In this document: positions 1 to 64,000 of the stretch, piece after piece | Numbering within the stretch: the stretch's first letter is position 1 | How the letters are laid out: every line of letters starts with the position of its first letter | Source of the DNA: Enterobacteria phage vB_EcoM_IME281 | Length of the DNA stretch: 64,000 nt | Sequence record: MH051913 | Direction: 5' to 3' (one strand) | Made by a program: the position numbers and the translations under genes | The notes under the pieces: model-generated | What the model was told of the DNA's origin: nothing | Database searches by the model: none | Seen by the model: the letters and a program-made list of their open reading frames with translations, nothing else

Positions 1-471
1 TGGGCCTTCGTATTGAGGATAACGTTTTTCTGTATCGCCTTTATCATACCAAGTATACGGATTTTCCGGTGTGTTGACAAGATTCCAGAATTTCTCGCCT
101 TTTTCGTTTACATGGTAAAGGACCTGGTTTCCACCAGCAGTAGAATATCTTTGGATGGCTGCTTGGTAGGCGGCTTCTTGGCCGGTAATCCATCCATAAT
201 ACGGGTCGTATATATTATTACACATCAGTAGAACCCAATATAATTGGACATTGCCATAAAGAAGATGGGCTAATTCTTCCGGACGCGGGGCTCCATTGAT
301 ATAATAAGTTTTTAGTGTATAATTTTTAGCCACTCTATCAAAATATTCTTTATAATTTCTAAATATATCAGTCATCGGCACGCTCAATACATCGGCATTT
401 GTTAATGAGCCAGATTCTGGCTTGACTGTTTTTGATTCGTAATCGATAGGATCGAAAAATGAGAAGAGCAT
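1..471 (-). CDS. 53: baseplate wedge protein gp53-like (partial; runs off window start)
   Basis: Minus-strand frame open from ATG (complement of 469-471) to position 1, translated by hand with no stop; GGAGG 4 nt upstream; minus-strand TATAAATA at 499-506; synteny with gp4/gp2/gp3/gp1. Not in ORF track (no stop in window). Confidence 0.45.
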   Translation of the reverse strand, partial: MLFSFFDPIDYESKTVKPESGSLTNADVLSVPMTDIFRNYKEYFDRVAKNYTLKTYYINGAPRPEELAHLLYGNVQLYWVLLMCNNIYDPYYGWITGQEAAYQAAIQRYSTAGGNQVLYHVNEKGEKFWNLVNTPENPYTWYDKGDTEKRYPQYEGP

Positions 472-483
472 AGGGCCTCCGAG

Positions 484-491
484 TATAAATA
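484..491 (+). promoter_or_regulatory. late promoter TATAAATA for gp4
   Basis: Exact consensus 27 nt upstream of ATG 518. Confidence 0.6.
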
Positions 492-498
492 ATATTAA

Positions 499-506
499 TA
501 TTTATA
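499..506 (-). promoter_or_regulatory. late promoter TATAAATA (minus strand) for gp53
   Basis: Plus-strand TATTTATA is the minus-strand consensus, 28 nt upstream of minus-strand ATG at 471. Confidence 0.55.
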
Positions 507-517
507 AGGAGGCAACT

Positions 518-967
518 ATGGCTTACTCAGGGAAATTTAAACCTACCAACTTACAAAAATATAAAGGTGACTGGAAGAAAATCCAATATCGTTCCTCATG
601 GGAAGCATGGCTCATGCGTTGGCTTGACAATCATCCTAACGTAGTCCAATGGAACTCTGAAGAGGTAGTTATTCCGTATTTTAGTAATGCTGATGGAAAG
701 AAACGTCGATATTTTATGGACTTCTGGGTTAAGTTTGATAATGGCCAACAATTCTTTTTTGAAGTCAAACCTTTTAAAGAAACCCATCCTCCAGCGGCTC
801 CTGCTAAAATGACTACAGCCGCTAAAAAGAGATATATCAACGAACATTATACATGGAGTGTAAATAAAGATAAATGGAAAGCTGCTAAAGCTACAGCAGA
901 TAAAATGGGAATCAATTTTAGATTGATAACTGAAAACTCACTGAAAAAATTAGGATGGAAAGGATGA
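518..967 (+). CDS. 4: head completion protein gp4-like (149 aa)
   Basis: ORF with AAGGAGG RBS; TATAAATA late promoter at 484-491; size and position match T4 gp4 upstream of gp2. Confidence 0.5.
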
Positions 968-1791
968 GTATATTTTCCTACATCAATGAGGCCACTGAAA
1001 CCACAAAAGGTTCCAAGCCTACTCGTTCAGAGCAACAATGGATAGCTTTAGGTGTTGAATATGCCAAAGCTAAGGCCAAAGGTGTCTCGGCTAAGAAATT
1101 CGCTGAAGATAAAGGCATTAAGTATTCTAGCTTTACATCTGCGATGTCTCGATACTCGAGTCGAATTAAAACTGCTGTACAGGTCGAAAAACTCCAGAAG
1201 AAACCTGGCAATAAATTAACCAAAGCTGAACGTCAATTAATTTTGGTTAATAGTTTTAGAAAGAGTATTCGTGATAAGATTGCTAACGAAGGCGCTGCTG
1301 TAAACAATAAATCAGCTAAATGGTTTACAGAAACATTAAAGAAAGGAATTCGTGGACACCAGGTATCTAAACCATCTCCTGGTAAGCTTTATGCTTATAT
1401 CTATGACGCCAAACATAAGGATACCCTACCATACTGGGACAAATATCCATTAATCATTTATCTTGGGTTAGGTAAGCATAATCTGATGTACGGGTTGAAC
1501 TTACACTATATTCCACCTAAAGCACGTCAACAATTTCTAGAAGAATTGCTGAAGCAATACGCGAGTACGCCTACCATTACGAACTCGACTAAATTAAAAA
1601 TCGATTGGAGTAAGGTAAAAGGATTCGCTGGCACTGACGTGATGATTAAAGCTTATATCCCTGGAAATATCAAAGGACCTTTAGTAGAGATAAAACCTTC
1701 TGATTGGGCTAATGTCGTAATGATGCCTCTCCAGCAGTTCATGTCTAAAGGTAAGCGTTACTCAGCTCAGACAGTATGGAAGAACGCATAA
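955..1791 (+). CDS. 2: DNA end protector protein gp2-like (278 aa; start may be ATG at 964)
   Basis: ORF size (T4 gp2 274 aa) and synteny gp4-gp2-gp3-gp1; overlaps gp4 stop. Confidence 0.5.
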
Positions 1792-1939
1792 TAATCTATT
1801 ATCCCAGCCAGTTATTGAATGGAACAGACCTAGGACCATTATACACTGGCTAGGACTTAAGCAATATAGGAATCCTATGAACGGTTTATTTAACCAAACT
1901 AACACTACCAACTTTATCTTAGAGGTTAGTGACTCAGGA

Positions 1940-2467
1940 ATGACGCAGGCATTCAAATTGAACGTACAAGATGTAACACTACCGGGCATCCATATTCCGG
2001 TCTCAGACGTCCCAGGATCGACCCAAGGTATAAACCGTGCTAAACTGCCAGGTTCTACTGTAGAATTCGACCCTTTGATTGTGAACTTTCTTGTAGACCG
2101 CGAGTTGAAATCATGGCTGGACGTTTATAAATGGATGCTATCATTAAACAACTATGTAACACATGAATCTGAAGCCTGGCATCCTAAAGGTCAGCCTGAG
2201 GCTATCACCCTCCACATTCTTGATAACAACAAACAGAAAATCGTAATGAGCATTCATTACTACGGTGGTTGGCCATCCGACCTTTCCGAGATTCAGTACT
2301 CTTATAAAGAAGATTCCGACCCTGCGATAATCGCTACAGCAACATTCAACTTCAAATCGTTTGCTGTAGAAATAGATGGTACAATAGTTACAGGTCGTCC
2401 ACAAATTGATTCGTATGCCGAACAACGTGTGGCTCGTATGTCTATGCATCCATCTATGAGAAAATAA
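1940..2467 (+). CDS. 3: tail completion/sheath stabiliser gp3-like (175 aa)
   Basis: Internal ATG (M22 of track ORF 1877) gives T4 gp3 size (176 aa); synteny upstream of gene 1; start uncertain (1877 alternative). Confidence 0.4.
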   Translation: MTQAFKLNVQDVTLPGIHIPVSDVPGSTQGINRAKLPGSTVEFDPLIVNFLVDRELKSWLDVYKWMLSLNNYVTHESEAWHPKGQPEAITLHILDNNKQKIVMSIHYYGGWPSDLSEIQYSYKEDSDPAIIATATFNFKSFAVEIDGTIVTGRPQIDSYAEQRVARMSMHPSMRK

Positions 2468-3220
2468 TGAAACTAATATCAATTGTAGGAATCAAACGTA
2501 GCGGTAAGGATACCGTTGCTAACTATGTAATTGAGAATATGGATTCCGTAAAATTCCAACTCGCTGGTCCTATTAAAAAGTATCTGGCTGAAGCTTATGA
2601 ATACATATCTGATGACCCTGTATTCGACCGTAGCTATATGCCTAAACTTGATTTTAACTGTTTTGAAGGTATCGGTTACGACCGTGAAGAAATCATTCCT
2701 TTAAAACCATATGATGTGGTTGATATTTTTGAAAATGCTATTGTTAAGCTGAATAATATCCTTCCTATTCCCGGAATTGATGTTCGTACCGCATATCATT
2801 ATGGTCTTACCCCGGTCCAATATCTGTCTGAAGAAACAAAAGACCAGCTATTTGAAGTAATAAATAAAAATAACAATTGGTCAGTACGTCGTCTCATGCA
2901 GACCCTTGGGACTGATATTATTGTTAACCAATTTGATAAGATGTATTGGGTTAAGTTGTTCGCTTTAGACTATTTTGATAAAATATACTCTGATGCGAAA
3001 TACTATGTCGTACCTGATGTTCGTCAAACACATGAAATTGATTCGCTCAGAGCGATGGGTGCTACGATTATTCATGTAGTTCGCGCTGAAACCGGTCAAG
3101 TACAAGACTCGCACATCACTGAAGCGGGTCTACCAATTTTACCTGGTGACGTTGTTGTTGAAAATAACGGCACTCTTTCTGAACTATACACTACTATTGA
3201 TAAATTATTAGGAAATAAAA

Positions 3221-3228
<8 letters not shown>
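2467..3228 (+). CDS. 1: deoxynucleoside monophosphate kinase gp1
   Basis: P-loop GIKRSGKDT near N-terminus; strong similarity to recalled T4 gp1 (QLAGPIK, WSVRRLMQ, MYWVKLFALDY, ATIIHVVR). Confidence 0.85.
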
Positions 3229-4112
<884 letters not shown>

Positions 4113-4124
4113 TTTAAAAAAGGT

Positions 4125-4153
4125 GTTTACAAGGTCTATAGACATGATACTAT
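4125..4153 (+). promoter_or_regulatory. early promoter/stem-loop cassette (PeSL-like)
   Basis: GTTTAC, 17-nt spacer, TACTAT; conserved core GATACTATAGGCCTATCAA; palindrome GTCTATAGAC in spacer. Confidence 0.6.
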
Positions 4154-4190
4154 AGGCCTATCAAACCAAACCAACCACATGGAAATCAAA

Positions 4191-4415
4191 ATGAAAACTT
4201 ATCAAGAATTTATTACAGAAGCTAAAAAACACGAAGACCAACTGCCGGTTGTTACAAAAACCTTTGACGGTACATTGGCCGATTTTAAAAAAGTCCCTAG
4301 TGATAGGCTCGCTAAATTGACCGGGAGTATCGGTGAAAAAGATGGCAAGGTCACGTTTTCTGCTCAAGGTACAGCCAATCTTAAAAAACTTTTGAAAGCC
4401 GCTGGCGCAGAATAA
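4191..4415 (+). CDS. internal-protein-like, CTS family (74 aa)
   Basis: MKTYQEFITE|A N-terminus; preceded by early promoter cassette 4125-4153. Confidence 0.6.
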   Translation: MKTYQEFITEAKKHEDQLPVVTKTFDGTLADFKKVPSDRLAKLTGSIGEKDGKVTFSAQGTANLKKLLKAAGAE

Positions 4416-4416
4416 A

Positions 4417-4689
4417 ATGAAAACTTATCAAGAATTTATCGCTGAATCTATTCTTAATGAGGAAGTAAAAATTAACAAATCTGTTAAGACTATGATTGAT
4501 GATATAAATCATCTCTATAACATTGATTTGACTAATCATGTAACTTTAGGCAATAAGCGAAACTTTTTTGTATTTGATACTTCAGAACTTGACCAGAATC
4601 AAATTAACAATATTGAACGTTTTGCTAATGAAAAAGGGTTGCGCCACGAGACGGCTGGTTATAAAAAGTATGCAATTTATTTAAAATAA
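4417..4689 (+). CDS. internal-protein-like, CTS family (90 aa)
   Basis: MKTYQEFIAE|S N-terminus; tandem with two other CTS genes. Confidence 0.6.
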   Translation: MKTYQEFIAESILNEEVKINKSVKTMIDDINHLYNIDLTNHVTLGNKRNFFVFDTSELDQNQINNIERFANEKGLRHETAGYKKYAIYLK

Positions 4690-4691
4690 TT

Positions 4692-4721
4692 GTTTACAAT
4701 GGGCTTTAGTGATGATACTAT
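4692..4721 (+). promoter_or_regulatory. early promoter/stem-loop cassette
   Basis: GTTTAC, 18-nt spacer, TACTAT; GGGCT/AGCCC inverted repeat; conserved leader GAGTGATTGGAGAATAAAATG. Confidence 0.6.
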
Positions 4722-4757
4722 AGCCCTATCAAAACAAATGAGTGATTGGAGAATAAA

Positions 4758-4943
4758 ATGAAACGTTGTGAATTAATTAGAAATGTTACTGCACTGACCG
4801 CCGTTACTGCTTTTGGCTTTAGTATGTTTGCAGGATTCATGTTGGATTTGCTTACAACTTCCGAGAATACAATCTCTTTAGTAGTGGCATTCTTAATTGG
4901 TTCAATCTCTTTCGTTATGGATAAAATCTCTAAAGGTGAATAA
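4758..4943 (+). CDS. small membrane protein (61 aa)
   Basis: Hydrophobic helices; ATG after GGAG in conserved cassette leader (track used TTG at 4746). Confidence 0.5.
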   Translation: MKRCELIRNVTALTAVTAFGFSMFAGFMLDLLTTSENTISLVVAFLIGSISFVMDKISKGE

Positions 4944-5344
4944 TGAACGTTGAATATTATGTATATGCGGATTACGAAAATAATCCGTCTAAAGATGAAG
5001 ATAACCGTTTAGGTGTAGATGCTTTTGAATCCCCTGCAGCGGCATGGCAATGGGTTGAAAGAACTGATATTCCTTACCGTTATATTGAAGTTGTCGACCA
5101 CGCAGGAAACAAGTATCCTAAGGAAGCATATGTTCCTTCCGGAAAGGTAAATTTCCTTTTGTTTGCGGGTGATAATTATTATCCACGCGGCGGGTATACT
5201 GATTTAATCGCTAAAGCCTTCTCTGAAGATGAACTGCGCGATATCATTAAAGAAAACGAGAATAAGCCTCTTTACGGTTCTAATCGTTTTGGCTGGTGGC
5301 AGATTGTTAATGCCAATACCCACACTATTGTAGACGAGGGTTAA
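4943..5344 (+). CDS. hypothetical protein (133 aa)
   Basis: ORF track; ATGA stop/start coupling; no motif recognised. Confidence 0.5.
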   Translation: MNVEYYVYADYENNPSKDEDNRLGVDAFESPAAAWQWVERTDIPYRYIEVVDHAGNKYPKEAYVPSGKVNFLLFAGDNYYPRGGYTDLIAKAFSEDELRDIIKENENKPLYGSNRFGWWQIVNANTHTIVDEG

Positions 5345-5635
5345 ATGTTATACGTTAAGGTTACTAATCCAGAGAATGGCTATAAATCCGATCAGGTTGC
5401 AGCTGAGTTGTTGATTCGAAATTACGGCAAAGATGCTGTGCTTGATGTTCAACAGGTTAATATTGGCCGTAGTTCAAGCGATGTTAAACTCAAAGTTAAC
5501 AGCCAACGCTATAATTCTGTTAACTTTACTTTTTATACGGCAAATGAAAATGGGTTGGTCGAATATGACATCTTTAAAAATCCTTTGAAAATTGCTTCTA
5601 TTAAACTTGATTATATTAATATGTGGCCACAATGA
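5345..5635 (+). CDS. hypothetical protein (96 aa)
   Basis: ORF track; contiguous array. Confidence 0.5.
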   Translation: MLYVKVTNPENGYKSDQVAAELLIRNYGKDAVLDVQQVNIGRSSSDVKLKVNSQRYNSVNFTFYTANENGLVEYDIFKNPLKIASIKLDYINMWPQ

Positions 5636-6108
5636 ATATTAAATTCGGACAAATTATCCCTAAAGGTTATGCAATTGAAATTGAAACCTGGGAAAATGAT
5701 GGCGATAACTATAAAACCCAGACTGTATTTGGCGTAGAAGAACATGAAATCCAACAGTACAAATATATCCTAGAACTTTTCCATGGTTCTCATTGCAACA
5801 ACCCGGATAAATGTGGTAATTCGGAATGGGACGTAGTTAAGCATCTGGTTATTGCCCACATTGAATCGGGTGTAAAATCAGGCCAGTTGACCCCTGAATT
5901 TTTAGATAAGGCCCTCGGTATCCAAGACTTAGAAGCCTTGCTGAATGACGACGAGGAAGAATACTACTTGAATGAAGCCCTTACTGAGCTCCTTGGTATG
6001 GCTTGTGAATATGATGGTGATTTCATCCGTGTAATTTCTTACGTTAAGCTGTATATTATTGAAGAAGAAATTAAAATCCCTGATGTGAAAGCACTTGATA
6101 TGCTTTAA
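5632..6108 (+). CDS. hypothetical acidic protein (158 aa)
   Basis: First ATG in track ORF 5623 (GTG); overlaps upstream stop; D/E-rich C-terminal half. Confidence 0.5.
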   Translation: MNIKFGQIIPKGYAIEIETWENDGDNYKTQTVFGVEEHEIQQYKYILELFHGSHCNNPDKCGNSEWDVVKHLVIAHIESGVKSGQLTPEFLDKALGIQDLEALLNDDEEEYYLNEALTELLGMACEYDGDFIRVISYVKLYIIEEEIKIPDVKALDML

Positions 6109-6237
6109 GAATTATGTGATATTATTACTCTATCATTAATACCCTCTATTACCAAAGGTTCTTCCCTCAAAGAGCCTTTCATAATAGACAAGGTCTATTA
6201 ATCAAACTTACTTTACTTAATTTTATTTGAGGTGTTT

Positions 6238-6504
6238 ATGTTAGTATTAAAATTAGCTTTTTATGACCCAGAAACCAAGACAACAACTACTAAACGTTGT
6301 TCTATTTCATATGAATGCCAATTTGGCGAAGTTGAGACCGACGGCGAGCCCTTTATGGCAATTGCCGATAGCACATTCGCTAAACCAAAAATAATTCCAC
6401 TAGTTAATGCTGCGGCTTATCTGGTTGCTCCTGAAGAAATGACTTATCATACAATTCAGCACATGGCTAAAGATGATAATGCTCCTGCTGGATTTGTAAT
6501 TTAA
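6238..6504 (+). CDS. hypothetical protein (88 aa)
   Basis: ATG preceded by GAGGTG; track start 6232 is GTG. Confidence 0.45.
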   Translation: MLVLKLAFYDPETKTTTTKRCSISYECQFGEVETDGEPFMAIADSTFAKPKIIPLVNAAAYLVAPEEMTYHTIQHMAKDDNAPAGFVI

Positions 6505-6509
6505 ATTAA

Positions 6510-6583
6510 GGCCCTGTAGCTGGACGGTCAAGCGAGCGACTCATAATCGCTGGATGGTGGTTCGATTCCACCCAGGGCCACCA
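6510..6583 (+). tRNA. tRNA with CAT anticodon (Met or Ile2/lysidine)
   Basis: Hand-folded cloverleaf: acceptor GGCCCTG/CAGGGCC, anticodon stem AGCGA/TCGCT with loop CTCATAA, T-arm GGTGG-TTCGATT-CCACC, encoded CCA. Confidence 0.8.
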
Positions 6584-6587
6584 ATTT

Positions 6588-6662
6588 GGATGTGTAGCTC
6601 AGCGGTAGAGCAGTTGACTGTTAATCAATTGGTCCATGGTTCGAATCCATGCATGTCCGCCA
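6588..6662 (+). tRNA. tRNA-Asn (GTT anticodon)
   Basis: Hand-folded: D-stem GCTC/GAGC, anticodon loop CTGTTAA, T-arm CATGG-TTCGAAT-CCATG, acceptor with two G-U pairs, encoded CCA. Confidence 0.7.
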
Positions 6663-6666
6663 AATA

Positions 6667-6742
6667 CGAGGCATAGCTCAGAAGGAAGAGCAACGGTCTT
6701 CTAAACCGTAGGTCGTAGGTTCGATCCCTACTGTCTCGACCA
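6667..6742 (+). tRNA. tRNA-Arg (TCT anticodon)
   Basis: Hand-folded: D-stem GCTC/GAGC, anticodon stem ACGGT/ACCGT with loop CTTCTAA, T-loop TTCGATC, encoded CCA; T4 also encodes tRNA-Arg(UCU). Confidence 0.8.
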
Positions 6743-6945
6743 AACAAGAAACCGGGTCGCTACCGGTAAGTCGTCGGACTGAAGCTCCCTGAATAAGACC
6801 CGACTTTAAGGCGTACATGAGTTGACCTCTTAAAGTCCCTTATCTCACAGCTGAAACGGCGCACCGAACACTTGCCTAGCAGGTGGAACCCCGACAAGGT
6901 TACCCTAGGTGAAAGGCCCTTCCGAAAGGTTGGGCCTTTTTTTGT
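6743..6945 (+). ncRNA. candidate stable small RNA downstream of the tRNA cluster
   Basis: About 200 nt with no ORF, several local hairpins, ends in GAAA-loop terminator; T4 carries stable RNAs C and D at the equivalent position. Confidence 0.35.
6915..6943 (+). terminator. rho-independent terminator
   Basis: GGCCCTTCC-GAAA-GGTTGGGCC hairpin followed by a T7 run. Confidence 0.7.
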
Positions 6946-6952
6946 ATAAATA
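6945..6952 (+). promoter_or_regulatory. late promoter TATAAATA
   Basis: Exact T4 late promoter consensus 27 nt upstream of ATG 6979. Confidence 0.6.
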
Positions 6953-6978
6953 TACAGTAAACTAACTTAGGAAATAAT

Positions 6979-7533
6979 ATGAAACTTTTAAAATATTTGA
7001 GTTGGATTCTGTTGGTCCCACTAGATTTTATCTCTATGGTTCTAGCCGTTATCCTTGCGCCTTTTGTGGTTCCTTTTCATAATAAAAAGACTGGTAAATT
7101 GCCATACGGTTTTGATTGGATGATGACATACGATAATCCAATTGACGGCGATAAAGGTCATATTAAACGTTGGGCTAAAATCAGGAAAATGCCTGGTGGT
7201 GTTTATCTCCAGAGAGTAGCTTGGCTATGGCGAAATAAAGCTTATAACTTTGCTTATCATAAACTAGGCCGTGATTGTAGCTCGGAATTCCATTATCGTG
7301 GTAATCCTGACGTAGAATCAGGTTCTCCTGATAAAGCTCACCATGGTTGGTTGTGGATGTGGAATGATGACGCCTGGGGTGTATTTGCTTCAGTTCCTTA
7401 TCTTAAGGTCGGCGGAATCACATTTTACCTTCGCGTGTACTGTGGCTGGAAGCTTAAGAGTCTTTTGTCTCGTAAAATCCCTAAAGCTATGTTGGCCTTC
7501 CACGTGAACCCGTTCCGGTTCTACAAGAACTGA
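6979..7533 (+). CDS. Trp-rich protein with N-terminal transmembrane segment (184 aa), late-expressed
   Basis: Hydrophobic N-terminus; flanked on both sides by the same terminator/late-promoter module. Confidence 0.55.
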   Translation: MKLLKYLSWILLVPLDFISMVLAVILAPFVVPFHNKKTGKLPYGFDWMMTYDNPIDGDKGHIKRWAKIRKMPGGVYLQRVAWLWRNKAYNFAYHKLGRDCSSEFHYRGNPDVESGSPDKAHHGWLWMWNDDAWGVFASVPYLKVGGITFYLRVYCGWKLKSLLSRKIPKAMLAFHVNPFRFYKN

Positions 7534-7538
7534 TTTAC

Positions 7539-7565
7539 GGCCCTTCCGAAAGGTTGGGCCTTTTT
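7539..7565 (+). terminator. rho-independent terminator (copy of 6915-6943)
   Basis: Identical hairpin followed by T5 run. Confidence 0.7.
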
Positions 7566-7566
7566 G

Positions 7567-7574
7567 TATAAATA
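7567..7574 (+). promoter_or_regulatory. late promoter TATAAATA
   Basis: Exact consensus 29 nt upstream of ATG 7603. Confidence 0.6.
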
Positions 7575-7602
7575 GATAAGTTAATTAACACAGGAAACAA
7601 TA

Positions 7603-8220
7603 ATGAAAACTTACAATGAATTTTTGAACGAAAGCGTTCTGAATGAAGCCGGCGTGCGCATGACTAAAGATATGTGGCAAGCTGCTTATGATAAAATTTC
7701 CGGGACTAAAACCACTACCGAGTTCTTTAAAAACGTTTATGATATGTATGGTTTTGATACTAGTAGCCAGAAAGAATATTACAAAGCTTCCAAAGCTTTT
7801 AAAGATATCGTAGCCGGTGGCTCTACTAAGCCTGCTAAACCTGCTAAAGCTCCTGTTGCTAAACCTGCGGCTCAGCCCAAAGTTGCAGCACCGAAACCTA
7901 CACCTAAACCAGAACCTGTAAAAGAAGCTCCTAAATCTAAAATCAAGTTTGACACCAGCACTATAGTTAAAAAATATAACCAACTGGCTTCTTTAGTTTC
8001 TGAAATCGAATCTGAAACTAAACACCTTGTTCGTGAATTCAACGCTCTTCGTAACGGTCAACACATTAACAACCTGGATACCCCAGACCTGTATCGTCTC
8101 TATCTGACGGTTGAAGGCCTTAAGTATACCCAGCCTATGCGCGAAGAAATCAATAACAAACTTCGCCAAGCGGGCCGCATTGCTGGTGACGCAGCACAGT
8201 TCGAAAAGACTCGTAAATAA
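7603..8220 (+). CDS. internal-protein-like, CTS family, with Pro/Ala/Lys-rich linker (205 aa)
   Basis: MKTYNEFLNE|S N-terminus; PAKPAKAPVAKPAAQPKVAAPKPTPKPEP low-complexity linker; late promoter upstream. Confidence 0.6.
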   Translation: MKTYNEFLNESVLNEAGVRMTKDMWQAAYDKISGTKTTTEFFKNVYDMYGFDTSSQKEYYKASKAFKDIVAGGSTKPAKPAKAPVAKPAAQPKVAAPKPTPKPEPVKEAPKSKIKFDTSTIVKKYNQLASLVSEIESETKHLVREFNALRNGQHINNLDTPDLYRLYLTVEGLKYTQPMREEINNKLRQAGRIAGDAAQFEKTRK

Positions 8221-8225
8221 TGAAA

Positions 8226-8245
8226 GGAGACTTCGGTCTCCTTTT
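8226..8245 (+). terminator. rho-independent terminator
   Basis: GGAGAC-TTCG-GTCTCC hairpin plus T run. Confidence 0.65.
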
Positions 8246-8279
8246 AGGGGGTTTAATCTAAAAATAATTTCACAAAGTT

Positions 8280-8308
8280 GTTTACACCTCCTTTAAACAT
8301 GATACTAT
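8280..8308 (+). promoter_or_regulatory. early promoter/stem-loop cassette
   Basis: GTTTAC, 17 nt, TACTAT; core GATACTATAGACCTATCAAAACAACAGAGTGA. Confidence 0.6.
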
Positions 8309-8343
8309 AGACCTATCAAAACAACAGAGTGAAGGAGAGTAAA

Positions 8344-8607
8344 ATGGATAATTATGGTGAATTGTTTAATTTCTTTATGAAATGCGTTCCTGAAGAATTT
8401 GGTGCTACTGTTAACGATATTAAAGTTATCGGTCCTGAACACCCAGTGTATGAAACCTATGCAGTAATGGGTAATGAAGATGGACAGTGGTATACAATTA
8501 AAGTTGTGATTAGTATGTTCTCAGCTGAAGGCTACGCCAAATCGTCTACCAAAGTTTATCATGATAACGATTTTGATGCGGAAGAGTATTTCAATAATAT
8601 GAAATAA
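8344..8607 (+). CDS. hypothetical protein (87 aa)
   Basis: ATG after AAGGAGAG in cassette leader. Confidence 0.5.
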   Translation: MDNYGELFNFFMKCVPEEFGATVNDIKVIGPEHPVYETYAVMGNEDGQWYTIKVVISMFSAEGYAKSSTKVYHDNDFDAEEYFNNMK

Positions 8608-8609
8608 TT

Positions 8610-8639
8610 GTTTACATGGGCTCATGATTAAGATATTAT
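8610..8639 (+). promoter_or_regulatory. early promoter with hairpin
   Basis: GTTTAC then TATTAT; GGGCTCAT/ATGAGCCC inverted repeat around the -10. Confidence 0.5.
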
Positions 8640-8664
8640 GAGCCCATAATTTGAGGAGAACATA

Positions 8665-9063
8665 ATGAATATCGAAGATAAAGAAATGCAAGAGTTGTAT
8701 AATTCATTAACGCCTGAACAACAAAAAGCTGCCAAAGAATTAGAGAAAGCTCTTGCTTTCAACTTGGCAAAAACTGATTGGGCTGCCATGTATGAAGAAA
8801 AAACTAGATTAGAACTTGAAGCTGCTGAGAGAAATGAATGGATTGTCGAAACCAAGATTTCTGATGGTGGTTGCTCTGTTGAGGTGTCAGCTGTAGTTAA
8901 AGGCACTCATGGCGAAAAATCATGGGGTTGGCATAATGAAGCAAACAAACATATTGTTCTCTCAACGTCAAAAACTTATGGCCAAAGGGCTCCTGTATCC
9001 AAAGCTATTATTAAGCAAGCTCAATGGGAAGCCAATGAAATCTGCCTCGCAAAAATGAAATAA
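8665..9063 (+). CDS. hypothetical protein (132 aa)
   Basis: GAGGAG RBS; promoter cassette 8610-8639 upstream. Confidence 0.5.
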   Translation: MNIEDKEMQELYNSLTPEQQKAAKELEKALAFNLAKTDWAAMYEEKTRLELEAAERNEWIVETKISDGGCSVEVSAVVKGTHGEKSWGWHNEANKHIVLSTSKTYGQRAPVSKAIIKQAQWEANEICLAKMK

Positions 9064-9066
9064 AAT

Positions 9067-9096
9067 GTTTACATCCCTCAGAGGACAGGGTATAAT
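9067..9096 (+). promoter_or_regulatory. early promoter with hairpin
   Basis: GTTTAC, 18 nt, TATAAT; GAGGACA/TGTCCTC inverted repeat. Confidence 0.55.
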
Positions 9097-9138
9097 GTCC
9101 TCATGGATTATAAATCTTAATCAACTGAAGGAAATACT

Positions 9139-9732
9139 ATGAACACTTTAAAGAAAATCGTTGAATTCATCCGTTCTAAACTGGGTACTGCAATGGCTCA
9201 GAACCTGTCAATCGAAGACCAATACACCAAAGCTGCTTCTACCCTGATTGATAAGATTACTGAACTCCAGACTGCTCATGTTAAGTCCGTGAATGAAGAA
9301 AAACGTATTCGTGCGTTGGCTAATGAAAAAGACCAGCTTGCTGCTTCTAAAGAACGTGAAATTCGTAAACTGATTGCCGAAGGCGCTGATGTCCAGGTAC
9401 ATGCTAAACTTGGCCTCCTTTATCGTCGTACAGCTACTCAGCTTCGTAAGAAAGCCGATGATTATATCGAAATGCGTAATGAAATTAAACTGAAGGTCAA
9501 GGAACTTGATGACTCTCGTCAAGAACTGGCTGTTAAGCTCGAGTACATCCGTGAAACTCGTAATATGGCTGCCCTTGGTATTGCTACTGCCGATGATGTT
9601 GTTGAAATCGCTGCACTGACTAAGATTGATATTGAAGATACCCTGCTGCGTGTAGAAACGTTTAAAGGCCCACAAGTTGGAATGGATACGACTTCTGCCG
9701 ATATCGACGACTACATTAATTCACTTAAGTAA
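9139..9732 (+). CDS. coiled-coil protein, possible PspA/IM30-like (197 aa)
   Basis: Amphipathic N-terminal helix then long heptad-like charged coiled coil resembling PspA organisation; weak inference. Confidence 0.3.
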
Positions 9733-9739
9733 TGTTACT

Positions 9740-9762
9740 GGGAGACTTCGGTCTCCCTATTT
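9740..9762 (+). terminator. hairpin / weak terminator
   Basis: GGGAGAC-TTCG-GTCTCCC hairpin followed by TATTT. Confidence 0.45.
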
Positions 9763-9780
9763 GGAGGAGAGGAGAATATT

Positions 9781-10323
9781 ATGAGTTTATATGACGACCT
9801 GATATCAAATATTGATTGGTTTAAGCATAGTGGTCTTTCACATGAAACTAATTCAGTTCTTTATAGAATTCGCCAAGACTTAGGTTATTCCAATGATTTC
9901 TTAAGTCGAACAAATAGCCGTGGATACACTAGCAAATTACCTTTTATCTTTGCTTTAGCTGAGGACCTTTCTTTTGCAGAAGCTTTAGAAATTATTGACT
10001 TAAATCTGGGTATTCAACGAGTGGAATTCGCTGGATTATGCTATTCAGTATACGCTTTAAATGAACCGAGTGATTGTAAACAGCTTGTTGATGCTGACGA
10101 TGATTACCATTTAGTATGCTATTTGATGTTAGAAAATGGTGACCACTTTGGTATGGTCGACCGCCGCCCGAGTTATTCGGATATTAAAAATTACGATAAA
10201 GATGAGCTTATTATTTTGGCTAATGAGTATACATCAGAGATTCGAAAACAACAACGGAAGCTTAATCGTTTTATTGCTGAATGTCGCGAATACGCTAAAG
10301 AGGTTCAAAATGGAGCGGCCTAG
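9781..10323 (+). CDS. hypothetical protein (180 aa) with C-terminal FIAEC motif
   Basis: ORF track; C-terminal RFIAECREY resembles FIKEC tails of 10310 and 14739 products. Confidence 0.5.
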   Translation: MSLYDDLISNIDWFKHSGLSHETNSVLYRIRQDLGYSNDFLSRTNSRGYTSKLPFIFALAEDLSFAEALEIIDLNLGIQRVEFAGLCYSVYALNEPSDCKQLVDADDDYHLVCYLMLENGDHFGMVDRRPSYSDIKNYDKDELIILANEYTSEIRKQQRKLNRFIAECREYAKEVQNGAA

Positions 10324-10663
10324 TCTTTCATCACATGTTTATCAATTGACTGAATATGATATTGGTGCCAATTTATTATTAGGGATTGTTACAGCCATGC
10401 TTGGTGGCTTAATTGGCCTGGTAATGACCGTGGTTATGGCTGTAATCGAAGGAGTCACACCTATTGAGATGGGGTTCTATATGATAATCGCTCCGGCAGT
10501 TGTGGCCTATTTTATCCCTGTTGTGTATGATATTTGCCATACAAACGCTTTGAATGCTCCAATCCGTAAGAGATATGCTTTAGAGATGGCTAATTATAAT
10601 GAGTATGTAAATCAAACTAAACGTAATGACCTTGAAATCTTTATTAAGGAATGTAAATCATGA
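10310..10663 (+). CDS. membrane protein (117 aa) with C-terminal FIKECKS
   Basis: M59 of track ORF 10136, AGAGG RBS; two hydrophobic helices; ATGA coupling to next gene. Confidence 0.5.
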   Translation: MERPSLSSHVYQLTEYDIGANLLLGIVTAMLGGLIGLVMTVVMAVIEGVTPIEMGFYMIIAPAVVAYFIPVVYDICHTNALNAPIRKRYALEMANYNEYVNQTKRNDLEIFIKECKS

Positions 10664-10950
10664 ATAAAATTGAAATTGAAATCCCAGAACACAACGACGA
10701 GAAATCTGCAGAAAAGGCTATCTATGCTCTTCTGAATAAAGTGAATACCATCGAACATGAATGTGAAGCTATTGCCGATAAGTATGGTATCCAATTCGGT
10801 ACCGGTGATTATGGTTCAGGCCGTACATATTATCCTGTCGGTTATGAATGCTCCCAGTGGTTTAAAGATGAAATTGAAAACAACGGCGGTGAAGTTGAAA
10901 ATGGTGTCGTTACAGTTGGTGCTTGGGTCTCCTCTTCGGCAATGTGCTAA
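10660..10950 (+). CDS. small protein, WVSSS-C tandem paralog 1 (96 aa)
   Basis: Ends GAWVSSSAMC; first of five tandem paralogs. Confidence 0.55.
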   Translation: MNKIEIEIPEHNDEKSAEKAIYALLNKVNTIEHECEAIADKYGIQFGTGDYGSGRTYYPVGYECSQWFKDEIENNGGEVENGVVTVGAWVSSSAMC

Positions 10951-10959
10951 GGAAACGCT

Positions 10960-11241
10960 ATGATGAATGATTACCGTAAAAATAAAGAGCTGGCTGAAGC
11001 AGTAAATGATATTCATAAAGCTATTCGTCGTGCTGAGGAAATTGCAGACAAATATGAGACTCATTTTAATATATACCCTGCTCGCGGTATGGGCGGTGAC
11101 TATTATTCTCCTGGCGCCCTGAAAGCCGACCTTGCTCACTGGGAAGAATACGGTGAAGCTCAGTACGCTATTGTAAACCAACATGATTACACTACCAGCC
11201 TAGAAAATGGTGGATGGGTATCCTCTTCTTCTGAATGTTAA
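10960..11241 (+). CDS. small protein, WVSSS-C tandem paralog 2 (93 aa)
   Basis: Ends GGWVSSSSEC; shares ADKY motif with paralog 1. Confidence 0.55.
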   Translation: MMNDYRKNKELAEAVNDIHKAIRRAEEIADKYETHFNIYPARGMGGDYYSPGALKADLAHWEEYGEAQYAIVNQHDYTTSLENGGWVSSSSEC

Positions 11242-11250
11242 GGAATTATT

Positions 11251-11448
11251 ATGTCTCGTGAACTAGATTGTGCAATCCGTACTGCCGCGGCGGCTATTGA
11301 AAACGTTATCCAGATTTGCAAAGAAGAACGTGAAGAAGCTGATATCTATATCGATGGTCAACGTGACCTGGAACGTCATATCACGCTTTATAACGGTTGT
11401 ATTACTATTAGTGGTACCTCTTGGGTGTCCTCCTCTTACGAATGCTAA
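11251..11448 (+). CDS. small protein, WVSSS-C tandem paralog 3 (65 aa)
   Basis: Ends TSWVSSSYEC; TAAGGA stop/RBS junction. Confidence 0.55.
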   Translation: MSRELDCAIRTAAAAIENVIQICKEEREEADIYIDGQRDLERHITLYNGCITISGTSWVSSSYEC

Positions 11449-11457
11449 GGAAATAAA

Positions 11458-11667
11458 ATGACTATTGATGAAATTGAAAAACAAATCCGTGAATTAGTAC
11501 GTAAAGGTCAGTCCGTGGCTGACGAAACAGGTCAGCACTTCCACGCCGGCGGCGAAGAATATATTCCAGCTTCTAGTCCGGAATATGGCGATTACGAATG
11601 GGCCCGTGATGATTACGGTATTCCTGAAGGTGAAGGTTTCTGGTTTAGCTCCTCTATGTCTTGCTAA
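11458..11667 (+). CDS. small protein, WVSSS-C tandem paralog 4 (69 aa)
   Basis: Ends GFWFSSSMSC. Confidence 0.55.
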   Translation: MTIDEIEKQIRELVRKGQSVADETGQHFHAGGEEYIPASSPEYGDYEWARDDYGIPEGEGFWFSSSMSC

Positions 11668-11677
11668 GGTGATAAAA

Positions 11678-11902
11678 ATGACTGATATTAATGAATTAGA
11701 AAAAGCGGCACTTGAACTGGCTGCACTGTATAAGAAAGTAAAAGATATGGCTTCTGCTCAGGATTTTGGTGTTGAGCTCGACGATTATGACGGTGAAGTT
11801 CGTCTCGAAGATTGGCTGAATAGTTCTTGTTATGGTGAAGAAGCTGGTCGTACCTTCGTTGCTCGTGCCGATGGTAAAATCTGGTACCCAAGCTCATGCT
11901 AA
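11678..11902 (+). CDS. small protein, WVSSS-C tandem paralog 5 (74 aa)
   Basis: M32 of track ORF 11585; ends KIWYPSSC. Confidence 0.5.
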   Translation: MTDINELEKAALELAALYKKVKDMASAQDFGVELDDYDGEVRLEDWLNSSCYGEEAGRTFVARADGKIWYPSSC

Positions 11903-12123
11903 AATTGAAAAAACGATACATTCGTAAAATAAATGGTCTTCGCGATTATGCCAAAGGTTGGCCACTAAGTATTATTATGGCTGATAGACACCCACGTTAT
12001 AATACTGAGATGACTTATTACAAAAAGTACGATTCATATTGTCGGTCTAAAGCGGGTCGTTTAGATGGTTCTTATGAGGACTATTTTGGTAAAAAACCTA
12101 CTCGTGTTTCGTTAGGAAAATAA
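11896..12123 (+). CDS. hypothetical basic protein (75 aa)
   Basis: ORF track; start unclear. Confidence 0.3.
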   Translation: MLKLKKRYIRKINGLRDYAKGWPLSIIMADRHPRYNTEMTYYKKYDSYCRSKAGRLDGSYEDYFGKKPTRVSLGK

Positions 12124-12153
12124 TTTAACCACATGGATGTGATAGGAGGACTT

Positions 12154-12483
12154 ATGCATAAAGATTCAGTATTCAAATATCTTTTGAAAACAGATAAAGA
12201 ATTCTATATGAATGGGCAAGCTTTCTTGTTCGTTCGTGGTAAACGTGAGATGTTTTACAAATGCGACCTCTCAATGCACCATCATATGTATCACACCCAT
12301 GGCGAGCCTATACTGGGGTTCTCTGGTGACGAAACTAGACGTATAGCTATGTACTACGACCATTTTAAGCTCAATGATTGTGGTGACAACGCTTTGGTCT
12401 GGAATCCATCTTGGCGTCGTTGGGATACGGTAGACAACGATAAATTATTTTTAGAATATTGCAGAAGTGATGTACAGCTCTAA
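12154..12483 (+). CDS. hypothetical protein (109 aa)
   Basis: ATG after AGGAGGA RBS. Confidence 0.5.
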   Translation: MHKDSVFKYLLKTDKEFYMNGQAFLFVRGKREMFYKCDLSMHHHMYHTHGEPILGFSGDETRRIAMYYDHFKLNDCGDNALVWNPSWRRWDTVDNDKLFLEYCRSDVQL

Positions 12484-12526
12484 AAATACGTGTTACTATT
12501 ACCCTACACAAACATGAGGAGAACAT

Positions 12527-12766
12527 ATGTGGTATTACGCTCCGATGTCCGATAAGTCTAATGAACCGGTACGCATTACTCGTGCCAAGTTTAAAAAGAT
12601 TTATGGCTTTGCTTATAAGAAGTCTGATTACGGTGTTCGTTTTGAAGATGCTCACTGTATCAATGATCCTTATGCAGAAGAAATCTCTAATGAGATAATT
12701 CCTATCGTTGAGAGTAATTCCAATGATATGTGGGAATTACATAATACTTACGTTGCCGAAATTTAA
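12527..12766 (+). CDS. hypothetical protein (79 aa)
   Basis: GAGGAG RBS. Confidence 0.5.
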   Translation: MWYYAPMSDKSNEPVRITRAKFKKIYGFAYKKSDYGVRFEDAHCINDPYAEEISNEIIPIVESNSNDMWELHNTYVAEI

Positions 12767-12785
12767 GTTTACTGAGGAAAATATT

Positions 12786-13745
12786 ATGATGCTAGTTATT
12801 GGTTCTCGTGCACTGCACCACGCAGGTCTGATTGAAAATAAGTATATCGAAAATTCTGATTGGGATTTCATTGCCGACCAAGGCTCATGGAACCACTTTA
12901 AAGCTCGGATGTTCGGCGCCCATGTACACGTTGACAATCCTGATGTTCAGGCTTTCAAATGTATGCATAATGGTAAAGAAACCTATTTCGAAGCTTATAT
13001 CGTCCGTGCCCTGACTAATGTACGAGAAATTACCGGTGAGCTCCAAGATGAAGACTACACCTCAAGCTATCGTCTCCTGAAATATGCTGAAAATCATATT
13101 AAAAAGGACCGTCTTACAGGTTTCTATTGGGCGACGCCTGATATCTGTCTGGCTATCAAAACCTCTCATCGTTTCCTGAAGAATAATCCGTTCTTCTTGA
13201 AAACTATGTCCCACATCAAATACCTTCGTAATAAAGGTATCACCCTGAATGAAGAACTCCGGGAAATTATGCTGCAACGTCAAAAAGAAACGTTGAGCTA
13301 TTCCCATCCTAAATTGGATGTAAACAAATCATCGTTCTTTAATGATACCATTTATACGCTAGACCATGACTCCATCCATGAAGCAGTAGCATTGGCAGGG
13401 CGTCCTGCATATACCTTTTATATGAAGGAAGGTTCTGAAGTCATGACCTCTCGTGAGAAGTTCGAGGCTTTGCCTGAAGCTATTAAATTGGCTGGTGTGT
13501 ATGAAGAAACTTGTGTCCTGGCACTAGAACGTTCACAGGTTCCTAATGACTTCAATATTTCACCATCATTAAGTTTCTATATGGCTCTTGAGAAAGTGTG
13601 TACCTCAATCACTTCAGGTTGGTTCCGTGAGTACGCCTGGGAAAACTACCAAGCTGTGGTTAATATGTACAAGACTTTAGGTGAAAACGACTACATCAAA
13701 CGATTCCAAGACAACCATCATTTAATTCGTCCTTTCGAAAAATAA
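12786..13745 (+). CDS. hypothetical protein (319 aa), possible nucleotidyltransferase-like N-terminus
   Basis: GAGGAAAA RBS; N-terminal IGSRAL..DWDF loosely resembles GS..DxD NTase motif with long spacer; weak. Confidence 0.45.
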   Translation: MMLVIGSRALHHAGLIENKYIENSDWDFIADQGSWNHFKARMFGAHVHVDNPDVQAFKCMHNGKETYFEAYIVRALTNVREITGELQDEDYTSSYRLLKYAENHIKKDRLTGFYWATPDICLAIKTSHRFLKNNPFFLKTMSHIKYLRNKGITLNEELREIMLQRQKETLSYSHPKLDVNKSSFFNDTIYTLDHDSIHEAVALAGRPAYTFYMKEGSEVMTSREKFEALPEAIKLAGVYEETCVLALERSQVPNDFNISPSLSFYMALEKVCTSITSGWFREYAWENYQAVVNMYKTLGENDYIKRFQDNHHLIRPFEK

Positions 13746-13757
13746 TTGCACAAAACA

Positions 13758-13786
13758 GTGTACAAGGTCTATAGGTGTGATACTAT
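13758..13786 (+). promoter_or_regulatory. early promoter/stem-loop cassette
   Basis: GTGTAC, 17 nt, TACTAT; GGTCTATAG/CTATAGACC inverted repeat; near copy of 4125-4153. Confidence 0.55.
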
Positions 13787-13823
13787 AGACCTATCAAAAC
13801 AACAGAGTGAAATGGAGAATAAA

Positions 13824-14039
13824 ATGAAACTTTCTAACCAAGCAATCAACATGTTAAACGAAGTTCGTGCAGCTGGTGCTAAATGCCTGATGGTTAACAC
13901 TCGTGACGGTGACCTTCGTCAAGCATTTGGTGAATTGAAATCTGCTGACCTGGTTAAATGTTCAGTTGGTATTGGTAACGCACTTCGTGTATCCTTATCC
14001 CCTAAAGGTAAAATGTACTTTTCAACAAAAAGTAAGTGA
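13824..14039 (+). CDS. hypothetical protein (71 aa)
   Basis: ATG after GGAG in cassette leader (TGGAGAATAAAATG). Confidence 0.5.
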   Translation: MKLSNQAINMLNEVRAAGAKCLMVNTRDGDLRQAFGELKSADLVKCSVGIGNALRVSLSPKGKMYFSTKSK

Positions 14040-14049
14040 GGAAAATATT

Positions 14050-14739
14050 ATGAACGGCCCGAAAACTTTTAATTCTCAAGCTCGTGCAGTCGGTGGTTTT
14101 GCTCAAGATATCAGTAATGATATGATTAAAAATGAGCCTATGTTCTTTAATTGTGATGCTTATTTTGCTCATAAACACGGCGGTCCTATTACTCGTAGCT
14201 TTATTGAAAACCTGCCTGAAGATTGGCAATGTGGCCCTGATATTGTATTTGATTCCCGTGTACACATGTTAATGCCTGGCTGGTACCCTGCAATTCCAGG
14301 CTTCCACCATGATGATGTACCACGCCCGGATATTCCGGTCGGTCAACACTTTATTACCGCAGGGCAACCTGATTATGATAATCCTCGTTACCATTCTGAA
14401 CATATTCTTGGTCTTGTTAACGCTGATGTGTGTCCTACCCATTTTGCAACCGGAACTGCACAGTTCAGTCGGATTCCTGAAGGCGAACTTATCTATCGCC
14501 AGTGGCATAAAGAAGTTCTGGAAAAAATTGAGTCCAATGAATTAACCAAGTGGGATGCTCCTGACCGCACGTTACTCCAGTTTGATTGGCAGACATGGCA
14601 TACAGGTTCTCGTGCAGTAAGTAATGGGTGGCGCTGGTTTGGTCGTGTGTCTCGTAATACAGACCGTGTTAAAAAGATTACAAATGAAATCCGCGTTAAT
14701 GCTCAAGTATATCTGGAATTCCCTATGGAGGGCTGGTAA
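14050..14739 (+). CDS. hypothetical protein (229 aa), His-rich motifs
   Basis: GAGGAAAA RBS; FHHDD and HSEH motifs could indicate a metal-binding fold; weak. Confidence 0.45.
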   Translation: MNGPKTFNSQARAVGGFAQDISNDMIKNEPMFFNCDAYFAHKHGGPITRSFIENLPEDWQCGPDIVFDSRVHMLMPGWYPAIPGFHHDDVPRPDIPVGQHFITAGQPDYDNPRYHSEHILGLVNADVCPTHFATGTAQFSRIPEGELIYRQWHKEVLEKIESNELTKWDAPDRTLLQFDWQTWHTGSRAVSNGWRWFGRVSRNTDRVKKITNEIRVNAQVYLEFPMEGW

Positions 14740-15326
14740 TGGCCCTTTATGAACCTGGTTGTATGGGTATTGATACAAACTTCATCCGTCGGTCGGAAAA
14801 TGCTGGAATTATTATCCCAAGTGGTGAGACTATGATTATTAAAAAGTCCTGGCGAAATATAGATGACGGTGATGAAGGAATTTCAGCCAGTACAATAGAT
14901 TGGTCAGGTTGTACTGCCGAAATGAAACAGCTTTTAATTGAGGAATATAAAATGGGCTATATCGTAAACGGCTGGCAAGCGGAACCACATAAAGAACAGA
15001 CTCCAGACCCATTGATTTGTTATAGCAAAAAATACGGCTTCCGTGCATGGAGTGATGAATACGACAAATTGGTGAGTTCTAGATTCTATGTTTGGATGGG
15101 TATATTATTTTTCCCACTCCTAGGGTTTTTCCTGACAACAGATAATGACCTGCCTATTTGTGTATTCGCTTCAGCGATGTCTGCTGCTATCTTAGGTCTT
15201 ATCGCATCATTTTTATGGACATCGGTTATCGAAGTACCTTTTCGTATTTCTAAAGTTAAAAAGGTATATGATGATATCACTAAGAAAAATACATTAAACT
15301 CTTTTATTAAGGAATGTCGTAAATGA
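14739..15326 (+). CDS. hypothetical protein with C-terminal membrane segments and FIKECRK tail (195 aa)
   Basis: ORF track; C-terminal module shared with 10310 product. Confidence 0.5.
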   Translation: MALYEPGCMGIDTNFIRRSENAGIIIPSGETMIIKKSWRNIDDGDEGISASTIDWSGCTAEMKQLLIEEYKMGYIVNGWQAEPHKEQTPDPLICYSKKYGFRAWSDEYDKLVSSRFYVWMGILFFPLLGFFLTTDNDLPICVFASAMSAAILGLIASFLWTSVIEVPFRISKVKKVYDDITKKNTLNSFIKECRK

Positions 15327-15559
15327 GCATTGCAATTTATATTAAATCTGAGTCATGTGATTCATATCTATATTCCTATGATACCGGAACATCAGAAGAG
15401 AAAATTAAAGAAGACTTAGAAAGCGATATGGATATGTTCTGTCCTATTGGTGACTATATGCTTCAAGTGTCTGATAGTGAAAGTCCATCATCAGAAAATA
15501 GACTTCAAATTATTATGCAAGATATTTTTAAACAATCATGGGAACGAGACGATGGGTAA
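15323..15559 (+). CDS. hypothetical acidic protein (78 aa)
   Basis: ATGA overlap with upstream gene. Confidence 0.45.
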   Translation: MSIAIYIKSESCDSYLYSYDTGTSEEKIKEDLESDMDMFCPIGDYMLQVSDSESPSSENRLQIIMQDIFKQSWERDDG

Positions 15560-16001
15560 GAAAGCTAAGGAATTATCGGCAGGTATTTTATTCATGACCG
15601 TTGATAAAGAACTGGTCATGGGCCGTGTAACAGGCTCTCGTAATCCAGAGAACATGCGTCATAAATGGGACATTCCTAAAGGTCATGTCGAACCAGGCGA
15701 AGAGCCTATTCAAGCGGCAATGCGTGAAACCGAAGAAGAGATTGGATTCACAGCATACGATCCTGCATTCCTGAAAGACCTAGGTGAGTTCAAATATTCA
15801 AGCAATAAGAATCTACATCTGTTCTTATATACAGTGCCTGTGGAACACGAGCAGTTCAAGGATTGCAAATGTACGGCTTACCATACGTTCCCTGATGGTC
15901 GTACTATTCCTGAATTCGATGCGTTCGCCTTGATTAAACGTCCGCAATGGGAATATGTCATGGGTAAGTCGATGTTTAAGGTTTTAGATTCGCTCTTTTG
16001 A
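15552..16001 (+). CDS. nudE: Nudix hydrolase
   Basis: Nudix box GHVEPGEEPIQAAMRETEEEIG; position immediately upstream of lysozyme as T4 nudE; M36 of track ORF. Confidence 0.8.
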   Translation: MGKKAKELSAGILFMTVDKELVMGRVTGSRNPENMRHKWDIPKGHVEPGEEPIQAAMRETEEEIGFTAYDPAFLKDLGEFKYSSNKNLHLFLYTVPVEHEQFKDCKCTAYHTFPDGRTIPEFDAFALIKRPQWEYVMGKSMFKVLDSLF

Positions 16002-16009
16002 TATAAATA
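16002..16009 (+). promoter_or_regulatory. late promoter TATAAATA for gene e
   Basis: Exact consensus 23 nt upstream of ATG 16032, followed by ACCTCCT/AGGAGGT inverted repeat that covers the SD. Confidence 0.6.
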
Positions 16010-16031
16010 CCTCCTATACTCAGGAGGTATT

Positions 16032-16526
16032 ATGGATATTTTTGATATGTTACGTCAAGACGAAGGTCTTGATTTAAATCTTTATAAAGACACTGAAGGT
16101 TATTGGACTATTGGTATTGGCCAGTTAGTTACCAAGAACCCATCTAAAGATGTTGCTCGTGCTGAACTTGATAAGCTTATGGGCCGAGTTTGTAATGGTC
16201 GTATTACTATGGCTGAAGCCGAACAACTCTTTAACCGATCGGTTGAAAATGCTCGTAGAGCTATTCTGCGTAATCCTAAATTGAAACCTGTTTACGATGT
16301 ATTGGACGAAGTTCGTCGTTGTGCTTTAATTAACATGGTCTTCCAAATGGGTGAAGCAGGTGTAGCAGGGTTCACTAACTCTTTACGTATGCTCCAACAG
16401 AAACGTTGGAACGATGCGGCAGTTAACCTGGCTCAATCCCGTTGGTATAAACAAACCCCTAATCGTGCTAAGCGCGTGATTTCAACATTTAAAACAGGTA
16501 CTTGGAAAGCATATGAAAACTTATAA
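16032..16526 (+). CDS. e: endolysin (T4 lysozyme e)
   Basis: 164 aa; [56 protein letters not shown] near-collinear with T4 lysozyme. Confidence 0.95.
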
Positions 16527-16911
16527 TGAATTTATCGCAGAGAATGTAGTTCCTGCATCTAAAGAACTTCTGGCGATGTTTGAATCAGAAGAATTCACCG
16601 AAGAACTGAACGAGAACCTGACCCAGGCCACTCCTCAGGTTATTCGCGTTCGTAATGCCCTTCAGACTGGCATGCAGGCTCGTGTATCTAAGACTATGAA
16701 GCTGGCATTCACTACTTCTAAGAACGAAGACTATGGCGATGGTATCGCTATGAACACCGGACAGTATTATGTTGAGTGGAATGGCGAAACCGGTACTGCT
16801 AAGATTCGTCAGACACGTGCCGCTGGTGGCAAAATGCTGGACGTTAAATTGAACGTTAAAGAGAAAGACGTCGCAGCTTTGTTTAAGAATTGGATGAAAA
16901 CTTACAAATAA
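16513..16911 (+). CDS. internal-protein-like, CTS family (132 aa)
   Basis: [10 protein letters not shown]|N N-terminus; at the T4 ipIII/ipII locus beside e and denV. Confidence 0.6.
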
Positions 16912-16940
16912 GTTTACTTCTCCTGTAGGCATGATACTAT
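16912..16940 (+). promoter_or_regulatory. early promoter/stem-loop cassette upstream of denV
   Basis: GTTTAC, 17 nt, TACTAT; CTCCTGTAG/CTACAGGAG inverted repeat includes the SD. Confidence 0.65.
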
Positions 16941-16969
16941 AGACCTATCAACTACAGGAGATTAAAAAA

Positions 16970-17386
16970 ATGACTCGTATCAACCTTACCTTAGTATCTG
17001 AATTGGCTGACCAACACTTAATGGCTGAATATCGTGAATTACCACGTGTTTTCGGTGCAGTTCGTAAGCATGTTGCTAACGGTAAACGTGTTCGTGATTT
17101 TAAAATCAGTCCTACTTTTATCCTTGGCACAGGCCATGTTACATTCTTTTACGATAAGCTCGAATTTTTACGTAAGCGACAAATTGAGCTTATAGCCGAA
17201 TGTTTAAAACGTGGTTTTAATATCAAGGATACTACGGTCCAGGACATTAGTGATATTCCTCAGGAATTCCGTGGTGATTATGTTCCTCACGAAGCTTCTA
17301 TCGCTATTTCACAAGCCCGTTTAGACGAAAAAATTGCACAGCGCCCTACCTGGTACAAACATTATGGTAAGGCTATTTACGCTTAA
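16970..17386 (+). CDS. denV: endonuclease V (pyrimidine dimer DNA glycosylase)
   Basis: 138 aa; [28 protein letters not shown]... near-identical to recalled T4 DenV. Confidence 0.9.
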
Positions 17387-17428
17387 TTAAATCCGTGATA
17401 GAATACTTCTATCAACTTAAGGAATAAT

Positions 17429-17728
17429 ATGAAAACTTATCAAGAATTTATTACAGAAGCCAAAGCCCCTAAAGCATTTCAAATTGGAGTCCAAGGCACT
17501 TTAGACCAAGAATATGTTGACGCTATTGTAGCAAGCCTCGGTAAACAAGGTGTACAAGTGGATTTGGTTGATTTTACTAAAGGCAACACTTTTAATATTG
17601 TTACATCTAAAGGCTCTTTAGCTAAAGTTAAAAAGGCCTTTGGTGTAGCCCAAGCATACGAAATCGACCACTCTGAATTAGAAAATAAAGGTCGCCAGAA
17701 TACAATTAAAGGTTCTGGTTCTTTCTAA
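17429..17728 (+). CDS. internal-protein-like, CTS family (99 aa)
   Basis: MKTYQEFITE|A N-terminus. Confidence 0.6.
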   Translation: MKTYQEFITEAKAPKAFQIGVQGTLDQEYVDAIVASLGKQGVQVDLVDFTKGNTFNIVTSKGSLAKVKKAFGVAQAYEIDHSELENKGRQNTIKGSGSF

Positions 17729-17824
17729 TAAAGGCAAGCCGACCCTCTCCTCATGAACGTCGCGTCCTCTGAGTGATGGACCTTTCCCTACCTGTAATAA
17801 GGTCGAGCCCAAGTGCGGTAAAGG

Positions 17825-17853
17825 GTTTACATACGGATACATGGATGAATTAT
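17825..17853 (+). promoter_or_regulatory. possible early promoter
   Basis: GTTTAC with weak -10 (AATTAT). Confidence 0.3.
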
Positions 17854-17887
17854 GTGCCAAGGAACGGCCCCTCTACTGGAAACCACT

Positions 17888-18415
17888 ATGAAATTTTTAA
17901 CTCCCATTTATCTAACCTTAATGCACGCCTTCGCTGAACGCGCCATTGAACGTTTAGACTCGGACCAATATACCTGGTACGAACCCACTTCAAGAATGCA
18001 AGAGTTTGGTACTCTTCGACTTGACGGCGGGCGTCAAACAGGTAAAACAAGTGCCCTTGCCCAGTTCGCAGCTGATTGGGTTTCCAAGGGTAATGATGTG
18101 ATTGTTATGTCAAGTTCTTCGCATCGCTCACGAGAAATCTGTAATATAATAAAAAGGGTTTCTAAGGCCCAACCGCACCTTCAAGTAGAAGGTCCTGGGT
18201 TTGTTGTATATGATACCGTGCGTTCATTTTTAGACGAAGACAACTTCCATAAGTATCGTGGTCTATCAGTTACTCGATTATTGATTATTATCGAAGAGCC
18301 AATGCGCCTTCCATCGATGGATAAGTTCTATGAAGCTTACCAGGTAATGATTAACAAATTTATGTGCCAGGGTTCTAAACCTCTGCCACTGTTCTTTGTG
18401 ATAGGAATGCAATGA
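17888..18415 (+). CDS. P-loop NTPase-like hypothetical protein (175 aa)
   Basis: Walker A-like GGRQTGKTS; hydrophobic stretch LLIIIEE as possible Walker B. Confidence 0.45.
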   Translation: MKFLTPIYLTLMHAFAERAIERLDSDQYTWYEPTSRMQEFGTLRLDGGRQTGKTSALAQFAADWVSKGNDVIVMSSSSHRSREICNIIKRVSKAQPHLQVEGPGFVVYDTVRSFLDEDNFHKYRGLSVTRLLIIIEEPMRLPSMDKFYEAYQVMINKFMCQGSKPLPLFFVIGMQ

Positions 18416-18708
18416 TGACTGATGAAGAGCTTTTTGAGTTCTGCTATTTCTCACGTAAGGTTCGAAGAGAGGACCTTACTGCAAATTTCGAATATGCTTA
18501 TTTCTATCCATTAGAGTATGTATTCATGTCAGGGCCCTTTAAGGGCTCTCGTTTTAGATGTCATGCCCCAAGCATCCGATTAATGAAACAGGTTCCTTAC
18601 TTCACTCTCGAGTTCATCTCTGGGCCGTGTAAGGGTATTATTACTCGCAGTCTCTTGACGTATGACCAAGAGATTCATATGATTTCTGACTGGAAAAAAT
18701 ATGTCTAA
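18412..18708 (+). CDS. hypothetical protein (98 aa)
   Basis: ORF track; ATGA coupling. Confidence 0.45.
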   Translation: MMTDEELFEFCYFSRKVRREDLTANFEYAYFYPLEYVFMSGPFKGSRFRCHAPSIRLMKQVPYFTLEFISGPCKGIITRSLLTYDQEIHMISDWKKYV

Positions 18709-18919
18709 ATTGACTATTGAAGGTTCTGAAGAAGTTCTGAAGATGTTTGTTGACTGGTTCCACGAGCAAGGCGAACAAGGCTTTATGGAATGTTGGGGCG
18801 GCGGCCAATGGAATGGTAAAGAAATTGTTTACCCGACCACGTATATCTCTGTTAGTGGTGGATATGATGGCCTTCGTTTTGTAGAATATGATATTGCATC
18901 TGATGAGGAAGTAAAATGA
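18701..18919 (+). CDS. hypothetical protein (72 aa)
   Basis: ORF track. Confidence 0.45.
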   Translation: MSKLTIEGSEEVLKMFVDWFHEQGEQGFMECWGGGQWNGKEIVYPTTYISVSGGYDGLRFVEYDIASDEEVK

Positions 18920-19194
18920 TTGAAGATATCAAAGGTTACAAGCCGCATACCGACGATAAAATCGGTAAAGTGAATGCCATTAAAGATGCTGAAGTTCGAT
19001 TAGGCTTAATCTTTAAAGCATTAGAAGAAGAATACGTTGAAGCCTTTACATGCTCAGGTGTCGATAAAATGAGTGATGAAGAATTCGACCTCACTCATGA
19101 ACGTCTCGCCCAGATTCGTACGGCAATCGAACGCTTGAAAGAAGCATCCATGTGGGCCTGTCGTTCCGTTTTCCAACCTGAAGAAAAATACTAA
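18916..19194 (+). CDS. hypothetical protein (92 aa)
   Basis: ORF track; ATGA coupling. Confidence 0.45.
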   Translation: MIEDIKGYKPHTDDKIGKVNAIKDAEVRLGLIFKALEEEYVEAFTCSGVDKMSDEEFDLTHERLAQIRTAIERLKEASMWACRSVFQPEEKY

Positions 19195-19199
19195 AAGCA

Positions 19200-19228
19200 G
19201 TTTACATCTCCTGTAGACGTGGTACTAT
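19200..19228 (+). promoter_or_regulatory. early promoter/stem-loop cassette upstream of regB
   Basis: GTTTAC, 17 nt, TACTAT; CTCCTGTAG/CTACAGGAG inverted repeat; near-identical to 16912 copy. Confidence 0.65.
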
Positions 19229-19256
19229 AGACCTATCAACTACAGGAGATTACAAA

Positions 19257-19715
19257 ATGTCAGAAATTAATTCAGAAGTATTCATCCGCCGCAACAAATT
19301 ACGTCGTCAGTTCGAAACCGAATTTCGTGAACTTAACGCGTCCATCAAAAAAGCCGCCATTAAGAGCGGTGTCCCAGCTTTCTTTATTAAGTACTCTAAT
19401 CACTTGTTGGACCGTGCTATCCAACGTGAAATTGACGAAAAATATGTTTTCTCTTTGTTCAAGAAGCTCCATAACCATGTTAAAGAAATCCATGAATTTT
19501 TAATCCAGGAGCCTCTTCCTGACATAGAATCTGAAATTGTCCCAGGTAAAGTGTATCGTCCACTGCGTCTCGAGATTACTGATAAAACCTTATGGTTGGG
19601 TATGACCGTAGATCGTAAACATCCTGATAAAGGATATTCATTAAAATGTCGTATGGCATTTGTTAACTCTAAACGTTTAGAAGGTAAAACCAGCACGAAA
19701 GTAATCTATCTTTAA
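19257..19715 (+). CDS. regB: RegB site-specific endoribonuclease
   Basis: 152 aa; EVFIRRNKLRR..HLLDRAIQREIDE..RLEITD..CRMA matches recalled T4 RegB. Confidence 0.8.
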   Translation: MSEINSEVFIRRNKLRRQFETEFRELNASIKKAAIKSGVPAFFIKYSNHLLDRAIQREIDEKYVFSLFKKLHNHVKEIHEFLIQEPLPDIESEIVPGKVYRPLRLEITDKTLWLGMTVDRKHPDKGYSLKCRMAFVNSKRLEGKTSTKVIYL

Positions 19716-19727
19716 TAATGAGGTCTC

Positions 19728-20267
19728 ATGAAAAAAGTATTAGCCACTTTACTATTGACAGTTAGTATGTCTGCCTATAGCGTAGAGCCTACTTTCAGTA
19801 ATGAACAACTCGATAATTTACATTATGCGTATGCTTTCGGTGAACAATACCAAAAGTCGGGAAAGTTCAAAGAAAACCCTAATCAAAAAGGATTAGGATA
19901 TATAATGGCCGGATTATTATGGCAGGAATCATCTGCTGGAATTAATCAAGGTTTAAATAAAGATAAGCACCATGCTTATGGCATGTTCCAAAATTACTTG
20001 CCTACGTTAAGAAGTCGTGTTAAACAGGTAGGTTGGAAGATGTCAGACAAAGAAATAATCCGTATGGTCCAAAAACGACAGAACAGTGCCTCTTGGGCCT
20101 ACATTGAGCTGTCTTATTGGATTGATGTTCACAAAGGTGACCTGAGAAAAGCGATTGCTTCTTATAATGCGGGCTGGAATGTCAAAGCAGGCAGTAAATA
20201 TGCTTCCGAAGTTCTAGAAAAGGCCAATTACCTAAAATCTAAAAAGATGTTTGAGGCGGTGTATTAA
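19728..20267 (+). CDS. secreted lytic transglycosylase-like protein (179 aa)
   Basis: N-terminal signal peptide; LLWQESS with Glu, and AYNAGW motif resemble SLT domain. Confidence 0.45.
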   Translation: MKKVLATLLLTVSMSAYSVEPTFSNEQLDNLHYAYAFGEQYQKSGKFKENPNQKGLGYIMAGLLWQESSAGINQGLNKDKHHAYGMFQNYLPTLRSRVKQVGWKMSDKEIIRMVQKRQNSASWAYIELSYWIDVHKGDLRKAIASYNAGWNVKAGSKYASEVLEKANYLKSKKMFEAVY

Positions 20268-20624
20268 ATGATTAAGCAGATGACTATAGCGCTTATGTTG
20301 ATTGCTCCGGGAGTATTAGCGTCACAAGTTGATGATAGTAATAATTCAATTGTCGAGTATGCTACCCGTACAGCAAAAGATTATTGTCATCCGAGTAATA
20401 CTGAATGCATTATCGAATTCAGTTCAAAAATCACAGCTGCTTTTAAAGATGGCCAGAATGACGTAGAGCATCGCCGAATGAAAGAGAAAACTCTTTCTAA
20501 AAGATACGAGCAACGTCTAAACGTTACTGAATGTATTCCATCTGATAAAAAGTACAAAGAAATGTGCGCGTCTATGGTAGACAGACTCGTTGATTCATAC
20601 AATCGAGGATTAAATTCTAAATGA
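20268..20624 (+). CDS. secreted/periplasmic hypothetical protein (118 aa)
   Basis: Signal-peptide-like N-terminus MIKQMTIALMLIAPGVLA. Confidence 0.45.
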   Translation: MIKQMTIALMLIAPGVLASQVDDSNNSIVEYATRTAKDYCHPSNTECIIEFSSKITAAFKDGQNDVEHRRMKEKTLSKRYEQRLNVTECIPSDKKYKEMCASMVDRLVDSYNRGLNSK

Positions 20625-21100
20625 TTATTGATTATATTAAGGGCGATATTGTCGCCCTATTTCTCCAAGGTAATATTATTGCACACGGGTGCAACTGTTT
20701 CCACACAATGGGTTCTGGCGTAGCCGGACAGTTGGCAAAGGCTTATCCAAAAGTTTTAGAAATAGATAAAACCTCTACTGAATATGGTTCTCGTGATAAA
20801 TTAGGCAATATGTCTATTGTTTTTAAACATAAGCCTACAGGTTTTGGCATGTGCTATAACTTGTATACGCAATACGAACCAGGCCCTAATCTTGATTATG
20901 GCGCTTTAGTAAATTGTATGATAGAATTAAATCTACAAGCAGAAACCCTTTTGTTTAAACCAAGAATTTATATCCCTCGCATTGGTTGTGGTATTGCAGG
21001 TGGAGATTGGGAAAAGGTTTCTAAATTAATCAACATGTTTACTCCTGACATTGATCTGATAGTGGTGGATTATGAAAGCCCATTACCCGCATCCGTTTGA
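20621..21100 (+). CDS. macro domain protein (ADP-ribose binding/hydrolase fold)
   Basis: GDI..IAHGCNCFHTMGSGVAGQL and IGCGIAGG match macro-domain glycine-rich motifs. Confidence 0.5.
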   Translation: MIIDYIKGDIVALFLQGNIIAHGCNCFHTMGSGVAGQLAKAYPKVLEIDKTSTEYGSRDKLGNMSIVFKHKPTGFGMCYNLYTQYEPGPNLDYGALVNCMIELNLQAETLLFKPRIYIPRIGCGIAGGDWEKVSKLINMFTPDIDLIVVDYESPLPASV

Positions 21101-21284
21101 CCCTAAAAACAAAGCGGAAATTATTCGACGCTGGACCGAAACTCGAGTAACTAAATGTCCTATAAAAAGTCAACACAACACCGATAAATGGTATATTGGC
21201 GAATATGTTGAATATACTTTTATAGATAAAAATAAACGTAAACAGCACGTAGAAGAATATTGCTTAAAGGTACAATGGTTATGA
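21072..21284 (+). CDS. hypothetical protein (70 aa)
   Basis: ORF track; overlaps upstream gene by 29 nt. Confidence 0.35.
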   Translation: MKAHYPHPFDPKNKAEIIRRWTETRVTKCPIKSQHNTDKWYIGEYVEYTFIDKNKRKQHVEEYCLKVQWL

Positions 21285-21487
21285 GCCAAGCCCGAATTCT
21301 TAAAACGGCTAAATGTGAAAAATGCGAATGGCCAGTAATCGCAGCTTTATGCAACGATGAAATGGAATGTGAATTTGATTACTGGTGGTACTGTTCTAAT
21401 AAAGGATGTTCTAATCATAAGGGTGAAGGTTTTCATTCTGGTTATTGTGAACATCCTAAATTTGTGCGATATGGTGAACCTAAATGA
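21260..21487 (+). CDS. Cys-rich small protein (75 aa)
   Basis: CEKCEW..CNDEMEC..CSNKGCSNH..C arrangement suggests a zinc-binding fold. Confidence 0.45.
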   Translation: MLKGTMVMSQARILKTAKCEKCEWPVIAALCNDEMECEFDYWWYCSNKGCSNHKGEGFHSGYCEHPKFVRYGEPK

Positions 21488-21657
21488 GTTTGAGTAAAGA
21501 ACAAAAAGATAAATTGTTTGAGCTTATCCATGAGCTCATGGAACTTAATACAGAATGTGAATTTGATAACTCTCTAGACTGGGATTGGCATGCTGGTGAA
21601 GAAGATGAGTTTTCTAAAAAGGAAAATGAATTAATTGCTTATGTAAATAGTCTTTAA
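21484..21657 (+). CDS. hypothetical small acidic protein (57 aa)
   Basis: Not in ORF track (<60 aa); ATGA overlap with upstream stop; ends 10 nt before tk. Confidence 0.4.
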   Translation: MSLSKEQKDKLFELIHELMELNTECEFDNSLDWDWHAGEEDEFSKKENELIAYVNSL

Positions 21658-21666
21658 GAAGGTAAT

Positions 21667-22239
21667 ATGGCTCAACTTTATTTTCACTATGCTGCAATGA
21701 ATTCTGGGAAAACTGCTTCATTGCTAACAGCCGCTCATAACTACAAAGAACGCGGTATGGGCGTACTCCTTTTAAAGCCTGCGATAGACAATAGAGAATC
21801 AAGCCATAGCATTTCATCTCGTATAGGGATTAGCCAGGAGGCTAATGCAGTGACTCCGGATATGGACCTATACGAGTTCTATCGTTGGGCTGAATCTCAA
21901 AAAGATATCCACTGTGTATTTGTGGATGAAGCACAGTTCTTAGAACCGGCACAGATAAAACAACTGGCGAAGATAGTAGACAATTATAATGTTCCAGTTA
22001 TGTGCTATGGGCTAAGAACTGATTTTCAGGGTAAACTGTTTCCTGGCTCTGCTGAATTACTCGCTACAGCAGATAAACTCGTTGAGTACAAAGGTGTGTG
22101 CCACTGTGGCCGTAAAGCTACTATGACTGCTAGGGTCCAAGATGGTATCGCAATTAAGGACGGCGCCCAAGTTTCTATAGGTGGCAACGATTCTTACGTG
22201 TCATTGTGCAGGAAGCACTGGATAGAAATAACGAGTTGA
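21667..22239 (+). CDS. tk: thymidine kinase
   Basis: GAMNSGKT P-loop, FVDEAQF, C-terminal CxCGxxA..R zinc motif; 190 aa; T4 synteny. Confidence 0.9.
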   Translation: MAQLYFHYAAMNSGKTASLLTAAHNYKERGMGVLLLKPAIDNRESSHSISSRIGISQEANAVTPDMDLYEFYRWAESQKDIHCVFVDEAQFLEPAQIKQLAKIVDNYNVPVMCYGLRTDFQGKLFPGSAELLATADKLVEYKGVCHCGRKATMTARVQDGIAIKDGAQVSIGGNDSYVSLCRKHWIEITS

Positions 22240-22246
22240 GGGTACT

Positions 22247-22525
22247 ATGGACCTAAATTCAAAGATTTTAATTCTAGCGTTCGCTGTGGCTATTTCTTAC
22301 ATTGTTCTTTCGCCTATCATGGATGATGCGGCTTACAAAAGAGAGATAGAAGTTGTAGCAGCGACGTATAATGCTAATAATAAAGAATGCCCTAATAAAA
22401 ATGGAATGGATTTAATTAAAGCACATTATATGCTTTCCATTACCTCGCCTATACAGAGGAATTGGGTTGAATATAATTTTAACGACGTGTTCTATTCTTA
22501 TTGTCGTAAGCTTAAAAAGCTATAA
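22247..22525 (+). CDS. hypothetical protein with N-terminal TM helix (92 aa)
   Basis: ORF track; hydrophobic N-terminus. Confidence 0.45.
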   Translation: MDLNSKILILAFAVAISYIVLSPIMDDAAYKREIEVVAATYNANNKECPNKNGMDLIKAHYMLSITSPIQRNWVEYNFNDVFYSYCRKLKKL

Positions 22526-22528
22526 ATA
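22521..22528 (+). promoter_or_regulatory. possible late promoter TATAAATA
   Basis: Exact octamer but about 90 nt upstream of next ATG. Confidence 0.3.
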
Positions 22529-22618
22529 GTAATACTAACCGTAGAGCTTTAGCTTTTGGTAATCGCTATCGGTTAAGGCCGAAAGGCAAATTCGTATAAA
22601 ATAACAAAGGACTTTTGT

Positions 22619-22912
22619 ATGGGTATTTTCCGTACAGTGGCTTGTATCCTTATGATTGGATGTTTAAGCCCAACATCTTCACTAGCAAACAAATCCGACC
22701 CTAAATTGATGGACGCCTTTGCTAGTAGTGCGATGCCAGTTTATGCGCAAATGAGTAAACCTAGTGTAAAGGCCTCCGAAGACTACTGGGCTTATGTAAC
22801 TGCTTCTTGGAAAATTTCAAATTGCAATACAATAGAGTCTTGCTCGATTGAAGGTCGGGCTATCGGAGAACGATACGCTAAACTAATGAAGGTAGATGAT
22901 GAAATTCAATGA
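22619..22912 (+). CDS. putative lipoprotein (97 aa)
   Basis: Signal peptide with lipobox-like LIGC. Confidence 0.45.
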   Translation: MGIFRTVACILMIGCLSPTSSLANKSDPKLMDAFASSAMPVYAQMSKPSVKASEDYWAYVTASWKISNCNTIESCSIEGRAIGERYAKLMKVDDEIQ

Positions 22913-23282
22913 TTTCGTACTTAGTCGAGGGACTGAAGTAGATTCTTATATTGGTTGGCTGTTGGTTTCTTTAGCCTATTTTAAGTCAGCCCATTTGGAA
23001 ACCAAAAGCTATGCAAGACACAAAGCATATGACTTCTATTATACAGAAGTTCAAGGACCACTAGACCAGTTCAGTGAACAGTATTTAGGATTTAGTGGCA
23101 AAGAATATAAAGCATCACTACCATCTGCTTCAGAACTGCCTAAAGACCCCATAGATTTTCTTGATGAACTTATTAAAGCGTCTGATAAAATCTACAAAAA
23201 TCTTCCTAAGGCCATCCAATCGACTTTGGACGACATCACTGGTGTCTTTTACCAGACTAAGTATTTGTTAACGTTAGAATAA
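22896..23282 (+). CDS. hypothetical protein (128 aa)
   Basis: ORF track; followed by terminator. Confidence 0.45.
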   Translation: MMKFNDFVLSRGTEVDSYIGWLLVSLAYFKSAHLETKSYARHKAYDFYYTEVQGPLDQFSEQYLGFSGKEYKASLPSASELPKDPIDFLDELIKASDKIYKNLPKAIQSTLDDITGVFYQTKYLLTLE

Positions 23283-23287
23283 TCAAA

Positions 23288-23314
23288 GGTCTCACTTCGG
23301 TGGGACCTTTTTTC
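23288..23314 (+). terminator. rho-independent terminator
   Basis: GGTCTCAC-TTCG-GTGGGACC hairpin plus T6. Confidence 0.65.
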
Positions 23315-23322
23315 GTTTAGGT

Positions 23323-23351
23323 GTTTACTTCCTCTAGGAACGTGATACTAT
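23323..23351 (+). promoter_or_regulatory. early promoter/stem-loop cassette
   Basis: GTTTAC, 17 nt, TACTAT; core GTGATACTATAGACCTATCAACTA. Confidence 0.6.
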
Positions 23352-23379
23352 AGACCTATCAACTAATGAGGAGAACAGT

Positions 23380-23616
23380 ATGAAACTTACAAGTACTACG
23401 GTTTCATTGGAATATGAAATCAATAACCGCCTCCTTGAGATTAAGATATTCGACGACCGAAGTATCTTTGCTGACTACCGAGGGTACAGAATTCGCCTAG
23501 AAAAGGACGAGCTCAAGGAACCACGGCTCCTTAAAGACACATTAAAGGGATGTGGGTGTAAGCTGAAGACCACTCAAGCCCAAGAATTAATTTCTACTAT
23601 CAACAAATACTGGTGA
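23380..23616 (+). CDS. hypothetical protein (78 aa)
   Basis: GAGGAG RBS; cassette promoter upstream. Confidence 0.5.
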   Translation: MKLTSTTVSLEYEINNRLLEIKIFDDRSIFADYRGYRIRLEKDELKEPRLLKDTLKGCGCKLKTTQAQELISTINKYW

Positions 23617-23620
23617 TATT

Positions 23621-23803
23621 ATGTTAACTACTGAACAGATTGAGAAAATTATTAAACTCGCCCAGCATATTGAAAACGCATCCAATGACCTAGCTGTTGA
23701 ATATTGCGAAGGTTATTCATATTCTGGAATAGAGCAGTGTAAACGAGATTTGGCTAATTCTAAAGCGGCCTTGGTTGAGTATCTTAATGAGTTGAAAGCA
23801 TAA
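23621..23803 (+). CDS. hypothetical protein (60 aa)
   Basis: ORF track. Confidence 0.4.
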   Translation: MLTTEQIEKIIKLAQHIENASNDLAVEYCEGYSYSGIEQCKRDLANSKAALVEYLNELKA

Positions 23804-23924
23804 TGGCTGATGGCACAGGAGCCTGAAGATGATTTACTATCTTGAACCTTGGGCTTGGTCAACAATGATTATAGGCCCTATTTTAATCGGTTTATTCTTT
23901 TCATGGTTAGTGAGGAAATTGTAA

Positions 23925-24122
23925 ATGTTATACGATCCAAATGGTTGTTCTGAAGATGGTGTGATTGCCCTTTTAGCAGATGTTGAAGAATCTGACGATG
24001 ACGTCTTTGTTAAAGATTGGGAAGAAAAAGGTGGAATCACGCTCCAACAAGAAAATGATATGATTTGTCTGAATGCAGACCAAGTCGAAGAGCTTTATAG
24101 TATTTTAAAACATAACCGTTGA
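23925..24122 (+). CDS. hypothetical acidic protein (65 aa)
   Basis: ORF track; GAGGAA RBS. Confidence 0.4.
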   Translation: MLYDPNGCSEDGVIALLADVEESDDDVFVKDWEEKGGITLQQENDMICLNADQVEELYSILKHNR

Positions 24123-24132
24123 GGAATAGAAA

Positions 24133-24693
24133 ATGATTATTGAAACAACTGAATTGTTTGGCGAACTGTCCGCTGAAGTAGTTAATAACGCAATTGAGCT
24201 TTCACAAGAAGACGATAAAATCGTACTGACTATCGCTGATATTAAACCGCTTTATGATTTAATGGTTTTAGATAGACACGATTATCTTAACGGTCGGGCT
24301 AGTGCTCCTATCGATATCAATGATGATATGTTTGCCTATATCTATAAAAATGAAACCGGGTTTAATCTGGAAAATGGTATTGAATGTCTGAGCATCAGCG
24401 ATTCTGATAAATTCTTTGATTGTATTTTCAAACTGTTCCAGGAAGAATGCAAGCCGGAAGTTGAATGGAAAGTCCCTGGCCAAGATGCCGTGATTCGTTC
24501 TAGTGAAACCTTTGAAGGTGATGAAGAAGAACTGAATTATGATACTGAATTAACCGTGTATCAACATCAGGGCCGTGATTTGTTATCCTTGACCCAAAGA
24601 CACGATGGTGAAAGTGAAGTGGTATTTACTAAAGACGAACTAAAAGTTTTAGTCTCTTATCTGAACTCTGTTATCCCAACTATGAACTCTTAA
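24133..24693 (+). CDS. hypothetical strongly acidic protein (186 aa)
   Basis: ORF track; D/E-rich. Confidence 0.5.
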   Translation: MIIETTELFGELSAEVVNNAIELSQEDDKIVLTIADIKPLYDLMVLDRHDYLNGRASAPIDINDDMFAYIYKNETGFNLENGIECLSISDSDKFFDCIFKLFQEECKPEVEWKVPGQDAVIRSSETFEGDEEELNYDTELTVYQHQGRDLLSLTQRHDGESEVVFTKDELKVLVSYLNSVIPTMNS

Positions 24694-24703
24694 GGAAAAT
24701 ATT

Positions 24704-25162
24704 ATGATTATGATTATCAATGCAAACTCTTGGCACGCTAAACTTCATGACCGTTTTTATGACAGTCATTCTCGACCGCACTCTTTATGTGCTTACTTCT
24801 GGAAAATGGTTTGGGCTTGTTTTGCTTGTGCTGTTGTTGCAGGTAGTACGCTTTTTGGATTAACTGTTGCAGGTGTTGGTGTATTAGAGCATTTCTTTGT
24901 ATTAAGTACCCCTGTTCTGTTGAGTCTAGGGTTTGTTTTAGGATTGGTTGCAATAGCTCTTATTATTGCGCTATCCATTGGTTTGGCATTCGGTGCGATG
25001 AATTTACACGCATGGTATGATGCCCGTAGAGAAGAAAAGGAATGGCAACGTATTCAAGCTGAGCGTGAAGGCCGAGAAACTAAAGAAAACATCGTTATTC
25101 AATACATTAAAGCTCGTAAATCTAAGGTCTGTCCGGTAATCCACTTCGAGGACAAAGAATGA
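24704..25162 (+). CDS. integral membrane protein (152 aa)
   Basis: Multiple hydrophobic helices. Confidence 0.5.
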   Translation: MIMIINANSWHAKLHDRFYDSHSRPHSLCAYFWKMVWACFACAVVAGSTLFGLTVAGVGVLEHFFVLSTPVLLSLGFVLGLVAIALIIALSIGLAFGAMNLHAWYDARREEKEWQRIQAEREGRETKENIVIQYIKARKSKVCPVIHFEDKE

Positions 25163-26169
25163 GAACAGTTATGAAAGGCTACTTCGGTAGTCACCTTTAT
25201 GGAACAAGTACTCCAGAATCTGATGTTGATTTTAAAGAAATCTTTGTTCCACATCCGCGTGATATTCTGTTAGGTACGGCTATGAACCATACCAACCTGA
25301 ATACGAATAACACTGCTTCCAAAAACACTAAAGATGATGTTGACCACGAGCTTTACAGCCTGAAATATTTCTTTAAACTGGCGGCAGATGGCGAAACCGT
25401 TGCTCTGGATATGCTCCACACTCCACCTGAAATGGTGGTTAAATCTGATTTACCTGGTGTATGGAAATTTATCCAAGACAATCGTTCTCGGTTCTATACG
25501 ACTAACATGAAAGCCTATTTAGGGTACGTCCGTAAGCAAGCTTCTAAATATGGTGTTAAGGGTTCTCGACTAGCTGCACTGCGTGGTGTACTGGCTATTG
25601 TTAACCAGATTCCTGAACAGTGGGTCGATTATCAAGAAGGAATCCCTGATAGACTTCGTCGTACTAAGGTAGAAGATATCAAACACAGACTCCCTGAAAA
25701 TGAGTTCTGTGAATGGGTATTCCATAACCATGAGAAAACAGGTCCGCAAACGTTCTATACTGTTCTAGGACGTAAGTACCAAACTACTTTGTCTTTAATC
25801 GAGCTCAAGCAATCTCTGAATAAGCTCGATGCTGAATATGGTGAACGTGCCCGTAAAGCTGAAGCTAACGAAGGTATTGACTGGAAAGCTCTGAGCCATG
25901 CTTATCGGGCTGGGTATCAATTGTTGGAAATCTACCAAACAGGCGACCTGGTATTCCCATTGCGCGAAGCCTCTATCATTAAGCTGATTAAGGCCGGTGA
26001 ACTTCCATTTAAAGAGGTCCAAGAACTTCTTGAAGACACTGTTGATTTAGTCGAAGTACTGGCTATCCAGGCTCATAAGAACGGTATGCCTGCTAAGGTA
26101 GATATGAAGTTCTGGGACAAGTTTGTTGAAGAGGTATACCTTGACAACCACAACTCTTATTATCGATAA
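25159..26169 (+). CDS. nucleotidyltransferase-fold protein (336 aa)
   Basis: N-terminal YFGSHLYGTSTPESDVDF fits the hG[GS]x9-13DhD pol-beta-type NTase signature. Confidence 0.55.
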   Translation: MRTVMKGYFGSHLYGTSTPESDVDFKEIFVPHPRDILLGTAMNHTNLNTNNTASKNTKDDVDHELYSLKYFFKLAADGETVALDMLHTPPEMVVKSDLPGVWKFIQDNRSRFYTTNMKAYLGYVRKQASKYGVKGSRLAALRGVLAIVNQIPEQWVDYQEGIPDRLRRTKVEDIKHRLPENEFCEWVFHNHEKTGPQTFYTVLGRKYQTTLSLIELKQSLNKLDAEYGERARKAEANEGIDWKALSHAYRAGYQLLEIYQTGDLVFPLREASIIKLIKAGELPFKEVQELLEDTVDLVEVLAIQAHKNGMPAKVDMKFWDKFVEEVYLDNHNSYYR

Positions 26170-26176
26170 CGAAGAA

Positions 26177-26365
26177 ATGAAGGTCTTTTTATCATATGGA
26201 AGACCCCATAAAACCCGACGTTGGTATCTTGAAGCTGTCTGTAAAGAAACCGGACGTCGAGTCAATATCAAGTACGTGTGCAAACCTACGCCTAAACAGA
26301 CAAGACAATTTGTTAACTGGGCTATAAATGATATACGCTTCCATAATTTTTGGAGCGCAATTTAG
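26177..26365 (+). CDS. hypothetical small basic protein (62 aa)
   Basis: M19 of track ORF 26123; followed by terminator; weak RBS. Confidence 0.3.
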   Translation: MKVFLSYGRPHKTRRWYLEAVCKETGRRVNIKYVCKPTPKQTRQFVNWAINDIRFHNFWSAI

Positions 26366-26386
26366 GAACCTTCGGGTTCCTTTTTT
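26365..26386 (+). terminator. rho-independent terminator
   Basis: GGAACC-TTCG-GGTTCC plus T6. Confidence 0.7.
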
Positions 26387-26405
26387 GGGTTTAGTGCAAA
26401 AAAGA

Positions 26406-26434
26406 GTTTACACCCTCGTAGAGCATGTTATTAT
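26406..26434 (+). promoter_or_regulatory. early promoter/stem-loop cassette
   Basis: GTTTAC, 17 nt, TATTAT; degenerate core GTTATTATGGACCTATCAA. Confidence 0.55.
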
Positions 26435-26471
26435 GGACCTATCAAATCTACTGAGTGAAATGGAGAATATA

Positions 26472-27452
26472 ATGTTAACTATCAAAATCAACAAAGGTAT
26501 CTATCGCGGTAATGTAATCTCCGGTACGTTCATGAGTTCAGGTAAAACCTGGTTCCCTAATAAAATTCATGAATCCGAAGCTCACCTCGGTGATGGTAAG
26601 GTATTTGTACAGATTGATGGTGTTGAACGTGGTGTATGGGTGTTCAAATGTGACGTTGAAATGGAAGGTGCTGAAGCTCCTGCAATGGTTACTGAATCCG
26701 CTGAAGAAATGAAACATCGCATCAACAAACGTTTTAAAGTAATGAACATGATGACTAACGGAATCATCGATGGTAAAATTCGTTCCCTTATCATCTCTGG
26801 TGCCGCAGGTATTGGTAAAACTTATTCTTTGGATAAAGCATTACAGAATGCCCACGAAAATGAAACTATCGAATATAAATCAATCAACGGAAAGATTAGT
26901 GGAATCGGTCTTTACGAGCAGCTTTGGAATAACCGCGGCCCTAATAGTGTTCTTCTTATCGATGATGTTGATGTATTCTCTGATATGGATATCCTGAACC
27001 TGTTAAAAGCAGCATTGGATACCGGTGAAAAACGTAAGGTGTGCTGGAGCACTTCAAGTTCTTATCTCGATGATAAAAATATCGATAAAGAATTCGAATA
27101 CGAAGGCACCATCGTGTTCATCACCAACGTTGATATTGACCGTGAATTAGAGCGTGGAACTAAACTTGCTCCGCACCTCCAGGCTTTAGTATCTCGTTCA
27201 GTTTACTTAGACCTCGGAGTTCACTCTAACGAAGAGATTATGGTTCGTGTTGAAGACGTTATCCTGTCCACTGATATGATGCAAAATCGAGGTCTGACCG
27301 ATGCTGAGACTTATCAAGCACTGGCATGGATGAAGGCTAATGTATCTCGTCTTCGTAACGTATCATTACGTACAGCTCTTTATCTGGCGGACTTCATTGC
27401 CACCGATAAAAATGACTGGAACGAAATTGCTGAAGTTACACTTCTGAAATAA
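26472..27452 (+). CDS. AAA+ ATPase-like protein (326 aa)
   Basis: Walker A ISGAAGIGKTY, Walker B VLLIDDVD; M49 of track ORF with GGAG RBS. Confidence 0.6.
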   Translation: MLTIKINKGIYRGNVISGTFMSSGKTWFPNKIHESEAHLGDGKVFVQIDGVERGVWVFKCDVEMEGAEAPAMVTESAEEMKHRINKRFKVMNMMTNGIIDGKIRSLIISGAAGIGKTYSLDKALQNAHENETIEYKSINGKISGIGLYEQLWNNRGPNSVLLIDDVDVFSDMDILNLLKAALDTGEKRKVCWSTSSSYLDDKNIDKEFEYEGTIVFITNVDIDRELERGTKLAPHLQALVSRSVYLDLGVHSNEEIMVRVEDVILSTDMMQNRGLTDAETYQALAWMKANVSRLRNVSLRTALYLADFIATDKNDWNEIAEVTLLK

Positions 27453-27461
27453 AGGTGAATT

Positions 27462-27803
27462 ATGTTTGAACAATTTATTTACAATCTTTATAAAGCAGGT
27501 TTGGCCCATCGTGATGCCATGAAACAGTCCGTCGAGGACTATGATAAAGAAGTTATCGACGGATATACTAATAGAGTTTATAAAACAGATTGTGAAGAAG
27601 GAGATTACAAGAGACTGCTCTTGGCTGCGAAGACCCAGGCCTTAATAAATCTAGACCGTAAGCAGGTAAAGTTGGCAGGCGACTTCCGAGGTGAACTCTG
27701 CGCCATCAGGAATGAATATCGCATTCGTATTGAACATCAACGGAAACCTAATACCCAATCAGCGTGGTTTAGTGGACATGCCGGTGAAAAAAGTTTCTAT
27801 TAG
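27462..27803 (+). CDS. hypothetical protein (113 aa)
   Basis: ORF track. Confidence 0.45.
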   Translation: MFEQFIYNLYKAGLAHRDAMKQSVEDYDKEVIDGYTNRVYKTDCEEGDYKRLLLAAKTQALINLDRKQVKLAGDFRGELCAIRNEYRIRIEHQRKPNTQSAWFSGHAGEKSFY

Positions 27804-27805
27804 TT

Positions 27806-27834
27806 GTTTACATCTCCAGTAGAAATGATACTAT
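27806..27834 (+). promoter_or_regulatory. early promoter/stem-loop cassette
   Basis: GTTTAC, 17 nt, TACTAT; CTCCAGTAG/CTACTGGAG inverted repeat. Confidence 0.65.
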
Positions 27835-27860
27835 AGACCTATCAACTACTGGAGGTTATC

Positions 27861-28385
27861 ATGAACGCTAAAGATATTTTTTCACTGATTAATTTTAACA
27901 ATGGTAATTTCAAATCTGAAAAACAAAGCAAGTTCTTTAACGACGTTGCTTGTGGTAATGAGATTACCGTATCTGGAGGAGAGATTTACAAAAGCCGTTG
28001 GAACTGGATTGTTGTCATTGATTCAGTTGGTATTGTAGAGCTCTATAAAAACACTAACAAAAAACGTACTCTTCACTGGAGTCGTGAAACCAATCAAGCT
28101 TATCAAGCTGAACGTAACAAACGTTTAATGCCTACCGAATCTGACCTGGCAAACGTTAAATCTGATATCGCTTATTTCGATAATCTGATTGCCGAGGAAC
28201 AAGCGGTTATTGATAAGTTTGATGAAATCAAAGCTTGTAAAGAGATTCCTGAATTCATGCGGGAATCAGTAAATGAACAGTACGCCCTCACTTCAGGTCG
28301 TATCGAGCAGTACAAATCACAACGAGCTGAACGCCAAGCTCTGCTTCAGAAATTTGAAGAGCGTTTAAAGACGGTTCTCGCATAA
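27861..28385 (+). CDS. hypothetical protein (174 aa)
   Basis: GGAGG RBS; cassette promoter upstream. Confidence 0.5.
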   Translation: MNAKDIFSLINFNNGNFKSEKQSKFFNDVACGNEITVSGGEIYKSRWNWIVVIDSVGIVELYKNTNKKRTLHWSRETNQAYQAERNKRLMPTESDLANVKSDIAYFDNLIAEEQAVIDKFDEIKACKEIPEFMRESVNEQYALTSGRIEQYKSQRAERQALLQKFEERLKTVLA

Positions 28386-28448
28386 ACGCTTTATACCAAG
28401 GATGGTATAATGGTTCTAGGTTCTTAATTACTTACTGAGGAAATTATT

Positions 28449-29294
28449 ATGTCACAGGCAATTAATCAAATTCGTTCTGAAGTTAAAAAAGTTGTTAAAT
28501 TTGGTCGTATTCCTAGTTCTAAAGAAGTGGTTGAAAAGGTCCTATATATGATGTGGGACAAGTTCAATGTTTGTACTGTTAAAGATGACTTCACTAAAAT
28601 CTTTGACAAGACTAAAGGTTCGTTTACGTTAGAAGACCGAGTCATGAAAACCCTTCGTAAAACGGGTATGTTGTCTCGTGCTAATGCCAAAATTATTCTT
28701 AAAAATTATAACAAAGGCTACGACCTCTATGGTCGTTTAATCCCGGCGATGTCATTTGATGAAGTTGTTCAAGACCTTCATGCCAACCAACGACGTCTAC
28801 TGGCGCTTGGCGCTCGACTTGCAAAAGGTCAAGATAAGCAAATGCCATTTAAGACTAATGGTTCGGGTGATTGGATTATCTTTAATATTGTTAACCACCC
28901 TGGAAATGAAAATGAGTACACCATTTCAACTTTTAGTGGTTGCCAATATGACAACTGGAAGTTCCATCTGCGCTTGGCCCTATCTGAATTAGAACAACAC
29001 AGTGTTCTTAGTTTTGGTGATGCTGAAACTGGAGTAGGTCAACGTATTAAACTTTATAAAATTAAAGACCTGGCTGAAGAGCATTCAGAACAAGCTCCTA
29101 AAATGGAACCTGTACCAGTGCGAAGCAATGAGAAACATCAAGCCCAGATTGAGTATTTTAGCAATTTGCTTACTTGCTTGAATGTTACAATCCAACAACA
29201 AGATGATGAGATTTTCCGACTCTCTGGTCTGAATGCCAAAGCTAAGGCTGAACGCCAGAAATATATCGATATCCTAAATCTTCTTAAGGATTAA
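28449..29294 (+). CDS. hypothetical protein (281 aa)
   Basis: GAGGAAA RBS. Confidence 0.5.
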   Translation: MSQAINQIRSEVKKVVKFGRIPSSKEVVEKVLYMMWDKFNVCTVKDDFTKIFDKTKGSFTLEDRVMKTLRKTGMLSRANAKIILKNYNKGYDLYGRLIPAMSFDEVVQDLHANQRRLLALGARLAKGQDKQMPFKTNGSGDWIIFNIVNHPGNENEYTISTFSGCQYDNWKFHLRLALSELEQHSVLSFGDAETGVGQRIKLYKIKDLAEEHSEQAPKMEPVPVRSNEKHQAQIEYFSNLLTCLNVTIQQQDDEIFRLSGLNAKAKAERQKYIDILNLLKD

Positions 29295-29378
29295 TTATGG
29301 AATGGCTCGCTGTTCTTGGATATGTAATCGTAGCCACGGGTGTTCTGAGGCTAATTTTCTCAAACATTGTAGGTTAAT

Positions 29379-29594
29379 ATGGAAATCTTAGGTTTTATTC
29401 TCCTTTACTTTGTGCTAGGATTTATGACGACCTTTATCATTCATAAATCAGGTGATTGGAATCCAATCGAAATTGAATCAAGCTATGATGCAGTATTCAT
29501 TACACTAGTATGGCCCCTACTTTGGGTTGTTTTGGTCATTATGATGGTGTTTTGGCCTATTGCTAAATTCTATGAAAAATTATTTGGACTTTAA
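29379..29594 (+). CDS. small membrane protein (71 aa)
   Basis: Two hydrophobic helices. Confidence 0.45.
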   Translation: MEILGFILLYFVLGFMTTFIIHKSGDWNPIEIESSYDAVFITLVWPLLWVVLVIMMVFWPIAKFYEKLFGL

Positions 29595-29595
29595 T

Positions 29596-30477
29596 ATGAA
29601 CATTAAAACACGTAAAGAATACTCTATATACGACCATGACACTACTCGTCGTATCGCTATTGACCGGTTAGCAGACTTTGGTTATATTTGTAATGGTAAT
29701 TATACTTATGGCGTAGGACGTAAAGGAACTTATATCGGTTCTTTGAACGATTATTGCCGTTGCCCAGCCCACCTGTTTGGTGCAACATTGCGGGCTAATA
29801 TCAAAGACCTCTTGGCTACCGCAGGACGTATTTCTACGGTTCCTGTTAATATCAAAAGTATTAATTTTACGGCTCGTAACCTAGTCATTAATATTCTGCC
29901 TGATGGTATTCAAGTTCGTTTCCGTCCCACCTCAAAAGGCAATAAAGCCCTTCGTGAAGCATTCGAAACCTTATTCAGGGAAGCAATGACTCGTATTAAG
30001 GCAGTAGAATCATATAAAGTTACAACCGATGAATATGCCGATTGTTCTGGGCGAGCAGATGCAGTTTATTTTAATGTTAAACTAGCTCGCGAATATCTTT
30101 TATCTTATGCCCCTTATCAACCCCAACAAAAGGACCCACAAATGGAACGTCGTATATCTATCGCTACCTCTACAGTATCATGTGACAGTGTAGGCCAGTA
30201 TGCAGCCTATGACAAATTCAAAACCACTGCTGTGCCTAGTCCATTCAATTCCGAACCATATCATTGGAAAATTAAACCTGATAATTCTTTGGTTGTTACT
30301 AACCCTACGATGAAACCTATTGAGACCTATTATGCAGATAGCATTCAGGAATCAATCCACCGTTTAAATGGTCAGATTGAAGATGAGAAAAAGAGCATTC
30401 AAGACGTATTGACCCGCATCAAGAATATGGAAAACCAGCGTGACAAGCTCAGCGCGGCACTATTAGCTCTAAAATAG
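29596..30477 (+). CDS. hypothetical protein (293 aa)
   Basis: M13 of track ORF 29560; C-terminal coiled coil. Confidence 0.5.
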   Translation: MNIKTRKEYSIYDHDTTRRIAIDRLADFGYICNGNYTYGVGRKGTYIGSLNDYCRCPAHLFGATLRANIKDLLATAGRISTVPVNIKSINFTARNLVINILPDGIQVRFRPTSKGNKALREAFETLFREAMTRIKAVESYKVTTDEYADCSGRADAVYFNVKLAREYLLSYAPYQPQQKDPQMERRISIATSTVSCDSVGQYAAYDKFKTTAVPSPFNSEPYHWKIKPDNSLVVTNPTMKPIETYYADSIQESIHRLNGQIEDEKKSIQDVLTRIKNMENQRDKLSAALLALK

Positions 30478-30478
30478 T

Positions 30479-30508
30479 GTTTACATCCAAGGACGGATGG
30501 AGTATAAT
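30479..30508 (+). promoter_or_regulatory. early promoter
   Basis: GTTTAC, 18 nt, TATAAT. Confidence 0.55.
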
Positions 30509-30536
30509 CCTTTTATCAACTACTGAGGAGAATATC

Positions 30537-31547
30537 ATGACCCGTACTGAATACATCAATGCCTTTACTAAGTATATCACTGACAATACCCCTCCATTAA
30601 CACCGTATGAGGTGATAGTTTCTAATATCAATAAATGGGTAGACCAAATTGATAAAGCATTATCCAATTGTTTCAAAGATGAAATCGAAAAGATTGCAGG
30701 CCGTTTGTTTATTTCTGATATCGTAGATACATTTAAAGGTTCTCGACTGCTTTCACGGTTGGTCAATAAGGATATCCTTTCAGAGTTTGGCAAAGAGAAA
30801 CACCCAGGTTCCAGCCACGTTGTTAGCTACCAATGGTTTGGTGATGTTTTAAAAAGCTATATCAAAATGAAAGGTACCGACCCTAAGGGCTTATTTCCTT
30901 TACGTTGGGCCGGTGAATTTAAGGCTAACTCCGCATTAATTCTAAAAGCAGCAACCAAAACCTTTGTAAAGGGTGATTGTCGTACTATCCACCCTATGGC
31001 TGATGGCATGATTAAAACAAACAACTATAAAGGGAAGGTGCTTATTTCTATTATTTGGTCGCCTAGTTGGAAACCTAAAGAAGTTGAAGTTTCGAAATAC
31101 CAAGATATTTCCTACAATACCCTGAATATTGTAGAACAAGCTTTAGCTTTGATGGATACAGTAGAGAAATATGAGATTCAAGAAATCAACCACCACTTAG
31201 GCTGGAAAGGATATGAAGTTTTAGTAACAGTTCGCGAAATCAAATGCCCTGTTCCAAAAACCGACGCTGAAATTTACCAAGAAAAATGTGAGGAAATTGT
31301 GAACACTGATAAAGAGCCTGCAACCTTAGAAGACTTGATTGATGAGCTGAATGGCCCAAGGCTACTGGCCTGTGCACCAATTACTAAATCCAAGCCGCCA
31401 GAAGTAGTTGCTCTGGAAAAAGCATATAAAGATGCCCTTGCTATCAACAAAAAACTGACCGGACAATATACTGCTGCCAAGAAACTTTGGGAAGAGTCTA
31501 CCAATCGTCTGGATAAACTGGAACAAGCCCTGGAGCTGTTGAAATGA
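30537..31547 (+). CDS. hypothetical protein (336 aa)
   Basis: M21 of track ORF (GTG 30477); GAGGAG RBS; C-terminal coiled coil. Confidence 0.5.
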   Translation: MTRTEYINAFTKYITDNTPPLTPYEVIVSNINKWVDQIDKALSNCFKDEIEKIAGRLFISDIVDTFKGSRLLSRLVNKDILSEFGKEKHPGSSHVVSYQWFGDVLKSYIKMKGTDPKGLFPLRWAGEFKANSALILKAATKTFVKGDCRTIHPMADGMIKTNNYKGKVLISIIWSPSWKPKEVEVSKYQDISYNTLNIVEQALALMDTVEKYEIQEINHHLGWKGYEVLVTVREIKCPVPKTDAEIYQEKCEEIVNTDKEPATLEDLIDELNGPRLLACAPITKSKPPEVVALEKAYKDALAINKKLTGQYTAAKKLWEESTNRLDKLEQALELLK

Positions 31548-31765
31548 AATACCAATTAGCTGACGATATTGACCAAACTATTCCTGATTGGAATGCTGTT
31601 ATTAAAATTGTCGAACGTCGTGAAAAAGCTTCTAAGAATGTTCCAAACTGTCCTATGTGTGGAACTGAACAGGTCCAGTTGGTTCAATGGCGCCATAATC
31701 CGCTTCAGTATAAATGCCGCCATTGTAAACACCGATTTGAGCGAGACGAAAATGGCAAAGCGTAA
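31544..31765 (+). CDS. zinc-ribbon small protein (73 aa)
   Basis: CPMCG..x15..CRHCKH two CxxC pairs. Confidence 0.45.
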
Positions 31766-31988
31766 AGAATATGTAGAGGCCGCCGATAAGGCGGTTCGTG
31801 AACTTACTCTGGCTTATTATAAAGAGCATGGTAAATTCCCGGACAGTTATTCAGTATTGAAATCTGCTTTAACTCGTTCATATAATAATATGCGTTCAGA
31901 AGTTTATGATATTATGGACAAACATAAAGAACAAACCGGTCAATACCCGGATTATACTGAGACCTTCAAACAAGTATTAGGAATTTAA
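31752..31988 (+). CDS. hypothetical protein (78 aa)
   Basis: M62 of track ORF 31569; start uncertain. Confidence 0.35.
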
Positions 31989-31989
31989 A

Positions 31990-32253
31990 ATGTTTAAAAT
32001 TTATGGTTATGATTCAAATATTCATCGTTGTGTTTTCTGTGATAATGCTAAACGTTTTTTGGATGTTAAGAAACAACCTTACGAATTCATCAACGTTATG
32101 CCAGAAAAAGGTGTGTTTGATGATGAGAAGATTGCTCAACTCCTGGCTGCACTTGGTCGCGAATCTCAAATCGGTTTGACTATGCCGCAAGTATTTGCCC
32201 CTGACGGAACTTCTATTGGTGGCTTCGACCAACTGCGAGAATATTTCAAATGA
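31990..32253 (+). CDS. nrdC: glutaredoxin/thioredoxin NrdC
   Basis: 87 aa; MFKIYGYDSNIHRCVFCDNAKR..LTMPQVFAPDG..GGFDQLREYFK close to recalled T4 NrdC; CVFC redox motif. Confidence 0.9.
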   Translation: MFKIYGYDSNIHRCVFCDNAKRFLDVKKQPYEFINVMPEKGVFDDEKIAQLLAALGRESQIGLTMPQVFAPDGTSIGGFDQLREYFK

Positions 32254-32411
32254 TTGAATTAATGTTGGGTATTTTGTATCTTATCATTGGCATTGGTTAT
32301 GCTAAGACCTTAGCTAAATTGGATGATTCCGGTGATTTTTGTGGGTGGTTGACGTCTATGATTTGTTGGCCTTTATTTCTGGTTGGTGCTTCATTCTGGA
32401 ACTTCAAATGA
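32250..32411 (+). CDS. small membrane protein (53 aa)
   Basis: Not in ORF track; ATGA overlaps at both ends; hydrophobic. Confidence 0.4.
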   Translation: MIELMLGILYLIIGIGYAKTLAKLDDSGDFCGWLTSMICWPLFLVGASFWNFK

Positions 32412-32584
32412 CCGAATTTGATACAGCTTATGAAACCTGCGCAGGAGAGTTTGATACTCCTGCCCCTAGTAAAGAAACCGTATTGGCAAATCTCCCGGTT
32501 TGGTTAAAAGAAGAAGCCAACGAATGGGGCTGGACTGATACCTGTGTACGTGACCAACTATTTGAATTTATGGCGGAGTTATGA
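32408..32584 (+). CDS. hypothetical acidic protein (58 aa)
   Basis: M24 of track ORF 32339; ATGA coupling. Confidence 0.4.
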   Translation: MTEFDTAYETCAGEFDTPAPSKETVLANLPVWLKEEANEWGWTDTCVRDQLFEFMAEL

Positions 32585-32889
32585 TTGAATTAAATGAACA
32601 GACTATTTTTCTAGGTGATGGTACTGAAGATGACCTGGAATATAAACTATACGAGTATATGGTTTGGTTGGCTAAAGCAGAAGGTATTGACTTTGTTGTG
32701 GCTAATCCATATGGCGAGAACACCGTTGTAATCGGTGGCACTGCTTATGAAGTCCAATGGCAATACGTTGGGCTTGAATCTGAAGAATTTGAAGAAGATG
32801 AACATGGTGATTGGCATCCAATCGGTCCTTGGTATTGGGAAGACGGTGAACCCGATTTTGAAGTATCAAGTTGGTGGCGTGACCATTAA
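32581..32889 (+). CDS. hypothetical acidic Trp-rich protein (102 aa)
   Basis: ORF track. Confidence 0.45.
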   Translation: MIELNEQTIFLGDGTEDDLEYKLYEYMVWLAKAEGIDFVVANPYGENTVVIGGTAYEVQWQYVGLESEEFEEDEHGDWHPIGPWYWEDGEPDFEVSSWWRDH

Positions 32890-33005
32890 GCCCTGGTATA
32901 CCGCTCGATGGGAAACCGTCGAGCCAGAGGAACCGGTTTACAACGATTCCGAAATAGATTATAATGAACCTTCAAACAATGATTTAATCGATATGGAGTT
33001 TGGAT

Positions 33006-33179
33006 ATGAGTACCAAAATTGAAGTTGGCCGTCATAAAGGCCGTCTGATTGAACATTCACTTTACGAATTGTCGGATTCCCGTAAGTTACCTGATGAAGA
33101 ATCTGCTTTAATTTTTGCTGCAGCCGATTATATTCATTGGCTTGAAGCTCAACTTCGCTTTTCCGATGAGGCCTTCTGA
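33006..33179 (+). CDS. hypothetical protein (57 aa)
   Basis: Not in ORF track; stop overlaps ATG of next gene. Confidence 0.35.
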   Translation: MSTKIEVGRHKGRLIEHSLYELSDSRKLPDEESALIFAAADYIHWLEAQLRFSDEAF

Positions 33180-33481
33180 TGAATTTATTTGAATTTGAAG
33201 GTAAAACTGTTCGTATTACTGAAGAAGATGTCGACCATTATGTTGACTGGCCTGAATTAAACGGCAATCGCGGTTTTGAGTCAGGCGAGCTCTGTGAAGG
33301 TGCTGAAGTTAAAATCTTGAAGGTGGAGATTTCTCCATGGGGCAATCCTGAAATCATTGGCGTAACTGCTATCGAATTCAATGGTAAGGTATACGAATAC
33401 ACTAAAGAAATGTTTGAAGATACTAAAGCTTCATTCTGGTGTTTTTGGACTAACGATGATAATGAATTTGAGGTCGCATGA
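33179..33481 (+). CDS. hypothetical protein (100 aa)
   Basis: ORF track. Confidence 0.45.
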   Translation: MNLFEFEGKTVRITEEDVDHYVDWPELNGNRGFESGELCEGAEVKILKVEISPWGNPEIIGVTAIEFNGKVYEYTKEMFEDTKASFWCFWTNDDNEFEVA

Positions 33482-33663
33482 AAACTGCATTAGTCTATAC
33501 CGAAAAGTTAAATGGTGACAAAGTCTGGAAACTTCTTATTAAAGGAAGTCCTACCGACCAGTTTATGGCCACCTGTATTGGATTGTATACTCGTCCTACT
33601 AAAAAGATGATTCGTCAATTTAAACGGTTACATCGCTCGTTTTATAGTACATTCGAAAAATAA
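33478..33663 (+). CDS. hypothetical basic protein (61 aa)
   Basis: ORF track. Confidence 0.4.
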   Translation: MKTALVYTEKLNGDKVWKLLIKGSPTDQFMATCIGLYTRPTKKMIRQFKRLHRSFYSTFEK

Positions 33664-33698
33664 TAAATACCCTTATCTAATACAGGTAAGGGTTTATT

Positions 33699-34172
33699 AT
33701 GTTGTTGACTGGTAAATTATACAAAGAAGAAAAACAAAAACTTTATGATGCACAGGATGGTAAGTGTTTAATCTGTACCCGTGAATTAAACCCTGATGTT
33801 CAAAGCAACCACCTTGACCATGACCACGAATTAAACGGGCCAAAAGCTGGTAAGGTTCGTGGGTTACTATGCAACCTGTGTAATGCCGCAGAAGGACAAA
33901 TGAAGCATAAGTTTAACCGCTCCGGTCTTAAAGGTCAAAACGTTGACTACCTCGAATGGTTAGAGAATTTGCTTGTCTATCTGAAATCTGATTATACTGA
34001 AAACAATATCCATCCTAATTTCGTTCCTGATAAAACCAAAGAGTTCAGTAGATTAGGTAAGGAAGAAATGATTGCTGAAATGCTTTCACACGGAATGACT
34101 TATAATGAATCTGACACAAAGAAACAAATGGTCGATTCATTTAAAAAACAACTGAGGAAATCGCTTAAATGA
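33699..34172 (+). CDS. 49: endonuclease VII (Holliday junction resolvase)
   Basis: 157 aa; MLLTGKLYKEEKQK..CLIC..HLDHDHELNGPKAGKVRGLLCNLCNAAEG near-identical to recalled T4 gp49. Confidence 0.9.
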   Translation: MLLTGKLYKEEKQKLYDAQDGKCLICTRELNPDVQSNHLDHDHELNGPKAGKVRGLLCNLCNAAEGQMKHKFNRSGLKGQNVDYLEWLENLLVYLKSDYTENNIHPNFVPDKTKEFSRLGKEEMIAEMLSHGMTYNESDTKKQMVDSFKKQLRKSLK

Positions 34173-34282
34173 TTAATTTTTATGCCTTAACCGAATCTAT
34201 GAACGATATTATCCGGCGCATGGGTGTTGAGTATCCTGCTCAATGGTTATTTGTTGTAACTAATACATGGACTATCGTATGA
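34169..34282 (+). CDS. hypothetical micro-protein (37 aa)
   Basis: Not in ORF track; GAGGA RBS; ATGA overlaps at both ends. Confidence 0.3.
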   Translation: MINFYALTESMNDIIRRMGVEYPAQWLFVVTNTWTIV

Positions 34283-34494
34283 ATAAATTTCGTAATGCTG
34301 CTTCTGATATCCTGGCCAATATTACATTTGTCCTGTTTATTGTGTGCCTTTTAATCCTGGTTATCCCATTTGGATTGCTGTTCGTTATTATTGGTGCATT
34401 GAGTACTGAAAAGGGTCTTGAAGAGTCTGAGTTCGACAAACGAATCCAGGCTGTTCATAGTGTTATTTCTAAAATGATGAAGGTGAAAGAATGA
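34279..34494 (+). CDS. small membrane protein (71 aa)
   Basis: M5 of track ORF 34267; central hydrophobic helix. Confidence 0.45.
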   Translation: MNKFRNAASDILANITFVLFIVCLLILVIPFGLLFVIIGALSTEKGLEESEFDKRIQAVHSVISKMMKVKE

Positions 34495-34787
34495 AACGTT
34501 TTGAAGAGTATGTAGCTTTGAATTGGACCGCATGGGACAAGTTCGGTAATGACTGGTACTTCCATGACTGTGACCTGAACCCTGAATTCTTTAAAGGTAA
34601 GGAAGACGACCTTAAGGACATCTATGCTCTGTCAGAGATTCATGGTATTAAACCAACGGTTTATTTCTCTTTTGATGACACGGGTTTCCTTATCCAGATT
34701 TACGTCCCATACGGAACTAATGAAGACGAAGTTATCAAAACTTGGGACTACCAAGGAGTTATTTCCTGTGGACCAAAAGTTAACTAA
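34491..34787 (+). CDS. hypothetical protein (98 aa)
   Basis: ORF track. Confidence 0.45.
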   Translation: MKRFEEYVALNWTAWDKFGNDWYFHDCDLNPEFFKGKEDDLKDIYALSEIHGIKPTVYFSFDDTGFLIQIYVPYGTNEDEVIKTWDYQGVISCGPKVN

Positions 34788-35085
34788 AATTGAGATTTAC
34801 GGTATCCCTGAGACAGTCATGCGCTGTCCAGGGTGCATTGCAGTTCTATCGCTCCTAAATTCCCTTTCTATCCAATATACTTTCTATCCTGTGATTAACC
34901 AGACGCCGTCAGGCGCAGTATATGATAAGCCTCTTATAGTATCATTGGCCAAACGTGCCGGCTTCAAGAGCTTAGCTATACGCTATCCTGTAATCTTTGT
35001 TGATAATAAGAAAATAGAAAATATTCCTGCCTTCAAATCCCTTTTGATTGAGCTTGGCTATGACCGAGATTTAATTGAAGATTAG
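34768..35085 (+). CDS. glutaredoxin-like protein (about 105 aa; GTG start inferred)
   Basis: IEIYGIPETVMRCPGCIAV CxxC motif like NrdC/NrdH N-terminus; AAGGAG 9 nt upstream of GTG 34768; ATG 34720 alternative. Confidence 0.4.
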   Translation: MDQKLTKIEIYGIPETVMRCPGCIAVLSLLNSLSIQYTFYPVINQTPSGAVYDKPLIVSLAKRAGFKSLAIRYPVIFVDNKKIENIPAFKSLLIELGYDRDLIED

Positions 35086-35086
35086 T

Positions 35087-35115
35087 GTTTACTTCCTCTC
35101 CTCACGTGTTATAGT
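35087..35115 (+). promoter_or_regulatory. early promoter/stem-loop cassette
   Basis: GTTTAC, 17 nt, TATAGT; CCTCACGTGT/ACACATGAGG inverted repeat. Confidence 0.55.
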
Positions 35116-35144
35116 CTATCCTATCAACACATGAGGAGAACATT

Positions 35145-35321
35145 ATGACTATCCAAGATAAAGAAATTAAAGTCAACCAGTATTATTCAATCAACGGCAA
35201 AGCTGTTCTAGTAACTGAAATATCTAGCCTAGACGTGTGGTATACCATAATTGACCTTAATATTAAAATGATTTGTGACCGTGGTGTATTTTGTTCGATA
35301 GCTAAGGAAATTAAATTATGA
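35145..35321 (+). CDS. hypothetical protein (58 aa)
   Basis: Not in ORF track; GAGGAG RBS after promoter cassette 35087-35115. Confidence 0.4.
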   Translation: MTIQDKEIKVNQYYSINGKAVLVTEISSLDVWYTIIDLNIKMICDRGVFCSIAKEIKL

Positions 35322-35572
35322 GCCTGAAATTGCATTCAATGAAAAATGTCATCACCCTTAATCTGGATGATGAGCGCCTAATTTTTCTCACCGTCACTGA
35401 TAAGAATATTGAAATTGCAAATGGTCCTAAGACTTATTGCTGTCCTGTTAAGAATTGGAAGCATGTAACCTTTTTGACCCTGACCGACCGTCTGAAAGAC
35501 CTTAAGTTGGATTTGGATATCAAAGACATCCAGTACATTAAAAACCTTATTGGATACAAACTGTTGAGGTAA
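35318..35572 (+). CDS. hypothetical protein (84 aa)
   Basis: ORF track. Confidence 0.45.
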   Translation: MSLKLHSMKNVITLNLDDERLIFLTVTDKNIEIANGPKTYCCPVKNWKHVTFLTLTDRLKDLKLDLDIKDIQYIKNLIGYKLLR

Positions 35573-35574
35573 CT

Positions 35575-35868
35575 ATGGGTAAAACTATCCGTCGTAAAGA
35601 ATTGCCATCTAGAGATTTTAATTGCATTGCTAGACGTAAAGCACCTGATGGCGTATCGGAAGAAACTTTGAATGAAAATATCTTCCGGTCAGATAAATGG
35701 AAACGCTTTAGCGGCGTTGATTCTGAAGTTAAGAATGAAATGAACCGCCAACTTCGTAAAGAAGTGAGAAAACTGAAAAAAGATGTTTACAGCGACGATG
35801 AACCTGATTACAATACTTCTCATCGAGTTGCAAAACGTAAATCAAACGAATGCTATCGTTACAGCTGA
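35575..35868 (+). CDS. hypothetical basic protein (97 aa)
   Basis: ORF track. Confidence 0.45.
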   Translation: MGKTIRRKELPSRDFNCIARRKAPDGVSEETLNENIFRSDKWKRFSGVDSEVKNEMNRQLRKEVRKLKKDVYSDDEPDYNTSHRVAKRKSNECYRYS

Positions 35869-35875
35869 GGAAAAT

Positions 35876-36007
35876 ATGAATATCAAACGTATGCTTTTTA
35901 AACAAGGATTATACACTTTAAATGTTACTCCAAAAGGCGATACGACTAAGTGGTCAGTAAATGACTGGATTAAATTTATTGATGAAAATGGCAACTGGAA
36001 AATTTAA
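35876..36007 (+). CDS. hypothetical micro-protein (43 aa)
   Basis: M32 of track ORF 35783; GAGGAAAA RBS. Confidence 0.35.
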   Translation: MNIKRMLFKQGLYTLNVTPKGDTTKWSVNDWIKFIDENGNWKI

Positions 36008-36208
36008 ATGAATCCTGAATCTAAATTATCACAACGAATTGCTGAAGCCCGTCGTCAGTTCTTTGAAAATATGATAGCTCAAGGTATTGATGACGAAGTT
36101 TTTCTAAACTGGTTTTGGAATAACAAATATTCAAAATGCGCAGGAGCAATATTAATATCAGCCGCAATGATGTATGAAGGTTGGAAAGGTGCATTAGCAC
36201 AAAAATAG
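36008..36208 (+). CDS. hypothetical protein (66 aa)
   Basis: ORF track. Confidence 0.4.
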   Translation: MNPESKLSQRIAEARRQFFENMIAQGIDDEVFLNWFWNNKYSKCAGAILISAAMMYEGWKGALAQK

Positions 36209-36237
36209 TTTACAAACTCTTGGGACCAGAGTATAAT
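36208..36237 (+). promoter_or_regulatory. early promoter with hairpin
   Basis: GTTTAC, 18 nt, TATAAT; GGACCA/TGGTCC inverted repeat. Confidence 0.55.
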
Positions 36238-36277
36238 GGTCCTATGGATTATAAATTTTTAAACTGAGGAAATTATT

Positions 36278-36607
36278 ATGTCACAAGCTATTAAAAACGT
36301 ACTGAACTCTTTCGCTTTCGATAAAGTTAATGAACTGATGAAAACTGGCTTTGTAACTCCTCAGGTTCTTGACCAATGGGTTGCTGAACTGTTACCAATC
36401 ATGCACTCTAAAGACCAAAAAATTGGTAAGAACGGTATTCGTGAAATCCTGGTTCAATATATTCTCGACGAGTTTGATGTGGCCGCCTTTGGTGTCGAAT
36501 CTAAAGCTTGGCAGCCAGGTGAAATCACAGACAAAACCATCCGTCGTATGAAGAATCAACGTAAGAAAAAATTCGTTGACCTGAAAATTGTTAAGGCAGC
36601 TAAATGA
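36278..36607 (+). CDS. hypothetical protein (109 aa)
   Basis: GAGGAAA RBS; cassette promoter 36208-36237. Confidence 0.5.
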   Translation: MSQAIKNVLNSFAFDKVNELMKTGFVTPQVLDQWVAELLPIMHSKDQKIGKNGIREILVQYILDEFDVAAFGVESKAWQPGEITDKTIRRMKNQRKKKFVDLKIVKAAK

Positions 36608-36852
36608 GTAATTTGCCTGAAGATGTATCGGTTATAATAGTCCTTAAAGCTTTAGCCGGTTTCCAACGTACCCCTATGATGAATAATAGTGAAACCATTA
36701 TAAAAGCGGCTAATATGCTAAGTGGAAGTCATCGCGATTTCAGGATATTTCCTATAAGCTCTAAGACCACTTATATGAAAATGCCCGATCCTAAAATAGC
36801 TTGGGATGAAGGCATGACATTAAATGAATTTGAGGATTATTTAAATGATTAA
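36604..36852 (+). CDS. hypothetical protein (82 aa)
   Basis: ORF track; ATGA coupling. Confidence 0.45.
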   Translation: MSNLPEDVSVIIVLKALAGFQRTPMMNNSETIIKAANMLSGSHRDFRIFPISSKTTYMKMPDPKIAWDEGMTLNEFEDYLND

Positions 36853-37111
36853 AATAAAACTCTCTAATTACGATAAAAACTTGGAAATGATTGCTATGAA
36901 AGAAGAACTCCTGAATGATGTCCGCTTTACAGGTTATGCAGTCCAATTTAATGGTGATGGGGCTCTCCAGATTGAAGGTGGCCACTTTATTATCGAATAT
37001 GAATTTAAACGGTACTGGCTATACGCTAAAGATGAAGTTGGCGGTATTGATTACGTCGATGAGTTTGATAATCTTGATGATGCATTAGAAGGAGCTCGAT
37101 TCCTACAATGA
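36845..37111 (+). CDS. hypothetical protein (88 aa)
   Basis: ORF track. Confidence 0.45.
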   Translation: MIKIKLSNYDKNLEMIAMKEELLNDVRFTGYAVQFNGDGALQIEGGHFIIEYEFKRYWLYAKDEVGGIDYVDEFDNLDDALEGARFLQ

Positions 37112-37371
37112 AACCCATATCCACCACCCTCGCTTATGAAGGTCTCGGATTTTTCTTAATAGATAACTGTATGGATGTTGAGTTTGTTTGTGGTGAGACT
37201 TCTTTAGTATGGAAGTCTCATATTTCCAAATACAACCATCGGGATTATCCGGAACTTTTTAAAGAATTTTGCGGATATATGTCCGAACATGGATGTACTG
37301 ATACAATTTCTTATCCCGAGTTCATACAAATCCTTGAAACAGTATTTAAGGCTTATTGCTTACTCCGTTGA
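37108..37371 (+). CDS. hypothetical protein (87 aa)
   Basis: ORF track. Confidence 0.45.
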   Translation: MKPISTTLAYEGLGFFLIDNCMDVEFVCGETSLVWKSHISKYNHRDYPELFKEFCGYMSEHGCTDTISYPEFIQILETVFKAYCLLR

Positions 37372-37398
37372 TGCTTTAAACGGGTCTCCAAATACTAT
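37372..37398 (+). promoter_or_regulatory. candidate MotA-dependent middle promoter for gene 55
   Basis: MotA-box-like TGCTTTA, 14-nt gap, TACTAT (TATAAT also at 37401-37406). Confidence 0.4.
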
Positions 37399-37437
37399 GA
37401 TATAATAGACCTATGATTTGAGTTATCTGAGGTAACA

Positions 37438-37995
37438 ATGACCGAAATTAAACTGACTAAAAATAACTATGTAAATAATAAGGAGCTTCTGAAAGCCATT
37501 ACCCAGTGGAAAACAGAACTCCGAGAAAATACCGACCCTAATAAAATAGTTCGTCAGAACGACGTTATCGGCTTGGCTATTATGCTCATTGCTGAAGGCC
37601 TTTCTAAGCGTTTCAACTTCTCCGGATATACCCAATCTTGGAAGCAAGAAATGATTGCTGATGGAATCGAAGCCTCTATTAAAGGTCTTCATAACTTCGA
37701 CGAAACAAAATACGACAACCCACATGCATATATCACTATGGCTTGTTTTAATGCCTTTGTTCAGCGTATCAAGAAAGAACGTAAAGAAATGGCAAAGAAA
37801 TACAGCTACTTCGTCCATAACGTTTATGACGCCAATGACGACGACATGGTAGGTATCGCAGATGAAACTTTTATCCAGGATATTTACGACAAAATGACTC
37901 AGTATGAAACCTCTTTAGTTAAAGCGCTAGGGTCTGATAAGAGCGCCGAATCTAAAGTTGGTGAGCTGGATTTTTTATATGGAACTCAAGATTAA
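37438..37995 (+). CDS. 55: late transcription sigma factor gp55
   Basis: 185 aa; [62 protein letters not shown] matches recalled T4 gp55. Confidence 0.9.
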
Positions 37996-38206
37996 CCTGG
38001 TAGGCCTTTTAGAAGAAGTAGATGGAGAGTATTCGGCAATTCCTTATGTTCTTAAAATGTATCTTAAGGATATTGCCAAGCTTCCTATTGTAATAGACCC
38101 AAAACACCCTGATTCGGTAGAAATTAAAGCTGAAAAAGGAACATTAACTTATAACTATCACGTTACCGACGAAGATTTTTATATAAAACTGAATTACAAG
38201 GATTAA
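37979..38206 (+). CDS. hypothetical protein (75 aa)
   Basis: M8 of track ORF 37958; weak RBS. Confidence 0.35.
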
Positions 38207-38207
38207 T

Positions 38208-38519
38208 ATGCAAAGCACCGACATTTCTCAATTGACCGAAGAGCAAATTGAAGAAGCCCAGAAGCGTTTAGAAGAGAATAATGCTAAAGAAGCCGCTTCT
38301 CAAGCTGCCAAAATTCTTAAAAAGAATGCCCGTGAAATTAAGCGTCTTAATACACACGCACAGGGCGCTGTTCTCGAAAACAATTTCGAAGCTTACAAAT
38401 ATGCTATAATTAAATTACGTGGTATTTACCGTCAACCAACTACTGACGAAATCGTTAGAGTTATGTGGGAAACTACGCGTAAACAGATTTGGGAAATTAT
38501 CAATGGCGCTAGTAAATAA
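38208..38519 (+). CDS. hypothetical protein (103 aa)
   Basis: ORF track. Confidence 0.45.
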   Translation: MQSTDISQLTEEQIEEAQKRLEENNAKEAASQAAKILKKNAREIKRLNTHAQGAVLENNFEAYKYAIIKLRGIYRQPTTDEIVRVMWETTRKQIWEIINGASK

Positions 38520-38703
38520 ACCCTTTAAACGGCTTCTTATTGGAGCCGCCTTCAGACTTCGCTCATACGGTAATATTTGTATTAAGCAGACTGAAACCGA
38601 ATATAAAATGGTTGGGCAGTATTCCGATGAAATTTTTCGGATTGAGCCTGTAGCCAAGGTTTGGGTTGATTCACATCAACTTAAGAAGTGGTGGCAACGA
38701 TGA
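38503..38703 (+). CDS. hypothetical basic protein (66 aa)
   Basis: M29 of track ORF 38419. Confidence 0.3.
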   Translation: MALVNKPFKRLLIGAAFRLRSYGNICIKQTETEYKMVGQYSDEIFRIEPVAKVWVDSHQLKKWWQR

Positions 38704-38803
38704 TAACATGGACAGGTGGCTAATGAAAGACGAACATCCGGATTTTTAAGCTATGAATGACGAATACGAAAAAGTTTAAGAGGTTTTATGAATGACGAAT
38801 TCG

Positions 38804-38965
38804 ATGGATTTTGATAAGATTAAATCTGACAAAAATGAGATGATACTTAAATTTGAAGCTGCTCGTATTAAAGCGGAAAATGAAGGTACTATTACCTATA
38901 AGCCTATCAAGTTCAGGTCTTCTCATGAACCTCTGTATGGCGTATTAATTGGTAAAGGAGCTTAG
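38804..38965 (+). CDS. hypothetical protein (53 aa)
   Basis: Not in ORF track; follows three tandem 8-codon mini-ORFs; stop lies inside terminator hairpin. Confidence 0.35.
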   Translation: MDFDKIKSDKNEMILKFEAARIKAENEGTITYKPIKFRSSHEPLYGVLIGKGA

Positions 38966-38976
38966 GCTCCTTTTTT
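38957..38976 (+). terminator. rho-independent terminator
   Basis: GGAGC-TTAG-GCTCC plus T6. Confidence 0.6.
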
Positions 38977-39019
38977 GCTTTATATTCGGATGATAAAATG
39001 AACCAACTGAGGAGAACAT

Positions 39020-39163
39020 ATGGAATTACTTTTAGGATATGTCGTGTTATTCATGGCATTCTACACATTCACACGAGCCTGTTGGATAGGATTCTTTTCT
39101 ACTCCTGATGGGTTCATCTCAATAATTTTATTTTGCATTGCGATAACGGTGCTCGGCTTATGA
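39020..39163 (+). CDS. small membrane protein (47 aa)
   Basis: Not in ORF track; GAGGAGAA RBS; stop overlaps gp47 ATG (ATGA); hydrophobic. Confidence 0.4.
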   Translation: MELLLGYVVLFMAFYTFTRACWIGFFSTPDGFISIILFCIAITVLGL

Positions 39164-40182
39164 AAATATTAAACACTGGTGACTGGCACCTTGGAGTGAA
39201 GGCCGATGATGTGTGGGTACAAAATATCCAACGTCAAGGTATCCAAGACGCTATCAATTATTCTAAAGCAAATGGTATTACCGTGTGGATTCAATACGGT
39301 GATATCTTTGACGTTCGTAAAGCAATTACCCATAAGTGTATGGAATTCGCTCGCGAAATCTCTGATTTGCTTAAAGCTAATGGCATTACCATGTATACCA
39401 TTGTTGGTAATCATGATATGCACTACAAAAATACCTTGACTCCTAACGCAGCTTCTGAAGTTCTGGGTAAATATGACCATATCAAGGTTATTGAGAAACC
39501 TACTACGGTTAACTTTGATGGCACCGAAATTGATTTGATTCCATGGATGTGTGAAGAAAACACTACTGATATCATGGACCATATCAAAAATACCACAGCA
39601 GATTTCTGTATTGGACATTGGGAATTAAATGGTTTCTATTTCTATAAAGGAATGAAATCTCATGGTTTAGAACCTGATTTCCTTAAAAAGTATAAGCAAG
39701 TTTGGTCAGGTCACTTCCACACTATTTCTGATGCAGCAAACGTCAAGTACATTGGTACTCCATGGACCCTTACTGCAGGTGATGAGAACGACCCTCGTGG
39801 TTTCTGGATTTTCGATACCGAAACTCATAAAATGGATTTCATCATTAATGAAACCTGTTGGCATCGTAAGATTCATTATCCTAACGAGACTATCGATTAC
39901 AAAGATTTTACAAATATCGCAGTTCGTGTTATAGTCGATAAAATCGATGACGGTCTTACTAAGTTCGAATCAGAGCTTGAAAAGGTTGTTCACTCTTTAC
40001 GTATTGTGTCTAAGGTAGATAATAGTGTTGATATCGATGATTCTGAAGAGGAAGACGAAGTTAAATCCCTCTTGGATATGATGTATGATTATATCGATGC
40101 CCTTCCTGATGGCCACACTGAAGCCGATGTTAAAGCCCTTAAGACTATGGCTGCACAACTTTATAATGAGGTTACACGATGA
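39160..40182 (+). CDS. 47: recombination endonuclease subunit gp47 (Mre11-like)
   Basis: 340 aa; MKILNTGDWHLGVK..GDIFD..GNHD phosphoesterase motifs; near-collinear with recalled T4 gp47. Confidence 0.9.
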   Translation: MKILNTGDWHLGVKADDVWVQNIQRQGIQDAINYSKANGITVWIQYGDIFDVRKAITHKCMEFAREISDLLKANGITMYTIVGNHDMHYKNTLTPNAASEVLGKYDHIKVIEKPTTVNFDGTEIDLIPWMCEENTTDIMDHIKNTTADFCIGHWELNGFYFYKGMKSHGLEPDFLKKYKQVWSGHFHTISDAANVKYIGTPWTLTAGDENDPRGFWIFDTETHKMDFIINETCWHRKIHYPNETIDYKDFTNIAVRVIVDKIDDGLTKFESELEKVVHSLRIVSKVDNSVDIDDSEEEDEVKSLLDMMYDYIDALPDGHTEADVKALKTMAAQLYNEVTR

Positions 40183-40442
40183 CTTTAGATGAATTCAAAA
40201 AATCGGGACTTGAACTGGAACACGACTGTATAGTTATTGATGATGATGGTCAACCTAGTACAATTAAGTTCTGGTTTGAAGCCGTGAGCACTCGTGATAC
40301 CGGCGAGCTTATTAAAGTTTATGTTGCTACCGATTGGGCTGTAGAATTTAGCTTTAATGTAATGGTAGATGATACTCCAGAAACATTAATTCATATGGCT
40401 GAATCATGCATCAAGGATGCTTATAACGATGAAGACTTTTAA
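40179..40442 (+). CDS. hypothetical acidic protein (87 aa)
   Basis: ORF track; between 47 and 46. Confidence 0.45.
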   Translation: MTLDEFKKSGLELEHDCIVIDDDGQPSTIKFWFEAVSTRDTGELIKVYVATDWAVEFSFNVMVDDTPETLIHMAESCIKDAYNDEDF

Positions 40443-42111
40443 GTTAAAGAAAGTAACGTATAAAAATATTATGTCGGTCGGGCAGCAGCCCATTACAATC
40501 CAACTTGATAAGGTCCAAAAGACCTTAGTCACTGGTAAAAATGGTGCAGGGAAATCAACATTCCTTGAAGCTGTAACATTTGCTCTGTTCGGTAAGCCTT
40601 TTCGTGATGTTAAGAAAGGGCAGTTGATTAACTCAAGTAACAAGAAAGACCTTTTGGTCGAACTGTGGATGGAATATGATGTCAAAGAATACTATATCAA
40701 ACGCGGGCAAAAACCCAACGTTTTTGAAATCTCTTGTGACGGTGAACGTCTTGATGAATCTGCCAGCAGTAAAGACTTCCAAGCGGAATTTGAACAGCTT
40801 ATCGGAATGTCCTACGCAAGCTTCAAACAAATTGTCGTACTCGGCACAGCTGGATATACCCCTTTTATGGGCCTATCCACTCCTGCAAGAAGAAAACTCG
40901 TCGAAGACCTCTTAGAGGTTTCCGTATTAGCGGATATGGATAAGTTGAACAAATCTTTGATTCGTGAGACTAATAGCCAAATCCAAGTAATAGACGTTAA
41001 GCAAGATTCTATTACCCAACAAATTAAAATTTATAATGACAACGAAGAACGCCAACGTAAATTATCTGGCGAGAACGCGGCCCGTCTACAATTAATGTAT
41101 GATGAGCTCGTTAAAGAAGCCAGGACTGCGAAGGCGAGCATAGAATCCCTGACTGATGAATTACTCAATGTTATCGTAGATGATGACCCTAGCGATTCCA
41201 TGAGTGACCTGAGTAATAAAGGATTTGCAATCAAAAATGATATGGCAACCTTTACAAAGGTGGTTAAGTTATACGAAACCGGTGGTCACTGCCCTACGTG
41301 TATGCAAGGGTTAGAAGAGCATGGTAATATCCTTACTAAAATTAAGGATAAAAACTTTGAGCTTCAAAAATCTTTGGATAAGATTAATGAGCAATACCAA
41401 GAGCTCAAGCTCATTAAAGACCAAGTAACCGAACAACGCAATAAAGCATTGGCTATTAAATCTCAGATAGCTACTCATAAGCAGCAAGCCATTACTGCTG
41501 TAGAGAAAGCCAAAAAGGTTAAGGTATTAATTGACCAAGCGGCAGCTGAGTTCGTAAGTAATGCCGAAGAGATTGCTGCGCTTCAAGCAGAGCTTGATAA
41601 AATCGTCTCTACCAAATCGTCCTTGGTAATGGAAAAATATCATCGTGGAATTCTGACAGAAATGTTGAAGGATGCAGGTATTAAAGGTTCCATTATTAAG
41701 AAATACATTCCTATCTTTAATAAGCAGATTAATTCTTATTTGAAGATTATGGAAGCGGACTACGTCTTTACCCTAGACGAAGAATTCAATGAGACGATTA
41801 AATCACGTGGACGTGAAGACTTTAGTTATGCTTCATTTTCACAGGGTGAGAAAGCACGTATTGATATCGCACTACTTTTTACCTGGCGTGATATTGCTGA
41901 AAAAGTCAGTGGAGTCCACATTAGTACATTAGTGTTGGATGAAGTTTTTGATGGAGCAGTTGACGCTGAGGCTGTTAAGGCGATTGCAAGTATTCTTAAT
42001 AGTCTTGAAGACAGTAATGTTTTTATAATCAGCCACAGGGACCATGACCCTCAAGCATATGGTCAGCATTTACAAATGAAAAAGGTTGGTCGATTTACAA
42101 TTATGGAATAA
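40429..42111 (+). CDS. 46: recombination endonuclease subunit gp46 (Rad50/SbcC-like ATPase)
   Basis: 560 aa from M5 of track ORF, same length as T4 gp46; Walker A GKNGAGKST, CxxC hook, C-terminal LILDEVFDG. Confidence 0.9.
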   Translation: MKTFKLKKVTYKNIMSVGQQPITIQLDKVQKTLVTGKNGAGKSTFLEAVTFALFGKPFRDVKKGQLINSSNKKDLLVELWMEYDVKEYYIKRGQKPNVFEISCDGERLDESASSKDFQAEFEQLIGMSYASFKQIVVLGTAGYTPFMGLSTPARRKLVEDLLEVSVLADMDKLNKSLIRETNSQIQVIDVKQDSITQQIKIYNDNEERQRKLSGENAARLQLMYDELVKEARTAKASIESLTDELLNVIVDDDPSDSMSDLSNKGFAIKNDMATFTKVVKLYETGGHCPTCMQGLEEHGNILTKIKDKNFELQKSLDKINEQYQELKLIKDQVTEQRNKALAIKSQIATHKQQAITAVEKAKKVKVLIDQAAAEFVSNAEEIAALQAELDKIVSTKSSLVMEKYHRGILTEMLKDAGIKGSIIKKYIPIFNKQINSYLKIMEADYVFTLDEEFNETIKSRGREDFSYASFSQGEKARIDIALLFTWRDIAEKVSGVHISTLVLDEVFDGAVDAEAVKAIASILNSLEDSNVFIISHRDHDPQAYGQHLQMKKVGRFTIME

Positions 42112-42127
42112 GCCTCTTATTGAGGCT
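42111..42127. terminator. hairpin between convergent genes (possible bidirectional terminator)
   Basis: AGCCTC-TTATT-GAGGCT; T-rich flank on plus strand only. Confidence 0.4.
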
Positions 42128-42833
42128 TCATTTTACAGTTATCGAAATGCCAACGATTCATATTACCGGAATTCCCTTGTTTACCACAATGAGGGCATTC
42201 TACCTTCTTTTCTGATTTTTTGCGTCCGTTAGGATTTTTCTTACAAAAAACTTTATGAGCCGCAATAACACAGGATTTTCCTGAAAGGCCACAGAATTCA
42301 CATTCCACAATTTTATGGACCATGTTTTCTAGGCCTTTCTTTATTTTTAATTTTTGCTCTTCAGATATAGAGCGGTCTACTTTATTAGGGCCTTTAGGAC
42401 AGTTATCGAAATGCCATCTGTTCATATTGCCTACCAATCCAGTTTTGCCACAGTGTGGACAGGTAACTCTAGGCTTTTTTAAAGCGGAAATTGACATTTT
42501 CTTTCTGGTTTCTTCCGAGAATTCTTTATCCTTTTGGGCTTCTGAATTCTTACGACGAAGCCATCCAAATAATTTATTTTTAGACCTATCAGCTTTTGGT
42601 GAGCTAACTGTCATCATTCTTGCTGCATAGACTAACGATGCGTTATCTGGATGGATTTTAACTAACAACTGGTGAGCCAAGTAATGTTCTTCAGGTGTTA
42701 AGTCTACCAAGTTTAAAGCGTCATCCGTCCCACCCATGCATTGTGGTATAATGTGATGACGTTCTTTATAGGTAGTTAAATTTCTATTAACTGCTCGTTG
42801 AATAAGCTTTTCGTATATTGATTTATAATTCAT
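42117..42833 (-). mobile_element. free-standing HNH homing endonuclease gene (238 aa)
   Basis: Only opposite-strand gene in the replication block; MNYKSIYEKL start typical of T4 Mob/Seg enzymes; HNH core HHIIPQCMGGTDDALNLVDLTPEEHYLAH; two C-terminal repeats CPHCGK..GNMNRWHFDNC; inserted where T4 has only 45.2. Confidence 0.75.
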
Positions 42834-42876
42834 TATCAAATCCTTATTTGACACAGCGACCGATAAAGATATTTAT

Positions 42877-43071
42877 ATGGCTTCCAATTTTATAACAGGC
42901 CAGCATTTGTTGGCCGTTCCAGAAATAAAGAGATATGTTTTAGTTAACAACTTCTCTGGAGACGAACATCTTGTTACTGAAGATTATCTCCAAAATGCTT
43001 TTAAGTCAGAATATGTTACAATCATGTCAAATAGAAATCCAGCATGGTTTGTCTATGAGTACTTTGATTAA
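42877..43071 (+). CDS. hypothetical protein (64 aa)
   Basis: ORF track; size and position similar to T4 45.2. Confidence 0.35.
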   Translation: MASNFITGQHLLAVPEIKRYVLVNNFSGDEHLVTEDYLQNAFKSEYVTIMSNRNPAWFVYEYFD

Positions 43072-43073
43072 AT

Positions 43074-43097
43074 TGCTTTAAAATATTGATTTATAAT
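43074..43097 (+). promoter_or_regulatory. candidate MotA-dependent middle promoter
   Basis: MotA-box-like TGCTTTA, 11-nt gap, TATAAT. Confidence 0.45.
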
Positions 43098-43127
43098 ACA
43101 TTTACCAACTAAATGAGAGAAAATATT

Positions 43128-43547
43128 ATGTTTGCTACTTCTAATGGCGTTACCGTTAAAGATATCCAAGTTAAAACCATCCGTACTGATTCCAACCCAC
43201 ATAATCAGAACCGTATCCGTAAATCATGGGTACTGAATATTGATACCGACTCTGCACGCCGACTGCAGTCTCTTCCACAAGAAACCAAGTTTATGCTGTA
43301 CAGTATCATCGATAATGATGTATCTGATAAGTGGATTGAAATCATGCGTAAACACTTTAAAGATTCTTTGGCTGCAGGTGCTAAACTTGTTATCGACCGC
43401 GACGGTTCTGAACGTTTAGAAGATGATTATTGCGTCGACCCTGATGAGCAGTTGCTTGAAGCCGGTTCTATTATTGCTTCCAAGATTCCAGAGTATATTG
43501 AATCTCTGCCTGAATCAATCCGTAAACAAATGATCGTAATTGCTTAA
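43128..43547 (+). CDS. rpbA: RNA polymerase binding protein RpbA-like (139 aa)
   Basis: Position between gp46 and gp45 as T4 rpbA; M6 of track ORF; assignment positional. Confidence 0.45.
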   Translation: MFATSNGVTVKDIQVKTIRTDSNPHNQNRIRKSWVLNIDTDSARRLQSLPQETKFMLYSIIDNDVSDKWIEIMRKHFKDSLAAGAKLVIDRDGSERLEDDYCVDPDEQLLEAGSIIASKIPEYIESLPESIRKQMIVIA

Positions 43548-43572
43548 TAATTTGACTTGATAAGGAAACATT

Positions 43573-44271
43573 ATGAAATTCTCTAAAGAAACCCTGAACA
43601 TTCTTAAAAACTTCTCTGGTATTAACCCAGGCATTATGCTTAAACCAGGTAACACCATTCTGACCCGATCTGTTACCGGTGCAAGTTATGGTGAAGCTAC
43701 TGTAAGTGATACCTTCGATATCGAAGCAGCAATCTATGATTTGAATGGCTTCTTAAGTATTCTGTCTTTGGTATCGGAAAGTGCTGAAGTTTCGGTAAGT
43801 GAAGACCAAACAACATTAATTATTAAAGACCAACGTTCAACAATTAAGTGGCCTATTGCCGACCCAAGCACAATCGCATTCCCAAGTAAAGCTATTCCGT
43901 TCCCTGTGGCCGAAGTTATTTTCGACCTGAAAGCCGAAGATTATCAACAGTTGATGCGTGTGTCCTCTGGTCTGAGTATTGATACATTTGCAATCACTGT
44001 AGACGATGGTAAAATTGTTATCAACGGTTATAAACAAGTCGACGATAAAGAATTAACTCGCCCATTGTATTCTCTGGTCGTGGCCGACCATGATGGTCCT
44101 GACTTTAAGTTCATCATTAACAAAACCAATATGAAAATGATGCCTGCTGATTATCATGTGTTGTTATGGGCGCGCGGTGAAGGTCAGGATGCTCGATTTG
44201 CAGCTAAGTTTGAAGGTACACAAGCTTCTTATGTATTAGCTATGGAAGCAGGCTCAAGCCACTCGTTCTAA
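43573..44271 (+). CDS. 45: sliding clamp gp45
   Basis: 232 aa; MKFSKETLNILKNF..NPGIMLK..AIYDLNGFL..ITVDDGKIVINGY matches recalled T4 gp45. Confidence 0.9.
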   Translation: MKFSKETLNILKNFSGINPGIMLKPGNTILTRSVTGASYGEATVSDTFDIEAAIYDLNGFLSILSLVSESAEVSVSEDQTTLIIKDQRSTIKWPIADPSTIAFPSKAIPFPVAEVIFDLKAEDYQQLMRVSSGLSIDTFAITVDDGKIVINGYKQVDDKELTRPLYSLVVADHDGPDFKFIINKTNMKMMPADYHVLLWARGEGQDARFAAKFEGTQASYVLAMEAGSSHSF

Positions 44272-44332
44272 AGCATAGGGAGGAATTTCCTCCCTTGGAG
44301 TATAATGTAAAAACAAACCTGAGGAAATTAAT

Positions 44333-45292
44333 ATGCTTACAGTAAATAATAATGAATTCATGTGGGAACAGAAATATCGTCCAGGTACTTTATCTGAATG
44401 TATTCTGCCTGCTCATGATAAAGAAACTCTCCAAGCCATTGTTAATAAGGGCCTAATCCCTAACATTATCCTAGTCTCTGCTTCACCAGGCACAGGTAAA
44501 ACTACCGTGGCTAAAGCATTGTGTGCTGATACAAATTCAGACATGTTGTTTGTTAACGGTTCCGACTGTCGTATTGATTTCGTTCGTAACGAACTTACTC
44601 GTTTTGCATCTTCTAAATCTATCGAAGGTAAACGTAAGGTAATTGTTATTGACGAATTCGACCGTGCTGGTGTTGCTGAAGCTCAACGCCACCTTCGTTC
44701 ATTCTTAGAGGCCTATTCCTCAAACTGTTCTGTAATTATTACAGCAAACAATATTGATGGTATCATCGGTCCACTTCAATCCCGTTGTCGTGTAATTAAA
44801 TTTGGTGAAGCCACTCCAGCTGACCAAACAGCCATGATGAAAGAAATGATTCATCGTGCCGTAGCAATTTGTAAAAACGAAAATATCGAAGTCGAAGACC
44901 TTAAAGTTATTGCGGCTTTAGTTAAACAAAACTTCCCTGACTTCCGTAAAACAGTTAACCAACTGGACCGTTATTCCTCAAGTGGTAAAATCGATACAGG
45001 CATTTTGAGTATTGTAATGAATACCAATTCGCCTATTGATGAAGTAGTGGCTGCACTGAAAGATAAAAACTTTAAAGAACTCCGTGCATTAGCTCCTCGT
45101 CATGTCAATGATTATGCCAACTTTATTATGGCATTGGCTAACGAACTCTATGGTAAATTGCCTGGACCAAGCATTGTTAGAATGTATGAAATCATCGGTG
45201 AAAATAACCAATACCATGGTATTGCTGCTAACCCAGAAATTCACCTGACTTATCTGTTTATCCAACTTGCTCTGGAGCTCCAATGGCTATAA
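44333..45292 (+). CDS. 44: clamp loader large subunit gp44 (AAA+)
   Basis: 319 aa; Walker A SPGTGKTT, Walker B VIVIDEFDR, SRC motif QSRCRV; strong match to recalled T4 gp44. Confidence 0.95.
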   Translation: MLTVNNNEFMWEQKYRPGTLSECILPAHDKETLQAIVNKGLIPNIILVSASPGTGKTTVAKALCADTNSDMLFVNGSDCRIDFVRNELTRFASSKSIEGKRKVIVIDEFDRAGVAEAQRHLRSFLEAYSSNCSVIITANNIDGIIGPLQSRCRVIKFGEATPADQTAMMKEMIHRAVAICKNENIEVEDLKVIAALVKQNFPDFRKTVNQLDRYSSSGKIDTGILSIVMNTNSPIDEVVAALKDKNFKELRALAPRHVNDYANFIMALANELYGKLPGPSIVRMYEIIGENNQYHGIAANPEIHLTYLFIQLALELQWL

Positions 45293-45855
45293 GTCTTTTT
45301 GATGATGACGTTGAACTGAATGAACATGAAGTTGCTTGGAAACAACGTAACGACGCTGCTATTCAAGCCTTAGCCGATTCATTTAAAGAAAAGGCTGAAA
45401 ACGAATTGTTTGCCATTATGAACGATATCACATACGGTAAAAAACAACGTAACTTGGCTCAATCGGAAAACTATAATCAATTTTGGCTAGATAATAGTTT
45501 GAGCCAACACGTAGATTGCATTATGCAAGCCGCGATGGTTAACTGTCTTAAACTTGATGACCAAAGTCACTTCAATTATCTTTTACATGCTGTTCCCAAG
45601 GGTAAGAGATTTGGTAAATGGGCTAAGGCCCATGATGATGAAGTTAGTGTAGTTTTTATTACTCGTTTATTGATGAAATACCATTCAATTAATAATGATG
45701 ACGCTTATCGTTATCTCGAGACTTATAAAATTAAAGGCCATCTTCCAGCAATGCTTAAGAAGATGAAAGGGTTGGTTACGGACGAGTTCCTGAAATCCGT
45801 AACTAAAAATGTGAAAGAACAAAAAGACTTGAAAAAGAAAGCATTGGAATGGTAA
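45283..45855 (+). CDS. 62: clamp loader small subunit gp62
   Basis: 190 aa; NEHEVAW..DSFKEKAENE..SHFNYLLHAVPKGKRFGKWAK..KGLVTDEFLK..TKNVKEQK matches recalled T4 gp62. Confidence 0.8.
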   Translation: MAISLFDDDVELNEHEVAWKQRNDAAIQALADSFKEKAENELFAIMNDITYGKKQRNLAQSENYNQFWLDNSLSQHVDCIMQAAMVNCLKLDDQSHFNYLLHAVPKGKRFGKWAKAHDDEVSVVFITRLLMKYHSINNDDAYRYLETYKIKGHLPAMLKKMKGLVTDEFLKSVTKNVKEQKDLKKKALEW

Positions 45856-45861
45856 ATTAAA

Positions 45862-46224
45862 ATGATTGAAATTACTCTGAAACAACCTGAAGACTTTTTG
45901 AAAGTGAAAGAGACCCTGACTCGTATGGGTATCGCTAATAATAAAGAAAAGAAACTATATCAATCCTGTCACATTTTGCAAAAGCAAGGACGGTATTATA
46001 TTGTCCACTTTAAAGAGATGTTGCGTATGGATGGCCGCCAGGTAGATATCGATGGTGAAGACTACCAACGTCGTGATTCTATCGCCCAGCTTCTTAAGGA
46101 TTGGGGACTTATTGATATAGTAGACGATTCTGAATTGTTCGAAATTACTAATAATTTCCGTGTCATTTCCTTTAAACAGAAAAATGACTGGGAACTATTG
46201 TCTAAGTATACGATTGGTAATTAA
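45862..46224 (+). CDS. regA: translational repressor RegA
   Basis: 120 aa; MIEITLKQPEDFLKVKETLTRMGIANNKEK..YQSCHILQK..LRMDGRQV..NNFRVISFKQK matches recalled T4 RegA. Confidence 0.85.
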   Translation: MIEITLKQPEDFLKVKETLTRMGIANNKEKKLYQSCHILQKQGRYYIVHFKEMLRMDGRQVDIDGEDYQRRDSIAQLLKDWGLIDIVDDSELFEITNNFRVISFKQKNDWELLSKYTIGN

Positions 46225-46225
46225 T

Positions 46226-46441
46226 ATGATTCTTGAAATTGAAACGTGTGAACGTCTTAAAGAGGTGTATGGGCTTTCACCAACTCAAACTGTTTTTGAC
46301 CTTTCCGAAGAGCTCCAAATAGAATTTCAAAAGGACCACCATAAGTTACTACATCCAGGTCAGCAAGTCTTCCAGGCTATGATTAAAACTAAAGACGAAG
46401 ATGGCAATCCGACTATTAAACGCTTGACAATAGAAATTTAA
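46226..46441 (+). CDS. hypothetical protein (71 aa)
   Basis: M23 of track ORF 46160; followed by terminator. Confidence 0.4.
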   Translation: MILEIETCERLKEVYGLSPTQTVFDLSEELQIEFQKDHHKLLHPGQQVFQAMIKTKDEDGNPTIKRLTIEI

Positions 46442-46445
46442 GCAA

Positions 46446-46465
46446 AGGGACTTCGGTCCCTTTTT
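46446..46465 (+). terminator. rho-independent terminator
   Basis: AGGGAC-TTCG-GTCCC plus T5. Confidence 0.65.
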
Positions 46466-46523
46466 GGAGTATAATGATTCATCAACAAATAAAAGACAAT
46501 CACTCGTCTATAAAGGAAATGAA

Positions 46524-49235
46524 ATGCAAGAATTCTATTTGACAGTCGAACAAATCGGTGATAATATTCTCGAACGTTACATCGATAAAAATGGTAACGA
46601 ACGTAGTCGTGAAGTTCCTTACAAGCCTACAATGTTTATGCATGCTAACCCAGAGCAAGCCGTAAAATATATTGACATCTACGGTAAGGGCTGTGTTAAG
46701 AAAGAATTCGATTCAATGCGCGATGCTTCTCAGTGGATGAAGCGCATGGACGATATGGGTCTCGAAGCCCTTGGTATGGACGACTATAAATTAGCCTATT
46801 TGTCTGATACCTATCGTAAAGAAATCAAGTATGATTCTTCCAAGATTCGTATTGCTAACTTCGACATCGAGGTAACATCCCCTGATGGATTCCCTGAACC
46901 TGCCCAGGCTAAACATCCTATCGATGCCATTACTCACTACGACTCGATTGATGATAAATTCTATGTATTTGACCTTTTAGTTTCACCTTACGGTACGGTC
47001 GAAGAGTGGTCGATTAAAATCGCTGAGAAACTCCAAGACGAAGGTGGTGACGAAGTTCCACAAGAAATCATTGACAAAATCGTTTATCTTCCGTTTAATT
47101 CTGAAGAAGAAATGATGCTTGAGTATCTGAATTTCTGGCAACAGAAAACTCCTGTGATTTTGACTGGATGGAACGTTGAATCATTTGACGTGCCATACGT
47201 TTATAACCGTCTGAAAAATCTGTTTGGTGAGAACACTGCTAAGCGATTAAGCCCACATCGTAAGACTCGTGTTAAAGTTATCGAGAATATGTACGGTGTT
47301 CGCGAAATTATTACACTGTTCGGTATCTCTGTTCTGGATTATATCGACCTTTATAAAAAATTCAGCTTTACTAACCAGCCTTCTTATTCTCTGGATTATG
47401 TTTCTGAATATGAATTGAAAGTAGGTAAGTTGAAATATGATGGTCCTATCTCCAAGTTACGTGAGACGAACCACCAACGATATATTTCCTATAACATTAT
47501 CGACGTATATCGTGTTGTGCAGATTGATATGAAACGCCAGTTCATTCTTCTTAGTCTGGACATGGGTTACTATGCCAAGATGCAGATTCAGTCGGTGTTC
47601 AGTCCAATTAAGACTTGGGACGCTATTATCTTTAATAGCCTTAAAGAACAGGGTAAAGTTATTCCTCAGGCCAAATCGCATGCGGTTCAACCTTATCCAG
47701 GTGCTTTCGTTAAGGAACCTATTCCTAACGCGTACAAATATGTAATGAGTTTCGACCTTACATCTCTGTACCCGAGTATCATTCGACAAGTGAATATAAG
47801 CCCAGAGACCATCGCAGGCACATTCGCCAACGCACCGATACATGAATATATTGCCGGAACTGCTCCGCGTCCTAGCGACACCTACAGTTGCTCTCCTAAC
47901 GGCATGATGTACTATAAAGACCGTGACGGTGTGATTCCTACAGAAATCACGAAGGTGTTCTTACAGCGTAAAGAACATAAAGGTTATATGCTTGCAGCTC
48001 AACGTAATGGTGAGTTAATTAAAGAAGCATTAGAAAATCCTAATCTGTCTGTTGATAGTCCACTGGATATCGATTATCGTTTCGACTTCTCTGACGAAAT
48101 CAAAGCTCAGATTAAAAAATTGTCAGCATCTTCTTTAAAAGAAATGTTGTTCAAAGCCGAACGTACTGAAGTCGCAGGTATGACTGCTCAGATTAACCGT
48201 AAGTTGCTTATCAACTCCCTTTATGGTGCACTTGGTAACGTATGGTTCCGTTACTATGACCTCAGGAACGCAACTGCAATCACATTGTTTGGTCAAATGG
48301 CCCTCCAATGGATTGAACGTAAGGTTAACGAATATCTGAATGGCGTGTGCAAGACTGAAAACCAGAAGTTCGTGCTCTATGGTGATACTGACTCCATTTA
48401 TGTTAAGGCTGACGCAATCATCAATAAAGTAGGCGAAGACAAATTCCGTGATACCAACCATTGGGTAGACTTCTTAGATAAATTTGCACGTGAACGTATG
48501 GAACCGGCTATTGATGCAGGCTTCCGTGAGATGTGCGAATACATGAACAACAAACAGCACTTGATGTTCATGGACCGAGAAGCTATCGCTGGTCCTCCGC
48601 TTGGTTCTAAAGGTCTTGGTGGATTCTGGACAGGCAAGAAACGTTATGCACTGAACGTTTGGGACATGGAAGGTACTCGTTATGCCGAACCACACTTGAA
48701 AATCATGGGTCTCGAAACTCAGAAATCAAGTACGCCTAAAGCGGTTCAGAAAGCACTGAAAGAATGTATCCGTCGTATGCTTCAAGAAGGCGAGGCTTCT
48801 TTGCAAGAATATTTCAAACAGTTTAATAAGGAATTTAACGAATTAGACTATGTAAGCATTGCTGCAGTATCCAGTGCTAACAACATCGAGAAATATAATG
48901 AAGGCGGATTCCCTGGTTCTAAATGCCCGTACCACATCAAAGGTTGCTTAGCTTACATGCGTGCTTCTGCTGGTGATTTGACTATGCCTCGTATCGTTGA
49001 TGGTGAAAAGGTATATGTACTGCCACTTAAAGAAGGCAACCCGTTCGGTGAAGCTTGTATGGCATGGCCGTCAGGTATTGAACTTCCGATTCAGATTCGT
49101 GACCAAGTCCTCCGTTGGATGGACTACAACGTACTGTTCCAAAAGACCTTTATCAAACCTCTGACCGGTTTTACTGAGTCTGCTAAAATCGACTACGAGA
49201 AAAAAGCAACATTATTTGACATGTTTGACTTTTAA
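46524..49235 (+). CDS. 43: DNA polymerase gp43 (family B)
   Basis: 903 aa from ATG 46524 (track started at TTG 46464); exonuclease FDIEV, pol motifs SLYPSI and YGDTDS; near-collinear with recalled RB69/T4 gp43. Confidence 0.97.
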   Translation: MQEFYLTVEQIGDNILERYIDKNGNERSREVPYKPTMFMHANPEQAVKYIDIYGKGCVKKEFDSMRDASQWMKRMDDMGLEALGMDDYKLAYLSDTYRKEIKYDSSKIRIANFDIEVTSPDGFPEPAQAKHPIDAITHYDSIDDKFYVFDLLVSPYGTVEEWSIKIAEKLQDEGGDEVPQEIIDKIVYLPFNSEEEMMLEYLNFWQQKTPVILTGWNVESFDVPYVYNRLKNLFGENTAKRLSPHRKTRVKVIENMYGVREIITLFGISVLDYIDLYKKFSFTNQPSYSLDYVSEYELKVGKLKYDGPISKLRETNHQRYISYNIIDVYRVVQIDMKRQFILLSLDMGYYAKMQIQSVFSPIKTWDAIIFNSLKEQGKVIPQAKSHAVQPYPGAFVKEPIPNAYKYVMSFDLTSLYPSIIRQVNISPETIAGTFANAPIHEYIAGTAPRPSDTYSCSPNGMMYYKDRDGVIPTEITKVFLQRKEHKGYMLAAQRNGELIKEALENPNLSVDSPLDIDYRFDFSDEIKAQIKKLSASSLKEMLFKAERTEVAGMTAQINRKLLINSLYGALGNVWFRYYDLRNATAITLFGQMALQWIERKVNEYLNGVCKTENQKFVLYGDTDSIYVKADAIINKVGEDKFRDTNHWVDFLDKFARERMEPAIDAGFREMCEYMNNKQHLMFMDREAIAGPPLGSKGLGGFWTGKKRYALNVWDMEGTRYAEPHLKIMGLETQKSSTPKAVQKALKECIRRMLQEGEASLQEYFKQFNKEFNELDYVSIAAVSSANNIEKYNEGGFPGSKCPYHIKGCLAYMRASAGDLTMPRIVDGEKVYVLPLKEGNPFGEACMAWPSGIELPIQIRDQVLRWMDYNVLFQKTFIKPLTGFTESAKIDYEKKATLFDMFDF

Positions 49236-49237
49236 GT

Positions 49238-49267
49238 GTTTACATACCACATGGAACGTGGTAGTAT
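49238..49267 (+). promoter_or_regulatory. early promoter upstream of imm-like gene
   Basis: GTTTAC, 18 nt, TAGTAT; CCTATCAACTACATGAGGA leader resembles cassette core. Confidence 0.5.
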
Positions 49268-49297
49268 CCTTCCTATCAACTACATGAGGAAATTATA

Positions 49298-49534
49298 ATG
49301 GAAGCTTTAATCGTTAGTGCTGGTGTTTTAGGATTCGGTTCTCTGGTTATTATGTTCATTGGTTACTTTTTACCATGGATTCTGGCCCTTCTGCGAGGCA
49401 CTCGTAGCAATGTCGGAATCTTCTTCCTTAATCTCCTGTTAGGGTGGACGATGATTGGTTGGGTAGTGGCTTTAATCTGGGCTATCGTCGCTGAACGTAA
49501 ATCAAACGCACAAATCATTATCGTTAAACAATGA
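49298..49534 (+). CDS. imm: superinfection immunity protein Imm-like (78 aa)
   Basis: Two TM helices; immediately downstream of gene 43 as T4 imm; positional. Confidence 0.5.
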   Translation: MEALIVSAGVLGFGSLVIMFIGYFLPWILALLRGTRSNVGIFFLNLLLGWTMIGWVVALIWAIVAERKSNAQIIIVKQ

Positions 49535-49668
49535 AGATAATTATTTTATTTCTTATAATGGCTGCCTTTACCGTTTATTGGGCAGTGGCAATTCCTCCAA
49601 TGATTCCAACATTAATCATGGGATGGATTATTCTTATAGCACAAATTAAGTATAACTGTTTTAATTGA
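49531..49668 (+). CDS. small membrane protein (45 aa)
   Basis: Not in ORF track; ATGA overlap with imm stop; hydrophobic. Confidence 0.4.
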   Translation: MKIIILFLIMAAFTVYWAVAIPPMIPTLIMGWIILIAQIKYNCFN

Positions 49669-49675
49669 GGATATT

Positions 49676-50176
49676 ATGAAAAAGTTAATTATCGCAATGA
49701 GTATGCTCCTATCAGGTTGCGCAGTCCAATATGGTGATGCAGTTTCTGCTGATGAAGTTGGTAAAGCTCGTATCGCAGCTGAACAGAAACAATTCGACGG
49801 CGAAATGAAATTCCGTGCCGGTTCTGGACTTGTGTACACCCGAGCTAATAATCAATGTGGTAATAACTGTGCAAAATATGCTCAAAGGGAAATCGAATTC
49901 CAACGTGAACAAGAGTCTAAGCGTGAAGCGGTACTAGCCAAACACCAGGCAGAAATGAAGCGCCAAGATGATTTGTACAAAAAGCAGAAACTGTATGCCA
50001 TGTGTGTAAACCATATCAATCTACAGATTTCTGTCCACGAGGCTCGTTATTACGAAATGCTCGAAACCGAGAGCTTCGATAAGGCTCGTGATTATAAGAA
50101 ACAAATCAACAAGCTTAAGACCAAAGTGCCTGCTGCAGTAGAACAGTGCATGGAATACGGTAAAGATAAGATTTAA
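49676..50176 (+). CDS. putative lipoprotein with coiled coil (166 aa)
   Basis: Signal peptide with lipobox LLSGC. Confidence 0.5.
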   Translation: MKKLIIAMSMLLSGCAVQYGDAVSADEVGKARIAAEQKQFDGEMKFRAGSGLVYTRANNQCGNNCAKYAQREIEFQREQESKREAVLAKHQAEMKRQDDLYKKQKLYAMCVNHINLQISVHEARYYEMLETESFDKARDYKKQINKLKTKVPAAVEQCMEYGKDKI

Positions 50177-50237
50177 GCAATAGAAATTTATTAAAAAATA
50201 GTGTATAATGTACCTACATTCACTTGAGGAACAGATA

Positions 50238-51911
50238 ATGAAAAAGGTTGTTATTTTAGGCGCAGGTCTTGGCTCACGGTTGTATCCAATTACTAACGAA
50301 ATCCCAAAGGTATTGGTTAACTACAAACAACATACGGTATTAAAACATTTGTATGATTTGTATAGTAACCAATCAGATGAAATTATTCTGGTTATTCACA
50401 GCAAATTTAACGACCTCGTTAAAGGCTATATTAAATCCATTAACATGATTACTGGTGATAAGCCTAAATTCACTATTCGTAACGTTGATGTTGCTAATGG
50501 TTCAGCTCATGCTATCGATTGCATTGCCGAAGATATCATTGGCCATAATGTCCTGTTTAACTGGTGTGACATCATTCCTATCGGTCATAAAGTTGAATGG
50601 GGTAACGACTATTGTTATACCTATGGAACTGACTGTCGCTTTACATTTGAAGAACCGTACTTACGTGAAATTGGTACCGGTGGCGGTGTAGTTGGTTTGT
50701 ATCAGGTAGCCAATTGGACAGGTTTCGACCGTTCTAATTATGGCGAAGACCTTGCTGATAACCTGGATTCAATGGTCTATTTGACTGAACGTAAACTGGA
50801 TTTTGTAGTTGATGTCGGTGACAAATTGAAACTTGCCAAGGCCCATGAAGATTCTGAAATTAACCGTGAATTTAATAAATTAGAGTTCACCGAGAATCTG
50901 GCTATTAAAGTACCAACTAACGAATTAGGTAAAGAAATTCAATCTAAAGAAATCAATTGGTATAATTCTATTGATTCTGAATTCGTTCCTAGCATTGTAG
51001 ACTTTTCTCCAGGCGAATTCATTAAAATGGAACGTATCTTTGGTCGTACCATGGCAGATGCCTACCGGTTTATGTCCAAAGAAACTAAAGTCCTCATGGT
51101 TTATAAGGTCATTAGTGCATTACGTTCATTCGGTGGAACTATCGATAACCCGTCCGATGAGCAGTGGTATTCCGATGTTAAGAAAGAAGTATTGGACAAG
51201 GTCCTTATTCGTAATGCTTCTATTGCCGGATTGATTGAAGGCTTTGCTCCACAGGGCATTACCCATGTTAACGATTTCAAAGTAGGCGACCCCGAAAAAC
51301 TTCTCCGCCATGCACTAGAAATTCTGTCCGAACATAAAGAACCGTACCAACTTATTCACGGCGACCCGCACTACAGTAATATTATGTTGTCGGATGAAGG
51401 TGATATTAAAATCATCGACCCGCGTGGTTATTTTGGTAATAGTTCTAAAGGCCCTGCGATTTATGATGAAGCTAAGGTGCTTTATTCTATCGATGGCTAT
51501 GACAAATTTAACTCAGACCCTCTATGGGGTGGATTAACTCGTAACGGAACCCGTGTATTCGTTGATATCGAAAAGGTTATGCCTTTAGACGATATTCCTA
51601 TGTGCACATTTAAGCACAAGCTCTGGATTGCTGTTATTTGGATGGCTCTGGCAGGTTACTTTAAGAATAACCCTCTGAAAGCTCTGGGTGCTTATTATAA
51701 CGGTTTGTATCAACTGAGTGTGCTGCTTAAGCGGCATCCTCGTAAGCGTAAGCTTATCACAGGTGAATTTGTCGATGAAGTTCGTGACCCTATCACGGCT
51801 CAAATTATTACTCGTTGCCCTGATAAGTGGGTTTTGCTTGACCAGGAAACTGGTGTAAAATATAAACCTACAGGTTCTACTGAACTCCACAAACAATGGA
51901 AGAAAATTTAA
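50238..51911 (+). CDS. bifunctional sugar-1-phosphate nucleotidyltransferase / APH-type kinase (557 aa)
   Basis: N-terminal ILGAGLGSRLYPIT..PKVLV matches NDP-sugar pyrophosphorylase G-x-G-x-R signature; C-terminal LIHGDPHYSNIML..IIDPRGYFG matches HGDxHxxN kinase motif; GAGGAA RBS (M11 of track ORF). Confidence 0.6.
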   Translation: MKKVVILGAGLGSRLYPITNEIPKVLVNYKQHTVLKHLYDLYSNQSDEIILVIHSKFNDLVKGYIKSINMITGDKPKFTIRNVDVANGSAHAIDCIAEDIIGHNVLFNWCDIIPIGHKVEWGNDYCYTYGTDCRFTFEEPYLREIGTGGGVVGLYQVANWTGFDRSNYGEDLADNLDSMVYLTERKLDFVVDVGDKLKLAKAHEDSEINREFNKLEFTENLAIKVPTNELGKEIQSKEINWYNSIDSEFVPSIVDFSPGEFIKMERIFGRTMADAYRFMSKETKVLMVYKVISALRSFGGTIDNPSDEQWYSDVKKEVLDKVLIRNASIAGLIEGFAPQGITHVNDFKVGDPEKLLRHALEILSEHKEPYQLIHGDPHYSNIMLSDEGDIKIIDPRGYFGNSSKGPAIYDEAKVLYSIDGYDKFNSDPLWGGLTRNGTRVFVDIEKVMPLDDIPMCTFKHKLWIAVIWMALAGYFKNNPLKALGAYYNGLYQLSVLLKRHPRKRKLITGEFVDEVRDPITAQIITRCPDKWVLLDQETGVKYKPTGSTELHKQWKKI

Positions 51912-52294
51912 TGTCGCATCGAGTAGAAAATAAGCCACATTTATGTTTTGATATCGATAACACAATCACGATTTGGAACCATGACCGTGATTATGAGAAC
52001 TTTAAACCGGACACCGAAATGGTGTCCATGATTAATAAGCTTTATGATGAAGGGTACGAGATTACATTATTCACTGCCCGCGGCATGACTTCATGTGGCC
52101 CAGGTCGAATCTTGGTTGAAGTAGTTCCTGCATTGGTTAAGAACCTTGAAAAGATTGGATTGAAATATCATAATCTGCTTACGCATAAGCCGAGTTATAC
52201 TTTTATCATCGATGACCGAGCAATCCGTCCTGACCACTTTAAAGAAATGGTTCGTGAAGGAACTCTTGATAGTTATAAGGCCTATCATCCATGA
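51911..52294 (+). CDS. HAD-family phosphatase-like protein (127 aa)
   Basis: Motif I CFDIDNTIT; motif II-like LFTARG; TAATG coupling to upstream gene. Confidence 0.5.
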   Translation: MSHRVENKPHLCFDIDNTITIWNHDRDYENFKPDTEMVSMINKLYDEGYEITLFTARGMTSCGPGRILVEVVPALVKNLEKIGLKYHNLLTHKPSYTFIIDDRAIRPDHFKEMVREGTLDSYKAYHP

Positions 52295-52827
52295 ATCCAA
52301 AAATCATTGTTATAGACGGCCCGGATAATTCCGGGAAGTCCACTTTAATTAAAAATCTGTTATCCAATAAGAAATACCGCCTTATTGATTTTCCTAAAAA
52401 GATTAATGGCAAGTGTATTTCATTAGGAACTGATAACGATAAGGCTTTAGTTGAAACTCTGTATAAGTTTTTAGACCCTAATTTCGTTTATATCCTTGAC
52501 CGTGGTTATCCAAGTAATATTGTTTACTCAGGATTCCTTCGTGGTGAAATGGACCCTTATGTAGAACTGGAAGATTGGAAAGGGTTTAAATCCGAATTTA
52601 ACGTTATCGAGGTTATTTTAACTCGCAATCCATTAGACGAAGACTTCGAAGACGACCTTATTAAATTAACCAAAGATGAGTTCAACCTAACTATCCGGCA
52701 ATACGAAACATGTTTTGAAAACGTGTTTAAAATCTTAAATCATGACGGCCATAATAATTTGCTTAATGTTGATATGGTAGAATTAAAACGTCTGAACGAA
52801 TATATTGAAAATAAGGTGAATAAATGA
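52291..52827 (+). CDS. P-loop nucleotide/nucleoside kinase-like protein (178 aa)
   Basis: Walker A VIDGPDNSGKST near N-terminus, like thymidylate/dNMP kinases. Confidence 0.5.
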   Translation: MNPKIIVIDGPDNSGKSTLIKNLLSNKKYRLIDFPKKINGKCISLGTDNDKALVETLYKFLDPNFVYILDRGYPSNIVYSGFLRGEMDPYVELEDWKGFKSEFNVIEVILTRNPLDEDFEDDLIKLTKDEFNLTIRQYETCFENVFKILNHDGHNNLLNVDMVELKRLNEYIENKVNK

Positions 52828-53522
52828 AACACATTACCGCTGTTAGTTTTGAAAATGCATTTAAACAAATGAACGAAGAAATCCTGGAAGCTCCACAGTT
52901 TGCAGTTGATTCTCGTATCGGACGTTGTTATGAAATTGGTTCTGCTTCGGTAGAAGTACTGGATGCAAGCACCTATAAATTCACCGACCCACGTATCAAT
53001 CGTATTAGTTATGAATATGCCGAATCCTTTTGGAAATTTATGATTTCTGGTGGTACTGACGCTGCCGAAGCATTTAAGGAATACCCTAATGTTGCTAAGT
53101 TCATTGATAAGCCGAAAAGTGATGTATTGCCTGCAAACTTCAACACTTTCTATGGACCTCGAATTGTGGCCCAACTCCCAGCCCTACTTAAAGAGCTTAA
53201 AGAAAAGGCTAACTCGCGAAGAGTTGTGTTCCAGATTCTCCAAGAACAAGACCAAGCCCTCCTTGATTCTGACGAATCCTTAGAATATCCTTGCACCGAT
53301 TCGGTAACGTATTATATTCGTGACGGACGTTTGTATGCACACACCCATATGCGTTCACAAAACTGCGCCGTTGTTATGCAGCTGGATTTCTATCTGCAGG
53401 GTAAACTGATGGCATTTATTGCTGAACAGTGTGGTGTCGGTTTAGGTACATATTCCCACACCATGGTAAGTGCACACGTGTTTGAACGTGATTTTGACTA
53501 CGTCCGAGGTTTCCTGAAATGA
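52824..53522 (+). CDS. 42: thymidylate synthase-fold pyrimidine hydroxymethylase (probable dCMP hydroxymethylase)
   Basis: YPCT active-site Cys context and HMRSQNCAVVMQLDFY..HTMVSAHVF align with thymidylate synthase family (MYQRSCD..NIASY..DTHLY); occupies gene 42 position. Confidence 0.55.
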   Translation: MKHITAVSFENAFKQMNEEILEAPQFAVDSRIGRCYEIGSASVEVLDASTYKFTDPRINRISYEYAESFWKFMISGGTDAAEAFKEYPNVAKFIDKPKSDVLPANFNTFYGPRIVAQLPALLKELKEKANSRRVVFQILQEQDQALLDSDESLEYPCTDSVTYYIRDGRLYAHTHMRSQNCAVVMQLDFYLQGKLMAFIAEQCGVGLGTYSHTMVSAHVFERDFDYVRGFLK

Positions 53523-54412
53523 GTTTGTTTATCGTTCCTATTTTCAGTATGCGTAGTTACGAAACAGGTGAATATGCCGTCCTTAAGGACGGCAATTTTC
53601 AACTCCATTTAAATCGTGCTCGTCCAGGTGATTATCTGGCTTATCCTAGAAATTCGAGCGATATCAAAGAATGCATTGAATTATTCCCAGAACTGAATTT
53701 CGTACCACTTTGGTATAAAGAAAATGCTTATGAAACCCGTAAACATTTCTGGTCTGAAAATGAGTTTGTAGTCGATTCACTAATCGAATACTATGATTGC
53801 TCAGGACTGGTGACCGATATCACCGGTTATGATGGTGCTCATACTGTACAATTCAACTTTAATATCACAATGGACCCTGAAGTTCCTCGTTATTATATCG
53901 ACGAGTTCATTGATATTGATGTGGCTTCAGTTGAACGTTCACTTTATACTACAGTCTTGAATCAATGCCAGAAAGACGTCCTGGTGTCACGAGGTGCATC
54001 CTCTGATAAGATTTTTGTAGACCAAAAGGTAATTAATCCTGCAGTAATTGAGCGTTACTCTGAAGGTCTAGCGCCTATTAAAATTGATGGTATTTTCCAT
54101 CCATTCCGTATTTCGGATAAGTGTTATCAATTCGAAAGAGTTGTAGACCAAGCTGCCGCTGAAGGTGCTCGTCTTTATATCACCGACCCTAATGATTCAT
54201 TTAAGCGCGAAGACTATCGTCCTGATGTAGAGATTATTAAATTCAAACCGAGTAAGGTTGAATATTATCAAATTCTGAAATCAAGACCACATATCATTTA
54301 TCATGAGAACCCAGGTTTAGTATTCCATCCTGGTCTGGCTGAATTCATTTATTTCGGTGCCAATATTCATTCTGAATACGAAATGCCACGTTATGAGGAC
54401 GTAGTATGCTAG
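53519..54412 (+). CDS. hypothetical protein (297 aa), candidate DNA sugar transferase by position
   Basis: Sits where T4 has beta-gt, downstream of the NDP-sugar module; no glycosyltransferase motif recognised. Confidence 0.4.
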   Translation: MSLFIVPIFSMRSYETGEYAVLKDGNFQLHLNRARPGDYLAYPRNSSDIKECIELFPELNFVPLWYKENAYETRKHFWSENEFVVDSLIEYYDCSGLVTDITGYDGAHTVQFNFNITMDPEVPRYYIDEFIDIDVASVERSLYTTVLNQCQKDVLVSRGASSDKIFVDQKVINPAVIERYSEGLAPIKIDGIFHPFRISDKCYQFERVVDQAAAEGARLYITDPNDSFKREDYRPDVEIIKFKPSKVEYYQILKSRPHIIYHENPGLVFHPGLAEFIYFGANIHSEYEMPRYEDVVC

Positions 54413-54537
54413 GTCCTCTATTGCTTTTTATAGGTTTGGTATTATTCTCTTTCGGAGCCTTGCTATTATTAGTGTGGCTCGAGAAACGAGAAGTTCGGAA
54501 GATAGTCGATAAGGCTATCAACCGAGGAATTAAGTAA
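54406..54537 (+). CDS. small membrane protein (43 aa)
   Basis: Not in ORF track; GAGGAC RBS; hydrophobic. Confidence 0.35.
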   Translation: MLGPLLLFIGLVLFSFGALLLLVWLEKREVRKIVDKAINRGIK

Positions 54538-54614
54538 TGCTGTAGCTGTGAAGTGATATAATTACCCTATCTTAAAACGTGAGAAAAATATAATGATGCC
54601 TATGGAAAAATATA

Positions 54615-55787
54615 ATGTCTGATTTAAAATCCCGTTTGATTAAAGCTTCTACTTCTAAAATGACTGCCGACCTGACCAAATCTAAATTGTTTAATGGTCG
54701 TGACGAAGTTCCTACTCGTATTCCTATGCTTAATATTGCATTGGGTGGTGCGTTGAATGCAGGCTTACAATCAGGTTTGACAATCTTTGCTGCACCGTCT
54801 AAACACTTTAAAACGTTGTTTGGATTAACTATGGTTGCGGCATATATGAAGAAATATCCAGACGCAATTTGCTTGTTCTATGACTCTGAGTTCGGTGCTT
54901 CAGAATCTTATTTCCGTTCAATGGGTGTTGACCTGGAACGTGTAGTTCATACGCCAATCCAGTCAGTCGAACAACTGAAGGTTGACATGACCAACCAATT
55001 AGAAGAAATTACTCGTGGTGAAAAGGTTATTATCTTTATCGACTCCATCGGTAACACTGCTTCTAAGAAAGAAACCGAAGATGCTTTGAACGAGAAAGTT
55101 GTAGGTGATATGACTCGTGCTAAGTCTCTGAAATCTCTGTTCCGTATCGTAACACCTTATCTGACTATCAAGGATATTCCTTGCGTAGCAATTAACCATA
55201 CGGCTATGGAAATTGGTGGAATGTATCCTAAAGAGATTATGGGTGGCGGTACTGGTATTCTGTACTCTGCTTCTACCGTATTCTTTATCTCTAAACGTCA
55301 GGTTAAAGATGGTACCGAGCTCACTGGTTATGACTTCACCCTGAAGGCCGAAAAATCTCGTACTGTTAAAGAGAAATCAACGTTCCCAATTACTGTGAAC
55401 TTTGAAGGCGGTATCGACCCGTTTAGTGGTCTGCTCGAAATGGCTACTGATATCGGTTTTGTCGTGAAACCTAAAGCCGGTTGGTATAATCGTGCATTCC
55501 TTGACGAAACCACGGGTGAAATGGTTCAAGAAGAAAAAGCATGGCGTGCTAAAGCTACCGATTGCGTTGAGTTCTGGGGACCGCTGTTTAAACATGCTCC
55601 GTTCCGTGAAGCAATCGAGAATAAGTATAAGCTCGGTGCAATTAATTCTATTAAAGAAGTTGACGATGCAGTGAACGACCTTATTAACTCTCGTGTCTCT
55701 AAGAACGTTGCTGTTAAATTAGGTGGAAATACCCAAAGCGCCGCTGATATCGAAAACGATTTAGAAGAGATGGATTTAGATGACTGA
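54615..55787 (+). CDS. uvsX: UvsX recombinase (RecA-like)
   Basis: 390 aa; MSDLKSRLIKASTSK..; Walker A GPSKHFKT; near-collinear with recalled T4 UvsX. Confidence 0.95.
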   Translation: MSDLKSRLIKASTSKMTADLTKSKLFNGRDEVPTRIPMLNIALGGALNAGLQSGLTIFAAPSKHFKTLFGLTMVAAYMKKYPDAICLFYDSEFGASESYFRSMGVDLERVVHTPIQSVEQLKVDMTNQLEEITRGEKVIIFIDSIGNTASKKETEDALNEKVVGDMTRAKSLKSLFRIVTPYLTIKDIPCVAINHTAMEIGGMYPKEIMGGGTGILYSASTVFFISKRQVKDGTELTGYDFTLKAEKSRTVKEKSTFPITVNFEGGIDPFSGLLEMATDIGFVVKPKAGWYNRAFLDETTGEMVQEEKAWRAKATDCVEFWGPLFKHAPFREAIENKYKLGAINSIKEVDDAVNDLINSRVSKNVAVKLGGNTQSAADIENDLEEMDLDD

Positions 55788-56109
55788 TTTATCTGATTTA
55801 GATAATTTTGTTAAAGACACTGAAGAGGGTCCTAGTGACCCTCGTTATTATGAGAAATCGTTAGATATAATCCGTAAGTCAATGGGTTCGGTTAAGCAGG
55901 AAATTATGCTTACTTTACCCGATGGCACTGCTCACATCGTTTATGTGATGAATATTGTTATTGAGAAAGATGGAAAAGTGTCGGTTGATTTCGGAACGCC
56001 TTCCGAAGACCGAAAAGAAGAGCTAGCGCTTCATGTAGAAAAATGTGTTACAATGCAAATACAAGAAGAACTGGATAAAATTAAATCTAAGAGGTGGTGG
56101 AAGTGGTAG
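55780..56109 (+). CDS. 40: gp40-like protein (109 aa)
   Basis: Size and position between uvsX and 41 as T4 gene 40; positional. Confidence 0.5.
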   Translation: MTDLSDLDNFVKDTEEGPSDPRYYEKSLDIIRKSMGSVKQEIMLTLPDGTAHIVYVMNIVIEKDGKVSVDFGTPSEDRKEELALHVEKCVTMQIQEELDKIKSKRWWKW

Positions 56110-57533
56110 AAACTATTTTGGCTCAACTGCTAGGCAATAGTGATTATTTCACTAAGGTCTGGCCTTATATGAATGATTCTTATTTTGACCAGGGTCCGGC
56201 AAAGACCCTTTTCAAAGAAATCAAAAAACATGTCAATGAATATAATGCGGTGCCTTCTAAAAATGCTTTGAGTATTGCATTAGATAACAGCACCCTTTCA
56301 GAAGTTGAACATCAAGGAGCTAAAGAGCTTTTAAATTCTCTGAATGCAGGCCCTGAAGACCAAGAATGGTTGGTTAAAGAGACAGAGAAATATGTTCAGA
56401 AGGCAGCGATGTATAATGCCACTTCAAAAATTATTGAAATTCAAACTAATGCAGACCTTCCGGTTGAGCAACAAAATAGAAAACTCCCAGGTATTGGTGC
56501 TATTCCAGATATCATGCGTGATGCATTATCGATTTGTTTCGATTCTGAATTAGGCCACGACTGGATGGATGACTATGAAGAACGTTTTAAAAGTTATTCT
56601 GATAAAGCCTGTAAGGTTCCATTCCGTCTTAATATTCTGAACAAGATTACTAAGGGTGGCGCTGAGTTTGGTACTGAAAACGTATTGTTGGCAGGAACAA
56701 ACGTAGGTAAGTCTCTTGGACTGTGTTCATTGGCTGCTGATTACCTTCAATCAGGTTATGATGTTCTTTATATCTCCATGGAGATGGCAGAGGAAGTATG
56801 TGCTAAGCGTATCGATGCTAACCTTCTGGATGTATCACTGGATGATATCGATGATGGTCACGTCTCATGGCCTGAATATAAAGCTAAGATGGATAAGTGG
56901 CGTTCAACTGCTACTTTAGGTCGTTTAAAGATTAAACAGTACCCTACTGGTGGTGCTAATGCCGATACATTCCGTGCATTATTAAACGAATACAAGCTCA
57001 AACAAAACTTTGTCCCACAGGTCGTTATCGTCGACTACCTGGCCATCTGTGCATCTTCTCGTACGAAAGTTTTCTCTGAAAACAGTTACGGATTGATTAA
57101 GATGGTTGCTGAAGAACTACGTGGGCTTGCAGTAGAGAAGAAATTATTGCTGTGGACGGCAGCCCAGACTACTCGTGGTGCGAACGTTGCAGCCGAAATC
57201 GATATGGCCGATATTGCTGAATCTTTTGGTATTGCACATACTGCAGACTTCATGTTAGGTGTGGTCGAGACAGAAGAGTTTGCTCAGATGGGTATGCAAA
57301 TGGTTAAGCAGCTTAAATCTCGTTATGGTGATAAGAGCTACTACAACAAATTTAAGATTGGTGTTAAGAAAGGAAACCAGCGTTGGTATGAAGTTGAAGA
57401 CGATTCCAACCCAGGCCCTGTGAACACCGTTCGTGAGGCTACAGGTGAAATGAATCGCCAAGCTGAAGTCAATCGCCAGACACGTGTTAATAGAAGTGAT
57501 TTAGACGATTTAGCAGCATCTATCAAATTTTAA
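56103..57533 (+). CDS. 41: replicative DNA helicase gp41 (GTG start inferred)
   Basis: Walker A GTNVGKS, Walker B VVIVDYL; strong match to recalled T4 gp41; GTG 56103 gives MVETIL (T4 MVEIIL), 476 aa; track starts at GTG 56094. Confidence 0.9.
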   Translation: MVETILAQLLGNSDYFTKVWPYMNDSYFDQGPAKTLFKEIKKHVNEYNAVPSKNALSIALDNSTLSEVEHQGAKELLNSLNAGPEDQEWLVKETEKYVQKAAMYNATSKIIEIQTNADLPVEQQNRKLPGIGAIPDIMRDALSICFDSELGHDWMDDYEERFKSYSDKACKVPFRLNILNKITKGGAEFGTENVLLAGTNVGKSLGLCSLAADYLQSGYDVLYISMEMAEEVCAKRIDANLLDVSLDDIDDGHVSWPEYKAKMDKWRSTATLGRLKIKQYPTGGANADTFRALLNEYKLKQNFVPQVVIVDYLAICASSRTKVFSENSYGLIKMVAEELRGLAVEKKLLLWTAAQTTRGANVAAEIDMADIAESFGIAHTADFMLGVVETEEFAQMGMQMVKQLKSRYGDKSYYNKFKIGVKKGNQRWYEVEDDSNPGPVNTVREATGEMNRQAEVNRQTRVNRSDLDDLAASIKF

Positions 57534-57552
57534 GGAGCTTCGGCTCCTTTTT
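57534..57552 (+). terminator. rho-independent terminator
   Basis: GGAGC-TTCG-GCTCC plus T5. Confidence 0.65.
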
Positions 57553-57561
57553 GTTTTAAGG

Positions 57562-57590
57562 GTTTACATCTCCTATAGGCATGATACTAT
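57562..57590 (+). promoter_or_regulatory. early promoter/stem-loop cassette
   Basis: GTTTAC, 17 nt, TACTAT; core GCATGATACTATAGACCTATCAAC identical to 16912 copy. Confidence 0.65.
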
Positions 57591-57614
57591 AGACCTATCA
57601 ACTTGGAGAACAAA

Positions 57615-57932
57615 ATGAAAACTATCGATTGTAAAGCAGAACATAAAGTGTATTACCACGGAAGTTGTAGTGATGCTAATATTGGTAATATGCTTTGTCC
57701 TCCTGAGGAAACAGGAGTTCTGTCTGAAACTGGTCGTAAGAAAAACCTGAATCGTGTATTCTTTACTGAGGATATTGGTTTGGCTAAGATTTATGCTGGA
57801 CGAGCTGCTCGTTCAGTGGGAGGAGAACCTCGTCTTTATCGTGTAATTGCTCCGGTAGATGTGGTTTGTTTAAATGATACTAAAGGCGCTACGGTATATC
57901 ATGCCGAATGGGCCTTCTGTGAGGAAATCTAA
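57615..57932 (+). CDS. hypothetical protein (105 aa), cassette-driven insertion upstream of dmd
   Basis: ATG after GGAGAACAAA in cassette leader (track used TTG 57603); contains HGS, AKIYAG and YHAEW motifs. Confidence 0.5.
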   Translation: MKTIDCKAEHKVYYHGSCSDANIGNMLCPPEETGVLSETGRKKNLNRVFFTEDIGLAKIYAGRAARSVGGEPRLYRVIAPVDVVCLNDTKGATVYHAEWAFCEEI

Positions 57933-58136
57933 ATGTTTAAATTAGAGATCGTAGTGTTTATTGGTTGGTTTGAAAATGGTAATATGTTTACCAAAGAAAC
58001 TGCGCTGGATGTTAGTGACCAAAAAATGATTGAATGGGTTACAGTGCAGTATGCAGAAGTGAATAATGCACTGGTGAAAGCCTTTGTTAATGACAATAAA
58101 GTTTTTGAATATGATGCCCGCATTGAGGAAATCTAA
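57933..58136 (+). CDS. dmd: Dmd antitoxin (inhibitor of host RnlA/LsoA RNase toxins)
   Basis: 67 aa; VVFIGWFENGNMFTKE..QYAEVNNALVKAFVNDNKV matches recalled T4 Dmd; between 41 and 61. Confidence 0.8.
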   Translation: MFKLEIVVFIGWFENGNMFTKETALDVSDQKMIEWVTVQYAEVNNALVKAFVNDNKVFEYDARIEEI

Positions 58137-58277
58137 ATGGAAGAAGTAGAATGTGTAGTGTGCGGCTGTTCAGTTTGTGAAGACGAAGCCGTTTTTGACG
58201 CGTATGATAATGCGACTTGTTTAGACTGTGACAGTGAATTCGAAGAAATTGCTCATAAACATGAAGACGAGGAATAA
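58137..58277 (+). CDS. zinc-ribbon micro-protein (46 aa)
   Basis: Not in ORF track; CVVCGCSVC...CLDC four-Cys motif; fills gap exactly between neighbours. Confidence 0.45.
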   Translation: MEEVECVVCGCSVCEDEAVFDAYDNATCLDCDSEFEEIAHKHEDEE

Positions 58278-58574
58278 ATGAATATTCAAATTATGAAGCC
58301 TGTTAAAAGTGGCTTTTGGGACCGGTCTTTCGGTAAGCATAAGATTTATGCAGATCGTATTAACAGTCGCTGGGAACTTGTCCTTTCTCAGGAAACTAAA
58401 GGCGAAATGGATTTTGTAGAGTTCTACGAATTCGATGTTCGTCCTACTAAGCGCCAGATTCGTCAGTGCAAAAAAGCTTTTCGTGCTTATGTTGGTGGTG
58501 AGGTTCTCCGTCGTCAACGTCGTCTGATAATGGAATCACAGTTAGTAACTTTAGATTACGCTAAAGTAAAATAA
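58278..58574 (+). CDS. hypothetical basic protein with RPTKRQ motif (98 aa)
   Basis: ORF track; VRPTKRQIRQCKKAFRAYV shared with 59363 product. Confidence 0.45.
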   Translation: MNIQIMKPVKSGFWDRSFGKHKIYADRINSRWELVLSQETKGEMDFVEFYEFDVRPTKRQIRQCKKAFRAYVGGEVLRRQRRLIMESQLVTLDYAKVK

Positions 58575-58576
58575 GT

Positions 58577-58606
58577 GTTTACAACGGTCTATGGTAGTGA
58601 TACTAT
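58577..58606 (+). promoter_or_regulatory. early promoter/stem-loop cassette
   Basis: GTTTAC, 18 nt, TACTAT; core GTGATACTATAGACCTATCAACTAATGAGGAG. Confidence 0.6.
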
Positions 58607-58634
58607 AGACCTATCAACTAATGAGGAGTTAAAA

Positions 58635-58928
58635 ATGAAAAAGTTATTAATCGCAGCAATCCTTACAGTAGCATCATGTGGCACAGCTCCAGTTACAGCT
58701 GGGTTGGATAAAGACCTTTGTGAATGGTCTATGACTGCAGACCAAGAATCAGTTGAACATCAGATTTATGCTGATATCATGAACATCACTAAACGTGACC
58801 GTCCTGATATGGTTAAAGAAGTATCCGACCAATTGGCTTCTAGCGGTGTTATGCAGTATAACTATGTTCTGTACTGTGATGCTAATTTCGATAACAAAAA
58901 TATCGTTAAAGAGGTGACAGGTGAATAA
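58635..58928 (+). CDS. putative periplasmic lipoprotein (97 aa)
   Basis: M21 of track ORF; signal peptide with lipobox-like VASC; size and position similar to T4 sp (61.3), positional only. Confidence 0.4.
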   Translation: MKKLLIAAILTVASCGTAPVTAGLDKDLCEWSMTADQESVEHQIYADIMNITKRDRPDMVKEVSDQLASSGVMQYNYVLYCDANFDNKNIVKEVTGE

Positions 58929-59361
58929 GATTAACAGAAATTTGGTTATCAAAAAACTTCGTTGTAAAAATCCAAATGCCCAGGCATACAGAATGTATTG
59001 GAGCGACGACCATCAATACCTGGGTTATTTTATTGTTGATAGCGATGATAGGATTGTATTTGCCCATAAACTTCTTAATAGAGAATTAAACCACTGGCAA
59101 GAACTTATTGCTGTTAAGTCTAAATTATTTTCGCGCAATACAATACACCAATTGGTTTATTTTTTCGCTGATGGTTTTCCTGACAAGGTTGAATTTGAAG
59201 GATTCGAATTTAAAGATATCCTCCCGGACAATGAATTTAACGACTGCGTTAATATGGATATCCCTAGCAAGTATATCAAAAACAGTCTGTTGAAAATTCT
59301 GGAAGCTCCGGTTTATTCAATCGACGACCAGATTTTTAATGCCTTTATGAATCGAGGTTGA
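58921..59361 (+). CDS. hypothetical protein (146 aa; GTG start)
   Basis: ORF track; AGAGG RBS before GTG. Confidence 0.4.
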   Translation: MNKINRNLVIKKLRCKNPNAQAYRMYWSDDHQYLGYFIVDSDDRIVFAHKLLNRELNHWQELIAVKSKLFSRNTIHQLVYFFADGFPDKVEFEGFEFKDILPDNEFNDCVNMDIPSKYIKNSLLKILEAPVYSIDDQIFNAFMNRG

Positions 59362-59362
59362 T

Positions 59363-59584
59363 ATGTTTGTTTTAACTCAATTCTCTAAAGCGGTATATGG
59401 TTACTCTTGTCAGTGGGAAGTCTTTATTGATTCTCCTTCACCTAAGTATGGTGTTTTTGGACGAGTAACTACTCAAGCTTATGTTGCACGGCCAACTAAG
59501 CGCCAGCTTCGTAAACTTAAAAAGGCCCATCGTCAACTGATTAAAAGAAGGGAACAATATGAGTGCAATGTGTACGGGCTCTAA
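59363..59584 (+). CDS. hypothetical basic protein with RPTKRQ motif (73 aa)
   Basis: ORF track; ARPTKRQLRKLKKAHRQLI paralogous to 58278 product. Confidence 0.45.
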   Translation: MFVLTQFSKAVYGYSCQWEVFIDSPSPKYGVFGRVTTQAYVARPTKRQLRKLKKAHRQLIKRREQYECNVYGL

Positions 59585-59750
59585 GATTTCTGTATTCGAG
59601 TTGTTCGAAGAATATGAAATCGTATCAAAAGACCAAGAAGCTATCCATGTTATTGCTGATGATGGTGTGACCTGGATTATCCCACTTTACCACGAAGATA
59701 CGTACGAAGTCACTGACGCCAACGGTGACAAAGCTATTTTCGTAATATAA
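59559..59750 (+). CDS. hypothetical protein (63 aa)
   Basis: ORF track. Confidence 0.4.
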   Translation: MSAMCTGSKISVFELFEEYEIVSKDQEAIHVIADDGVTWIIPLYHEDTYEVTDANGDKAIFVI

Positions 59751-59766
59751 ATAAGGCCAGGAGCCT

Positions 59767-59928
59767 ATGAAATCTTTTAAAGAAGTTATGAACGAAGATA
59801 TGGTCGCAGGCGATGCTGGTGGAAATCCATCTAATATTGCCTCCGGAACTACCTCAGGCGCAGTCGTCAACAAAGGGCCTGAACAAATCCCATCTAAAAA
59901 GCGTAAAGAAAAATCCGAAAACGAATGA
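59767..59928 (+). CDS. hypothetical low-complexity protein (53 aa)
   Basis: Not in ORF track; AGGAG RBS; Gly/Ser-rich then basic tail. Confidence 0.4.
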   Translation: MKSFKEVMNEDMVAGDAGGNPSNIASGTTSGAVVNKGPEQIPSKKRKEKSENE

Positions 59929-59966
59929 TATAATGGCTCTATTAATTTAGAGCCCAAGGAAAAATA

Positions 59967-60995
59967 ATGTCATATGTCGATAGAGAATTTGCTGTACGTG
60001 CCTTGAATTACCAACCTAAATTCAGACAAGTAACTGGTAGTGATTTTAAATTAAATTGTCGTTGTCGTGTATGCGGTGACTCCCAAAAGGATGAGAACAA
60101 AGCTCGTTTTTGGGCCTATCCGGCCAATGACGGTTCCATTATGTTGCATTGTTTTAACTGCGACTATTCAGCAGGAATTAAGAAGTACCTATATGAATAT
60201 GAGCCTGATTTATATCGCGAATATATTCTTGAGAAACATAAAGAGCAATCGTTCGGGAGACAAGCTGCACCTAAGGTGGAGATATCTGAAAAAATTAAAG
60301 CTAAGATGCCTGTCATCGAAAAGCTTAATTTCTGCGAACGATTAGATAGAATGCCGAAGGACCATCCTATTATCAAATATGTGACGCTGCGTTGCATTCC
60401 TGAAAATAAATGGAATCGACTATGGTTTACTAAAGAATGGCCTGCATTGGTTAACTCAGTTAATCCAGGGACCTATTCTAAAGAAATGCCTGAGCCTCGT
60501 TTGGTTATTCCTATTTTCAATAAGGATAAACAAATAGAAAGTTTCCAGGGTCGAGCTTTACGTAAAGATGCTCCACAAAAATATATTACAATAAAAGCTC
60601 ATGACCAAGCTACAAAAATATATGGAATGGATACGGTTGATGAACGTCAATTGGTATGGGTTATGGAAGGACCGATTGATTCTTTATTTGTCCCTAATGC
60701 CATAGCAATTACTGGCGGGTCTTTGGACTTGGCTATGGTTCCATGTAAAGAAACTCGTGCTTGGGTAATGGACAATGAACCCCGTCATCCTGACACAATT
60801 AAGCGTATGCAACGATTAGTTGATGCCGGCGAAAGGGTCCTATTCTGGGACAAGGCTCCATGGCCTTCTAAAGATATAAATGATATGGTTATGAAAGATA
60901 AAGCTGATATAAATGATATATTGGCGTATATGAAAGCTAATATAGCCCAAGGTCTAATGGCAAAAATGAGGCTTTCAAAATATTCTAAAATTTAG
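59967..60995 (+). CDS. 61: DNA primase gp61
   Basis: 342 aa (same as T4 gp61); N-terminal zinc ribbon CRCRVCGDS..CFNCDY; position after 41. Confidence 0.85.
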   Translation: MSYVDREFAVRALNYQPKFRQVTGSDFKLNCRCRVCGDSQKDENKARFWAYPANDGSIMLHCFNCDYSAGIKKYLYEYEPDLYREYILEKHKEQSFGRQAAPKVEISEKIKAKMPVIEKLNFCERLDRMPKDHPIIKYVTLRCIPENKWNRLWFTKEWPALVNSVNPGTYSKEMPEPRLVIPIFNKDKQIESFQGRALRKDAPQKYITIKAHDQATKIYGMDTVDERQLVWVMEGPIDSLFVPNAIAITGGSLDLAMVPCKETRAWVMDNEPRHPDTIKRMQRLVDAGERVLFWDKAPWPSKDINDMVMKDKADINDILAYMKANIAQGLMAKMRLSKYSKI

Positions 60996-61192
60996 ACAGG
61001 AACTCCGCTAAAGAATCCAATTATGCTTAATACGTGTTCCATTGTAACCGCTGGTAAAATTACCCCTTGGCTAGCGGCTACAGGAACTACTAAAAGATTC
61101 CAAAGGAATACGTCTAGCGCAAGAAAACCTAACATCATTTTCTTGTCTTTCTTTTCAGCCAATTTCCAGATTTGGTAAAAAATACTACCCAT
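60992..61192 (-). CDS. small hydrophobic protein on opposite strand (66 aa)
   Basis: Minus-strand ORF with AGGAGGA RBS 4 nt upstream of ATG; hydrophobic C-terminal half. Confidence 0.5.
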   Translation of the reverse strand: MGSIFYQIWKLAEKKDKKMMLGFLALDVFLWNLLVVPVAASQGVILPAVTMEHVLSIIGFFSGVPV

Positions 61193-61221
61193 GTTATCCT
61201 CCTGTTAAATTAATATTTATT

Positions 61222-61245
61222 CGCTTTAATCTAGCAGTTTATAAT
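61222..61245 (+). promoter_or_regulatory. possible middle promoter for gene 56
   Basis: Imperfect MotA box CGCTTTA, 11-nt gap, TATAAT. Confidence 0.3.
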
Positions 61246-61286
61246 TATCTAACTTACTAACAAATGAATTGATAAGGAAAAATATA

Positions 61287-61808
61287 ATGGCTCATTTTAA
61301 TGAATGTTCTCAACTGATTGCCGGTGCCGATAAAGCTGAAGAAGCTTATTTTAATGCTCTGATTCACGAAGATAAAGACCCTCTGCAGGTTATGCTTGAT
61401 ATGCAGAAATCTTTGCAGGTTCGTTTAGCTAAAGATAAGCCTGAATATAATCGTCATCCTGATGATTTGGCCACTGCGGGTGAAGTTGTCGATTGGCTTC
61501 GCAACCAGAAAGATTATATTGATGACGAATTCCGTGAACTTATGACTTCTCTTGGTGGTATGAGCAATGGTGAAAAAGATGCATCTGCAGTATGGAAGCC
61601 TTGGAAAGCTCAACATGCTGAACGTCGTGAAACCCTGATTAACGATTTGTCTCCTGAAGACCAGCTCGAAATTAAATTCGAAATGATTGATATTCTGCAC
61701 TTTGTTCTGAATATGTTCCAGGGTCTTGGACTGACCGCTGAAGAAATCTTTAAACTGTATTACCTGAAAAATGCCGAGAACTTTGCTCGTCAAGACCGAG
61801 GTTATTAA
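61287..61808 (+). CDS. 56: dCTP pyrophosphatase gp56
   Basis: 173 aa; MAHFNEC..DKDPLQVMLDMQ..IDDEFRELMTSLG..SPEDQLEIKFE..EEIFKLYYLKNAENFARQDRGY matches recalled T4 gp56. Confidence 0.85.
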   Translation: MAHFNECSQLIAGADKAEEAYFNALIHEDKDPLQVMLDMQKSLQVRLAKDKPEYNRHPDDLATAGEVVDWLRNQKDYIDDEFRELMTSLGGMSNGEKDASAVWKPWKAQHAERRETLINDLSPEDQLEIKFEMIDILHFVLNMFQGLGLTAEEIFKLYYLKNAENFARQDRGY

Positions 61809-61810
61809 GT

Positions 61811-61818
61811 TATAAATA
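61811..61818 (+). promoter_or_regulatory. late promoter TATAAATA for soc
   Basis: Exact consensus 32 nt upstream of ATG 61850. Confidence 0.55.
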
Positions 61819-61849
61819 CACCTGTAATTAAACAACAAAGGAGTTAATT

Positions 61850-62083
61850 ATGGGTGGTTTCGTTAATATCAAAACCTTTACACATCCAGCTGGTGAAGGT
61901 AAAGAAGTTAAAGGTGTTGAAGTATCTGTCCCGTTTGAAATCTATTCAAACGAGCATCGTATTGCGAATGCACACTATCAGACATTTCCTTCTGAAAAGG
62001 CGGCATACACTACTGTAGTAACTGATGCAGCCGATTGGCGAACTAAGAACGCGGCGATGTTTACGCCTACCCCAGTAGTTTAA
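61850..62083 (+). CDS. soc: small outer capsid protein Soc
   Basis: 77 aa; FVNIKTF..AHYQTFPSEKAAY matches recalled T4 Soc; late promoter upstream. Confidence 0.75.
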   Translation: MGGFVNIKTFTHPAGEGKEVKGVEVSVPFEIYSNEHRIANAHYQTFPSEKAAYTTVVTDAADWRTKNAAMFTPTPVV

Positions 62084-62089
62084 TTATAA

Positions 62090-62111
62090 GGAACCTTCGG
62101 GTTCCTTTTTT
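62090..62111 (+). terminator. rho-independent terminator
   Basis: GGAACC-TTCG-GGTTCC plus T6 (same hairpin as 26365-26386). Confidence 0.7.
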
Positions 62112-62121
62112 GGTTTTAAGG

Positions 62122-62151
62122 GTTTACTTTCTAAGAAGGTTATGTTAAGAT
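62122..62151 (+). promoter_or_regulatory. possible early promoter
   Basis: TTTTAAGGGTTTAC shared with 57562 copy; weak -10. Confidence 0.35.
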
Positions 62152-62179
62152 GGTCTCTTATCTTATAGAGGAGAATGCT

Positions 62180-62389
62180 ATGTTAAATCGTTGGATTAAA
62201 CCAAATAAAACTTTAGATGAAATTATCGCTAATCATGTATTGAAAAAGTACTTCTATACGCCTTGGTATACCGAAGTTATTGTCCATTCATTTATGATGC
62301 ATGAAGACGGTTCTATCGAATTTAATGCCGAAATCCGTCACGAGACTGATGATATTGATAAAGTTGAATTTAAACGAGGTTTCCTATGA
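62180..62389 (+). CDS. hypothetical protein (69 aa)
   Basis: M11 of track ORF; GAGGAGAA RBS. Confidence 0.45.
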   Translation: MLNRWIKPNKTLDEIIANHVLKKYFYTPWYTEVIVHSFMMHEDGSIEFNAEIRHETDDIDKVEFKRGFL

Positions 62390-62703
62390 TTCGTTGGCTT
62401 AAGAATTTTTTCAAGACCAAACCTGGTGAAGGGGTGGTTCCTATCTCAGGTCTGAAGGAATATGTTTATGTGGGCGATGGTATGATGGAAGAAGTTATAC
62501 GGCAACCTGAAAAAGCAGGTAATGTGGGCCTGGGTGCCCTTCCTTTGAATTCTAAAAAGTTTAAAGAACATTTAGAAGCTCGTCGCACAAGCCATATTGA
62601 TAGTACTCCTATTATGGTTGCGGCTGCTGTTAGTTCATGGACCGGCGATTCGTCTTATTCTGACTCAGGAAGCTGCGGCTCATCGTCCGGCTCGTGTGAT
62701 TGA
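62386..62703 (+). CDS. hypothetical protein with Ser/Gly/Cys-rich tail (105 aa)
   Basis: ORF track; C-terminal [19 protein letters not shown]. Confidence 0.45.
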   Translation: MIRWLKNFFKTKPGEGVVPISGLKEYVYVGDGMMEEVIRQPEKAGNVGLGALPLNSKKFKEHLEARRTSHIDSTPIMVAAAVSSWTGDSSYSDSGSCGSSSGSCD

Positions 62704-62903
62704 TGAAACCTTTATCATGGCTTAAAGATTGGCTAGACCGTCCTGGTGATTATCTTGATGACGGGTGGTTGGACCAAGCTAATGCAGAAATGAAACGCGA
62801 GTCCGAAGAATGGATTCTTAAAGGTATCCGTGAAGAACGCGAAAAGAAATTAGAACGCGAAGCTCTTAGAATTATGCGTGACATCTATGGGGATAAATCA
62901 TGA
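62700..62903 (+). CDS. hypothetical protein (67 aa)
   Basis: ORF track; ATGA coupling. Confidence 0.45.
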
Positions 62904-63067
62904 CTACTGAAGAGGCCGAAAAACAAGCTAAAGAGGCACTGGATTTGCTTCTTAAAATTGGTAGTAAAATGATGGAAGAAAACGAGAAATACATCCAAGA
63001 AAATAAAATTCCGGATGGTCCTTTAGTAGGTAAACTAAAAAGAGGAAAATATAATGAAAGTCTATGA
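62900..63067 (+). CDS. hypothetical protein (55 aa)
   Basis: Not in ORF track; ATGA overlap with upstream stop; overlaps next ORF by 14 nt. Confidence 0.3.
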
Positions 63068-63542
63068 ACTCGAATTCCATGTACGTGATTCTGCCGGACA
63101 AACGCGTCCTTATGATGCTACGGTGTGTCTTATCTTTGTCGACAATGGTATGAATTCTATAACCCAGTTAGAAACACGATTAAAAGATATTAAGCTGCCA
63201 GAAAATATTATGATGAAGGCGTATCATAATAAAAATGTTGATGTTGCTGAAGGTTGTCCTTTTAGCCTGGCTGAAGCATTACATATCAAGGGTTATCGCC
63301 ATCCGGACCCGGATGGCGAAGGAACAATGGACATTTTCTATAAAGATACCGATAGAATGTCCAACGAACGTCTTAAAGGTCGTACTTATCTTATTTCCGC
63401 TACCGAAGACCTTATTGAAGTTGAACGTCAGATTTGGAAGCACTTTGATATTGGATTGCGCTTTACCATGACTGAAGACGCTATTCGTGATGCTAAGGTA
63501 CGAGCTCGTATGTACGAGTACGGTCCTATCGGTGGTTACTAA
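63054..63542 (+). CDS. hypothetical protein (162 aa)
   Basis: AGAGGAAAA RBS. Confidence 0.5.
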
Positions 63543-63730
63543 TGGACTTATTTGATATGTTTGTCATTCCGGACCCTGAGCCTGAAACAACTCAGGAGCC
63601 GCCTGTTGACCTTGTCAACGAACTTGATATGATTATACGGAAGCATGGTTTTAAGTTGCCTAAAGAGGTCCTTAGTGACCTTGCTTCTTATTACTTAGAC
63701 CCTCCACCCTGGGCTCCTTGGGTAAAATAA
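63542..63730 (+). CDS. hypothetical protein (62 aa)
   Basis: ORF track. Confidence 0.4.
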   Translation: MDLFDMFVIPDPEPETTQEPPVDLVNELDMIIRKHGFKLPKEVLSDLASYYLDPPPWAPWVK

Positions 63731-63733
63731 AGT

Positions 63734-63761
63734 TTTACACCTCCTCCCTTCATGTTATAAT
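63734..63761 (+). promoter_or_regulatory. early promoter with hairpin
   Basis: TTTTAC -35-like, TATAAT; inverted repeat covers the SD GGAGG. Confidence 0.45.
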
Positions 63762-63785
63762 GACCTCTAAATCACTGGAGGTCAT

Positions 63786-64000
63786 ATGAACATCGAACAA
63801 AAATGTCTTTATCAAGACCGAATCAATTCCAAATTTTCAAAATCTGAACAAGCCTTGTTAGAGAAATGTCTGGATGCCAAAAAGGACCCTAACTTCCATT
63901 ACGACCTTGACAAACTGGTTCGTAAGCATGTTACTTCGGCCGTTCCCGTAGAGTTGTATCGTGGGATTACCACCAGAGAACTTGAGCAATTAGAGCTCCT
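63786..64000 (+). CDS. hypothetical protein (partial; runs off window end)
   Basis: ATG after GGAGG in cassette-like leader; open to window end; LYRG motif near the end, function not assignable. Confidence 0.4.
   Translation, partial: MNIEQKCLYQDRINSKFSKSEQALLEKCLDAKKDPNFHYDLDKLVRKHVTSAVPVELYRGITTRELEQLEL

Follow-up and report, generated by a model that had tools for sequence, protein, structure and literature searches.

The 64,000-nucleotide stretch of Enterobacteria phage vB_EcoM_IME281 analysed here (MH051913; hereafter the window) contains 19 intergenic copies of a promoter cassette, all on the plus strand between positions 4125 and 63761. Judged by their sequence, these cassettes are an element of known kind, the strong early promoters of a T4-type coliphage resembling JS98. 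We consider it probable that they are sigma-70-dependent and that many carry an internal hairpin arm that would act in read-through RNA only and, in front of several enzyme genes, would mask the ribosome-binding site. This reading draws on their observed anatomy, synteny with T4, covariation of the arms, mutual exclusivity with terminators and strand bias. The window is approximately 95% identical to, and colinear with, coliphage JS98 (Dhakavirus).

Scanning the window for GTTTAC-N17/18-TAnnnT yielded 19 matches on the plus strand, against 1.65 expected by chance, and 0 on the minus strand. Seventeen of these are intergenic and two intragenic (32936, 35785). Together with two further cassettes that have a variant -35 (GTGTAC at 13758, TTTTAC at 63733), the intergenic set amounts to 19, in agreement with the roughly 20 copies that the initial annotation had placed between 4125 and 63761. 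A profile search of the window recovered 18 cassettes at E<1e-4 and none on the minus strand. All cassettes lie on the early-gene strand, and the leader to the next gene measures 18–36 nt. In the following list, class A denotes cassettes in which the spacer pairs with the -10/discriminator and the Shine-Dalgarno stays open, and class B those with the Shine-Dalgarno in the downstream arm; opening costs of the Shine-Dalgarno are given in kcal/mol for read-through RNA versus the cassette's own transcript.

4125..4193, plus strand: cassette before an internal virion protein gene (ipI locus; phrog_8765); class A, GGTCTATAG/CTATAGGCC with one G·U pair; dG -14.8, p 0.004, z -3.8
4692..4760, plus strand: cassette before trna.4; class A, GGGCT/AGCCC
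8226..8245, plus strand: UUCG-loop intrinsic terminator upstream of cassette 8280
8280..8346, plus strand: cassette before e.8; leader GAGTGAAGGAGAGTAAAATG; moderate class B, CCTCCTT/AAGGAG, p 0.03; opening 3.8 versus 0.3
8610..8667, plus strand: cassette before an e.7-like ORF; class A, 13 bp, ATGGGCTCATGAT/ATTATGAGCCCAT; dG -20.5, p 0.002, z -5.0
9067..9141, plus strand: cassette before e.6; class A, GAGGAC/GTCCTC, p 0.018
13758..13826, plus strand: cassette with -35 GTGTAC before an orf121-like ORF; class A, GGTCTATAG/CTATAGACC
16912..16972, plus strand: cassette before denV; class B, CTCCTGTAG/CTACAGGAG, predicted to occlude the Shine-Dalgarno; opening 10.3 versus 2.2, z -5.4
19200..19259, plus strand: cassette before regB; class B, ATCTCCTGTAG/CTACAGGAGAT; opening 11.5 versus 1.6
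23285..23313, plus strand: UUCG-loop terminator upstream of cassette 23323
23323..23382, plus strand: cassette before a 78-aa ORF (orf95 region); weak pairing, p 0.07
26364..26386, plus strand: UUCG-loop terminator upstream of cassette 26406
26406..26474, plus strand: cassette before nrdC.10; divergent core GTTATTATGGACCTATCAA; no significant hairpin, p 0.33
27806..27863, plus strand: cassette before nrdC.8; class B, CTCCAGTAG/CTACTGGAG; opening 13.8 versus 2.0
30479..30539, plus strand: cassette before nrdC.4; short AAGGA/TCCTT pairing, not significant
35087..35147, plus strand: cassette before 55.6; class B, TCTCCTCA/TGAGGAGA; opening 12.5 versus 2.3, z -5.7
36208..36280, plus strand: cassette before 55.2; class A, GGGACCA/TGGTCC, p 0.014
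49238..49300, plus strand: cassette before imm; no significant hairpin, p 0.31
57532..57552, plus strand: UUCG-loop terminator upstream of cassette 57562
57562..57617, plus strand: cassette before orf34 (upstream of dmd); denV/regB-type spacer arm
58577..58637, plus strand: cassette before sp (spackle); class A, GGTCTATGGTA/TACTATAGACC, p 0.002
62089..62111, plus strand: UUCG-loop terminator upstream of cassette 62122
62122..62182, plus strand: cassette with -10 TAAGAT before mrh.2; weak Shine-Dalgarno occlusion, opening 4.3 versus 1.1
63733..63788, plus strand: cassette with -35 TTTTAC before modB; opening 16.2 versus 1.5, z -3.8

The cassettes share one order of elements: an A-rich upstream region (70% A+T in the 25 nt upstream), GTTTAC, a 17–18 bp spacer, TGn (15/19), TACTAT or TATAAT, AGACCT and A(+1)TCAA. 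The predicted start site of each, at the A in CTATCAA, was set by rule at 7 nt after the -10, where 15 of the 19 have an A; promoter activity is likewise predicted. The core 19-mer GATACTATAGACCTATCAA occurs in seven exact copies, in ten at up to one mismatch and in eleven at up to three, compared with 0.06 expected. The repetition of the core thus stands as first described, although its exact copies number seven and not the nine or more reported. Also borne out were the UUCG-loop terminators, found 12–28 nt upstream of five cassettes (those at 26364 and 62089 share an identical 23-mer), and the shared leader GAGTGAxxGGAGAATAAAATG, found in four (4692, 8280, 13758, 26406).

The same genes carry early promoters in T4, which identifies the cassettes as T4-type early promoters of the promoter-early stem-loop (PeSL) kind. 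They precede the ipI locus, trna.4, e.8, e.7, e.6, denV, regB, nrdC.10, nrdC.8, nrdC.4, 55.6, imm, sp, mrh.2 and modB, and a scan of T4 placed GTTTAC-N17/18-TAnnnT at those same genes, so that the motif recurs in a relative and the early-promoter assignment of the initial annotation agrees with both position and consensus. T4 early promoters show the same GTTTAC, 17–18 bp spacer, TGn, TAnnnT and A-rich upstream region, and extra consensus regions have been described in them (PMC2988021). The start region CTATCAAC is shared as well, but the discriminator differs, being ACAACT in the commonest T4 copies and AGACCT in the window. The JS98 group also has many more identical copies than T4, with seven exact 19-mers in the window and approximately 14 per genome in IMG/VR. 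The suggested function of the core as a recognition site for protein or RNA found no support: conservation falls on TGn, the -10, the discriminator and the start region, T4 combines CTATCAAC with a different discriminator, and the same -10-proximal core is also found at MotA-type middle promoters. What looked like extra conservation belongs to the extended -10, the discriminator and the start region, homogenised lineage by lineage; the identity of the core would stem from promoter and start-region constraint together with recombinational homogenisation among copies within a lineage.

Complementarity between the spacer and downstream sequence exceeds that of spacer shuffles (p<0.05) in 13 of the 19 cassettes, with a mean z of -3.1. 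By this test, six cassettes have no significant hairpin (two are borderline, p 0.07), three of which (nrdC.4, imm, modB) also lack an upstream terminator. RNA folding of ten cassettes placed nine at z -2.7 to -5.7 and 55.2 at only -1.2. Significant hairpins are present in 11 of 23 T4 cassettes by spacer shuffling and in 48% of IMG/VR cassettes (n=140, p<=0.05). The arms are not G/C tracts and no U tract follows. Class A comprises seven cassettes (ipI-locus internal protein, trna.4, e.7, e.6, orf121-like, 55.2, sp). The Shine-Dalgarno lies inside the downstream arm in five strong cases, in modB via the discriminator and in three to four weak ones; class B/C is formed by denV, regB, nrdC.8, 55.6 and modB, and more weakly by e.8, mrh.2, orf34 and nrdC.4. 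The inverted repeat of the initial annotation is therefore real in most copies, but its downstream arm holds the Shine-Dalgarno in only some of them, since seven pair with the -10/discriminator.

Opening the Shine-Dalgarno of denV, regB, nrdC.8, 55.6 and modB is predicted to cost more than 10 kcal/mol in read-through RNA versus approximately 2 in their own transcripts. Costs above 10 kcal/mol were obtained for 5 of 19 cassette genes and 4 of 94 control genes (p=0.007); as a positive control, the calculation picks gene e and gene 49, both established T4 examples, among 94 non-cassette genes. In T4, e.8, denV, regB, nrdC.8, mrh.2, modB and dexA show 8–13.5 versus at most 1.6 kcal/mol, including 8.2 versus 0.1 at e.8, 8.2 versus 0.8 at mrh.2 and 12.8 versus 1.1 at modB. 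Strong occlusion (at least 8 kcal/mol) is common to the window and T4 at denV, regB, nrdC.8 and modB, and is confined to T4 at e.8 and mrh.2. The notion of a ribosome-binding site sequestered in read-through but not in own transcripts thus gains from covariation and from conservation between genera; it would apply to between roughly one quarter and one half of the cassettes and is not a design of the whole module, seven having the Shine-Dalgarno open.

Orthologues in different genera retain their class of hairpin but build it from different arms. T4 regB pairs CCTCTT/AAGAGG, T4 nrdC.8 GTTCCTC/GAGGAAC and T4 trna.4 AGGGT/ACCCT; in the window, the trna.4 spacer matches the core variant AGCCC, and the nrdC.8 arms are compensatory relative to those of denV and regB. 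The modB hairpin of the window joins the discriminator (GACCTC) to the Shine-Dalgarno (GGAGGTC), and that of T4 modB joins the -10/discriminator to the Shine-Dalgarno of the T4 gene. One pair of the 8610 hairpin is G-C, G·U or A-U across relatives and T4. The exception to differing arms is T4 denV, whose promoter, core and arms equal those of the window, and T4 55.6, sp and e.6 are without the hairpins found there. A promoter nearly identical to that at 36208 precedes motB in T4. The spacer arm at 57562 is CTCCTATAG in the window and CTCCTGTAG in relatives, and only CTCC/GGAG pairs because the leader does not match.

Four arm pairs are fully complementary in one register (CTCCTGTAG/CTACAGGAG, CTCCAGTAG/CTACTGGAG, CTCCATTAG/CTAATGGAG, CTCCTCATG/CATGAGGAG), with an arm-pair permutation z of 4.5. 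The covariation score of 0.258, compared with 0.173 ± 0.016, was reached by 0 of 500 shuffles and tops every slid register. Interior transition mismatches are G·U in 65 cases and A·C in 20 (p=1e-6), an asymmetry indicative of selection acting on the sense RNA. Moreover, among 250 related promoters, hairpins of z<-3 accompany 3% of those with an upstream terminator and 41% of those without, and collapsing these related sequences to gene clusters weakens the exclusivity but leaves it significant (1/19 versus 41/122, p=0.013); inside the window p=0.009. We regard it as very improbable that the inverted repeats or the core AGACCTATCAA are instead a DNA-level feature, either a site bound by a phage protein or a cruciform in promoter DNA. 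The core is conserved as strongly as the -10 in information content and the inverted repeats flank the -10 on both sides, but the arms vary between cassettes yet stay complementary, arguing against a common operator, the G·U excess is unexpected for duplex DNA or a cruciform, and terminator exclusivity has no DNA-level rationale.

Of the 14 cassettes that have no terminator, 11 have the upstream stop codon 0–5 nt ahead of the -35, and with genes packed this tightly, polymerases from upstream transcribe through the promoter. Where an intrinsic terminator is lacking, the promoter spacer would have been co-opted to supply the 5' arm of an RNA hairpin. Transcripts begun at the promoter itself start downstream of this arm, so the hairpin could form in read-through RNA only. 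In class B/C, with the Shine-Dalgarno as 3' arm, translation would be confined to transcripts from the gene's own early promoter. The GGAG sites exposed in these transcripts may also be places where RegB can cut; regB is expressed from an early promoter and under tight control, and secondary structure shields GGAG from RegB (PMC3014915). Class A hairpins would most likely serve the preceding message, marking or insulating its end in the manner of an attenuator or 3' barrier, a guess given that they have no U tract and leave the Shine-Dalgarno untouched.

Such a role might extend to all hairpins of classes A and B, as 3' exonuclease barriers or attenuators after the stop codon with Shine-Dalgarno occlusion as a side effect; we consider this doubtful. 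The stop-codon position puts the start of the hairpin approximately 8–12 nt after the stop, terminator hairpins are replaced almost one-for-one by these hairpins, the Shine-Dalgarno is free in class A, and a PeSL stem-loop cut lacZ expression like a strong terminator (PMC2839356). However, the occlusion shared with T4 at denV, regB, nrdC.8 and modB, the last three with different arms, is hard to call a side effect, and a 9–11 bp helix over the Shine-Dalgarno must impede 30S binding regardless. The same geometry, with the stop abutting the -35 and the 5' arm starting approximately 8–13 nt further, could allow a terminating ribosome to melt the 5' arm and license the downstream gene in polycistronic RNA. 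This translational coupling appears improbable: the ribosome would get no further than the first base pairs of the 9–11 bp helix, no overlapping stop/start arrangement is present, and genes with their own strong promoter do not need it.

Recombination inside the core is visible. All four possible pairings of spacer type with leader type are found across it (e.g. CTGCTTTAA, CCTCGTAGA with ATAAATGAA, ATCTACTGA), and the orthologues e.8, e.6, nrdC.10, denV and orf34 have different promoter halves in different genomes. JS98, B01 and CLBP2 show a replacement of the internal protein gene lying between cassettes 4125 and 4692, and this replacement ends at the cassettes; T4 holds a single JS98-type cassette (denV), and mini-circles and crossovers between the -10 and Shine-Dalgarno were shown in RB49/phi1 (PMC2839356). 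These observations favour cassettes that are mainly mobile recombination modules, PeSLs sensu Arbiol and Comeau, with the core as crossover site for excising, inserting or swapping ORFs and stem-loops as terminators. We nevertheless rate this as rather unlikely. Cassette junctions show no excess of indel edges (6/17 versus 26/102 other gene junctions, p=0.39), the hairpins have no U tracts, and the fact that T4 and the JS98 group carry cassettes before the same genes indicates that most are old and fixed. Covariation, G·U bias and terminator exclusivity, which point to RNA-level selection, would also be left unexplained. The shuffling of ORF modules foreseen by the initial annotation is hence supported by the combinations and by several replacements ending at cassettes, but not by indel edges.

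As the initial annotation noted, similar elements are known from T4-type phages, namely the PeSLs of RB49/phi1, PST/T4 and nt-1/KVP40, with a passing mention of PeSL-like sequences in JS98 (PMC2839356, PMC4122927). Like the cassettes, these are composites of early promoter and stem-loop repeated before small ORFs with exchanges inside the element, and the stem-loop of phi1 is frequently found between its -35 and -10 elements or overlapping the latter. Unlike the cassettes, RB49/phi1 PeSLs have TTGACA-type promoters and polyG/polyC stems read as terminators; the window arms are neither G/C tracts nor followed by U tracts, a conserved subset pairs with the Shine-Dalgarno, and the cassettes are not enriched at indels. 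The words "ribosome" and "translation" are both absent from the main text of PMC2839356 (2010). Hairpins at T4 genes e, soc, 49 and I-TevI likewise pair the Shine-Dalgarno in long transcripts, with the 5' arm upstream of the promoter-proximal start so that the short transcript alone is translated, but their internal promoter is late and expression is delayed (PMC3014915). The internal promoter of the cassettes is instead early, which would restrict translation to the immediate-early burst. Versions of the late-promoter hairpin at e, 49 and gene 4 occur in the window.

In the fold-back inhibition of IS10/Tn10 that Davis, Simons and Kleckner reportedly described in 1985, read-through RNA from outside sequesters the translation start, and RNA from the element's own promoter is without the 5' arm. 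Its context is a transposase gene, and it has no sequence relationship to the cassettes. The 1985 study is cited in PMC13181058. The promoter hairpins of the cassettes may already be described in older T4 literature (Liebig and Rueger 1989, Miller 2003, Repoila 1994, Zuber 2007). As relayed in PMC2839356, early-promoter repeats with AT-rich stem-loops flank swappable internal-protein genes at T-even loci (Repoila 1994), that account covering two loci only. In the window, cassettes 4125, 4692 and 16912 flank internal-protein loci.

Megablast matched window positions 4000–12000 to JS98-like T4-type coliphages (Dhakavirus) at ~94–96% identity, and over its full length the window aligns colinearly with JS98 10000–80000 (reverse strand, mean identity 95%). 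The + strand carries nearly all genes of the window, in the order 4, 2, 3, 1, 57A/B, tRNA cluster, e, denV, regB, tk, nrdC block, 49, 55, followed by 47, 46, 45, 44, 62, regA, 43, imm, uvsX, 41, dmd, sp, 61, 56, soc, up to modB. A search for GTTTAC-N17/18-TAnnnT gave 19 matches on the + strand, where 1.65 were expected, and none on the − strand. Two of these matches (32936, 35785) are intragenic and 17 are exact intergenic cassettes, early-promoter modules named here by their start coordinate. Two more cassettes have one-base −35 variants (GTGTAC at 13758, TTTTAC at 63733). This gives 19 intergenic copies spanning 4125 to 63761, in agreement with the initial annotation of about 20 copies with GTTTAC, 17–18 bp and TACTAT or TATAAT over this range. 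The intragenic perfect matches (GTTTAC-N18-TAnnnT, 32936–32965 and 35785–35814) lie within coding sequence and could be either internal promoters or conserved codons; T4 genes 49.1 and 55.5 contain a similar GTTTAC-N18-TATAAT (47452, 41261).

Table. Intergenic cassettes of the window: start, strand of the exact copies, gene, hairpin class and, for five genes, opening cost of the Shine-Dalgarno in read-through RNA vs own transcript (kcal/mol). The spacer pairs with the last −10 bases and the discriminator in class A, and with the Shine-Dalgarno in class B.
4125, +, internal protein at the ipI locus; class A
4692, +, trna.4; class A
8280, +, e.8; class B
8610, +, e.7; class A
9067, +, e.6; class A
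13758, orf121-like; class A
16912, +, denV; class B; 10.3 vs 2.2
19200, +, regB; class B; 11.5 vs 1.6
23323, +, 78-aa ORF; class B, weak
26406, +, nrdC.10
27806, +, nrdC.8; class B; 13.8 vs 2.0
30479, +, nrdC.4
35087, +, 55.6; class B; 12.5 vs 2.3
36208, +, 55.2; class A
49238, +, imm
57562, +, orf34; class B, weak
58577, +, sp; class A
62122, +, mrh.2
63733, modB; discriminator GACCTC pairs with GGAGGTC; 16.2 vs 1.5

Aligned on the −10, the consensus consists of an A-rich region, GTTTAC, a 17–18 nt spacer ending in caTGa, TACTAT/TATAAT, AGACCT and A-TCAA. The extended −10 TGn is present in 15 of the 19 cassettes, as is an A at the seventh base after the −10. Counted from a +1 that we placed by inference 7 nt after the −10, the leaders are 18–36 nt long. 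The 25 nt upstream of the cassettes are 70% A+T, compared with 61% for the window. As first described, several copies follow a UUCG-loop terminator (five cassettes, 12–28 nt upstream) and some share the leader GAGTGAxxGGAGAATAAAATG (four cassettes). The UUCG-loop terminators at 26364–26386 and 62089–62111 are identical 23-mers (AGGAACCTTCGGGTTCCTTTTTT) located 36 kb apart, each followed by a cassette. The conserved core had been credited with at least nine copies; the 19-mer GATACTATAGACCTATCAA is exact in only 7, reaching 10 with ≤1 mismatch and 11 with ≤3, all on the + strand (0.06 expected).

The cassettes are a real and well-described feature. Judged by their sequence, they are T4-type early promoters and fit the concept of promoter-early stem-loops (PeSLs), repeated combinations of an early promoter and a stem-loop as in the window (PMC2839356, PMC4122927). 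They precede prereplicative genes in the same orientation, at sites where the T4 orthologues have early promoters (JS98 annotation synteny and T4 scan). Scanning T4 1–80000 revealed the same promoter kind before ipI, trna.4, e.8, e.7, e.6, denV, regB, nrdC.10, nrdC.8, nrdC.4, 55.6, imm.1, dmd, sp, mrh.2 and modB, in line with the initial remark that similar elements are described in T4-type phages. The start region CTATCAAC is common to both phages, whereas the commonest discriminator is ACAACT in T4 and AGACCT in the window. Because T4 shares the start region with another discriminator, the "extra" core conservation reads as the extended −10, discriminator and start region of T4-type early promoters, in a version homogenised per lineage, rather than the protein or RNA recognition site initially considered. 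Additional consensus regions of such promoters were already noted in a 2010 review (PMC2988021). Middle promoters of the window with a MotA box share the same −10-proximal core (GATATAATAGACCTATGA near 37400 is one example), which is thus not specific to early promoters. Sites with this early-type core and no GTTTAC −35 are 37371–37420, 28390–28420, 59920–59950, 54545–54575 and 6099–6135; a MotA-box-like sequence lies upstream at three of them (6099, 28390, 37371).

The first 80 kb of T4 hold exactly one JS98-type cassette (65413, denV); its promoter, core and hairpin arms are the same as those at window 16912–16972. As the other T4 early promoters carry ACAACT, this suggests that the denV promoter was transferred or converted between genera. 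Separately, the 55.2 promoter (36208–36250) and the promoter in front of T4 motB (7215), a non-orthologous gene, are nearly identical along ~40 nt, and cassettes 36208 and 9067 have the leader ATGGATTATAAAT in common.

To assess the stem-loops, each cassette's spacer was tested for pairing with the sequence reaching from the −10 to the AUG and judged against 500 shuffles of the spacer. Significant spacer hairpins were found in 13 of the 19 cassettes (mean z −3.1), and five have a terminator hairpin just upstream, so that early promoter and stem-loop form one repeated motif. Of ten cassettes folded, nine had z-scores between −2.7 and −5.7 and one (55.2) reached only −1.2. Among 140 unique cassettes from viral contigs, 48% reached p≤0.05. 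In the 2010 PeSL paper, JS98 PeSL-like sequences are mentioned in passing and the stem-loops are read as terminators; the words ribosome and translation are both absent from its main text (PMC2839356). The promoter-embedded hairpins of the window are not followed by a U run and thus are not canonical intrinsic terminators, a reading we rejected. An Rfam covariance-model scan of the window gave no cassette family match, with only three tRNAs reaching the gathering score. Three neighbouring tRNA genes lie at 6510–6739, and the syntenic JS98 cluster is annotated Arg, Asn, Met.

Several lines of evidence indicate that the pairing itself is under selection. Four perfectly complementary arm pairs occur in one fixed register (CTCCTGTAG/CTACAGGAG, CTCCAGTAG/CTACTGGAG, CTCCATTAG/CTAATGGAG and CTCCTCATG/CATGAGGAG). 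When leaders were permuted among 66 unique cassettes, complementarity gave a z of 4.5. The covariation score in the same alignment was 0.258 vs 0.173 ± 0.016 (0/500 shuffles) and exceeded all six slid registers. Gene by gene, T4 retains the hairpin class with arms of its own: class A hairpins occur at ipI, trna.4 and e.7, the arms are CCTCTT/AAGAGG at regB and GTTCCTC/GAGGAAC at nrdC.8, and the −10/discriminator of modB pairs with its own Shine-Dalgarno. Covariation and the T4 orthologues with different arms both show that the hairpin is kept by compensatory change. A common protein operator was rejected, since the arms differ between cassettes and there is thus no shared operator. The orf34 cassette (57562–57617) combines a denV/regB-type spacer arm (CTCCTATAG; CTCCTGTAG in relatives) with a leader matching only at CTCC/GGAG, and looks like a chimera from exchange within the core.

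The distribution of hairpins relative to terminators bears on the level of action. Of 250 unique promoters, 3% of the ones that have a terminator within 35 nt reached z<−3, compared with 41% of the others. Collapsed to 141 gene clusters, the figures are 1/19 with a terminator vs 41/122 without (p=0.013), and within the window alone the exclusion has p=0.009. Where a cassette has no terminator, there are usually 0–5 nt between the end of the upstream stop codon and the −35, so upstream transcription must run into the promoter. As choosing hairpins with an energy model that allows G.U pairs biases the comparison of sense and antisense folding, we defined helices strand-symmetrically. Interior transition mismatches were G.U in 65 cases and A.C in 20 (p=1e-6), or 26 vs 7 by gene cluster. 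A cruciform or a duplex-DNA operator was also considered, and this asymmetry is not expected from either. Terminator exclusion and G.U bias together point to action on sense RNA from read-through.

The cost of opening the Shine-Dalgarno was computed in read-through RNA and in the promoter's own transcript. For denV, regB, nrdC.8, 55.6 and modB it is above 10 kcal/mol in the former and about 2 kcal/mol in the latter. The cost is moderate (3.8–5.3 kcal/mol) for e.8, nrdC.4, orf34 and mrh.2, and the remaining 10 of the 19 cassettes show no Shine-Dalgarno occlusion effect in this calculation. The initial proposal that the hairpin hides the ribosome-binding site in read-through but not in own transcripts therefore holds, by this calculation, for these five genes and fails as a general rule. 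In T4, the corresponding costs are 8–13.5 vs ≤1.6 kcal/mol for e.8, denV, regB, nrdC.8, mrh.2, modB and dexA. Only 4 of 94 genes without a cassette exceed 10 kcal/mol. Genes e and 49 are among them and provide a positive control, being the textbook T4 cases of known hairpins that contain late promoters (PMC3014915). Hairpins burying the Shine-Dalgarno (>10 kcal/mol) lie within 423–536 (gene 4), 15937–16050 (e) and 33604–33717 (49). The late-promoter sequence TATAAATA is in or beside the 5′ arm at genes 4 and e, and gene 49 has only the TATAAATA-like AATAAATA there. With its hairpin GCCTCC...TATAAATA...GGAGGC, gene 4 looks like the same design as e and 49.

Sequestration of the Shine-Dalgarno combined with an internal promoter is, in principle, known from IS10. 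Among T4 genes with late promoters, it is established at e, soc, 49 and I-TevI (PMC3014915). The gene e type, paired in the long and free in the promoter-proximal transcript, has computed counterparts in the window at denV, regB, nrdC.8, 55.6 and modB. Literature searches for an early-promoter version in T4 brought up the 2010 reviews only; reviews list late-promoter cases alone, and in the literature searched we found no description of anti-Shine-Dalgarno arms embedded in early promoters, although older T4 papers could hold one.

We propose that each cassette would act as a self-contained expression unit, insulated from upstream transcription by either a terminator or a hairpin built on the promoter spacer. 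The own transcript would lack the spacer and hence the 5′ arm of the hairpin. With the Shine-Dalgarno as 3′ arm, a gene would be translated only from transcripts that start at its own early promoter. A RegB-type cut site is an exposed GGAG followed by A-rich sequence, and structured GGAG is protected (PMC3014915). The GGAG of own transcripts would be open to RegB, giving a short pulse of RegB, ModB, DenV and others. In class A the Shine-Dalgarno stays open, and the hairpin may be an attenuator or a 3′ barrier for the upstream message; one RB49 stem-loop was measured as an attenuator (PMC2839356). Tentatively, and with slightly less than even confidence, we hypothesise a genus-spanning rule in T4-like phages: the spacer would serve as 5′ hairpin arm wherever an early gene has no terminator shield; in a conserved set of potentially harmful enzymes (RegB RNase, ModB ADP-ribosyltransferase, DenV, NrdC.8, e.8, mrh.2, DexA) translation would be licensed only from the own immediate-early promoter and, with RegB cleavage of exposed GGAG, yield a sharp, self-limiting pulse.

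The hairpin analysis adds a refinement of moderate interest that can be tested directly. If true, promoter spacers, usually seen as free sequence, carry RNA-level information and decide which transcripts of regB, modB, denV and other genes are translatable, a testable layer of T4-type early control. The near-exclusion of hairpin and terminator is a simple prediction that can be checked in any T4-like genome. For JS98-like phages, a group employed in phage therapy work, the analysis also yields a concrete map of the promoters and leaders of an unannotated class of signals.

The suggested recombinational shuffling of modules stands in part. All four combinations of spacer and leader types are seen across the core, and orthologous genes carry different, chimeric promoter halves in different genomes. 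Cassettes 4125 and 4692 flank an internal protein gene that is replaced in all three relatives (JS98, Esco_phi_B-01, CLBP2), with edges at the cassettes, at a locus of known plasticity. ORF 4191–4415 (within 4191–4689) encodes an internal virion protein with an MKTYQEF leader (phrog_8765); these relatives have other sequence in place of this ORF and the following one. Further breaks lie at 16911, 23375–85, 26391, 58567 and 63730. By raw proximity, 7 of ~50 unique indel edges against the three relatives fall within 25 nt of a cassette, but this enrichment vanishes against the baseline of ordinary gene junctions (6/17 cassette junctions vs 26/102 others, p=0.39), so that the indel association of the PeSL concept is not borne out in the window. 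Most cassettes are positionally conserved with T4. From these comparisons, recombination among copies appears real and is the probable source of the identical cores within each lineage, but they do not show that the elements exist because of it. Elsewhere, genes 46 and 45.2 are separated by a 245-aa ORF on the − strand (42117–42854) with a match to a homing endonuclease family (phrog_655, E 1.6e-69). JS98, Esco_phi_B-01 and CLBP2 lack this ORF and show a clean gap of 775 bp in its place; the ORF is likely a recent mobile insertion.

Follow-up and report, generated by a model that had tools for sequence, protein, structure and literature searches.

Why does one short regulatory sequence stand on both sides of a single gene in the genome of a T4-like phage, and what does this arrangement say about how the gene came to be there? 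The question arises from a 64-kb stretch of DNA (hereafter the window, meaning the whole stretch that was analysed) that belongs to a virulent, T4-like phage of the Straboviridae, genus Dhakavirus, with 98% identity to phages JS98 and UP19. The original prediction described a 36-bp terminator and late-promoter module that brackets one ORF, drives the gene behind it, and points to a moron-type insertion by recombination between modules. We examined the module itself, the two genes that follow its copies, the corresponding sites in related genomes, and the mobile elements to which such a module could be compared. With good confidence, we regard the stretch from the tRNA/rnaD operon to e.8, which is variable in JS98-like phages, as being occupied by module-bounded cassettes.

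The repeated module and the operon in front of it

The module consists of a 22-nt hairpin, GGCCCTTCCGAAAGGTTGGGCC, a T-run and GTATAAATA, and it was read on the + strand at 6915-6952 and again at 7539-7574, so the predicted duplication around ORF 6979-7533 is real. In copy 1 (6915..6952, 38 nt), the hairpin (6915-6936) is followed by T7 (6937-6943), a G (6944) and TATAAATA (6945-6952), and in copy 2 (7539..7574, 36 nt) the same hairpin (7539-7560) is followed by T5 (7561-7565), a G (7566) and TATAAATA (7567-7574), the length of the T-run being the sole difference. Searching the 64-kb window with at most 3 mismatches returned exactly these two module sites, and a module match was obtained in 0 of 100 dinucleotide-preserving shuffles (none are expected by chance). 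Across the whole JS98 genome the hairpin is present three times, i.e., in both module copies and in one promoter-less copy between the convergent genes uvsW.1 and uvsY.2, and a search of the window and the rest of JS98 that tolerated up to 5 substitutions yielded no further hairpin copies besides the uvsW.1/uvsY.2 site. The module is therefore not a stand-alone terminator common throughout the genome, a reading that would have spoken against an insertion and that we rejected on these counts.

In the predicted RNA fold of the hairpin, a 2x2 U.U internal loop separates a G+C stem of 5-9 bp from a C-G/C-G stem that is capped by a GAAA tetraloop, and the folding energies are -15.3 to -19.1 kcal/mol (z about -3.3). 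A stable, G+C-rich stem-loop directly 5' of U5-U7 has the expected features of an intrinsic (Rho-independent) terminator, and we infer that the hairpin and the U-run act as one. A simple consensus terminator scan reported neither of the two module hairpins because it requires a perfect stem, which the 2x2 U.U internal loop interrupts, and folding was therefore used for the hairpin instead. Rfam, run in E-value mode over 6300-7700, returned three tRNAs and sub-threshold chance matches, with no family for the hairpin or for the trailer in front of it; the BjrC68 match at 6862-6947 was considered chance (22.8 bits vs. a gathering score of 39). The Dhakavirus version of the hairpin and the Mosigvirus/T4 versions differ by a compensatory G-C to C-G change, which preserves the stem. 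When IMG/VR was scanned for the 18-nt hairpin core, CCC(T/G)(T/A)CCGAAAGGTTGGG, followed by a T-run, many unrelated viral contigs were found to carry it, and the core alone is therefore not diagnostic. Only matches with T-even flanks were used, while the others were set aside as generic terminator-like hairpins with different outer stems or as likely chance inside coding sequence.

The sequence ahead of copy 1 indicates where the first hairpin comes from. The transcription unit that copy 1 would end begins with a tRNA-Met, tRNA-Asn, tRNA-Arg cluster (6510..6742, + strand; ARAGORN and Rfam tRNA matches), followed by a homolog of the T4 stable RNA rnaD (species 2 RNA; 6743..6866, + strand) and, just 5' of the terminator, by the conserved trailer AACACTTGCCTAGCAGGTGGAACCCCGACAAGGTT (6867..6901, + strand). 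The last two features were delimited by alignment, for rnaD with T4 rnaD/rnaC/terminator, in which the T4 rnaC segment is absent here. The trailer is nearly invariant in T4, Dhakavirus and Gaprivervirus and is also located 5' of the hairpin at many T-even loci. The terminator of the T4 tRNA/rnaD/rnaC operon resembles copy 1 in its orthologous position, the same trailer upstream and the same hairpin design, but the T4 hairpin after rnaC reads AGCCCCGACCGAAAGGTTGGGGCT+T5 vs. (A)GGCCCTTCCGAAAGGTTGGGCC(T)+T7 in the window, its stem is fully paired (GA opposite TT), and it has neither TATAAATA nor a cassette behind it. Since T4 has the orthologous hairpin in the same place after rnaD/rnaC and with the same trailer ahead, the hairpin of copy 1 is, as judged from these alignments, the resident, ancestral terminator of the tRNA/rnaD operon.

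In the window, TATAAATA ends 26 nt (copy 1) and 28 nt (copy 2) 5' of the respective ATG with a Shine-Dalgarno-like sequence in between, so that hairpin, U-run, TATAAATA, Shine-Dalgarno and ATG all fall within 64 nt in both copies. The first leader (6953..6978, + strand) contains GGAAA at 6970-6974 and the second (7575..7602, + strand) AGGAAA, both recognized from the sequence and a leader alignment; the second leader also occurs 3' of the single module of phages that lack the first gene. An octamer near -10, without a -35 element and shortly upstream of a gene, corresponds to what is expected of a T4-type late promoter, which both copies would thus provide. By itself, TATAAATA is not rare (7 occurrences on the + strand of the window vs. 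about 5 expected from composition), and because the octamer is near chance frequency the promoter call rests on its position and on its conservation in relatives, as the same arrangement upstream of cassettes is kept in Mosigvirus and in relatives of T4. As to the claim that both genes get a late promoter, the late consensus is indeed in place at both copies, and late activity, of the kind that depends on gp55/gp33/gp45, is what we infer from it. Copy 2 has TATAAATA only where a late cassette comes next; in JS10 and Mosigvirus, the copy-2 hairpin is followed by an early-type promoter, GTTTAC...TA(C/T)TAT or TATAGT. Going by these alleles, the promoter is an element that moves with the downstream gene and not with the hairpin.

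The two genes behind the module copies

The bracketed gene (6979..7533, + strand) encodes a DUF7338 protein of 184 aa, assigned by Pfam, PHROGs and a structure model. The Pfam PF24027 match spans residues 1-183, i.e., practically the full length (212.6 bits, well above the gathering cut-off of 27; E=4.6e-63), and the PHROGs match to phrog_2143 has an E-value of 1.1e-79. Its characterization as Trp-rich and membrane-anchored agrees with 10 Trp residues and with a hydrophobic segment, residues 9-33, that is modelled as an N-terminal helix (model pLDDT 96) and would serve as the anchor. Structure comparison found no solved-structure relative. Residues D52, R85/N86, R152 and K158 are invariant, and H61 is nearly so. 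This widespread, conserved and confidently modelled family has genes at several unrelated positions across myovirus genera, one of them at the same site in Gaprivervirus DK-13 (92% amino-acid identity). In three contigs (L022, L050 and L059), a similar hairpin precedes a gene starting with ATGAAACTTTTAA that resembled DUF7338; there was no tblastn match, and the resemblance was dismissed as coincidence.

The second gene (7603..8220, + strand) starts 28 nt past the second TATAAATA and encodes an internal-protein-like product of 205 aa (phrog_2280) with an N-terminus, MKTYNEFLNESVLNEA, that is similar to a capsid targeting sequence (CTS), a concept described in PMC3012670 and PMC12373910. Its first residues, MKTYNEFLNES, compare with MKTYQEFIAEA in T4 IPII/IPIII, and the ORF thus appears to have the conserved N-terminal CTS of about 10-11 residues that marks T-even internal proteins, in line with its earlier designation as a CTS gene. 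Cleavage by gp21, the prohead protease, follows L/I-x-E, and L-x-E motifs are present as LNE at residues 8-10 and 13-15. Given this resemblance, the product is putatively packaged into the head and cleaved after the CTS. The suggestion that both products are virion-associated proteins consequently suits the gene at 7603, but we found no support for it in the case of DUF7338, whose product has a membrane anchor and lacks a CTS. The CTS cassette ends with a UUCG-loop hairpin, AAAGGAGACTTCGGTCTCCTTT plus T-run (8223..8245, + strand), that is separate from the module, and 3' of this hairpin lies a candidate early-type promoter for e.8 (8281-8308, + strand).

Filled and empty alleles and how they may have arisen

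An alignment with related genomes had been proposed as the way to look for an empty site, and such a site was found in six Dhakaviruses (dhaeg, dhabil, CLB_P2, IME08, SHP1 and C6), which have one chimeric module, with the flank of copy 1 on its left, the flank of copy 2 on its right and the CTS gene directly next. Other members of the genus combine the same parts differently. With H standing for the hairpin, the allele of JS10 reads H-DUF7338-H followed by an early promoter and orf133, and that of QL01 reads H-DUF7338-H-e.8, so both keep DUF7338 and its two hairpins ahead of different downstream genes. Phage vB_EcoM_005 has the hairpin and late promoter, a different CTS gene, DUF7338 and the hairpin, and IME341 has the same order with an internally deleted DUF7338. 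The extra module copies of phage 04086 adjoin a stretch of Ns and a segment that is duplicated, and they were treated as an assembly artefact. Flank identities are mosaic across these configurations and do not decide on the direction of the event; for the Dhakavirus polymorphism alone, insertion and deletion give the same products.

Two sites outside Dhakavirus extend the comparison. In Mosigvirus LF82-5, the order is rI, hairpin + TATAAATA, DUF7338, hairpin and early promoter, and Av-05 has a single-hairpin empty site at the same rI locus, which supports gain by recombination at the hairpin. In three T4 relatives (L025, L026 and L035), rnaC is followed by hairpin + TATAAATA, a CTS gene of 155 aa, the hairpin again and T4-like downstream sequence, T4 itself being the empty allele of this cassette at the tRNA terminator. 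Filled and empty alleles are hence known from three separate sites, all of which break at the 30-36 bp module. The moron-type insertion as originally proposed is strengthened by the exact empty site and by the second locus in Mosigvirus, yet for the Dhakavirus event itself insertion is indistinguishable from deletion.

Taken together, it is highly probable that the composite terminator/late-promoter module marks the borders of swappable single-gene cassettes and is used as a recombination joint. Each module would combine a terminator hairpin and its U-run with the T4-type late promoter TATAAATA and, behind this, a short leader that contains a ribosome-binding site. Copy 1 would end the tRNA/rnaD transcript and restart late transcription into the DUF7338 gene, and copy 2 would end the DUF7338 transcript in turn, with the late restart now leading into the internal-protein-like gene. 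Each of the two genes would thereby presumably form its own insulated late unit. The alleles differ plainly in the alignments, and the process connecting them would be homologous recombination of the phage over the 30-36 bp common to the copies, either within a genome or between co-infecting relatives. A crossover between direct copies would drop the cassette and leave one chimeric module, and by the reverse reaction a cassette could enter wherever a hairpin copy resides, either brought by a donor phage in a crossover or integrating as a small circle after excision, the route shown for the PeSL elements discussed below. Copy 1 would then be the ancestral terminator and copy 2 would have arrived with the cassette, so that [late promoter - leader - ORF - hairpin] is probably the best description of the mobile unit. 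A homology of 30-36 bp is short for efficient T4 recombination, and rare events or a helper activity may therefore be needed. One version of such help, which we consider unlikely, is that the hairpin is an active, structure-specific recombination site with integron-like docking, where a phage nuclease (for example, endonuclease VII or a Seg/Mob enzyme) would recognize and cut a cruciform or a stem-loop. If this were true, any hairpin already in place in Tequatrovirus, Dhakavirus, Gaprivervirus and Mosigvirus would take up late-expressed accessory cassettes of the form [late promoter-ORF-hairpin], which might be packaged as mini-circles, and T-even phages would have in the tRNA-operon terminator a third locus, so far unrecognised, for internal-protein and accessory genes.

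Deletion of the gene between direct repeats would produce exactly the single chimeric module of dhaeg, and it is conceivable that nothing was ever inserted, DUF7338 and both hairpins being ancestral, the second hairpin having arisen once via local duplication or selection for a good terminator, and dhaeg-type phages having lost the gene. The presence of DUF7338 at the same site in DK-13 agrees with such a history, and the remnant in IME341 shows that loss occurs. Nevertheless, a history of deletion only is quite improbable, as the same hairpin also brackets DUF7338 at rI in Mosigvirus, where Av-05 is empty, and likewise brackets an unrelated CTS gene at the tRNA terminator of the T4 relatives, where T4 is empty. 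Bracketing at other loci and of other cargos, together with the scattered positions of DUF7338 across myovirus genera, implies that some of the states require gains at the hairpin.

Gains could also come from Seg-type cutting in co-infection, with homing-endonuclease exchange co-converting the cassettes and the module being merely a shared regulatory sequence. A homing endonuclease gene lies within the matched region in AnYang, IME540 and LHE83 (in AnYang it is 666 nt long, and its end lies about 380 bp upstream of DUF7338), T4 has segB (666 nt) in the same tRNA region, and this parallel route of exchange is named by Comeau et al. (PMC4122927), so in some relatives an upstream endonuclease could drive regional exchange in which the module has no special role. 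As a general explanation this is very unlikely, however, since the breakpoints fall exactly on the module at two loci, one of them (rI in Mosigvirus) without an annotated endonuclease in its vicinity, no such gene is present here in the window, JS98, JS10 or dhaeg, and co-conversion tracts are not expected to end repeatedly in the same 30-36 bp. The hairpins could, finally, be independent terminators of a favoured strong design (GAAA tetraloop, G+C stem) placed by selection and devoid of recombinational meaning, a view to which the many unrelated contigs with the 18-nt core + T-run and the promoter-less JS98 copy serving the convergent uvsW.1/uvsY.2 lend something. We hold it to be extremely improbable: not even the unpaired U.U positions differ within the 22 nt, the identity runs on through G+TATAAATA, there are just three copies in 170 kb, and at three separate sites the presence/absence alleles break exactly at the repeat. 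We thus retain the module as the joint of exchangeable cassettes.

Relation to known mobile cassettes of phages

Classical morons, as described by Hendrix and colleagues in lambdoid phages, belong by definition to temperate phages, and it is typically the prophage that expresses them. The bracketed gene has in common with them that it is a single gene with its own predicted promoter and terminator and that a related phage lacks it in the corresponding interval, but the phage of the window is virulent and the promoter late lytic.

The internal-protein (IP) loci of T-even phages are a closer parallel. Repoila, Tetart, Bouet & Krisch (1994, EMBO J 13:4181) reportedly described repeated promoter-bearing sequences that flank the internal-protein genes at these loci. 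There too, the IP genes, which are small, late-packaged and share a conserved N-terminal leader, vary in number, order and identity, and a short common regulatory sequence, the proposed mediator of shuffling, flanks each gene. ORF 7603 and the cassettes of the T4 relatives are of this gene type. The known loci are ipI (57B-trna.4) and ipII/ipIII (e-denV), whereas here the interval lies between the tRNA/rnaD terminator and e.8, and one of the two cargos in the window, DUF7338, is not an internal protein. Furthermore, the IP-associated elements are described as based on T4 early promoters with weak A+T-rich stem-loops (Arbiol et al., PMC2839356), as opposed to a G+C-rich hairpin with a late promoter in the window.

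Internal-protein-like genes and DUF7338 are both found at the tRNA-operon terminator, which in T4 consists of one hairpin, and this makes it a recurrent docking point. The locus offers a sequence-resolved example of T-even phages adding, dropping and reordering single accessory genes. For phage therapy genomics, it flags genes that vary between near-identical isolates, JS98-type phages being therapy candidates. Internal proteins are known anti-restriction factors (PMC12373910), and the cassette content may therefore affect host range.

The closest match is with the promoter-early and promoter-middle stem-loops (PeSL/PmSL) of T4-type phages, "mobile regulatory cassettes" (Arbiol 2010, PMC2839356; Comeau 2014, PMC4122927) for which indels leaving one chimeric element, and mini-circles detected by inverse PCR, are on record (PMC2839356, PMC4122927). 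As in these elements, the window has an intergenic terminator stem-loop directly 5' of a promoter, leader and Shine-Dalgarno; the repeats lie on either side of small, non-essential ORFs in hyperplastic regions; and one cassette distinguishes close relatives, with a single chimeric element at the empty site, as seen for dhaeg/IME08/CLB_P2 vs. JS98 and the window, Av-05 vs. LF82-5, and T4 vs. L025/L026. The hairpin and early-type promoter of JS10 and Mosigvirus (LF82-5, Av-05) are the PeSL arrangement itself. The differences lie in the promoter, sigma-70-like or T4 early (TTTACW-N17-TAYWAT) in PeSL and MotA middle in PmSL vs. the late TATAAATA with no -35 in both window copies, and in the stem-loop, which is one specific sequence derived from the tRNA terminator with three copies per genome vs. 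a loose PeSL motif with dozens of copies. The phrase "late promoter" is absent from the text of Arbiol 2010 (PMC2839356), and the present module extends the idea of stem-loop and promoter cassettes from early and middle to late promoters. The module is real and its mechanism already familiar: it is a late-promoter counterpart of PeSL/PmSL and of the IP-locus shuffling described by the Krisch group.

Duplicated module and origin of its upstream copy

The phage is T4-like and of the JS98 type (Straboviridae, Tevenvirinae, Dhakavirus), and the 1.9 kb spanning the module region share 98.1% identity with UP19 and 97.7% with JS98. The gene order in the window is 57B, trna.4, trna.3, trna.2, tRNAs, e.8 and e.6. 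Sequence reading places the hairpin GGCCCTTCCGAAAGGTTGGGCC twice on the plus strand (6915–6936 and 7539–7560), each time followed by a T-run (T7 in copy 1, T5 in copy 2), a G and the late-promoter consensus TATAAATA, ending at 6952 and 7574, respectively. A search of the window with ≤ 3 mismatches returned these two copies only, with no match in any shuffled sequence, confirming the repeated module at both sites noted beforehand. Exact identity covers 36–38 nt, and the leaders beyond it, up to the ATG, resemble each other only loosely. In the RNA fold of each copy (−15.3 to −19.1 kcal/mol, z ~ −3.3), an outer G+C stem leads through a 2 × 2 U·U internal loop to two C-G pairs capped by a GAAA tetraloop; because of the internal loop, the hairpin was not reported by a simple terminator scanner. 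TATAAATA alone is not rare on the plus strand of the window (7 seen vs. ~5 expected) and was read as a promoter because of its position and conservation.

When JS98 beyond the window span was scanned together with the window, one additional hairpin was found, an exact 22-nt copy without late promoter, lying where the genes uvsW.1 (orf181) and uvsY.2 converge (locus L004 37545–37566, minus strand; ~113.5 kb in JS98). It is probably a two-way terminator and a potential further docking site. With one extra copy in JS98, the module is therefore not a common stand-alone genome-wide terminator, the reading that would have contradicted the original prediction. An 18-nt core, CCCTTCCGAAAGGTTGGG, comprising the tandem U·U mismatch and GAAA loop, recurs in many unrelated environmental viral contigs (IMG/VR loci L012–L092), accompanied by a T-run and by outer stems that differ, and the core variant AAACCCCCTTCCGAAAGGTTGGGGGTTTTTT occurs in ~10 freshwater contigs from IMG/VR.

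Upstream of copy 1, three tRNA genes (6510–6742) are followed, directly after tRNA-Arg, by a homolog of the T4 stable RNA rnaD (species 2 RNA; 6743–6866), while alignment with T4 revealed no rnaC segment after it in the window. A 35-nt trailer, AACACTTGCCTAGCAGGTGGAACCCCGACAAGGTT (6867–6901), then runs into the hairpin of copy 1. This trailer is nearly invariant across T4, Dhakavirus and Gaprivervirus, and the orthologous T4 hairpin, AGCCCCGACCGAAAGGTTGGGGCT followed by T5, at the same position behind it indicates, at the sequence level, that copy 1 is the resident terminator of the tRNA/stable-RNA operon. Neither the rnaD homolog nor the trailer is annotated in the JS98 record.

Filled and empty alleles

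The two modules flanking ORF 6979–7533 (the DUF7338 gene) had been interpreted as a moron-type insertion by recombination, with an empty site in related genomes as the check set beforehand. Such a site is present in dhaeg, where, in the alignment, a single module joins the left flank of copy 1 to the right flank of copy 2 and the CTS gene (capsid targeting sequence; ORF 7603–8220). A 200-nt probe across this junction had one full-length match in dhaeg, dhabil, CLB_P2, IME08, SHP1 and C6, also in vB_EcoM_005 and ESCO10, and was split into two pieces ~620 bp apart in JS98, EcWhh-1 and AnYang.

The window and JS98 carry hairpin, DUF7338, hairpin, CTS gene and e.8; dhaeg, IME08 and others have hairpin, CTS gene and e.8, and QL01 has hairpin, DUF7338, hairpin and e.8. 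JS10 has hairpin, DUF7338, hairpin, an early promoter and orf133, without CTS gene and e.8. vB_EcoM_005, one of the phages matching the probe in one piece, has a different CTS gene after a single hairpin with late promoter, and further downstream another terminator, DUF7338, a hairpin and e.8; IME341 is arranged likewise, but only the first 5 and last ~17 codons of DUF7338 are left. The cassette border therefore retains the hairpin, and among these alleles TATAAATA lies next to it only where a late cassette follows. Across the configurations the flanks show a mosaic of identities, as would be expected in recombining populations, and give no direction of the event. The empty site supports recombination of a moron-type cassette, but insertion and deletion are inseparable in this instance.

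The IME341 pseudogene (L067 1050–1125) reads MKLLK, a stop and the last ~17 codons, with the downstream hairpin retained. In JS10 (L002 3690–3760 vs. window 8281–8670), the orf133 start codon is preceded by the promoter and leader of e.8, with the junction located at the Shine-Dalgarno sequence (GGAGAG/GGAGAA), which suggests recombination via very short regulatory homologies. In the record of phage 04086 (L094 2217–2500, OR842557.1), the module and CTS-gene start are duplicated and a run of N is present; the extra copy is most likely an assembly artefact. Like AnYang (see below), IME540 and LHE83 carry a homing-endonuclease gene in the matched region, whereas the window, JS98, JS10 and dhaeg lack one.

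The same joint occurs elsewhere. In Mosigvirus LF82-5, DUF7338 lies after rI and is flanked on either side by the hairpin variant AGCCCCTTCCGAAAGGTTGGGGCT, the upstream copy with GTATAAATA and the downstream copy with an early promoter, and Av-05 has a lone hairpin at this position between identical flanks. A compensatory exchange (G-C to C-G) sets this variant apart from the hairpin of Dhakavirus. Mosigvirus also has the same hairpin with late promoter after its tRNA genes. In three T4 relatives (IMG/VR L025, L026 and L035), a 155-aa CTS gene following TATAAATA is bracketed by two T4-type hairpins directly after rnaC, where T4 has a single hairpin only. The Dhakavirus, Mosigvirus and T4-relative alleles thus make three independent filled/empty pairs, all breaking at the hairpin, with one site holding two different cargos and one cargo occupying two sites. 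The tRNA-operon terminator is a site where cassettes recur, at least in Tequatrovirus-like phages, Dhakavirus and Gaprivervirus, T4 representing the empty allele.

Cargo genes

ORF 6979–7533 encodes a full-length DUF7338 protein (PF24027, E = 4.6e−63; phrog_2143) with an N-terminal hydrophobic helix and 10 Trp. Invariant residues in an alignment of 32 sequences are T50, D52, G57, W65, W82, W84, R85, N86, Y89, G97, R152, G156, W157, K158 and P178. For its very confident AlphaFold model (pLDDT 96) no relative was found among solved structures, the BFVD matches were uncharacterised phage homologs only, and no mention of the family was found in the literature searched. DUF7338 is a mobile cargo; 591 phage records contain it, spread over many myovirus groups and at map positions that bear no relation to one another.

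The CTS gene product starts with MKTYNEFLNESVLNEA, near MKTYQEFIAEA of the T4 internal proteins IPII/IPIII. Six plus-strand ORFs of the window open with the motif MKTY(Q/N/S)EF(I/L): three clustered at the ipI position (starts 3903, 4191 and 4417), the CTS gene itself (7603), and two (16513 and 17429) at what is probably the ipII/ipIII position; the phage therefore has at least six candidate injected proteins. Virion association, predicted for both genes, fits the CTS gene but not the DUF7338 product. The CTS gene ends in a UUCG hairpin (8223–8244), unlike that of the module, followed by the early-type promoter of e.8. Each of e.8, orf133 and e.6 has its own T4 early-type promoter upstream (GTTTACA-N-TA(C/T/A)(T/A)AT; 8281–8308, 8611–8639 and 9068–9096), the second overlapping the inverted repeat GGGCTCATGA...TCATGAGCCC; directly downstream of the module region, these look like classical PeSL-like elements (stem-loops with early promoters).

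Proposed cassette exchange and known promoter–stem-loop elements

Alongside the repeat, fold, alleles and exact junctions observed here, we propose that the hairpin and U-run would terminate transcription and TATAAATA would start gp55-dependent late transcription, each cassette forming an insulated late unit. Homologous recombination in the shared 30–36 bp, within one genome or between co-infecting phages, could then delete, insert or exchange cassettes. Pure deletion would account for the Dhakavirus filled/empty pair, but leaves the second locus and second cargo unexplained. Terminators that converged on one design would fit the 18-nt core shared by many unrelated viral contigs, yet the exact repeat, its low copy number and the coincidence of indels with the hairpin speak against them. 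Homing-endonuclease co-conversion is a plausible contributor, as AnYang (L095 523–1188) carries a 666-nt homing-endonuclease gene in the tRNA region, ~380 bp upstream of the DUF7338 cassette, equal in length to T4 segB in the same region; it does not, however, account for the rI locus, where breakpoints fall on the module.

Recombination between module copies that leaves one chimeric element matches the behaviour published for PeSL/PmSL, the stem-loop and early/middle promoter elements of T4-type phages, for which excised mini-circles were also detected (Arbiol 2010, PMC2839356; Comeau 2014, PMC4122927). Their authors connected these elements with the gene shuffling at IP loci from earlier work by Repoila et al. 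1994 and described T4 deletions with ends at GGGC/GCCC inverted repeats (PMC2839356, PMC4122927). The module is thus a kind of element already known. It differs from PeSL/PmSL in its late promoter class (the phrase "late promoter" was not found in Arbiol 2010, PMC2839356), and its stem-loop, derived from a tRNA-operon terminator, is specific to it, as are the recurrent cassette site and DUF7338 as mobile cargo.

Follow-up and report, generated by a model that had tools for sequence, protein, structure and literature searches.

A homolog of the bacteriophage T4 stable RNA rnaD and its conserved secondary structure downstream of the tRNA genes of Enterobacteria phage vB_EcoM_IME281

Downstream of the tRNA genes of Enterobacteria phage vB_EcoM_IME281 (sequence record MH051913) lies a segment of about 200 nt that an original prediction had described as free of open reading frames, structured and closed by a strong terminator, and had proposed as the counterpart of the stable RNAs C and D of bacteriophage T4. 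In the present study, this segment (6743-6945) was analysed within the window, that is, the whole stretch of 64,000 nucleotides, and the coordinates given for it were accurate. The source phage is a JS98-like Dhakavirus, and with phage JS98 the window shares 97.7% identity across 4 kb. The three tRNA genes said to stand upstream were found by ARAGORN and by the Rfam tRNA model, which matched tRNA-Met, tRNA-Asn and tRNA-Arg at 62.6-71 bits, and the array ends at 6742 (Table 1). The GC content is 0.50-0.525 across 6500-6899 against 0.29-0.43 in the flanking DNA. All credible genes (matched by a PHROG family or annotated in JS98) within about 2.5 kb on each side lie on the plus strand, and in the RefSeq record of JS98 the interval from tRNA-Arg to orf136 bears no annotation. 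The segment had been taken as one RNA; we found two modules instead, a homolog of T4 rnaD and, from 6867 to 6943, a trailer with its terminator.

Table 1. Features of the tRNA and rnaD region (positions are those of the window).
Feature	Position	Strand	Basis or remark
Candidate MotA-type middle promoter	6101..6125	+	TGCTTTA 6101-6107, 12-nt spacer, TATTAT 6120-6125
tRNA-Met(cat)	6510-6583	+	ARAGORN
tRNA-Asn(gtt)	6588-6662	+	ARAGORN
tRNA-Arg(tct)	6667-6742	+	ARAGORN; CCA encoded
Mechanical ORF	6678..6818	-	overlaps 6743-6945
Mechanical ORF	6760..6897	-	overlaps 6743-6945
Mechanical ORF	6872..6949	+	overlaps 6743-6945
A-rich single-stranded linker AACAAGAA	6743..6750	+	between tRNA CCA and P1; carries conserved (A)GAAR
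T4/RB27 rnaD homolog (species 2 stable RNA), ~123 nt	6744..6866	+	blastn and covariance model R1
P1 hairpin	6751..6767	+	ACCGG 6751-6755 / CCGGU 6763-6767, loop GUCGCUA
P2 5' strand CGUCG	6772..6776	+	pairs with 6857-6861; closes long hairpin
P2b with CCC bulge	6783..6789 (5' side)	+	AGCU 6783-6786 / AGCU 6849-6852, bulge 6787-6789; covariation
P3 hairpin	6790..6847	+	base UGA/UCA and AUAAG/CUUAU, 6790-6797 with 6839-6847
P2 3' strand CGGCG	6857..6861	+	then 3' tail CACCG 6862-6866
Conserved 3' trailer	6867..6914	+	possible small hairpins 6869-6885, 6887-6901, 6902-6910
Intrinsic terminator GGCCCUUCC-GAAA-GGUUGGGCC + U7	6915..6943	+	stem 6915-6936, U7 6937-6943; sequence and MFE folds
T4-type late-promoter consensus TATAAATA	6945..6952	+	pattern match; would serve next gene, ORF 6979-7533

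It is hardly conceivable that the segment holds no RNA gene at all, and that what stands there is instead a small protein ORF, a tRNA gene decayed to a pseudogene, or a terminator of the minus strand. It is true that mechanical ORFs of 25-46 aa overlap it, many GenBank records put 'hypothetical protein' under the match, and a scan gave a minus-strand terminator-like site at P1 (6767-6751). However, none of the small ORFs of 6743-6945 matched a PHROG family, while both flanking ORFs did, in keeping with the ORF-free description. The 45-aa minus-strand ORF crosses the junction of rnaD and trailer, at which relatives have either rnaC or a 127-aa ORF in between, and the substitutions in the helices are compensatory and not codon-patterned. 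Neither ARAGORN nor Rfam found a tRNA in 6743-6945. Since the credible genes are all on the plus strand, a minus-strand terminator would have nothing to terminate. In addition, both rnaC and rnaD were classed as late by RNA-seq of T4, and a Northern blot with the RNAC probe agreed (PMC9697503), which also argues against these readings.

The identity of the first module was established by homology. Positions 1-121 of rnaD from phage RB27 aligned with 6744-6866 of the window at 77.6% identity over 125 nt (E = 2e-21, blastn); T4 rnaD is annotated in RB27 and RB10, and the length of about 121-123 nt is common to both copies. The homology begins two nt past the end of tRNA-Arg, and the 3' end of the annotated RB27 rnaD corresponds to 6866. 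The RB27 record places an ncRNA rnaD, named 'species II RNA', and then rnaC right 3' of tRNA-Arg, a gene order that it shares with T4. Like T4 rnaD, the window element occupies the distal end of the tRNA cluster, immediately after tRNA-Arg(UCU) and on the same strand, and has the architecture of P1, P2, P2b and CCC bulge. The segment was matched by 738 phage records in blastn. Furthermore, a covariance model (R1), whose seed alignment of 27 sequences included the window sequence itself, recovered 6744-6866 as the sole credible match in the window at full length (112 bits, E = 5e-29). Homology thus shows 6744-6866 to be orthologous to rnaD, the small stable RNA of bacteriophage T4 called 'species 2'.

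The proposal of a counterpart to RNAs C and D thus held for D and failed for C. In a three-way alignment the window tracks rnaD, skips rnaC and resumes at the trailer. No homolog of rnaC, which has 139 nt in RB27 and T4 and is the second stable RNA (species 1) of the T4 transcription unit, was found by blastn in the 64 kb window, where matches of 11-23 nt were at chance level (E at least 0.28); the T-arm-like CCGGGUUCGAAUCCCGG of rnaC was sought as part of this homology, with the same outcome in the window. Unlike in T4, the window copy of rnaD runs straight into the trailer with no rnaC between. The rnaD structure model was defined in the present analysis and not taken from a published or Rfam model. 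Rfam at gathering thresholds gave the three tRNAs only, and at E <= 10 nothing across 6743-6861; on the loci of five relatives, no family except tRNA covered the rnaD homologs. Sub-threshold Rfam matches fell on the trailer and terminator only (BjrC68 at 22.8 bits against a gathering threshold of 39, NsiR1, BTnc231 and Srn266).

The segment was structured as predicted. The 203 nt folded at -70.3 kcal/mol, whereas dinucleotide shuffles gave -56.1 +/- 4.3 (z = -3.35), and 0 of 200 shuffles were as good. Taken alone, 6743-6865 gave z = -1.98 on the plus strand and -0.25 on the minus strand, so folding is strand-asymmetric, and 6866-6945 gave -2.84 and -1.64, respectively. Covariance across relatives, which had been named as a check of the prediction, supported a conserved fold: 15-19 pairs with double changes were found across alignments of 27-32 distinct homologs, which represent only about 6 lineages, and many of the cells changed on both sides are inherited and not independent events. 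In the MAFFT alignment (A2), 84.9% of 667 cells were paired, compared with 32-49% when the 3' partners were slid by 1-3 columns, and 15 pairs had changes on both sides. The covariation score of 0.347, compared with 0.06-0.08 in the slid controls, was reached by 0 of 500 shuffles, these controls leaving some phylogenetic signal. A model-fitted alignment of 32 distinct sequences gave figures close to those of A2. RNAalifold, run independently, returned P1, P2, P2b and P3, and the majority of single-sequence MFE folds of distant homologs showed the same architecture. By comparison of sequences, we therefore describe the predicted rnaD fold as P1, an AA(G)U linker and a long irregular hairpin made of P2 with its U·G, P2b, the CCC bulge and P3.

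The elements of this fold differ in how they are conserved. The GAA of the linker before P1 is near-invariant (A2 columns 10-12). The P1 helix is retained despite a wholly changed sequence in Karamvirus, Jiaodavirus, CR9 and PM2 (e.g. GUUGGAA-GACG-UUCUGAC), with both-side changes in 5 of its 7 pairs. The AAGU before P2 and the P2 5' strand are nearly invariant; 100% of P2 cells are paired and the U·G is the same in all 31 of 31 sequences. Compensatory changes in P2 affected the second pair (GC to CG) in 1 sequence and the fifth pair in 2 sequences; by eye, the variants are CCUCG/CGGGG in AS-sw (second pair) and CGUCC/GGGCG in CR9 (fifth pair). In P2b, both sides changed in 5 of 6 pairs, as seen in UUAAU/AUUAA of CC31 and GAUAUU/AAUAUC of PM2; the AGCU/AGCU of the window differs from the UGUU/AGCA of T4 in a compensatory manner. 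The CCC bulge is part of a near-invariant YCCCUG motif, in which the first and last C and the next UG are invariant in A2 and the middle C is replaced by U in L010, L015 and PM2a. The P3 base covaries, with double changes in 4 of 5 and 7 of 8 pairs. Readings of 'CUGAUG...GAAAC' as a hammerhead, a hairpin ribozyme or a k-turn were weighed by inspection and rejected, as the internal loop is unconserved in Karamvirus and Jiaodavirus and no ribozyme model matched.

The tip of P3, as read from these comparisons, is a swappable module. Between near-identical flanks, close relatives carry at least three unrelated sequence versions of the apical part (about 6798-6838), and all but 2 of 27 fold as a hairpin; the versions in the two exceptions, L005 and L015, do form hairpins in their relatives. 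The apical ~40 nt of the window are unrelated to those of T4 and are common to JS98 and VR25.

The second module begins with the trailer, which is 82% identical to the trailer that follows rnaC in RB27 (E = 8e-18, blastn); T4 has this element 3' of rnaC as well. Among eleven phages its mean column identity is 92%, and the initial ~36 nt are essentially invariant. The strong terminator predicted at the end of the segment was confirmed as a hairpin followed by U7. It was not reported by a consensus terminator scan, probably because of two U-U mismatches in its stem; the stem covaries with that of T4 (AGCCCC...GGGGCU), and an identical copy of the hairpin stands at 7540-7560. As read from sequence, 6867-6943 is a conserved trailer plus intrinsic terminator that closes the tRNA transcription unit in T-even phages. 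For the trailer itself, a 3'-processing or stability signal is our guess. Pairing of the trailer with a 5' leader, as in the rRNA-like RNase III stalk, was rejected, since the corresponding inverted repeat was not found and the search upstream gave no long-range complement of the trailer. The conservation of both P2 and the trailer might come partly from homogenisation by recombination, since homing endonucleases abound in this region.

The late-promoter motif TATAAATA stands next to the terminator, and also 3' of the trailer in most relatives. It suggests a 3' boundary of the RNA unit and would lie outside it; a single site is suggestive only, because the motif is not enriched across the window. 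At the other end, the middle-promoter candidate, which follows the MotA consensus of T4 middle promoters, overlaps a sigma-70-like match (6095-6123) and could place ORF 6232-6504, the three tRNAs and rnaD on one transcript.

The rnaD family was found inside the tRNA array and on the tRNA strand in Tequatrovirus, Dhakavirus, Karamvirus, Jiaodavirus, Mosugukvirus and an unclassified Providencia straboviridae phage, and also in the Vequintavirinae A7_1, A73 and CR9; Aeromonas Ceceduovirus gave a weak score with the rnaD model. The tRNA directly upstream is Arg, Met, Asn, Lys or Tyr, depending on the phage. What lies between rnaD and the trailer varies: nothing in the window and JS98, rnaC in T4, RB27 and VR25, and the 127-aa ORF in one contig (L003). 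Beyond these phages, R1 had no match at E <= 1 in unrelated viral contigs, 0.9 Mb in all, that bear the core 15-nt pattern. In degenerate-pattern scans of IMG/VR, metagenomes and GTDB genomes, the matches listed were almost all GC-rich chance; after filtering with R1, among the matches listed, the IMG/VR noise loci gave 0 real, the metagenome contigs 1 real and the bacterial and archaeal genomes 0 of 29. A host or plasmid origin of rnaD was rejected, as blastn against 5,426 E. coli genomes and 72,556 plasmids gave no match.

The T4 tRNA precursor is processed by RNase E, RNase III and RNase P. In T4, rnaD is part of a precursor of about 1.75 kb, and its co-transcription and processing have been published (PMC2330249). 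From these publications and from its position, rnaD of the present phage would be transcribed together with tRNA-Met, tRNA-Asn and tRNA-Arg, in line with the original prediction. A cut of RNase E type in the A-rich linker would then free both the 3' end of the tRNA and the 5' end of rnaD, as the general course of tRNA 3'-trailer processing suggests, and rnaD would survive because helices adjoin both of its ends. Whatever makes the 5' end of rnaC in T4 cannot define the 3' end of rnaD here; since no such processing follows, this 3' end may arise by a cut near 6866 or by termination at 6943, giving a product of about 123 nt or about 200 nt. The published data on a stable, discrete species of about 120 nt come from T4 itself (PMC3014915, PMC9697503), and by analogy a discrete RNA of about 123 nt would accumulate in the present phage. 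A distant parallel is offered by the tRNA-miRNA units of MHV68, in which the upstream tRNA supplies the signal that sets the 5' end of the downstream RNA; the upstream tRNA may define the rnaD 5' end in a like manner, although the MHV68 units belong to another domain of life, with other enzymes and another product, and the likeness is one of analogy only.

In the papers examined that name both the species 1 and the species 2 RNA, the latest from 2025, no function is given for either, and several roles have to be weighed. The element may act only in cis, as a 3' external transcribed spacer that matures or stabilises the tRNA transcript, the 'stable RNA' being a long-lived by-product; spacer and terminator would then supply RNase entry sites and a block to 3' exonucleases. 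In both Straboviridae and Vequintavirinae the element always stands directly 3' of a tRNA in a tRNA array on the same strand, P1 is preceded by the A-rich linker, the trailer and terminator are highly conserved, and T4 rnaD lies within the tRNA precursor, all of which fit such a spacer. However, a spacer needs structure only, yet the P2 sequence, the U·G and YCCCUG are invariant or nearly so while the neighbouring helices covary. The change of the upstream tRNA among phages indicates that rnaD is not tuned to one tRNA. Furthermore, a convergent SNP in rnaD, SNP 164264 and the only convergent mutation, arose in BW-1, a T4-like phage, during its adaptation to a semi-permissive E. coli strain (PMC12685909), which also speaks against a spacer, although this SNP could be a hitch-hiker or a pre-existing variant. 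Overall, we consider the cis-only reading unlikely.

Lalaouna et al. in 2015 reportedly described E. coli 3'ETS-leuZ as a functional RNA freed from the 3' external transcribed spacer of a tRNA operon. Like it, rnaD is placed after the final tRNA of its operon and ahead of the terminator and would be freed by tRNA processing, and the same genomic logic would apply to a base-pairing regulator or sponge, formed by rnaD or by an RNA of about 200 nt with trailer and terminator, with the P3 tip as seed. The unit ends in a terminator hairpin and U7, the type of 3' end to which Hfq usually binds; close relatives differ by exchange of the P3 apical module, and a 19-nt loop, GAGUUCCCUCAACGAUAAC, is identical in Vequintavirinae and in Karamvirus/Jiaodavirus while its stem varies. 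Unlike 3'ETS-leuZ, to which it has no sequence kinship, rnaD is far more structured and is conserved as a scaffold of helices and bulges. The nucleotides invariant across the family lie in helices and bulges and not in an accessible seed, and the annotated mature T4 rnaD has neither terminator nor U tail. Antisense matches within the 64 kb window were at chance, with one 12-mer against 1.6 expected when the duplicated terminator is set aside, and E. coli genomes gave no match in a blastn search, which is blind to short seeds. We consider a role by base pairing improbable.

We favor the reading that rnaD is a nuclease-resistant, protein-binding RNA derived from processing of the tRNA operon, which is our best guess of its nature. 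A protein-binding rather than an antisense role is preferred because the invariant nucleotides are in a helix and bulges and not in a long single-stranded seed. With low confidence, it may work in trans by binding protein, as a scaffold or a decoy, and so influence fitness in a host-dependent way; against this role, deletions of the T4 tRNA region are viable on laboratory hosts. For the whole explanation, namely an rnaD ortholog with a conserved fold that would be processed from the tRNA operon and, at the low confidence just given, may have a protein-binding role in trans, our estimate is a probability of about 85%. A more specific and improbable variant is a counter-defence or host-takeover RNA, in which the P2 helix with its U·G and the CCC bulge titrate a host RNA-processing or immune factor and the exchangeable P3 tip would be under diversifying selection. 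Such a role would explain the movement between Straboviridae and Vequintavirinae, the linkage to tRNA arrays and the convergent mutation in BW-1.

We rate as very unlikely a mimic of a CRISPR repeat (an RNA anti-CRISPR) or of a tRNA element attacked by anticodon nucleases or tRNA nucleases of the host, which would titrate an immune effector. A 2026 study (PMC13096335) treats the accessory tRNA region as an anti-defence locus with SegB-driven amplification, and the hypervariable P3 module and the host-adaptation SNP in rnaD (PMC12685909) would suit such a mimic. The P1 of T-even type is an anticodon-arm-like 5-bp stem with a 7-nt loop, and the 8-mer GAGUUCCC is common to the CC31/A7_1-type loop and the E. 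coli I-E repeat. Nevertheless, the likeness seen by eye between the T4-type junction and I-F, and between the CC31 loop and I-E, was rejected as mimicry: the window and T4 rnaD scored within the shuffle range against I-E, I-F, I-C and II-A repeats (107-476 of 500 shuffles as high). The CC31/A7_1 8-mer was marginal against the E. coli I-E repeat (10-29 of 500 shuffles), and CC31 against the Klebsiella I-E repeat gave 44 of 500, both uncorrected for multiple tests. No CRISPR-DR model and no tRNA model of Rfam matched in the region of the finding at E <= 10, and the P1 loop sequence is unconserved (GUCGCUA, UCGCU, GACG, AUUAGCUAA). We know of no CRISPR repeat that resembles the invariant core (P2, CCC).

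In phage molecular biology, the species 1 and 2 RNAs of T4 have long been orphans. The kind of RNA described here is already known, and what is new is its secondary structure as predicted from and supported by covariation. In JS98-type genomes the rnaD gene is unannotated, and in many GenBank records of T4-like phages 'hypothetical protein' calls lie over rnaD and rnaC; both can be corrected. The rnaD family has no Rfam model, and its curation is possible from the present alignment. The comparative structure with an invariant core of helix and bulge, together with the family's occurrence in a second phage subfamily, provides experimental handles. Finally, the natural rnaD-only arrangement makes rnaD open to study without rnaC.

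In the present analysis, the segment that follows tRNA-Arg was identified as an unannotated copy of the already known T4 rnaD (species II RNA) and not as a new class of RNA. The window derives from a JS98-like Dhakavirus (Straboviridae, Tevenvirinae), with 97.7% identity to phage JS98 across 5000-9000, and in the JS98 RefSeq record the gap after tRNA-Arg carries no annotation. A blastn search with the segment matched 738 phage records, and in most of them it aligned as two pieces spread over about 345 nt, compared with about 205 nt here. The RB27 record places the ncRNA rnaD ('species II RNA', 121 nt) and then rnaC (139 nt) after tRNA-Arg; rnaC is also annotated in the T4 strain GT7 record. 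In a three-way alignment, the window tracks rnaD up to ...GGCGCACCGAA, omits all of rnaC and rejoins at ACACUUGCC..., which is the sequence 3' of rnaC in T4 and RB27. By local blastn, 6744-6866 matched RB27 rnaD 1-121 (77.6% over 125 nt, E = 2e-21) and 6867-6950 matched the RB27 post-rnaC trailer (82%, E = 8e-18), and rnaC had no match anywhere in the 64 kb. The segment therefore consists of two modules, one orthologous to rnaD and the other formed by the conserved trailer and terminator of the tRNA transcription unit. Thus, the original prediction of a counterpart of T4 RNAs C and D holds for rnaD and fails for rnaC. The presence of rnaD at this place is what a specialist would expect, and the segment belonged to no Rfam family. 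In many GenBank records of T4-like phages (e.g. H5, H10, H13, H19 and H30 among the blastn matches), the rnaD-rnaC interval is covered by one to three 'hypothetical protein' CDSs, which probably result from spurious ORF calling across RNA genes.

The expectation of an ORF-free, structured segment closed by a terminator was accurate, because the tRNAs, ORF content, GC peak, folding energy and terminator all agree. The approximately 200 nt 3' of tRNA-Arg contain mechanical ORFs of 25-46 aa only; the PHROG search gave no family match for them, and both flanking ORFs were matched (phrog_14864, phrog_2143). GC content peaks at the interval (0.50-0.525, compared with 0.29-0.43 in the flanks), and its MFE was -70.3 kcal/mol, with shuffled sequences giving -56.1 +/- 4.3 (z = -3.35). 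Within the rnaD segment, folding is strand-asymmetric.

Features of the tRNA-rnaD locus and of homologous loci (L-numbers denote homologue loci or contigs)
Feature	Position	Strand	Basis or detail
Candidate MotA-type middle promoter	6101-6125	+	TGCTTTA, 12-nt spacer, TATTAT; resembles T4 MotA-dependent site
tRNA-Met	6510-6583	+	ARAGORN, Rfam
tRNA-Asn	6588-6662	+	ARAGORN, Rfam
tRNA-Arg(tct)	6667-6742	+	ARAGORN, Rfam
P1	6751-6755 with 6763-6767	+	comparative model
Linker UAAGU	between P1 and P2	+	comparative model
P2	6772-6776 with 6857-6861	+	comparative model; CGUCG with CGGCG
P2b	6783-6786 with 6849-6852	+	comparative model; AGCU with AGCU
Bulge CCC	6787-6789	+	comparative model
P3 base	6790-6797 with 6839-6847	+	comparative model
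P3 apical hairpin	about 6798-6838	+	comparative model
3' tail CACCG		+	comparative model
Terminator	6915-6936, U7 6937-6943	+	hairpin GGCCCUUCC-GAAA-GGUUGGGCC; 3' end of interval
Duplicated cassette	6915-6952 and 7540-7574		hairpin, U-run and TATAAATA
19-mer CCTTCCGAAAGGTTGGGCC	6918-6936 and 7542-7560		0 expected by chance
184-aa ORF	6979-7533		phrog_2143, unknown function
127-aa ORF in slot	L003 3599-3982		IMG/VR contig 2706795408
rnaD to tRNA-Asp	L018 880-1010, L020 880-1005, L143		Karamvirus/Jiaodavirus
rnaD, A7_1	L017 1493-1597		Vequintavirinae
rnaD, A73	L144 475-584		Vequintavirinae
rnaD, CR9	L141 454-562		Vequintavirinae
rnaD-like copies, PM2	L021 562-650 and 786-916		one tRNA array
tRNA-like element, A7_1	L017 1320-1398		Rfam tRNA model, 33.9 bits

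Comparison across relatives, the check proposed with the prediction, supported the fold. In the MAFFT alignment of 27 sequences, standard pairs occupied 84.9% of cells, compared with 32-49% when the 3' partners were slid by 1-3 columns, and the covariation score was 0.347 (0.06-0.08 in slid controls; matched by no shuffle). Both sides had changed in 15 of the 26 pairs, with the sequences representing only about six lineages and many 'double change' cells inherited together. Unguided RNAalifold recovered P1, P2, P2b and P3, and the single-sequence MFE folds of most homologues gave the same architecture. The P1 and P2b helices are kept while their sequences are fully replaced (ACCGG/CCGGU to GUUGGAA/UUCUGAC in P1; AGCU/AGCU to UGUU/AGCA, UUAAU/AUUAA or GAUAUU/AAUAUC in P2b). 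Unlike them, P2 hardly varies in sequence. The U·G pair of P2 was present in 31 of 31 sequences, and the few changes seen in this helix compensate each other (CGUCC/GGGCG in CR9, CCUCG/CGGGG in AS-sw). The covariance model built from the alignment, to which alignment A4 was fitted, found one copy in the window (112 bits) and recovered all known homologues; it had no hit in 0.9 Mb of viral contigs that are unrelated but carry the core pattern, and it confirmed none of the 29 listed pattern matches to genomes of bacteria and archaea.

T-even and Dhakavirus sequences that hardly differ in P1, P2 and P2b carry at least three unrelated versions of the apical 40-50 nt or so of P3 (window/JS98/VR25, T4/RB27 and L005/L010), which are found in different flank backgrounds and fold as a hairpin in nearly all sequences. 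A fourth version is short, with a covarying stem beneath a 19-nt loop, GAGUUCCCUCAACGAUAAC, that is identical between Karamvirus/Jiaodavirus (L018, L019, L020, L022, L143) and Vequintavirinae (L017, L141). The first 8 nt of this loop are the same as those that open the E. coli type I-E CRISPR repeat, a match that is only marginal (10-29 of 500 shuffles), and the segment did not qualify as a CRISPR-repeat mimic. In the window, AUGAG in the P3 apical loop (6817-6831) is complementary to CUCAU in the tRNA-Met anticodon loop (6530-6544), a weak 5-nt match absent from the other P3 versions.

The slot between rnaD and trailer also differs among close relatives and behaves as an insertion hot-spot: it is empty in the window, JS98, L009, L010 and L015, holds rnaC in T4, RB27 and VR25, and holds an ORF in L003. 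In Karamvirus/Jiaodavirus, a CCGAAAG...CUUUCGG hairpin and then about 120 nt more without an ORF separate rnaD from the next tRNA. This stretch may be a local rnaC counterpart, since rnaC matched Enterobacter Karamvirus records by blastn (80-86% identity). In eleven phages, the first 36 nt or so of the trailer (AACACUUGCC(U)UAGCAGGUGGAACCCCGACAAGGUU) are essentially invariant, and the trailer as a whole has 92% mean column identity; because variation is so slight, covariation was uninformative except in the terminator stem and a small hairpin (GCC-GCAA-GGC versus ACC-CUA-GGU). A search for an RNase III stalk found no upstream complement of the trailer. The terminator belongs to an exactly duplicated cassette, and with exact copies on both sides the 184-aa ORF looks like a modular gene cassette.

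Homologues, distant ones included, were collected from GenBank phages and IMG/VR. They occur in Karamvirus (CC31, Pet-CM3-4, EcL8g, VPA32), Jiaodavirus (vB_KpnM_17-11, Mineola), Mosugukvirus (PM2, two copies), Providencia phage PSTCR6 and the Aeromonas Ceceduovirus AS-sw. Every homologue collected lies inside a tRNA array and on the tRNA strand, with a tRNA (Arg, Met, Asn, Lys or Tyr) from a few to about 60 nucleotides away on its 5' side. Three unexpected homologues from Vequintavirinae, a subfamily distinct from the T4-like phages, scored 86-110 bits directly after a tRNA, which points to horizontal transfer of rnaD with or without its tRNA neighbours. In Pectobacterium phage PM2, one copy is short and without a clear P1 (42.6 bits); the second spans the full length and has a long P3 (52.5 bits). 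In A7_1, ARAGORN did not call a tRNA-like element that lies immediately upstream of tRNA-Met and shows a UCU anticodon-like loop and what looks like an insertion.

In T4, the tRNA cluster yields a single precursor of about 1.75 kb ending after species I, which gives rise to eight tRNAs as well as to both species I and species II (PMC2330249); the T4 homologue of rnaD has been classed as a late RNA, with Northern blot support from an RNAC probe (PMC9697503). In the present phage, the candidate middle promoter and the stop of ORF 5623-6108 overlap, and ORF 6232-6504 and the tRNAs lie downstream. Transcription may start at this promoter and continue across ORF 6232-6504 and all three tRNAs. A cut in the A-rich linker (6743-6750) would release tRNA-Arg and the 5' end of rnaD. 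P1 and P2, close to both ends, may confer stability on rnaD. Because rnaC is missing, the 3' end would arise by a cut near 6866 or by termination at 6943, so that the RNA is predicted to measure about 123 nt in the first case and about 200 nt in the second.

The function of the species I and II RNAs was called unknown in a 2010 review (PMC3014915), a 2022 transcriptome study (PMC9697503) and a 2025 paper (PMC12685909). The sole functional hint found is that, in T4-like phage BW-1 adapted to semi-permissive ECOR34, the single SNP common to three of three lines was in rnaD (PMC12685909). With low confidence, we prefer the view that rnaD binds protein, as a scaffold or decoy, to one in which it regulates by base pairing, because the invariant nucleotides make up a bulge and a helix whose wobble pair is fixed, with no long accessible strand, and because no antisense target stood out, either by blastn in E. 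coli genomes or in the rest of the 64 kb. Given the invariant core and the swappable tip, rnaD might also serve counter-defence or host takeover, an unlikely reading to which we give roughly one chance in eight. Beyond the literature found, this work adds a covariation-backed structure model and a natural rnaD-only arrangement, and it extends the rnaD family to Vequintavirinae and several non-T-even Straboviridae.
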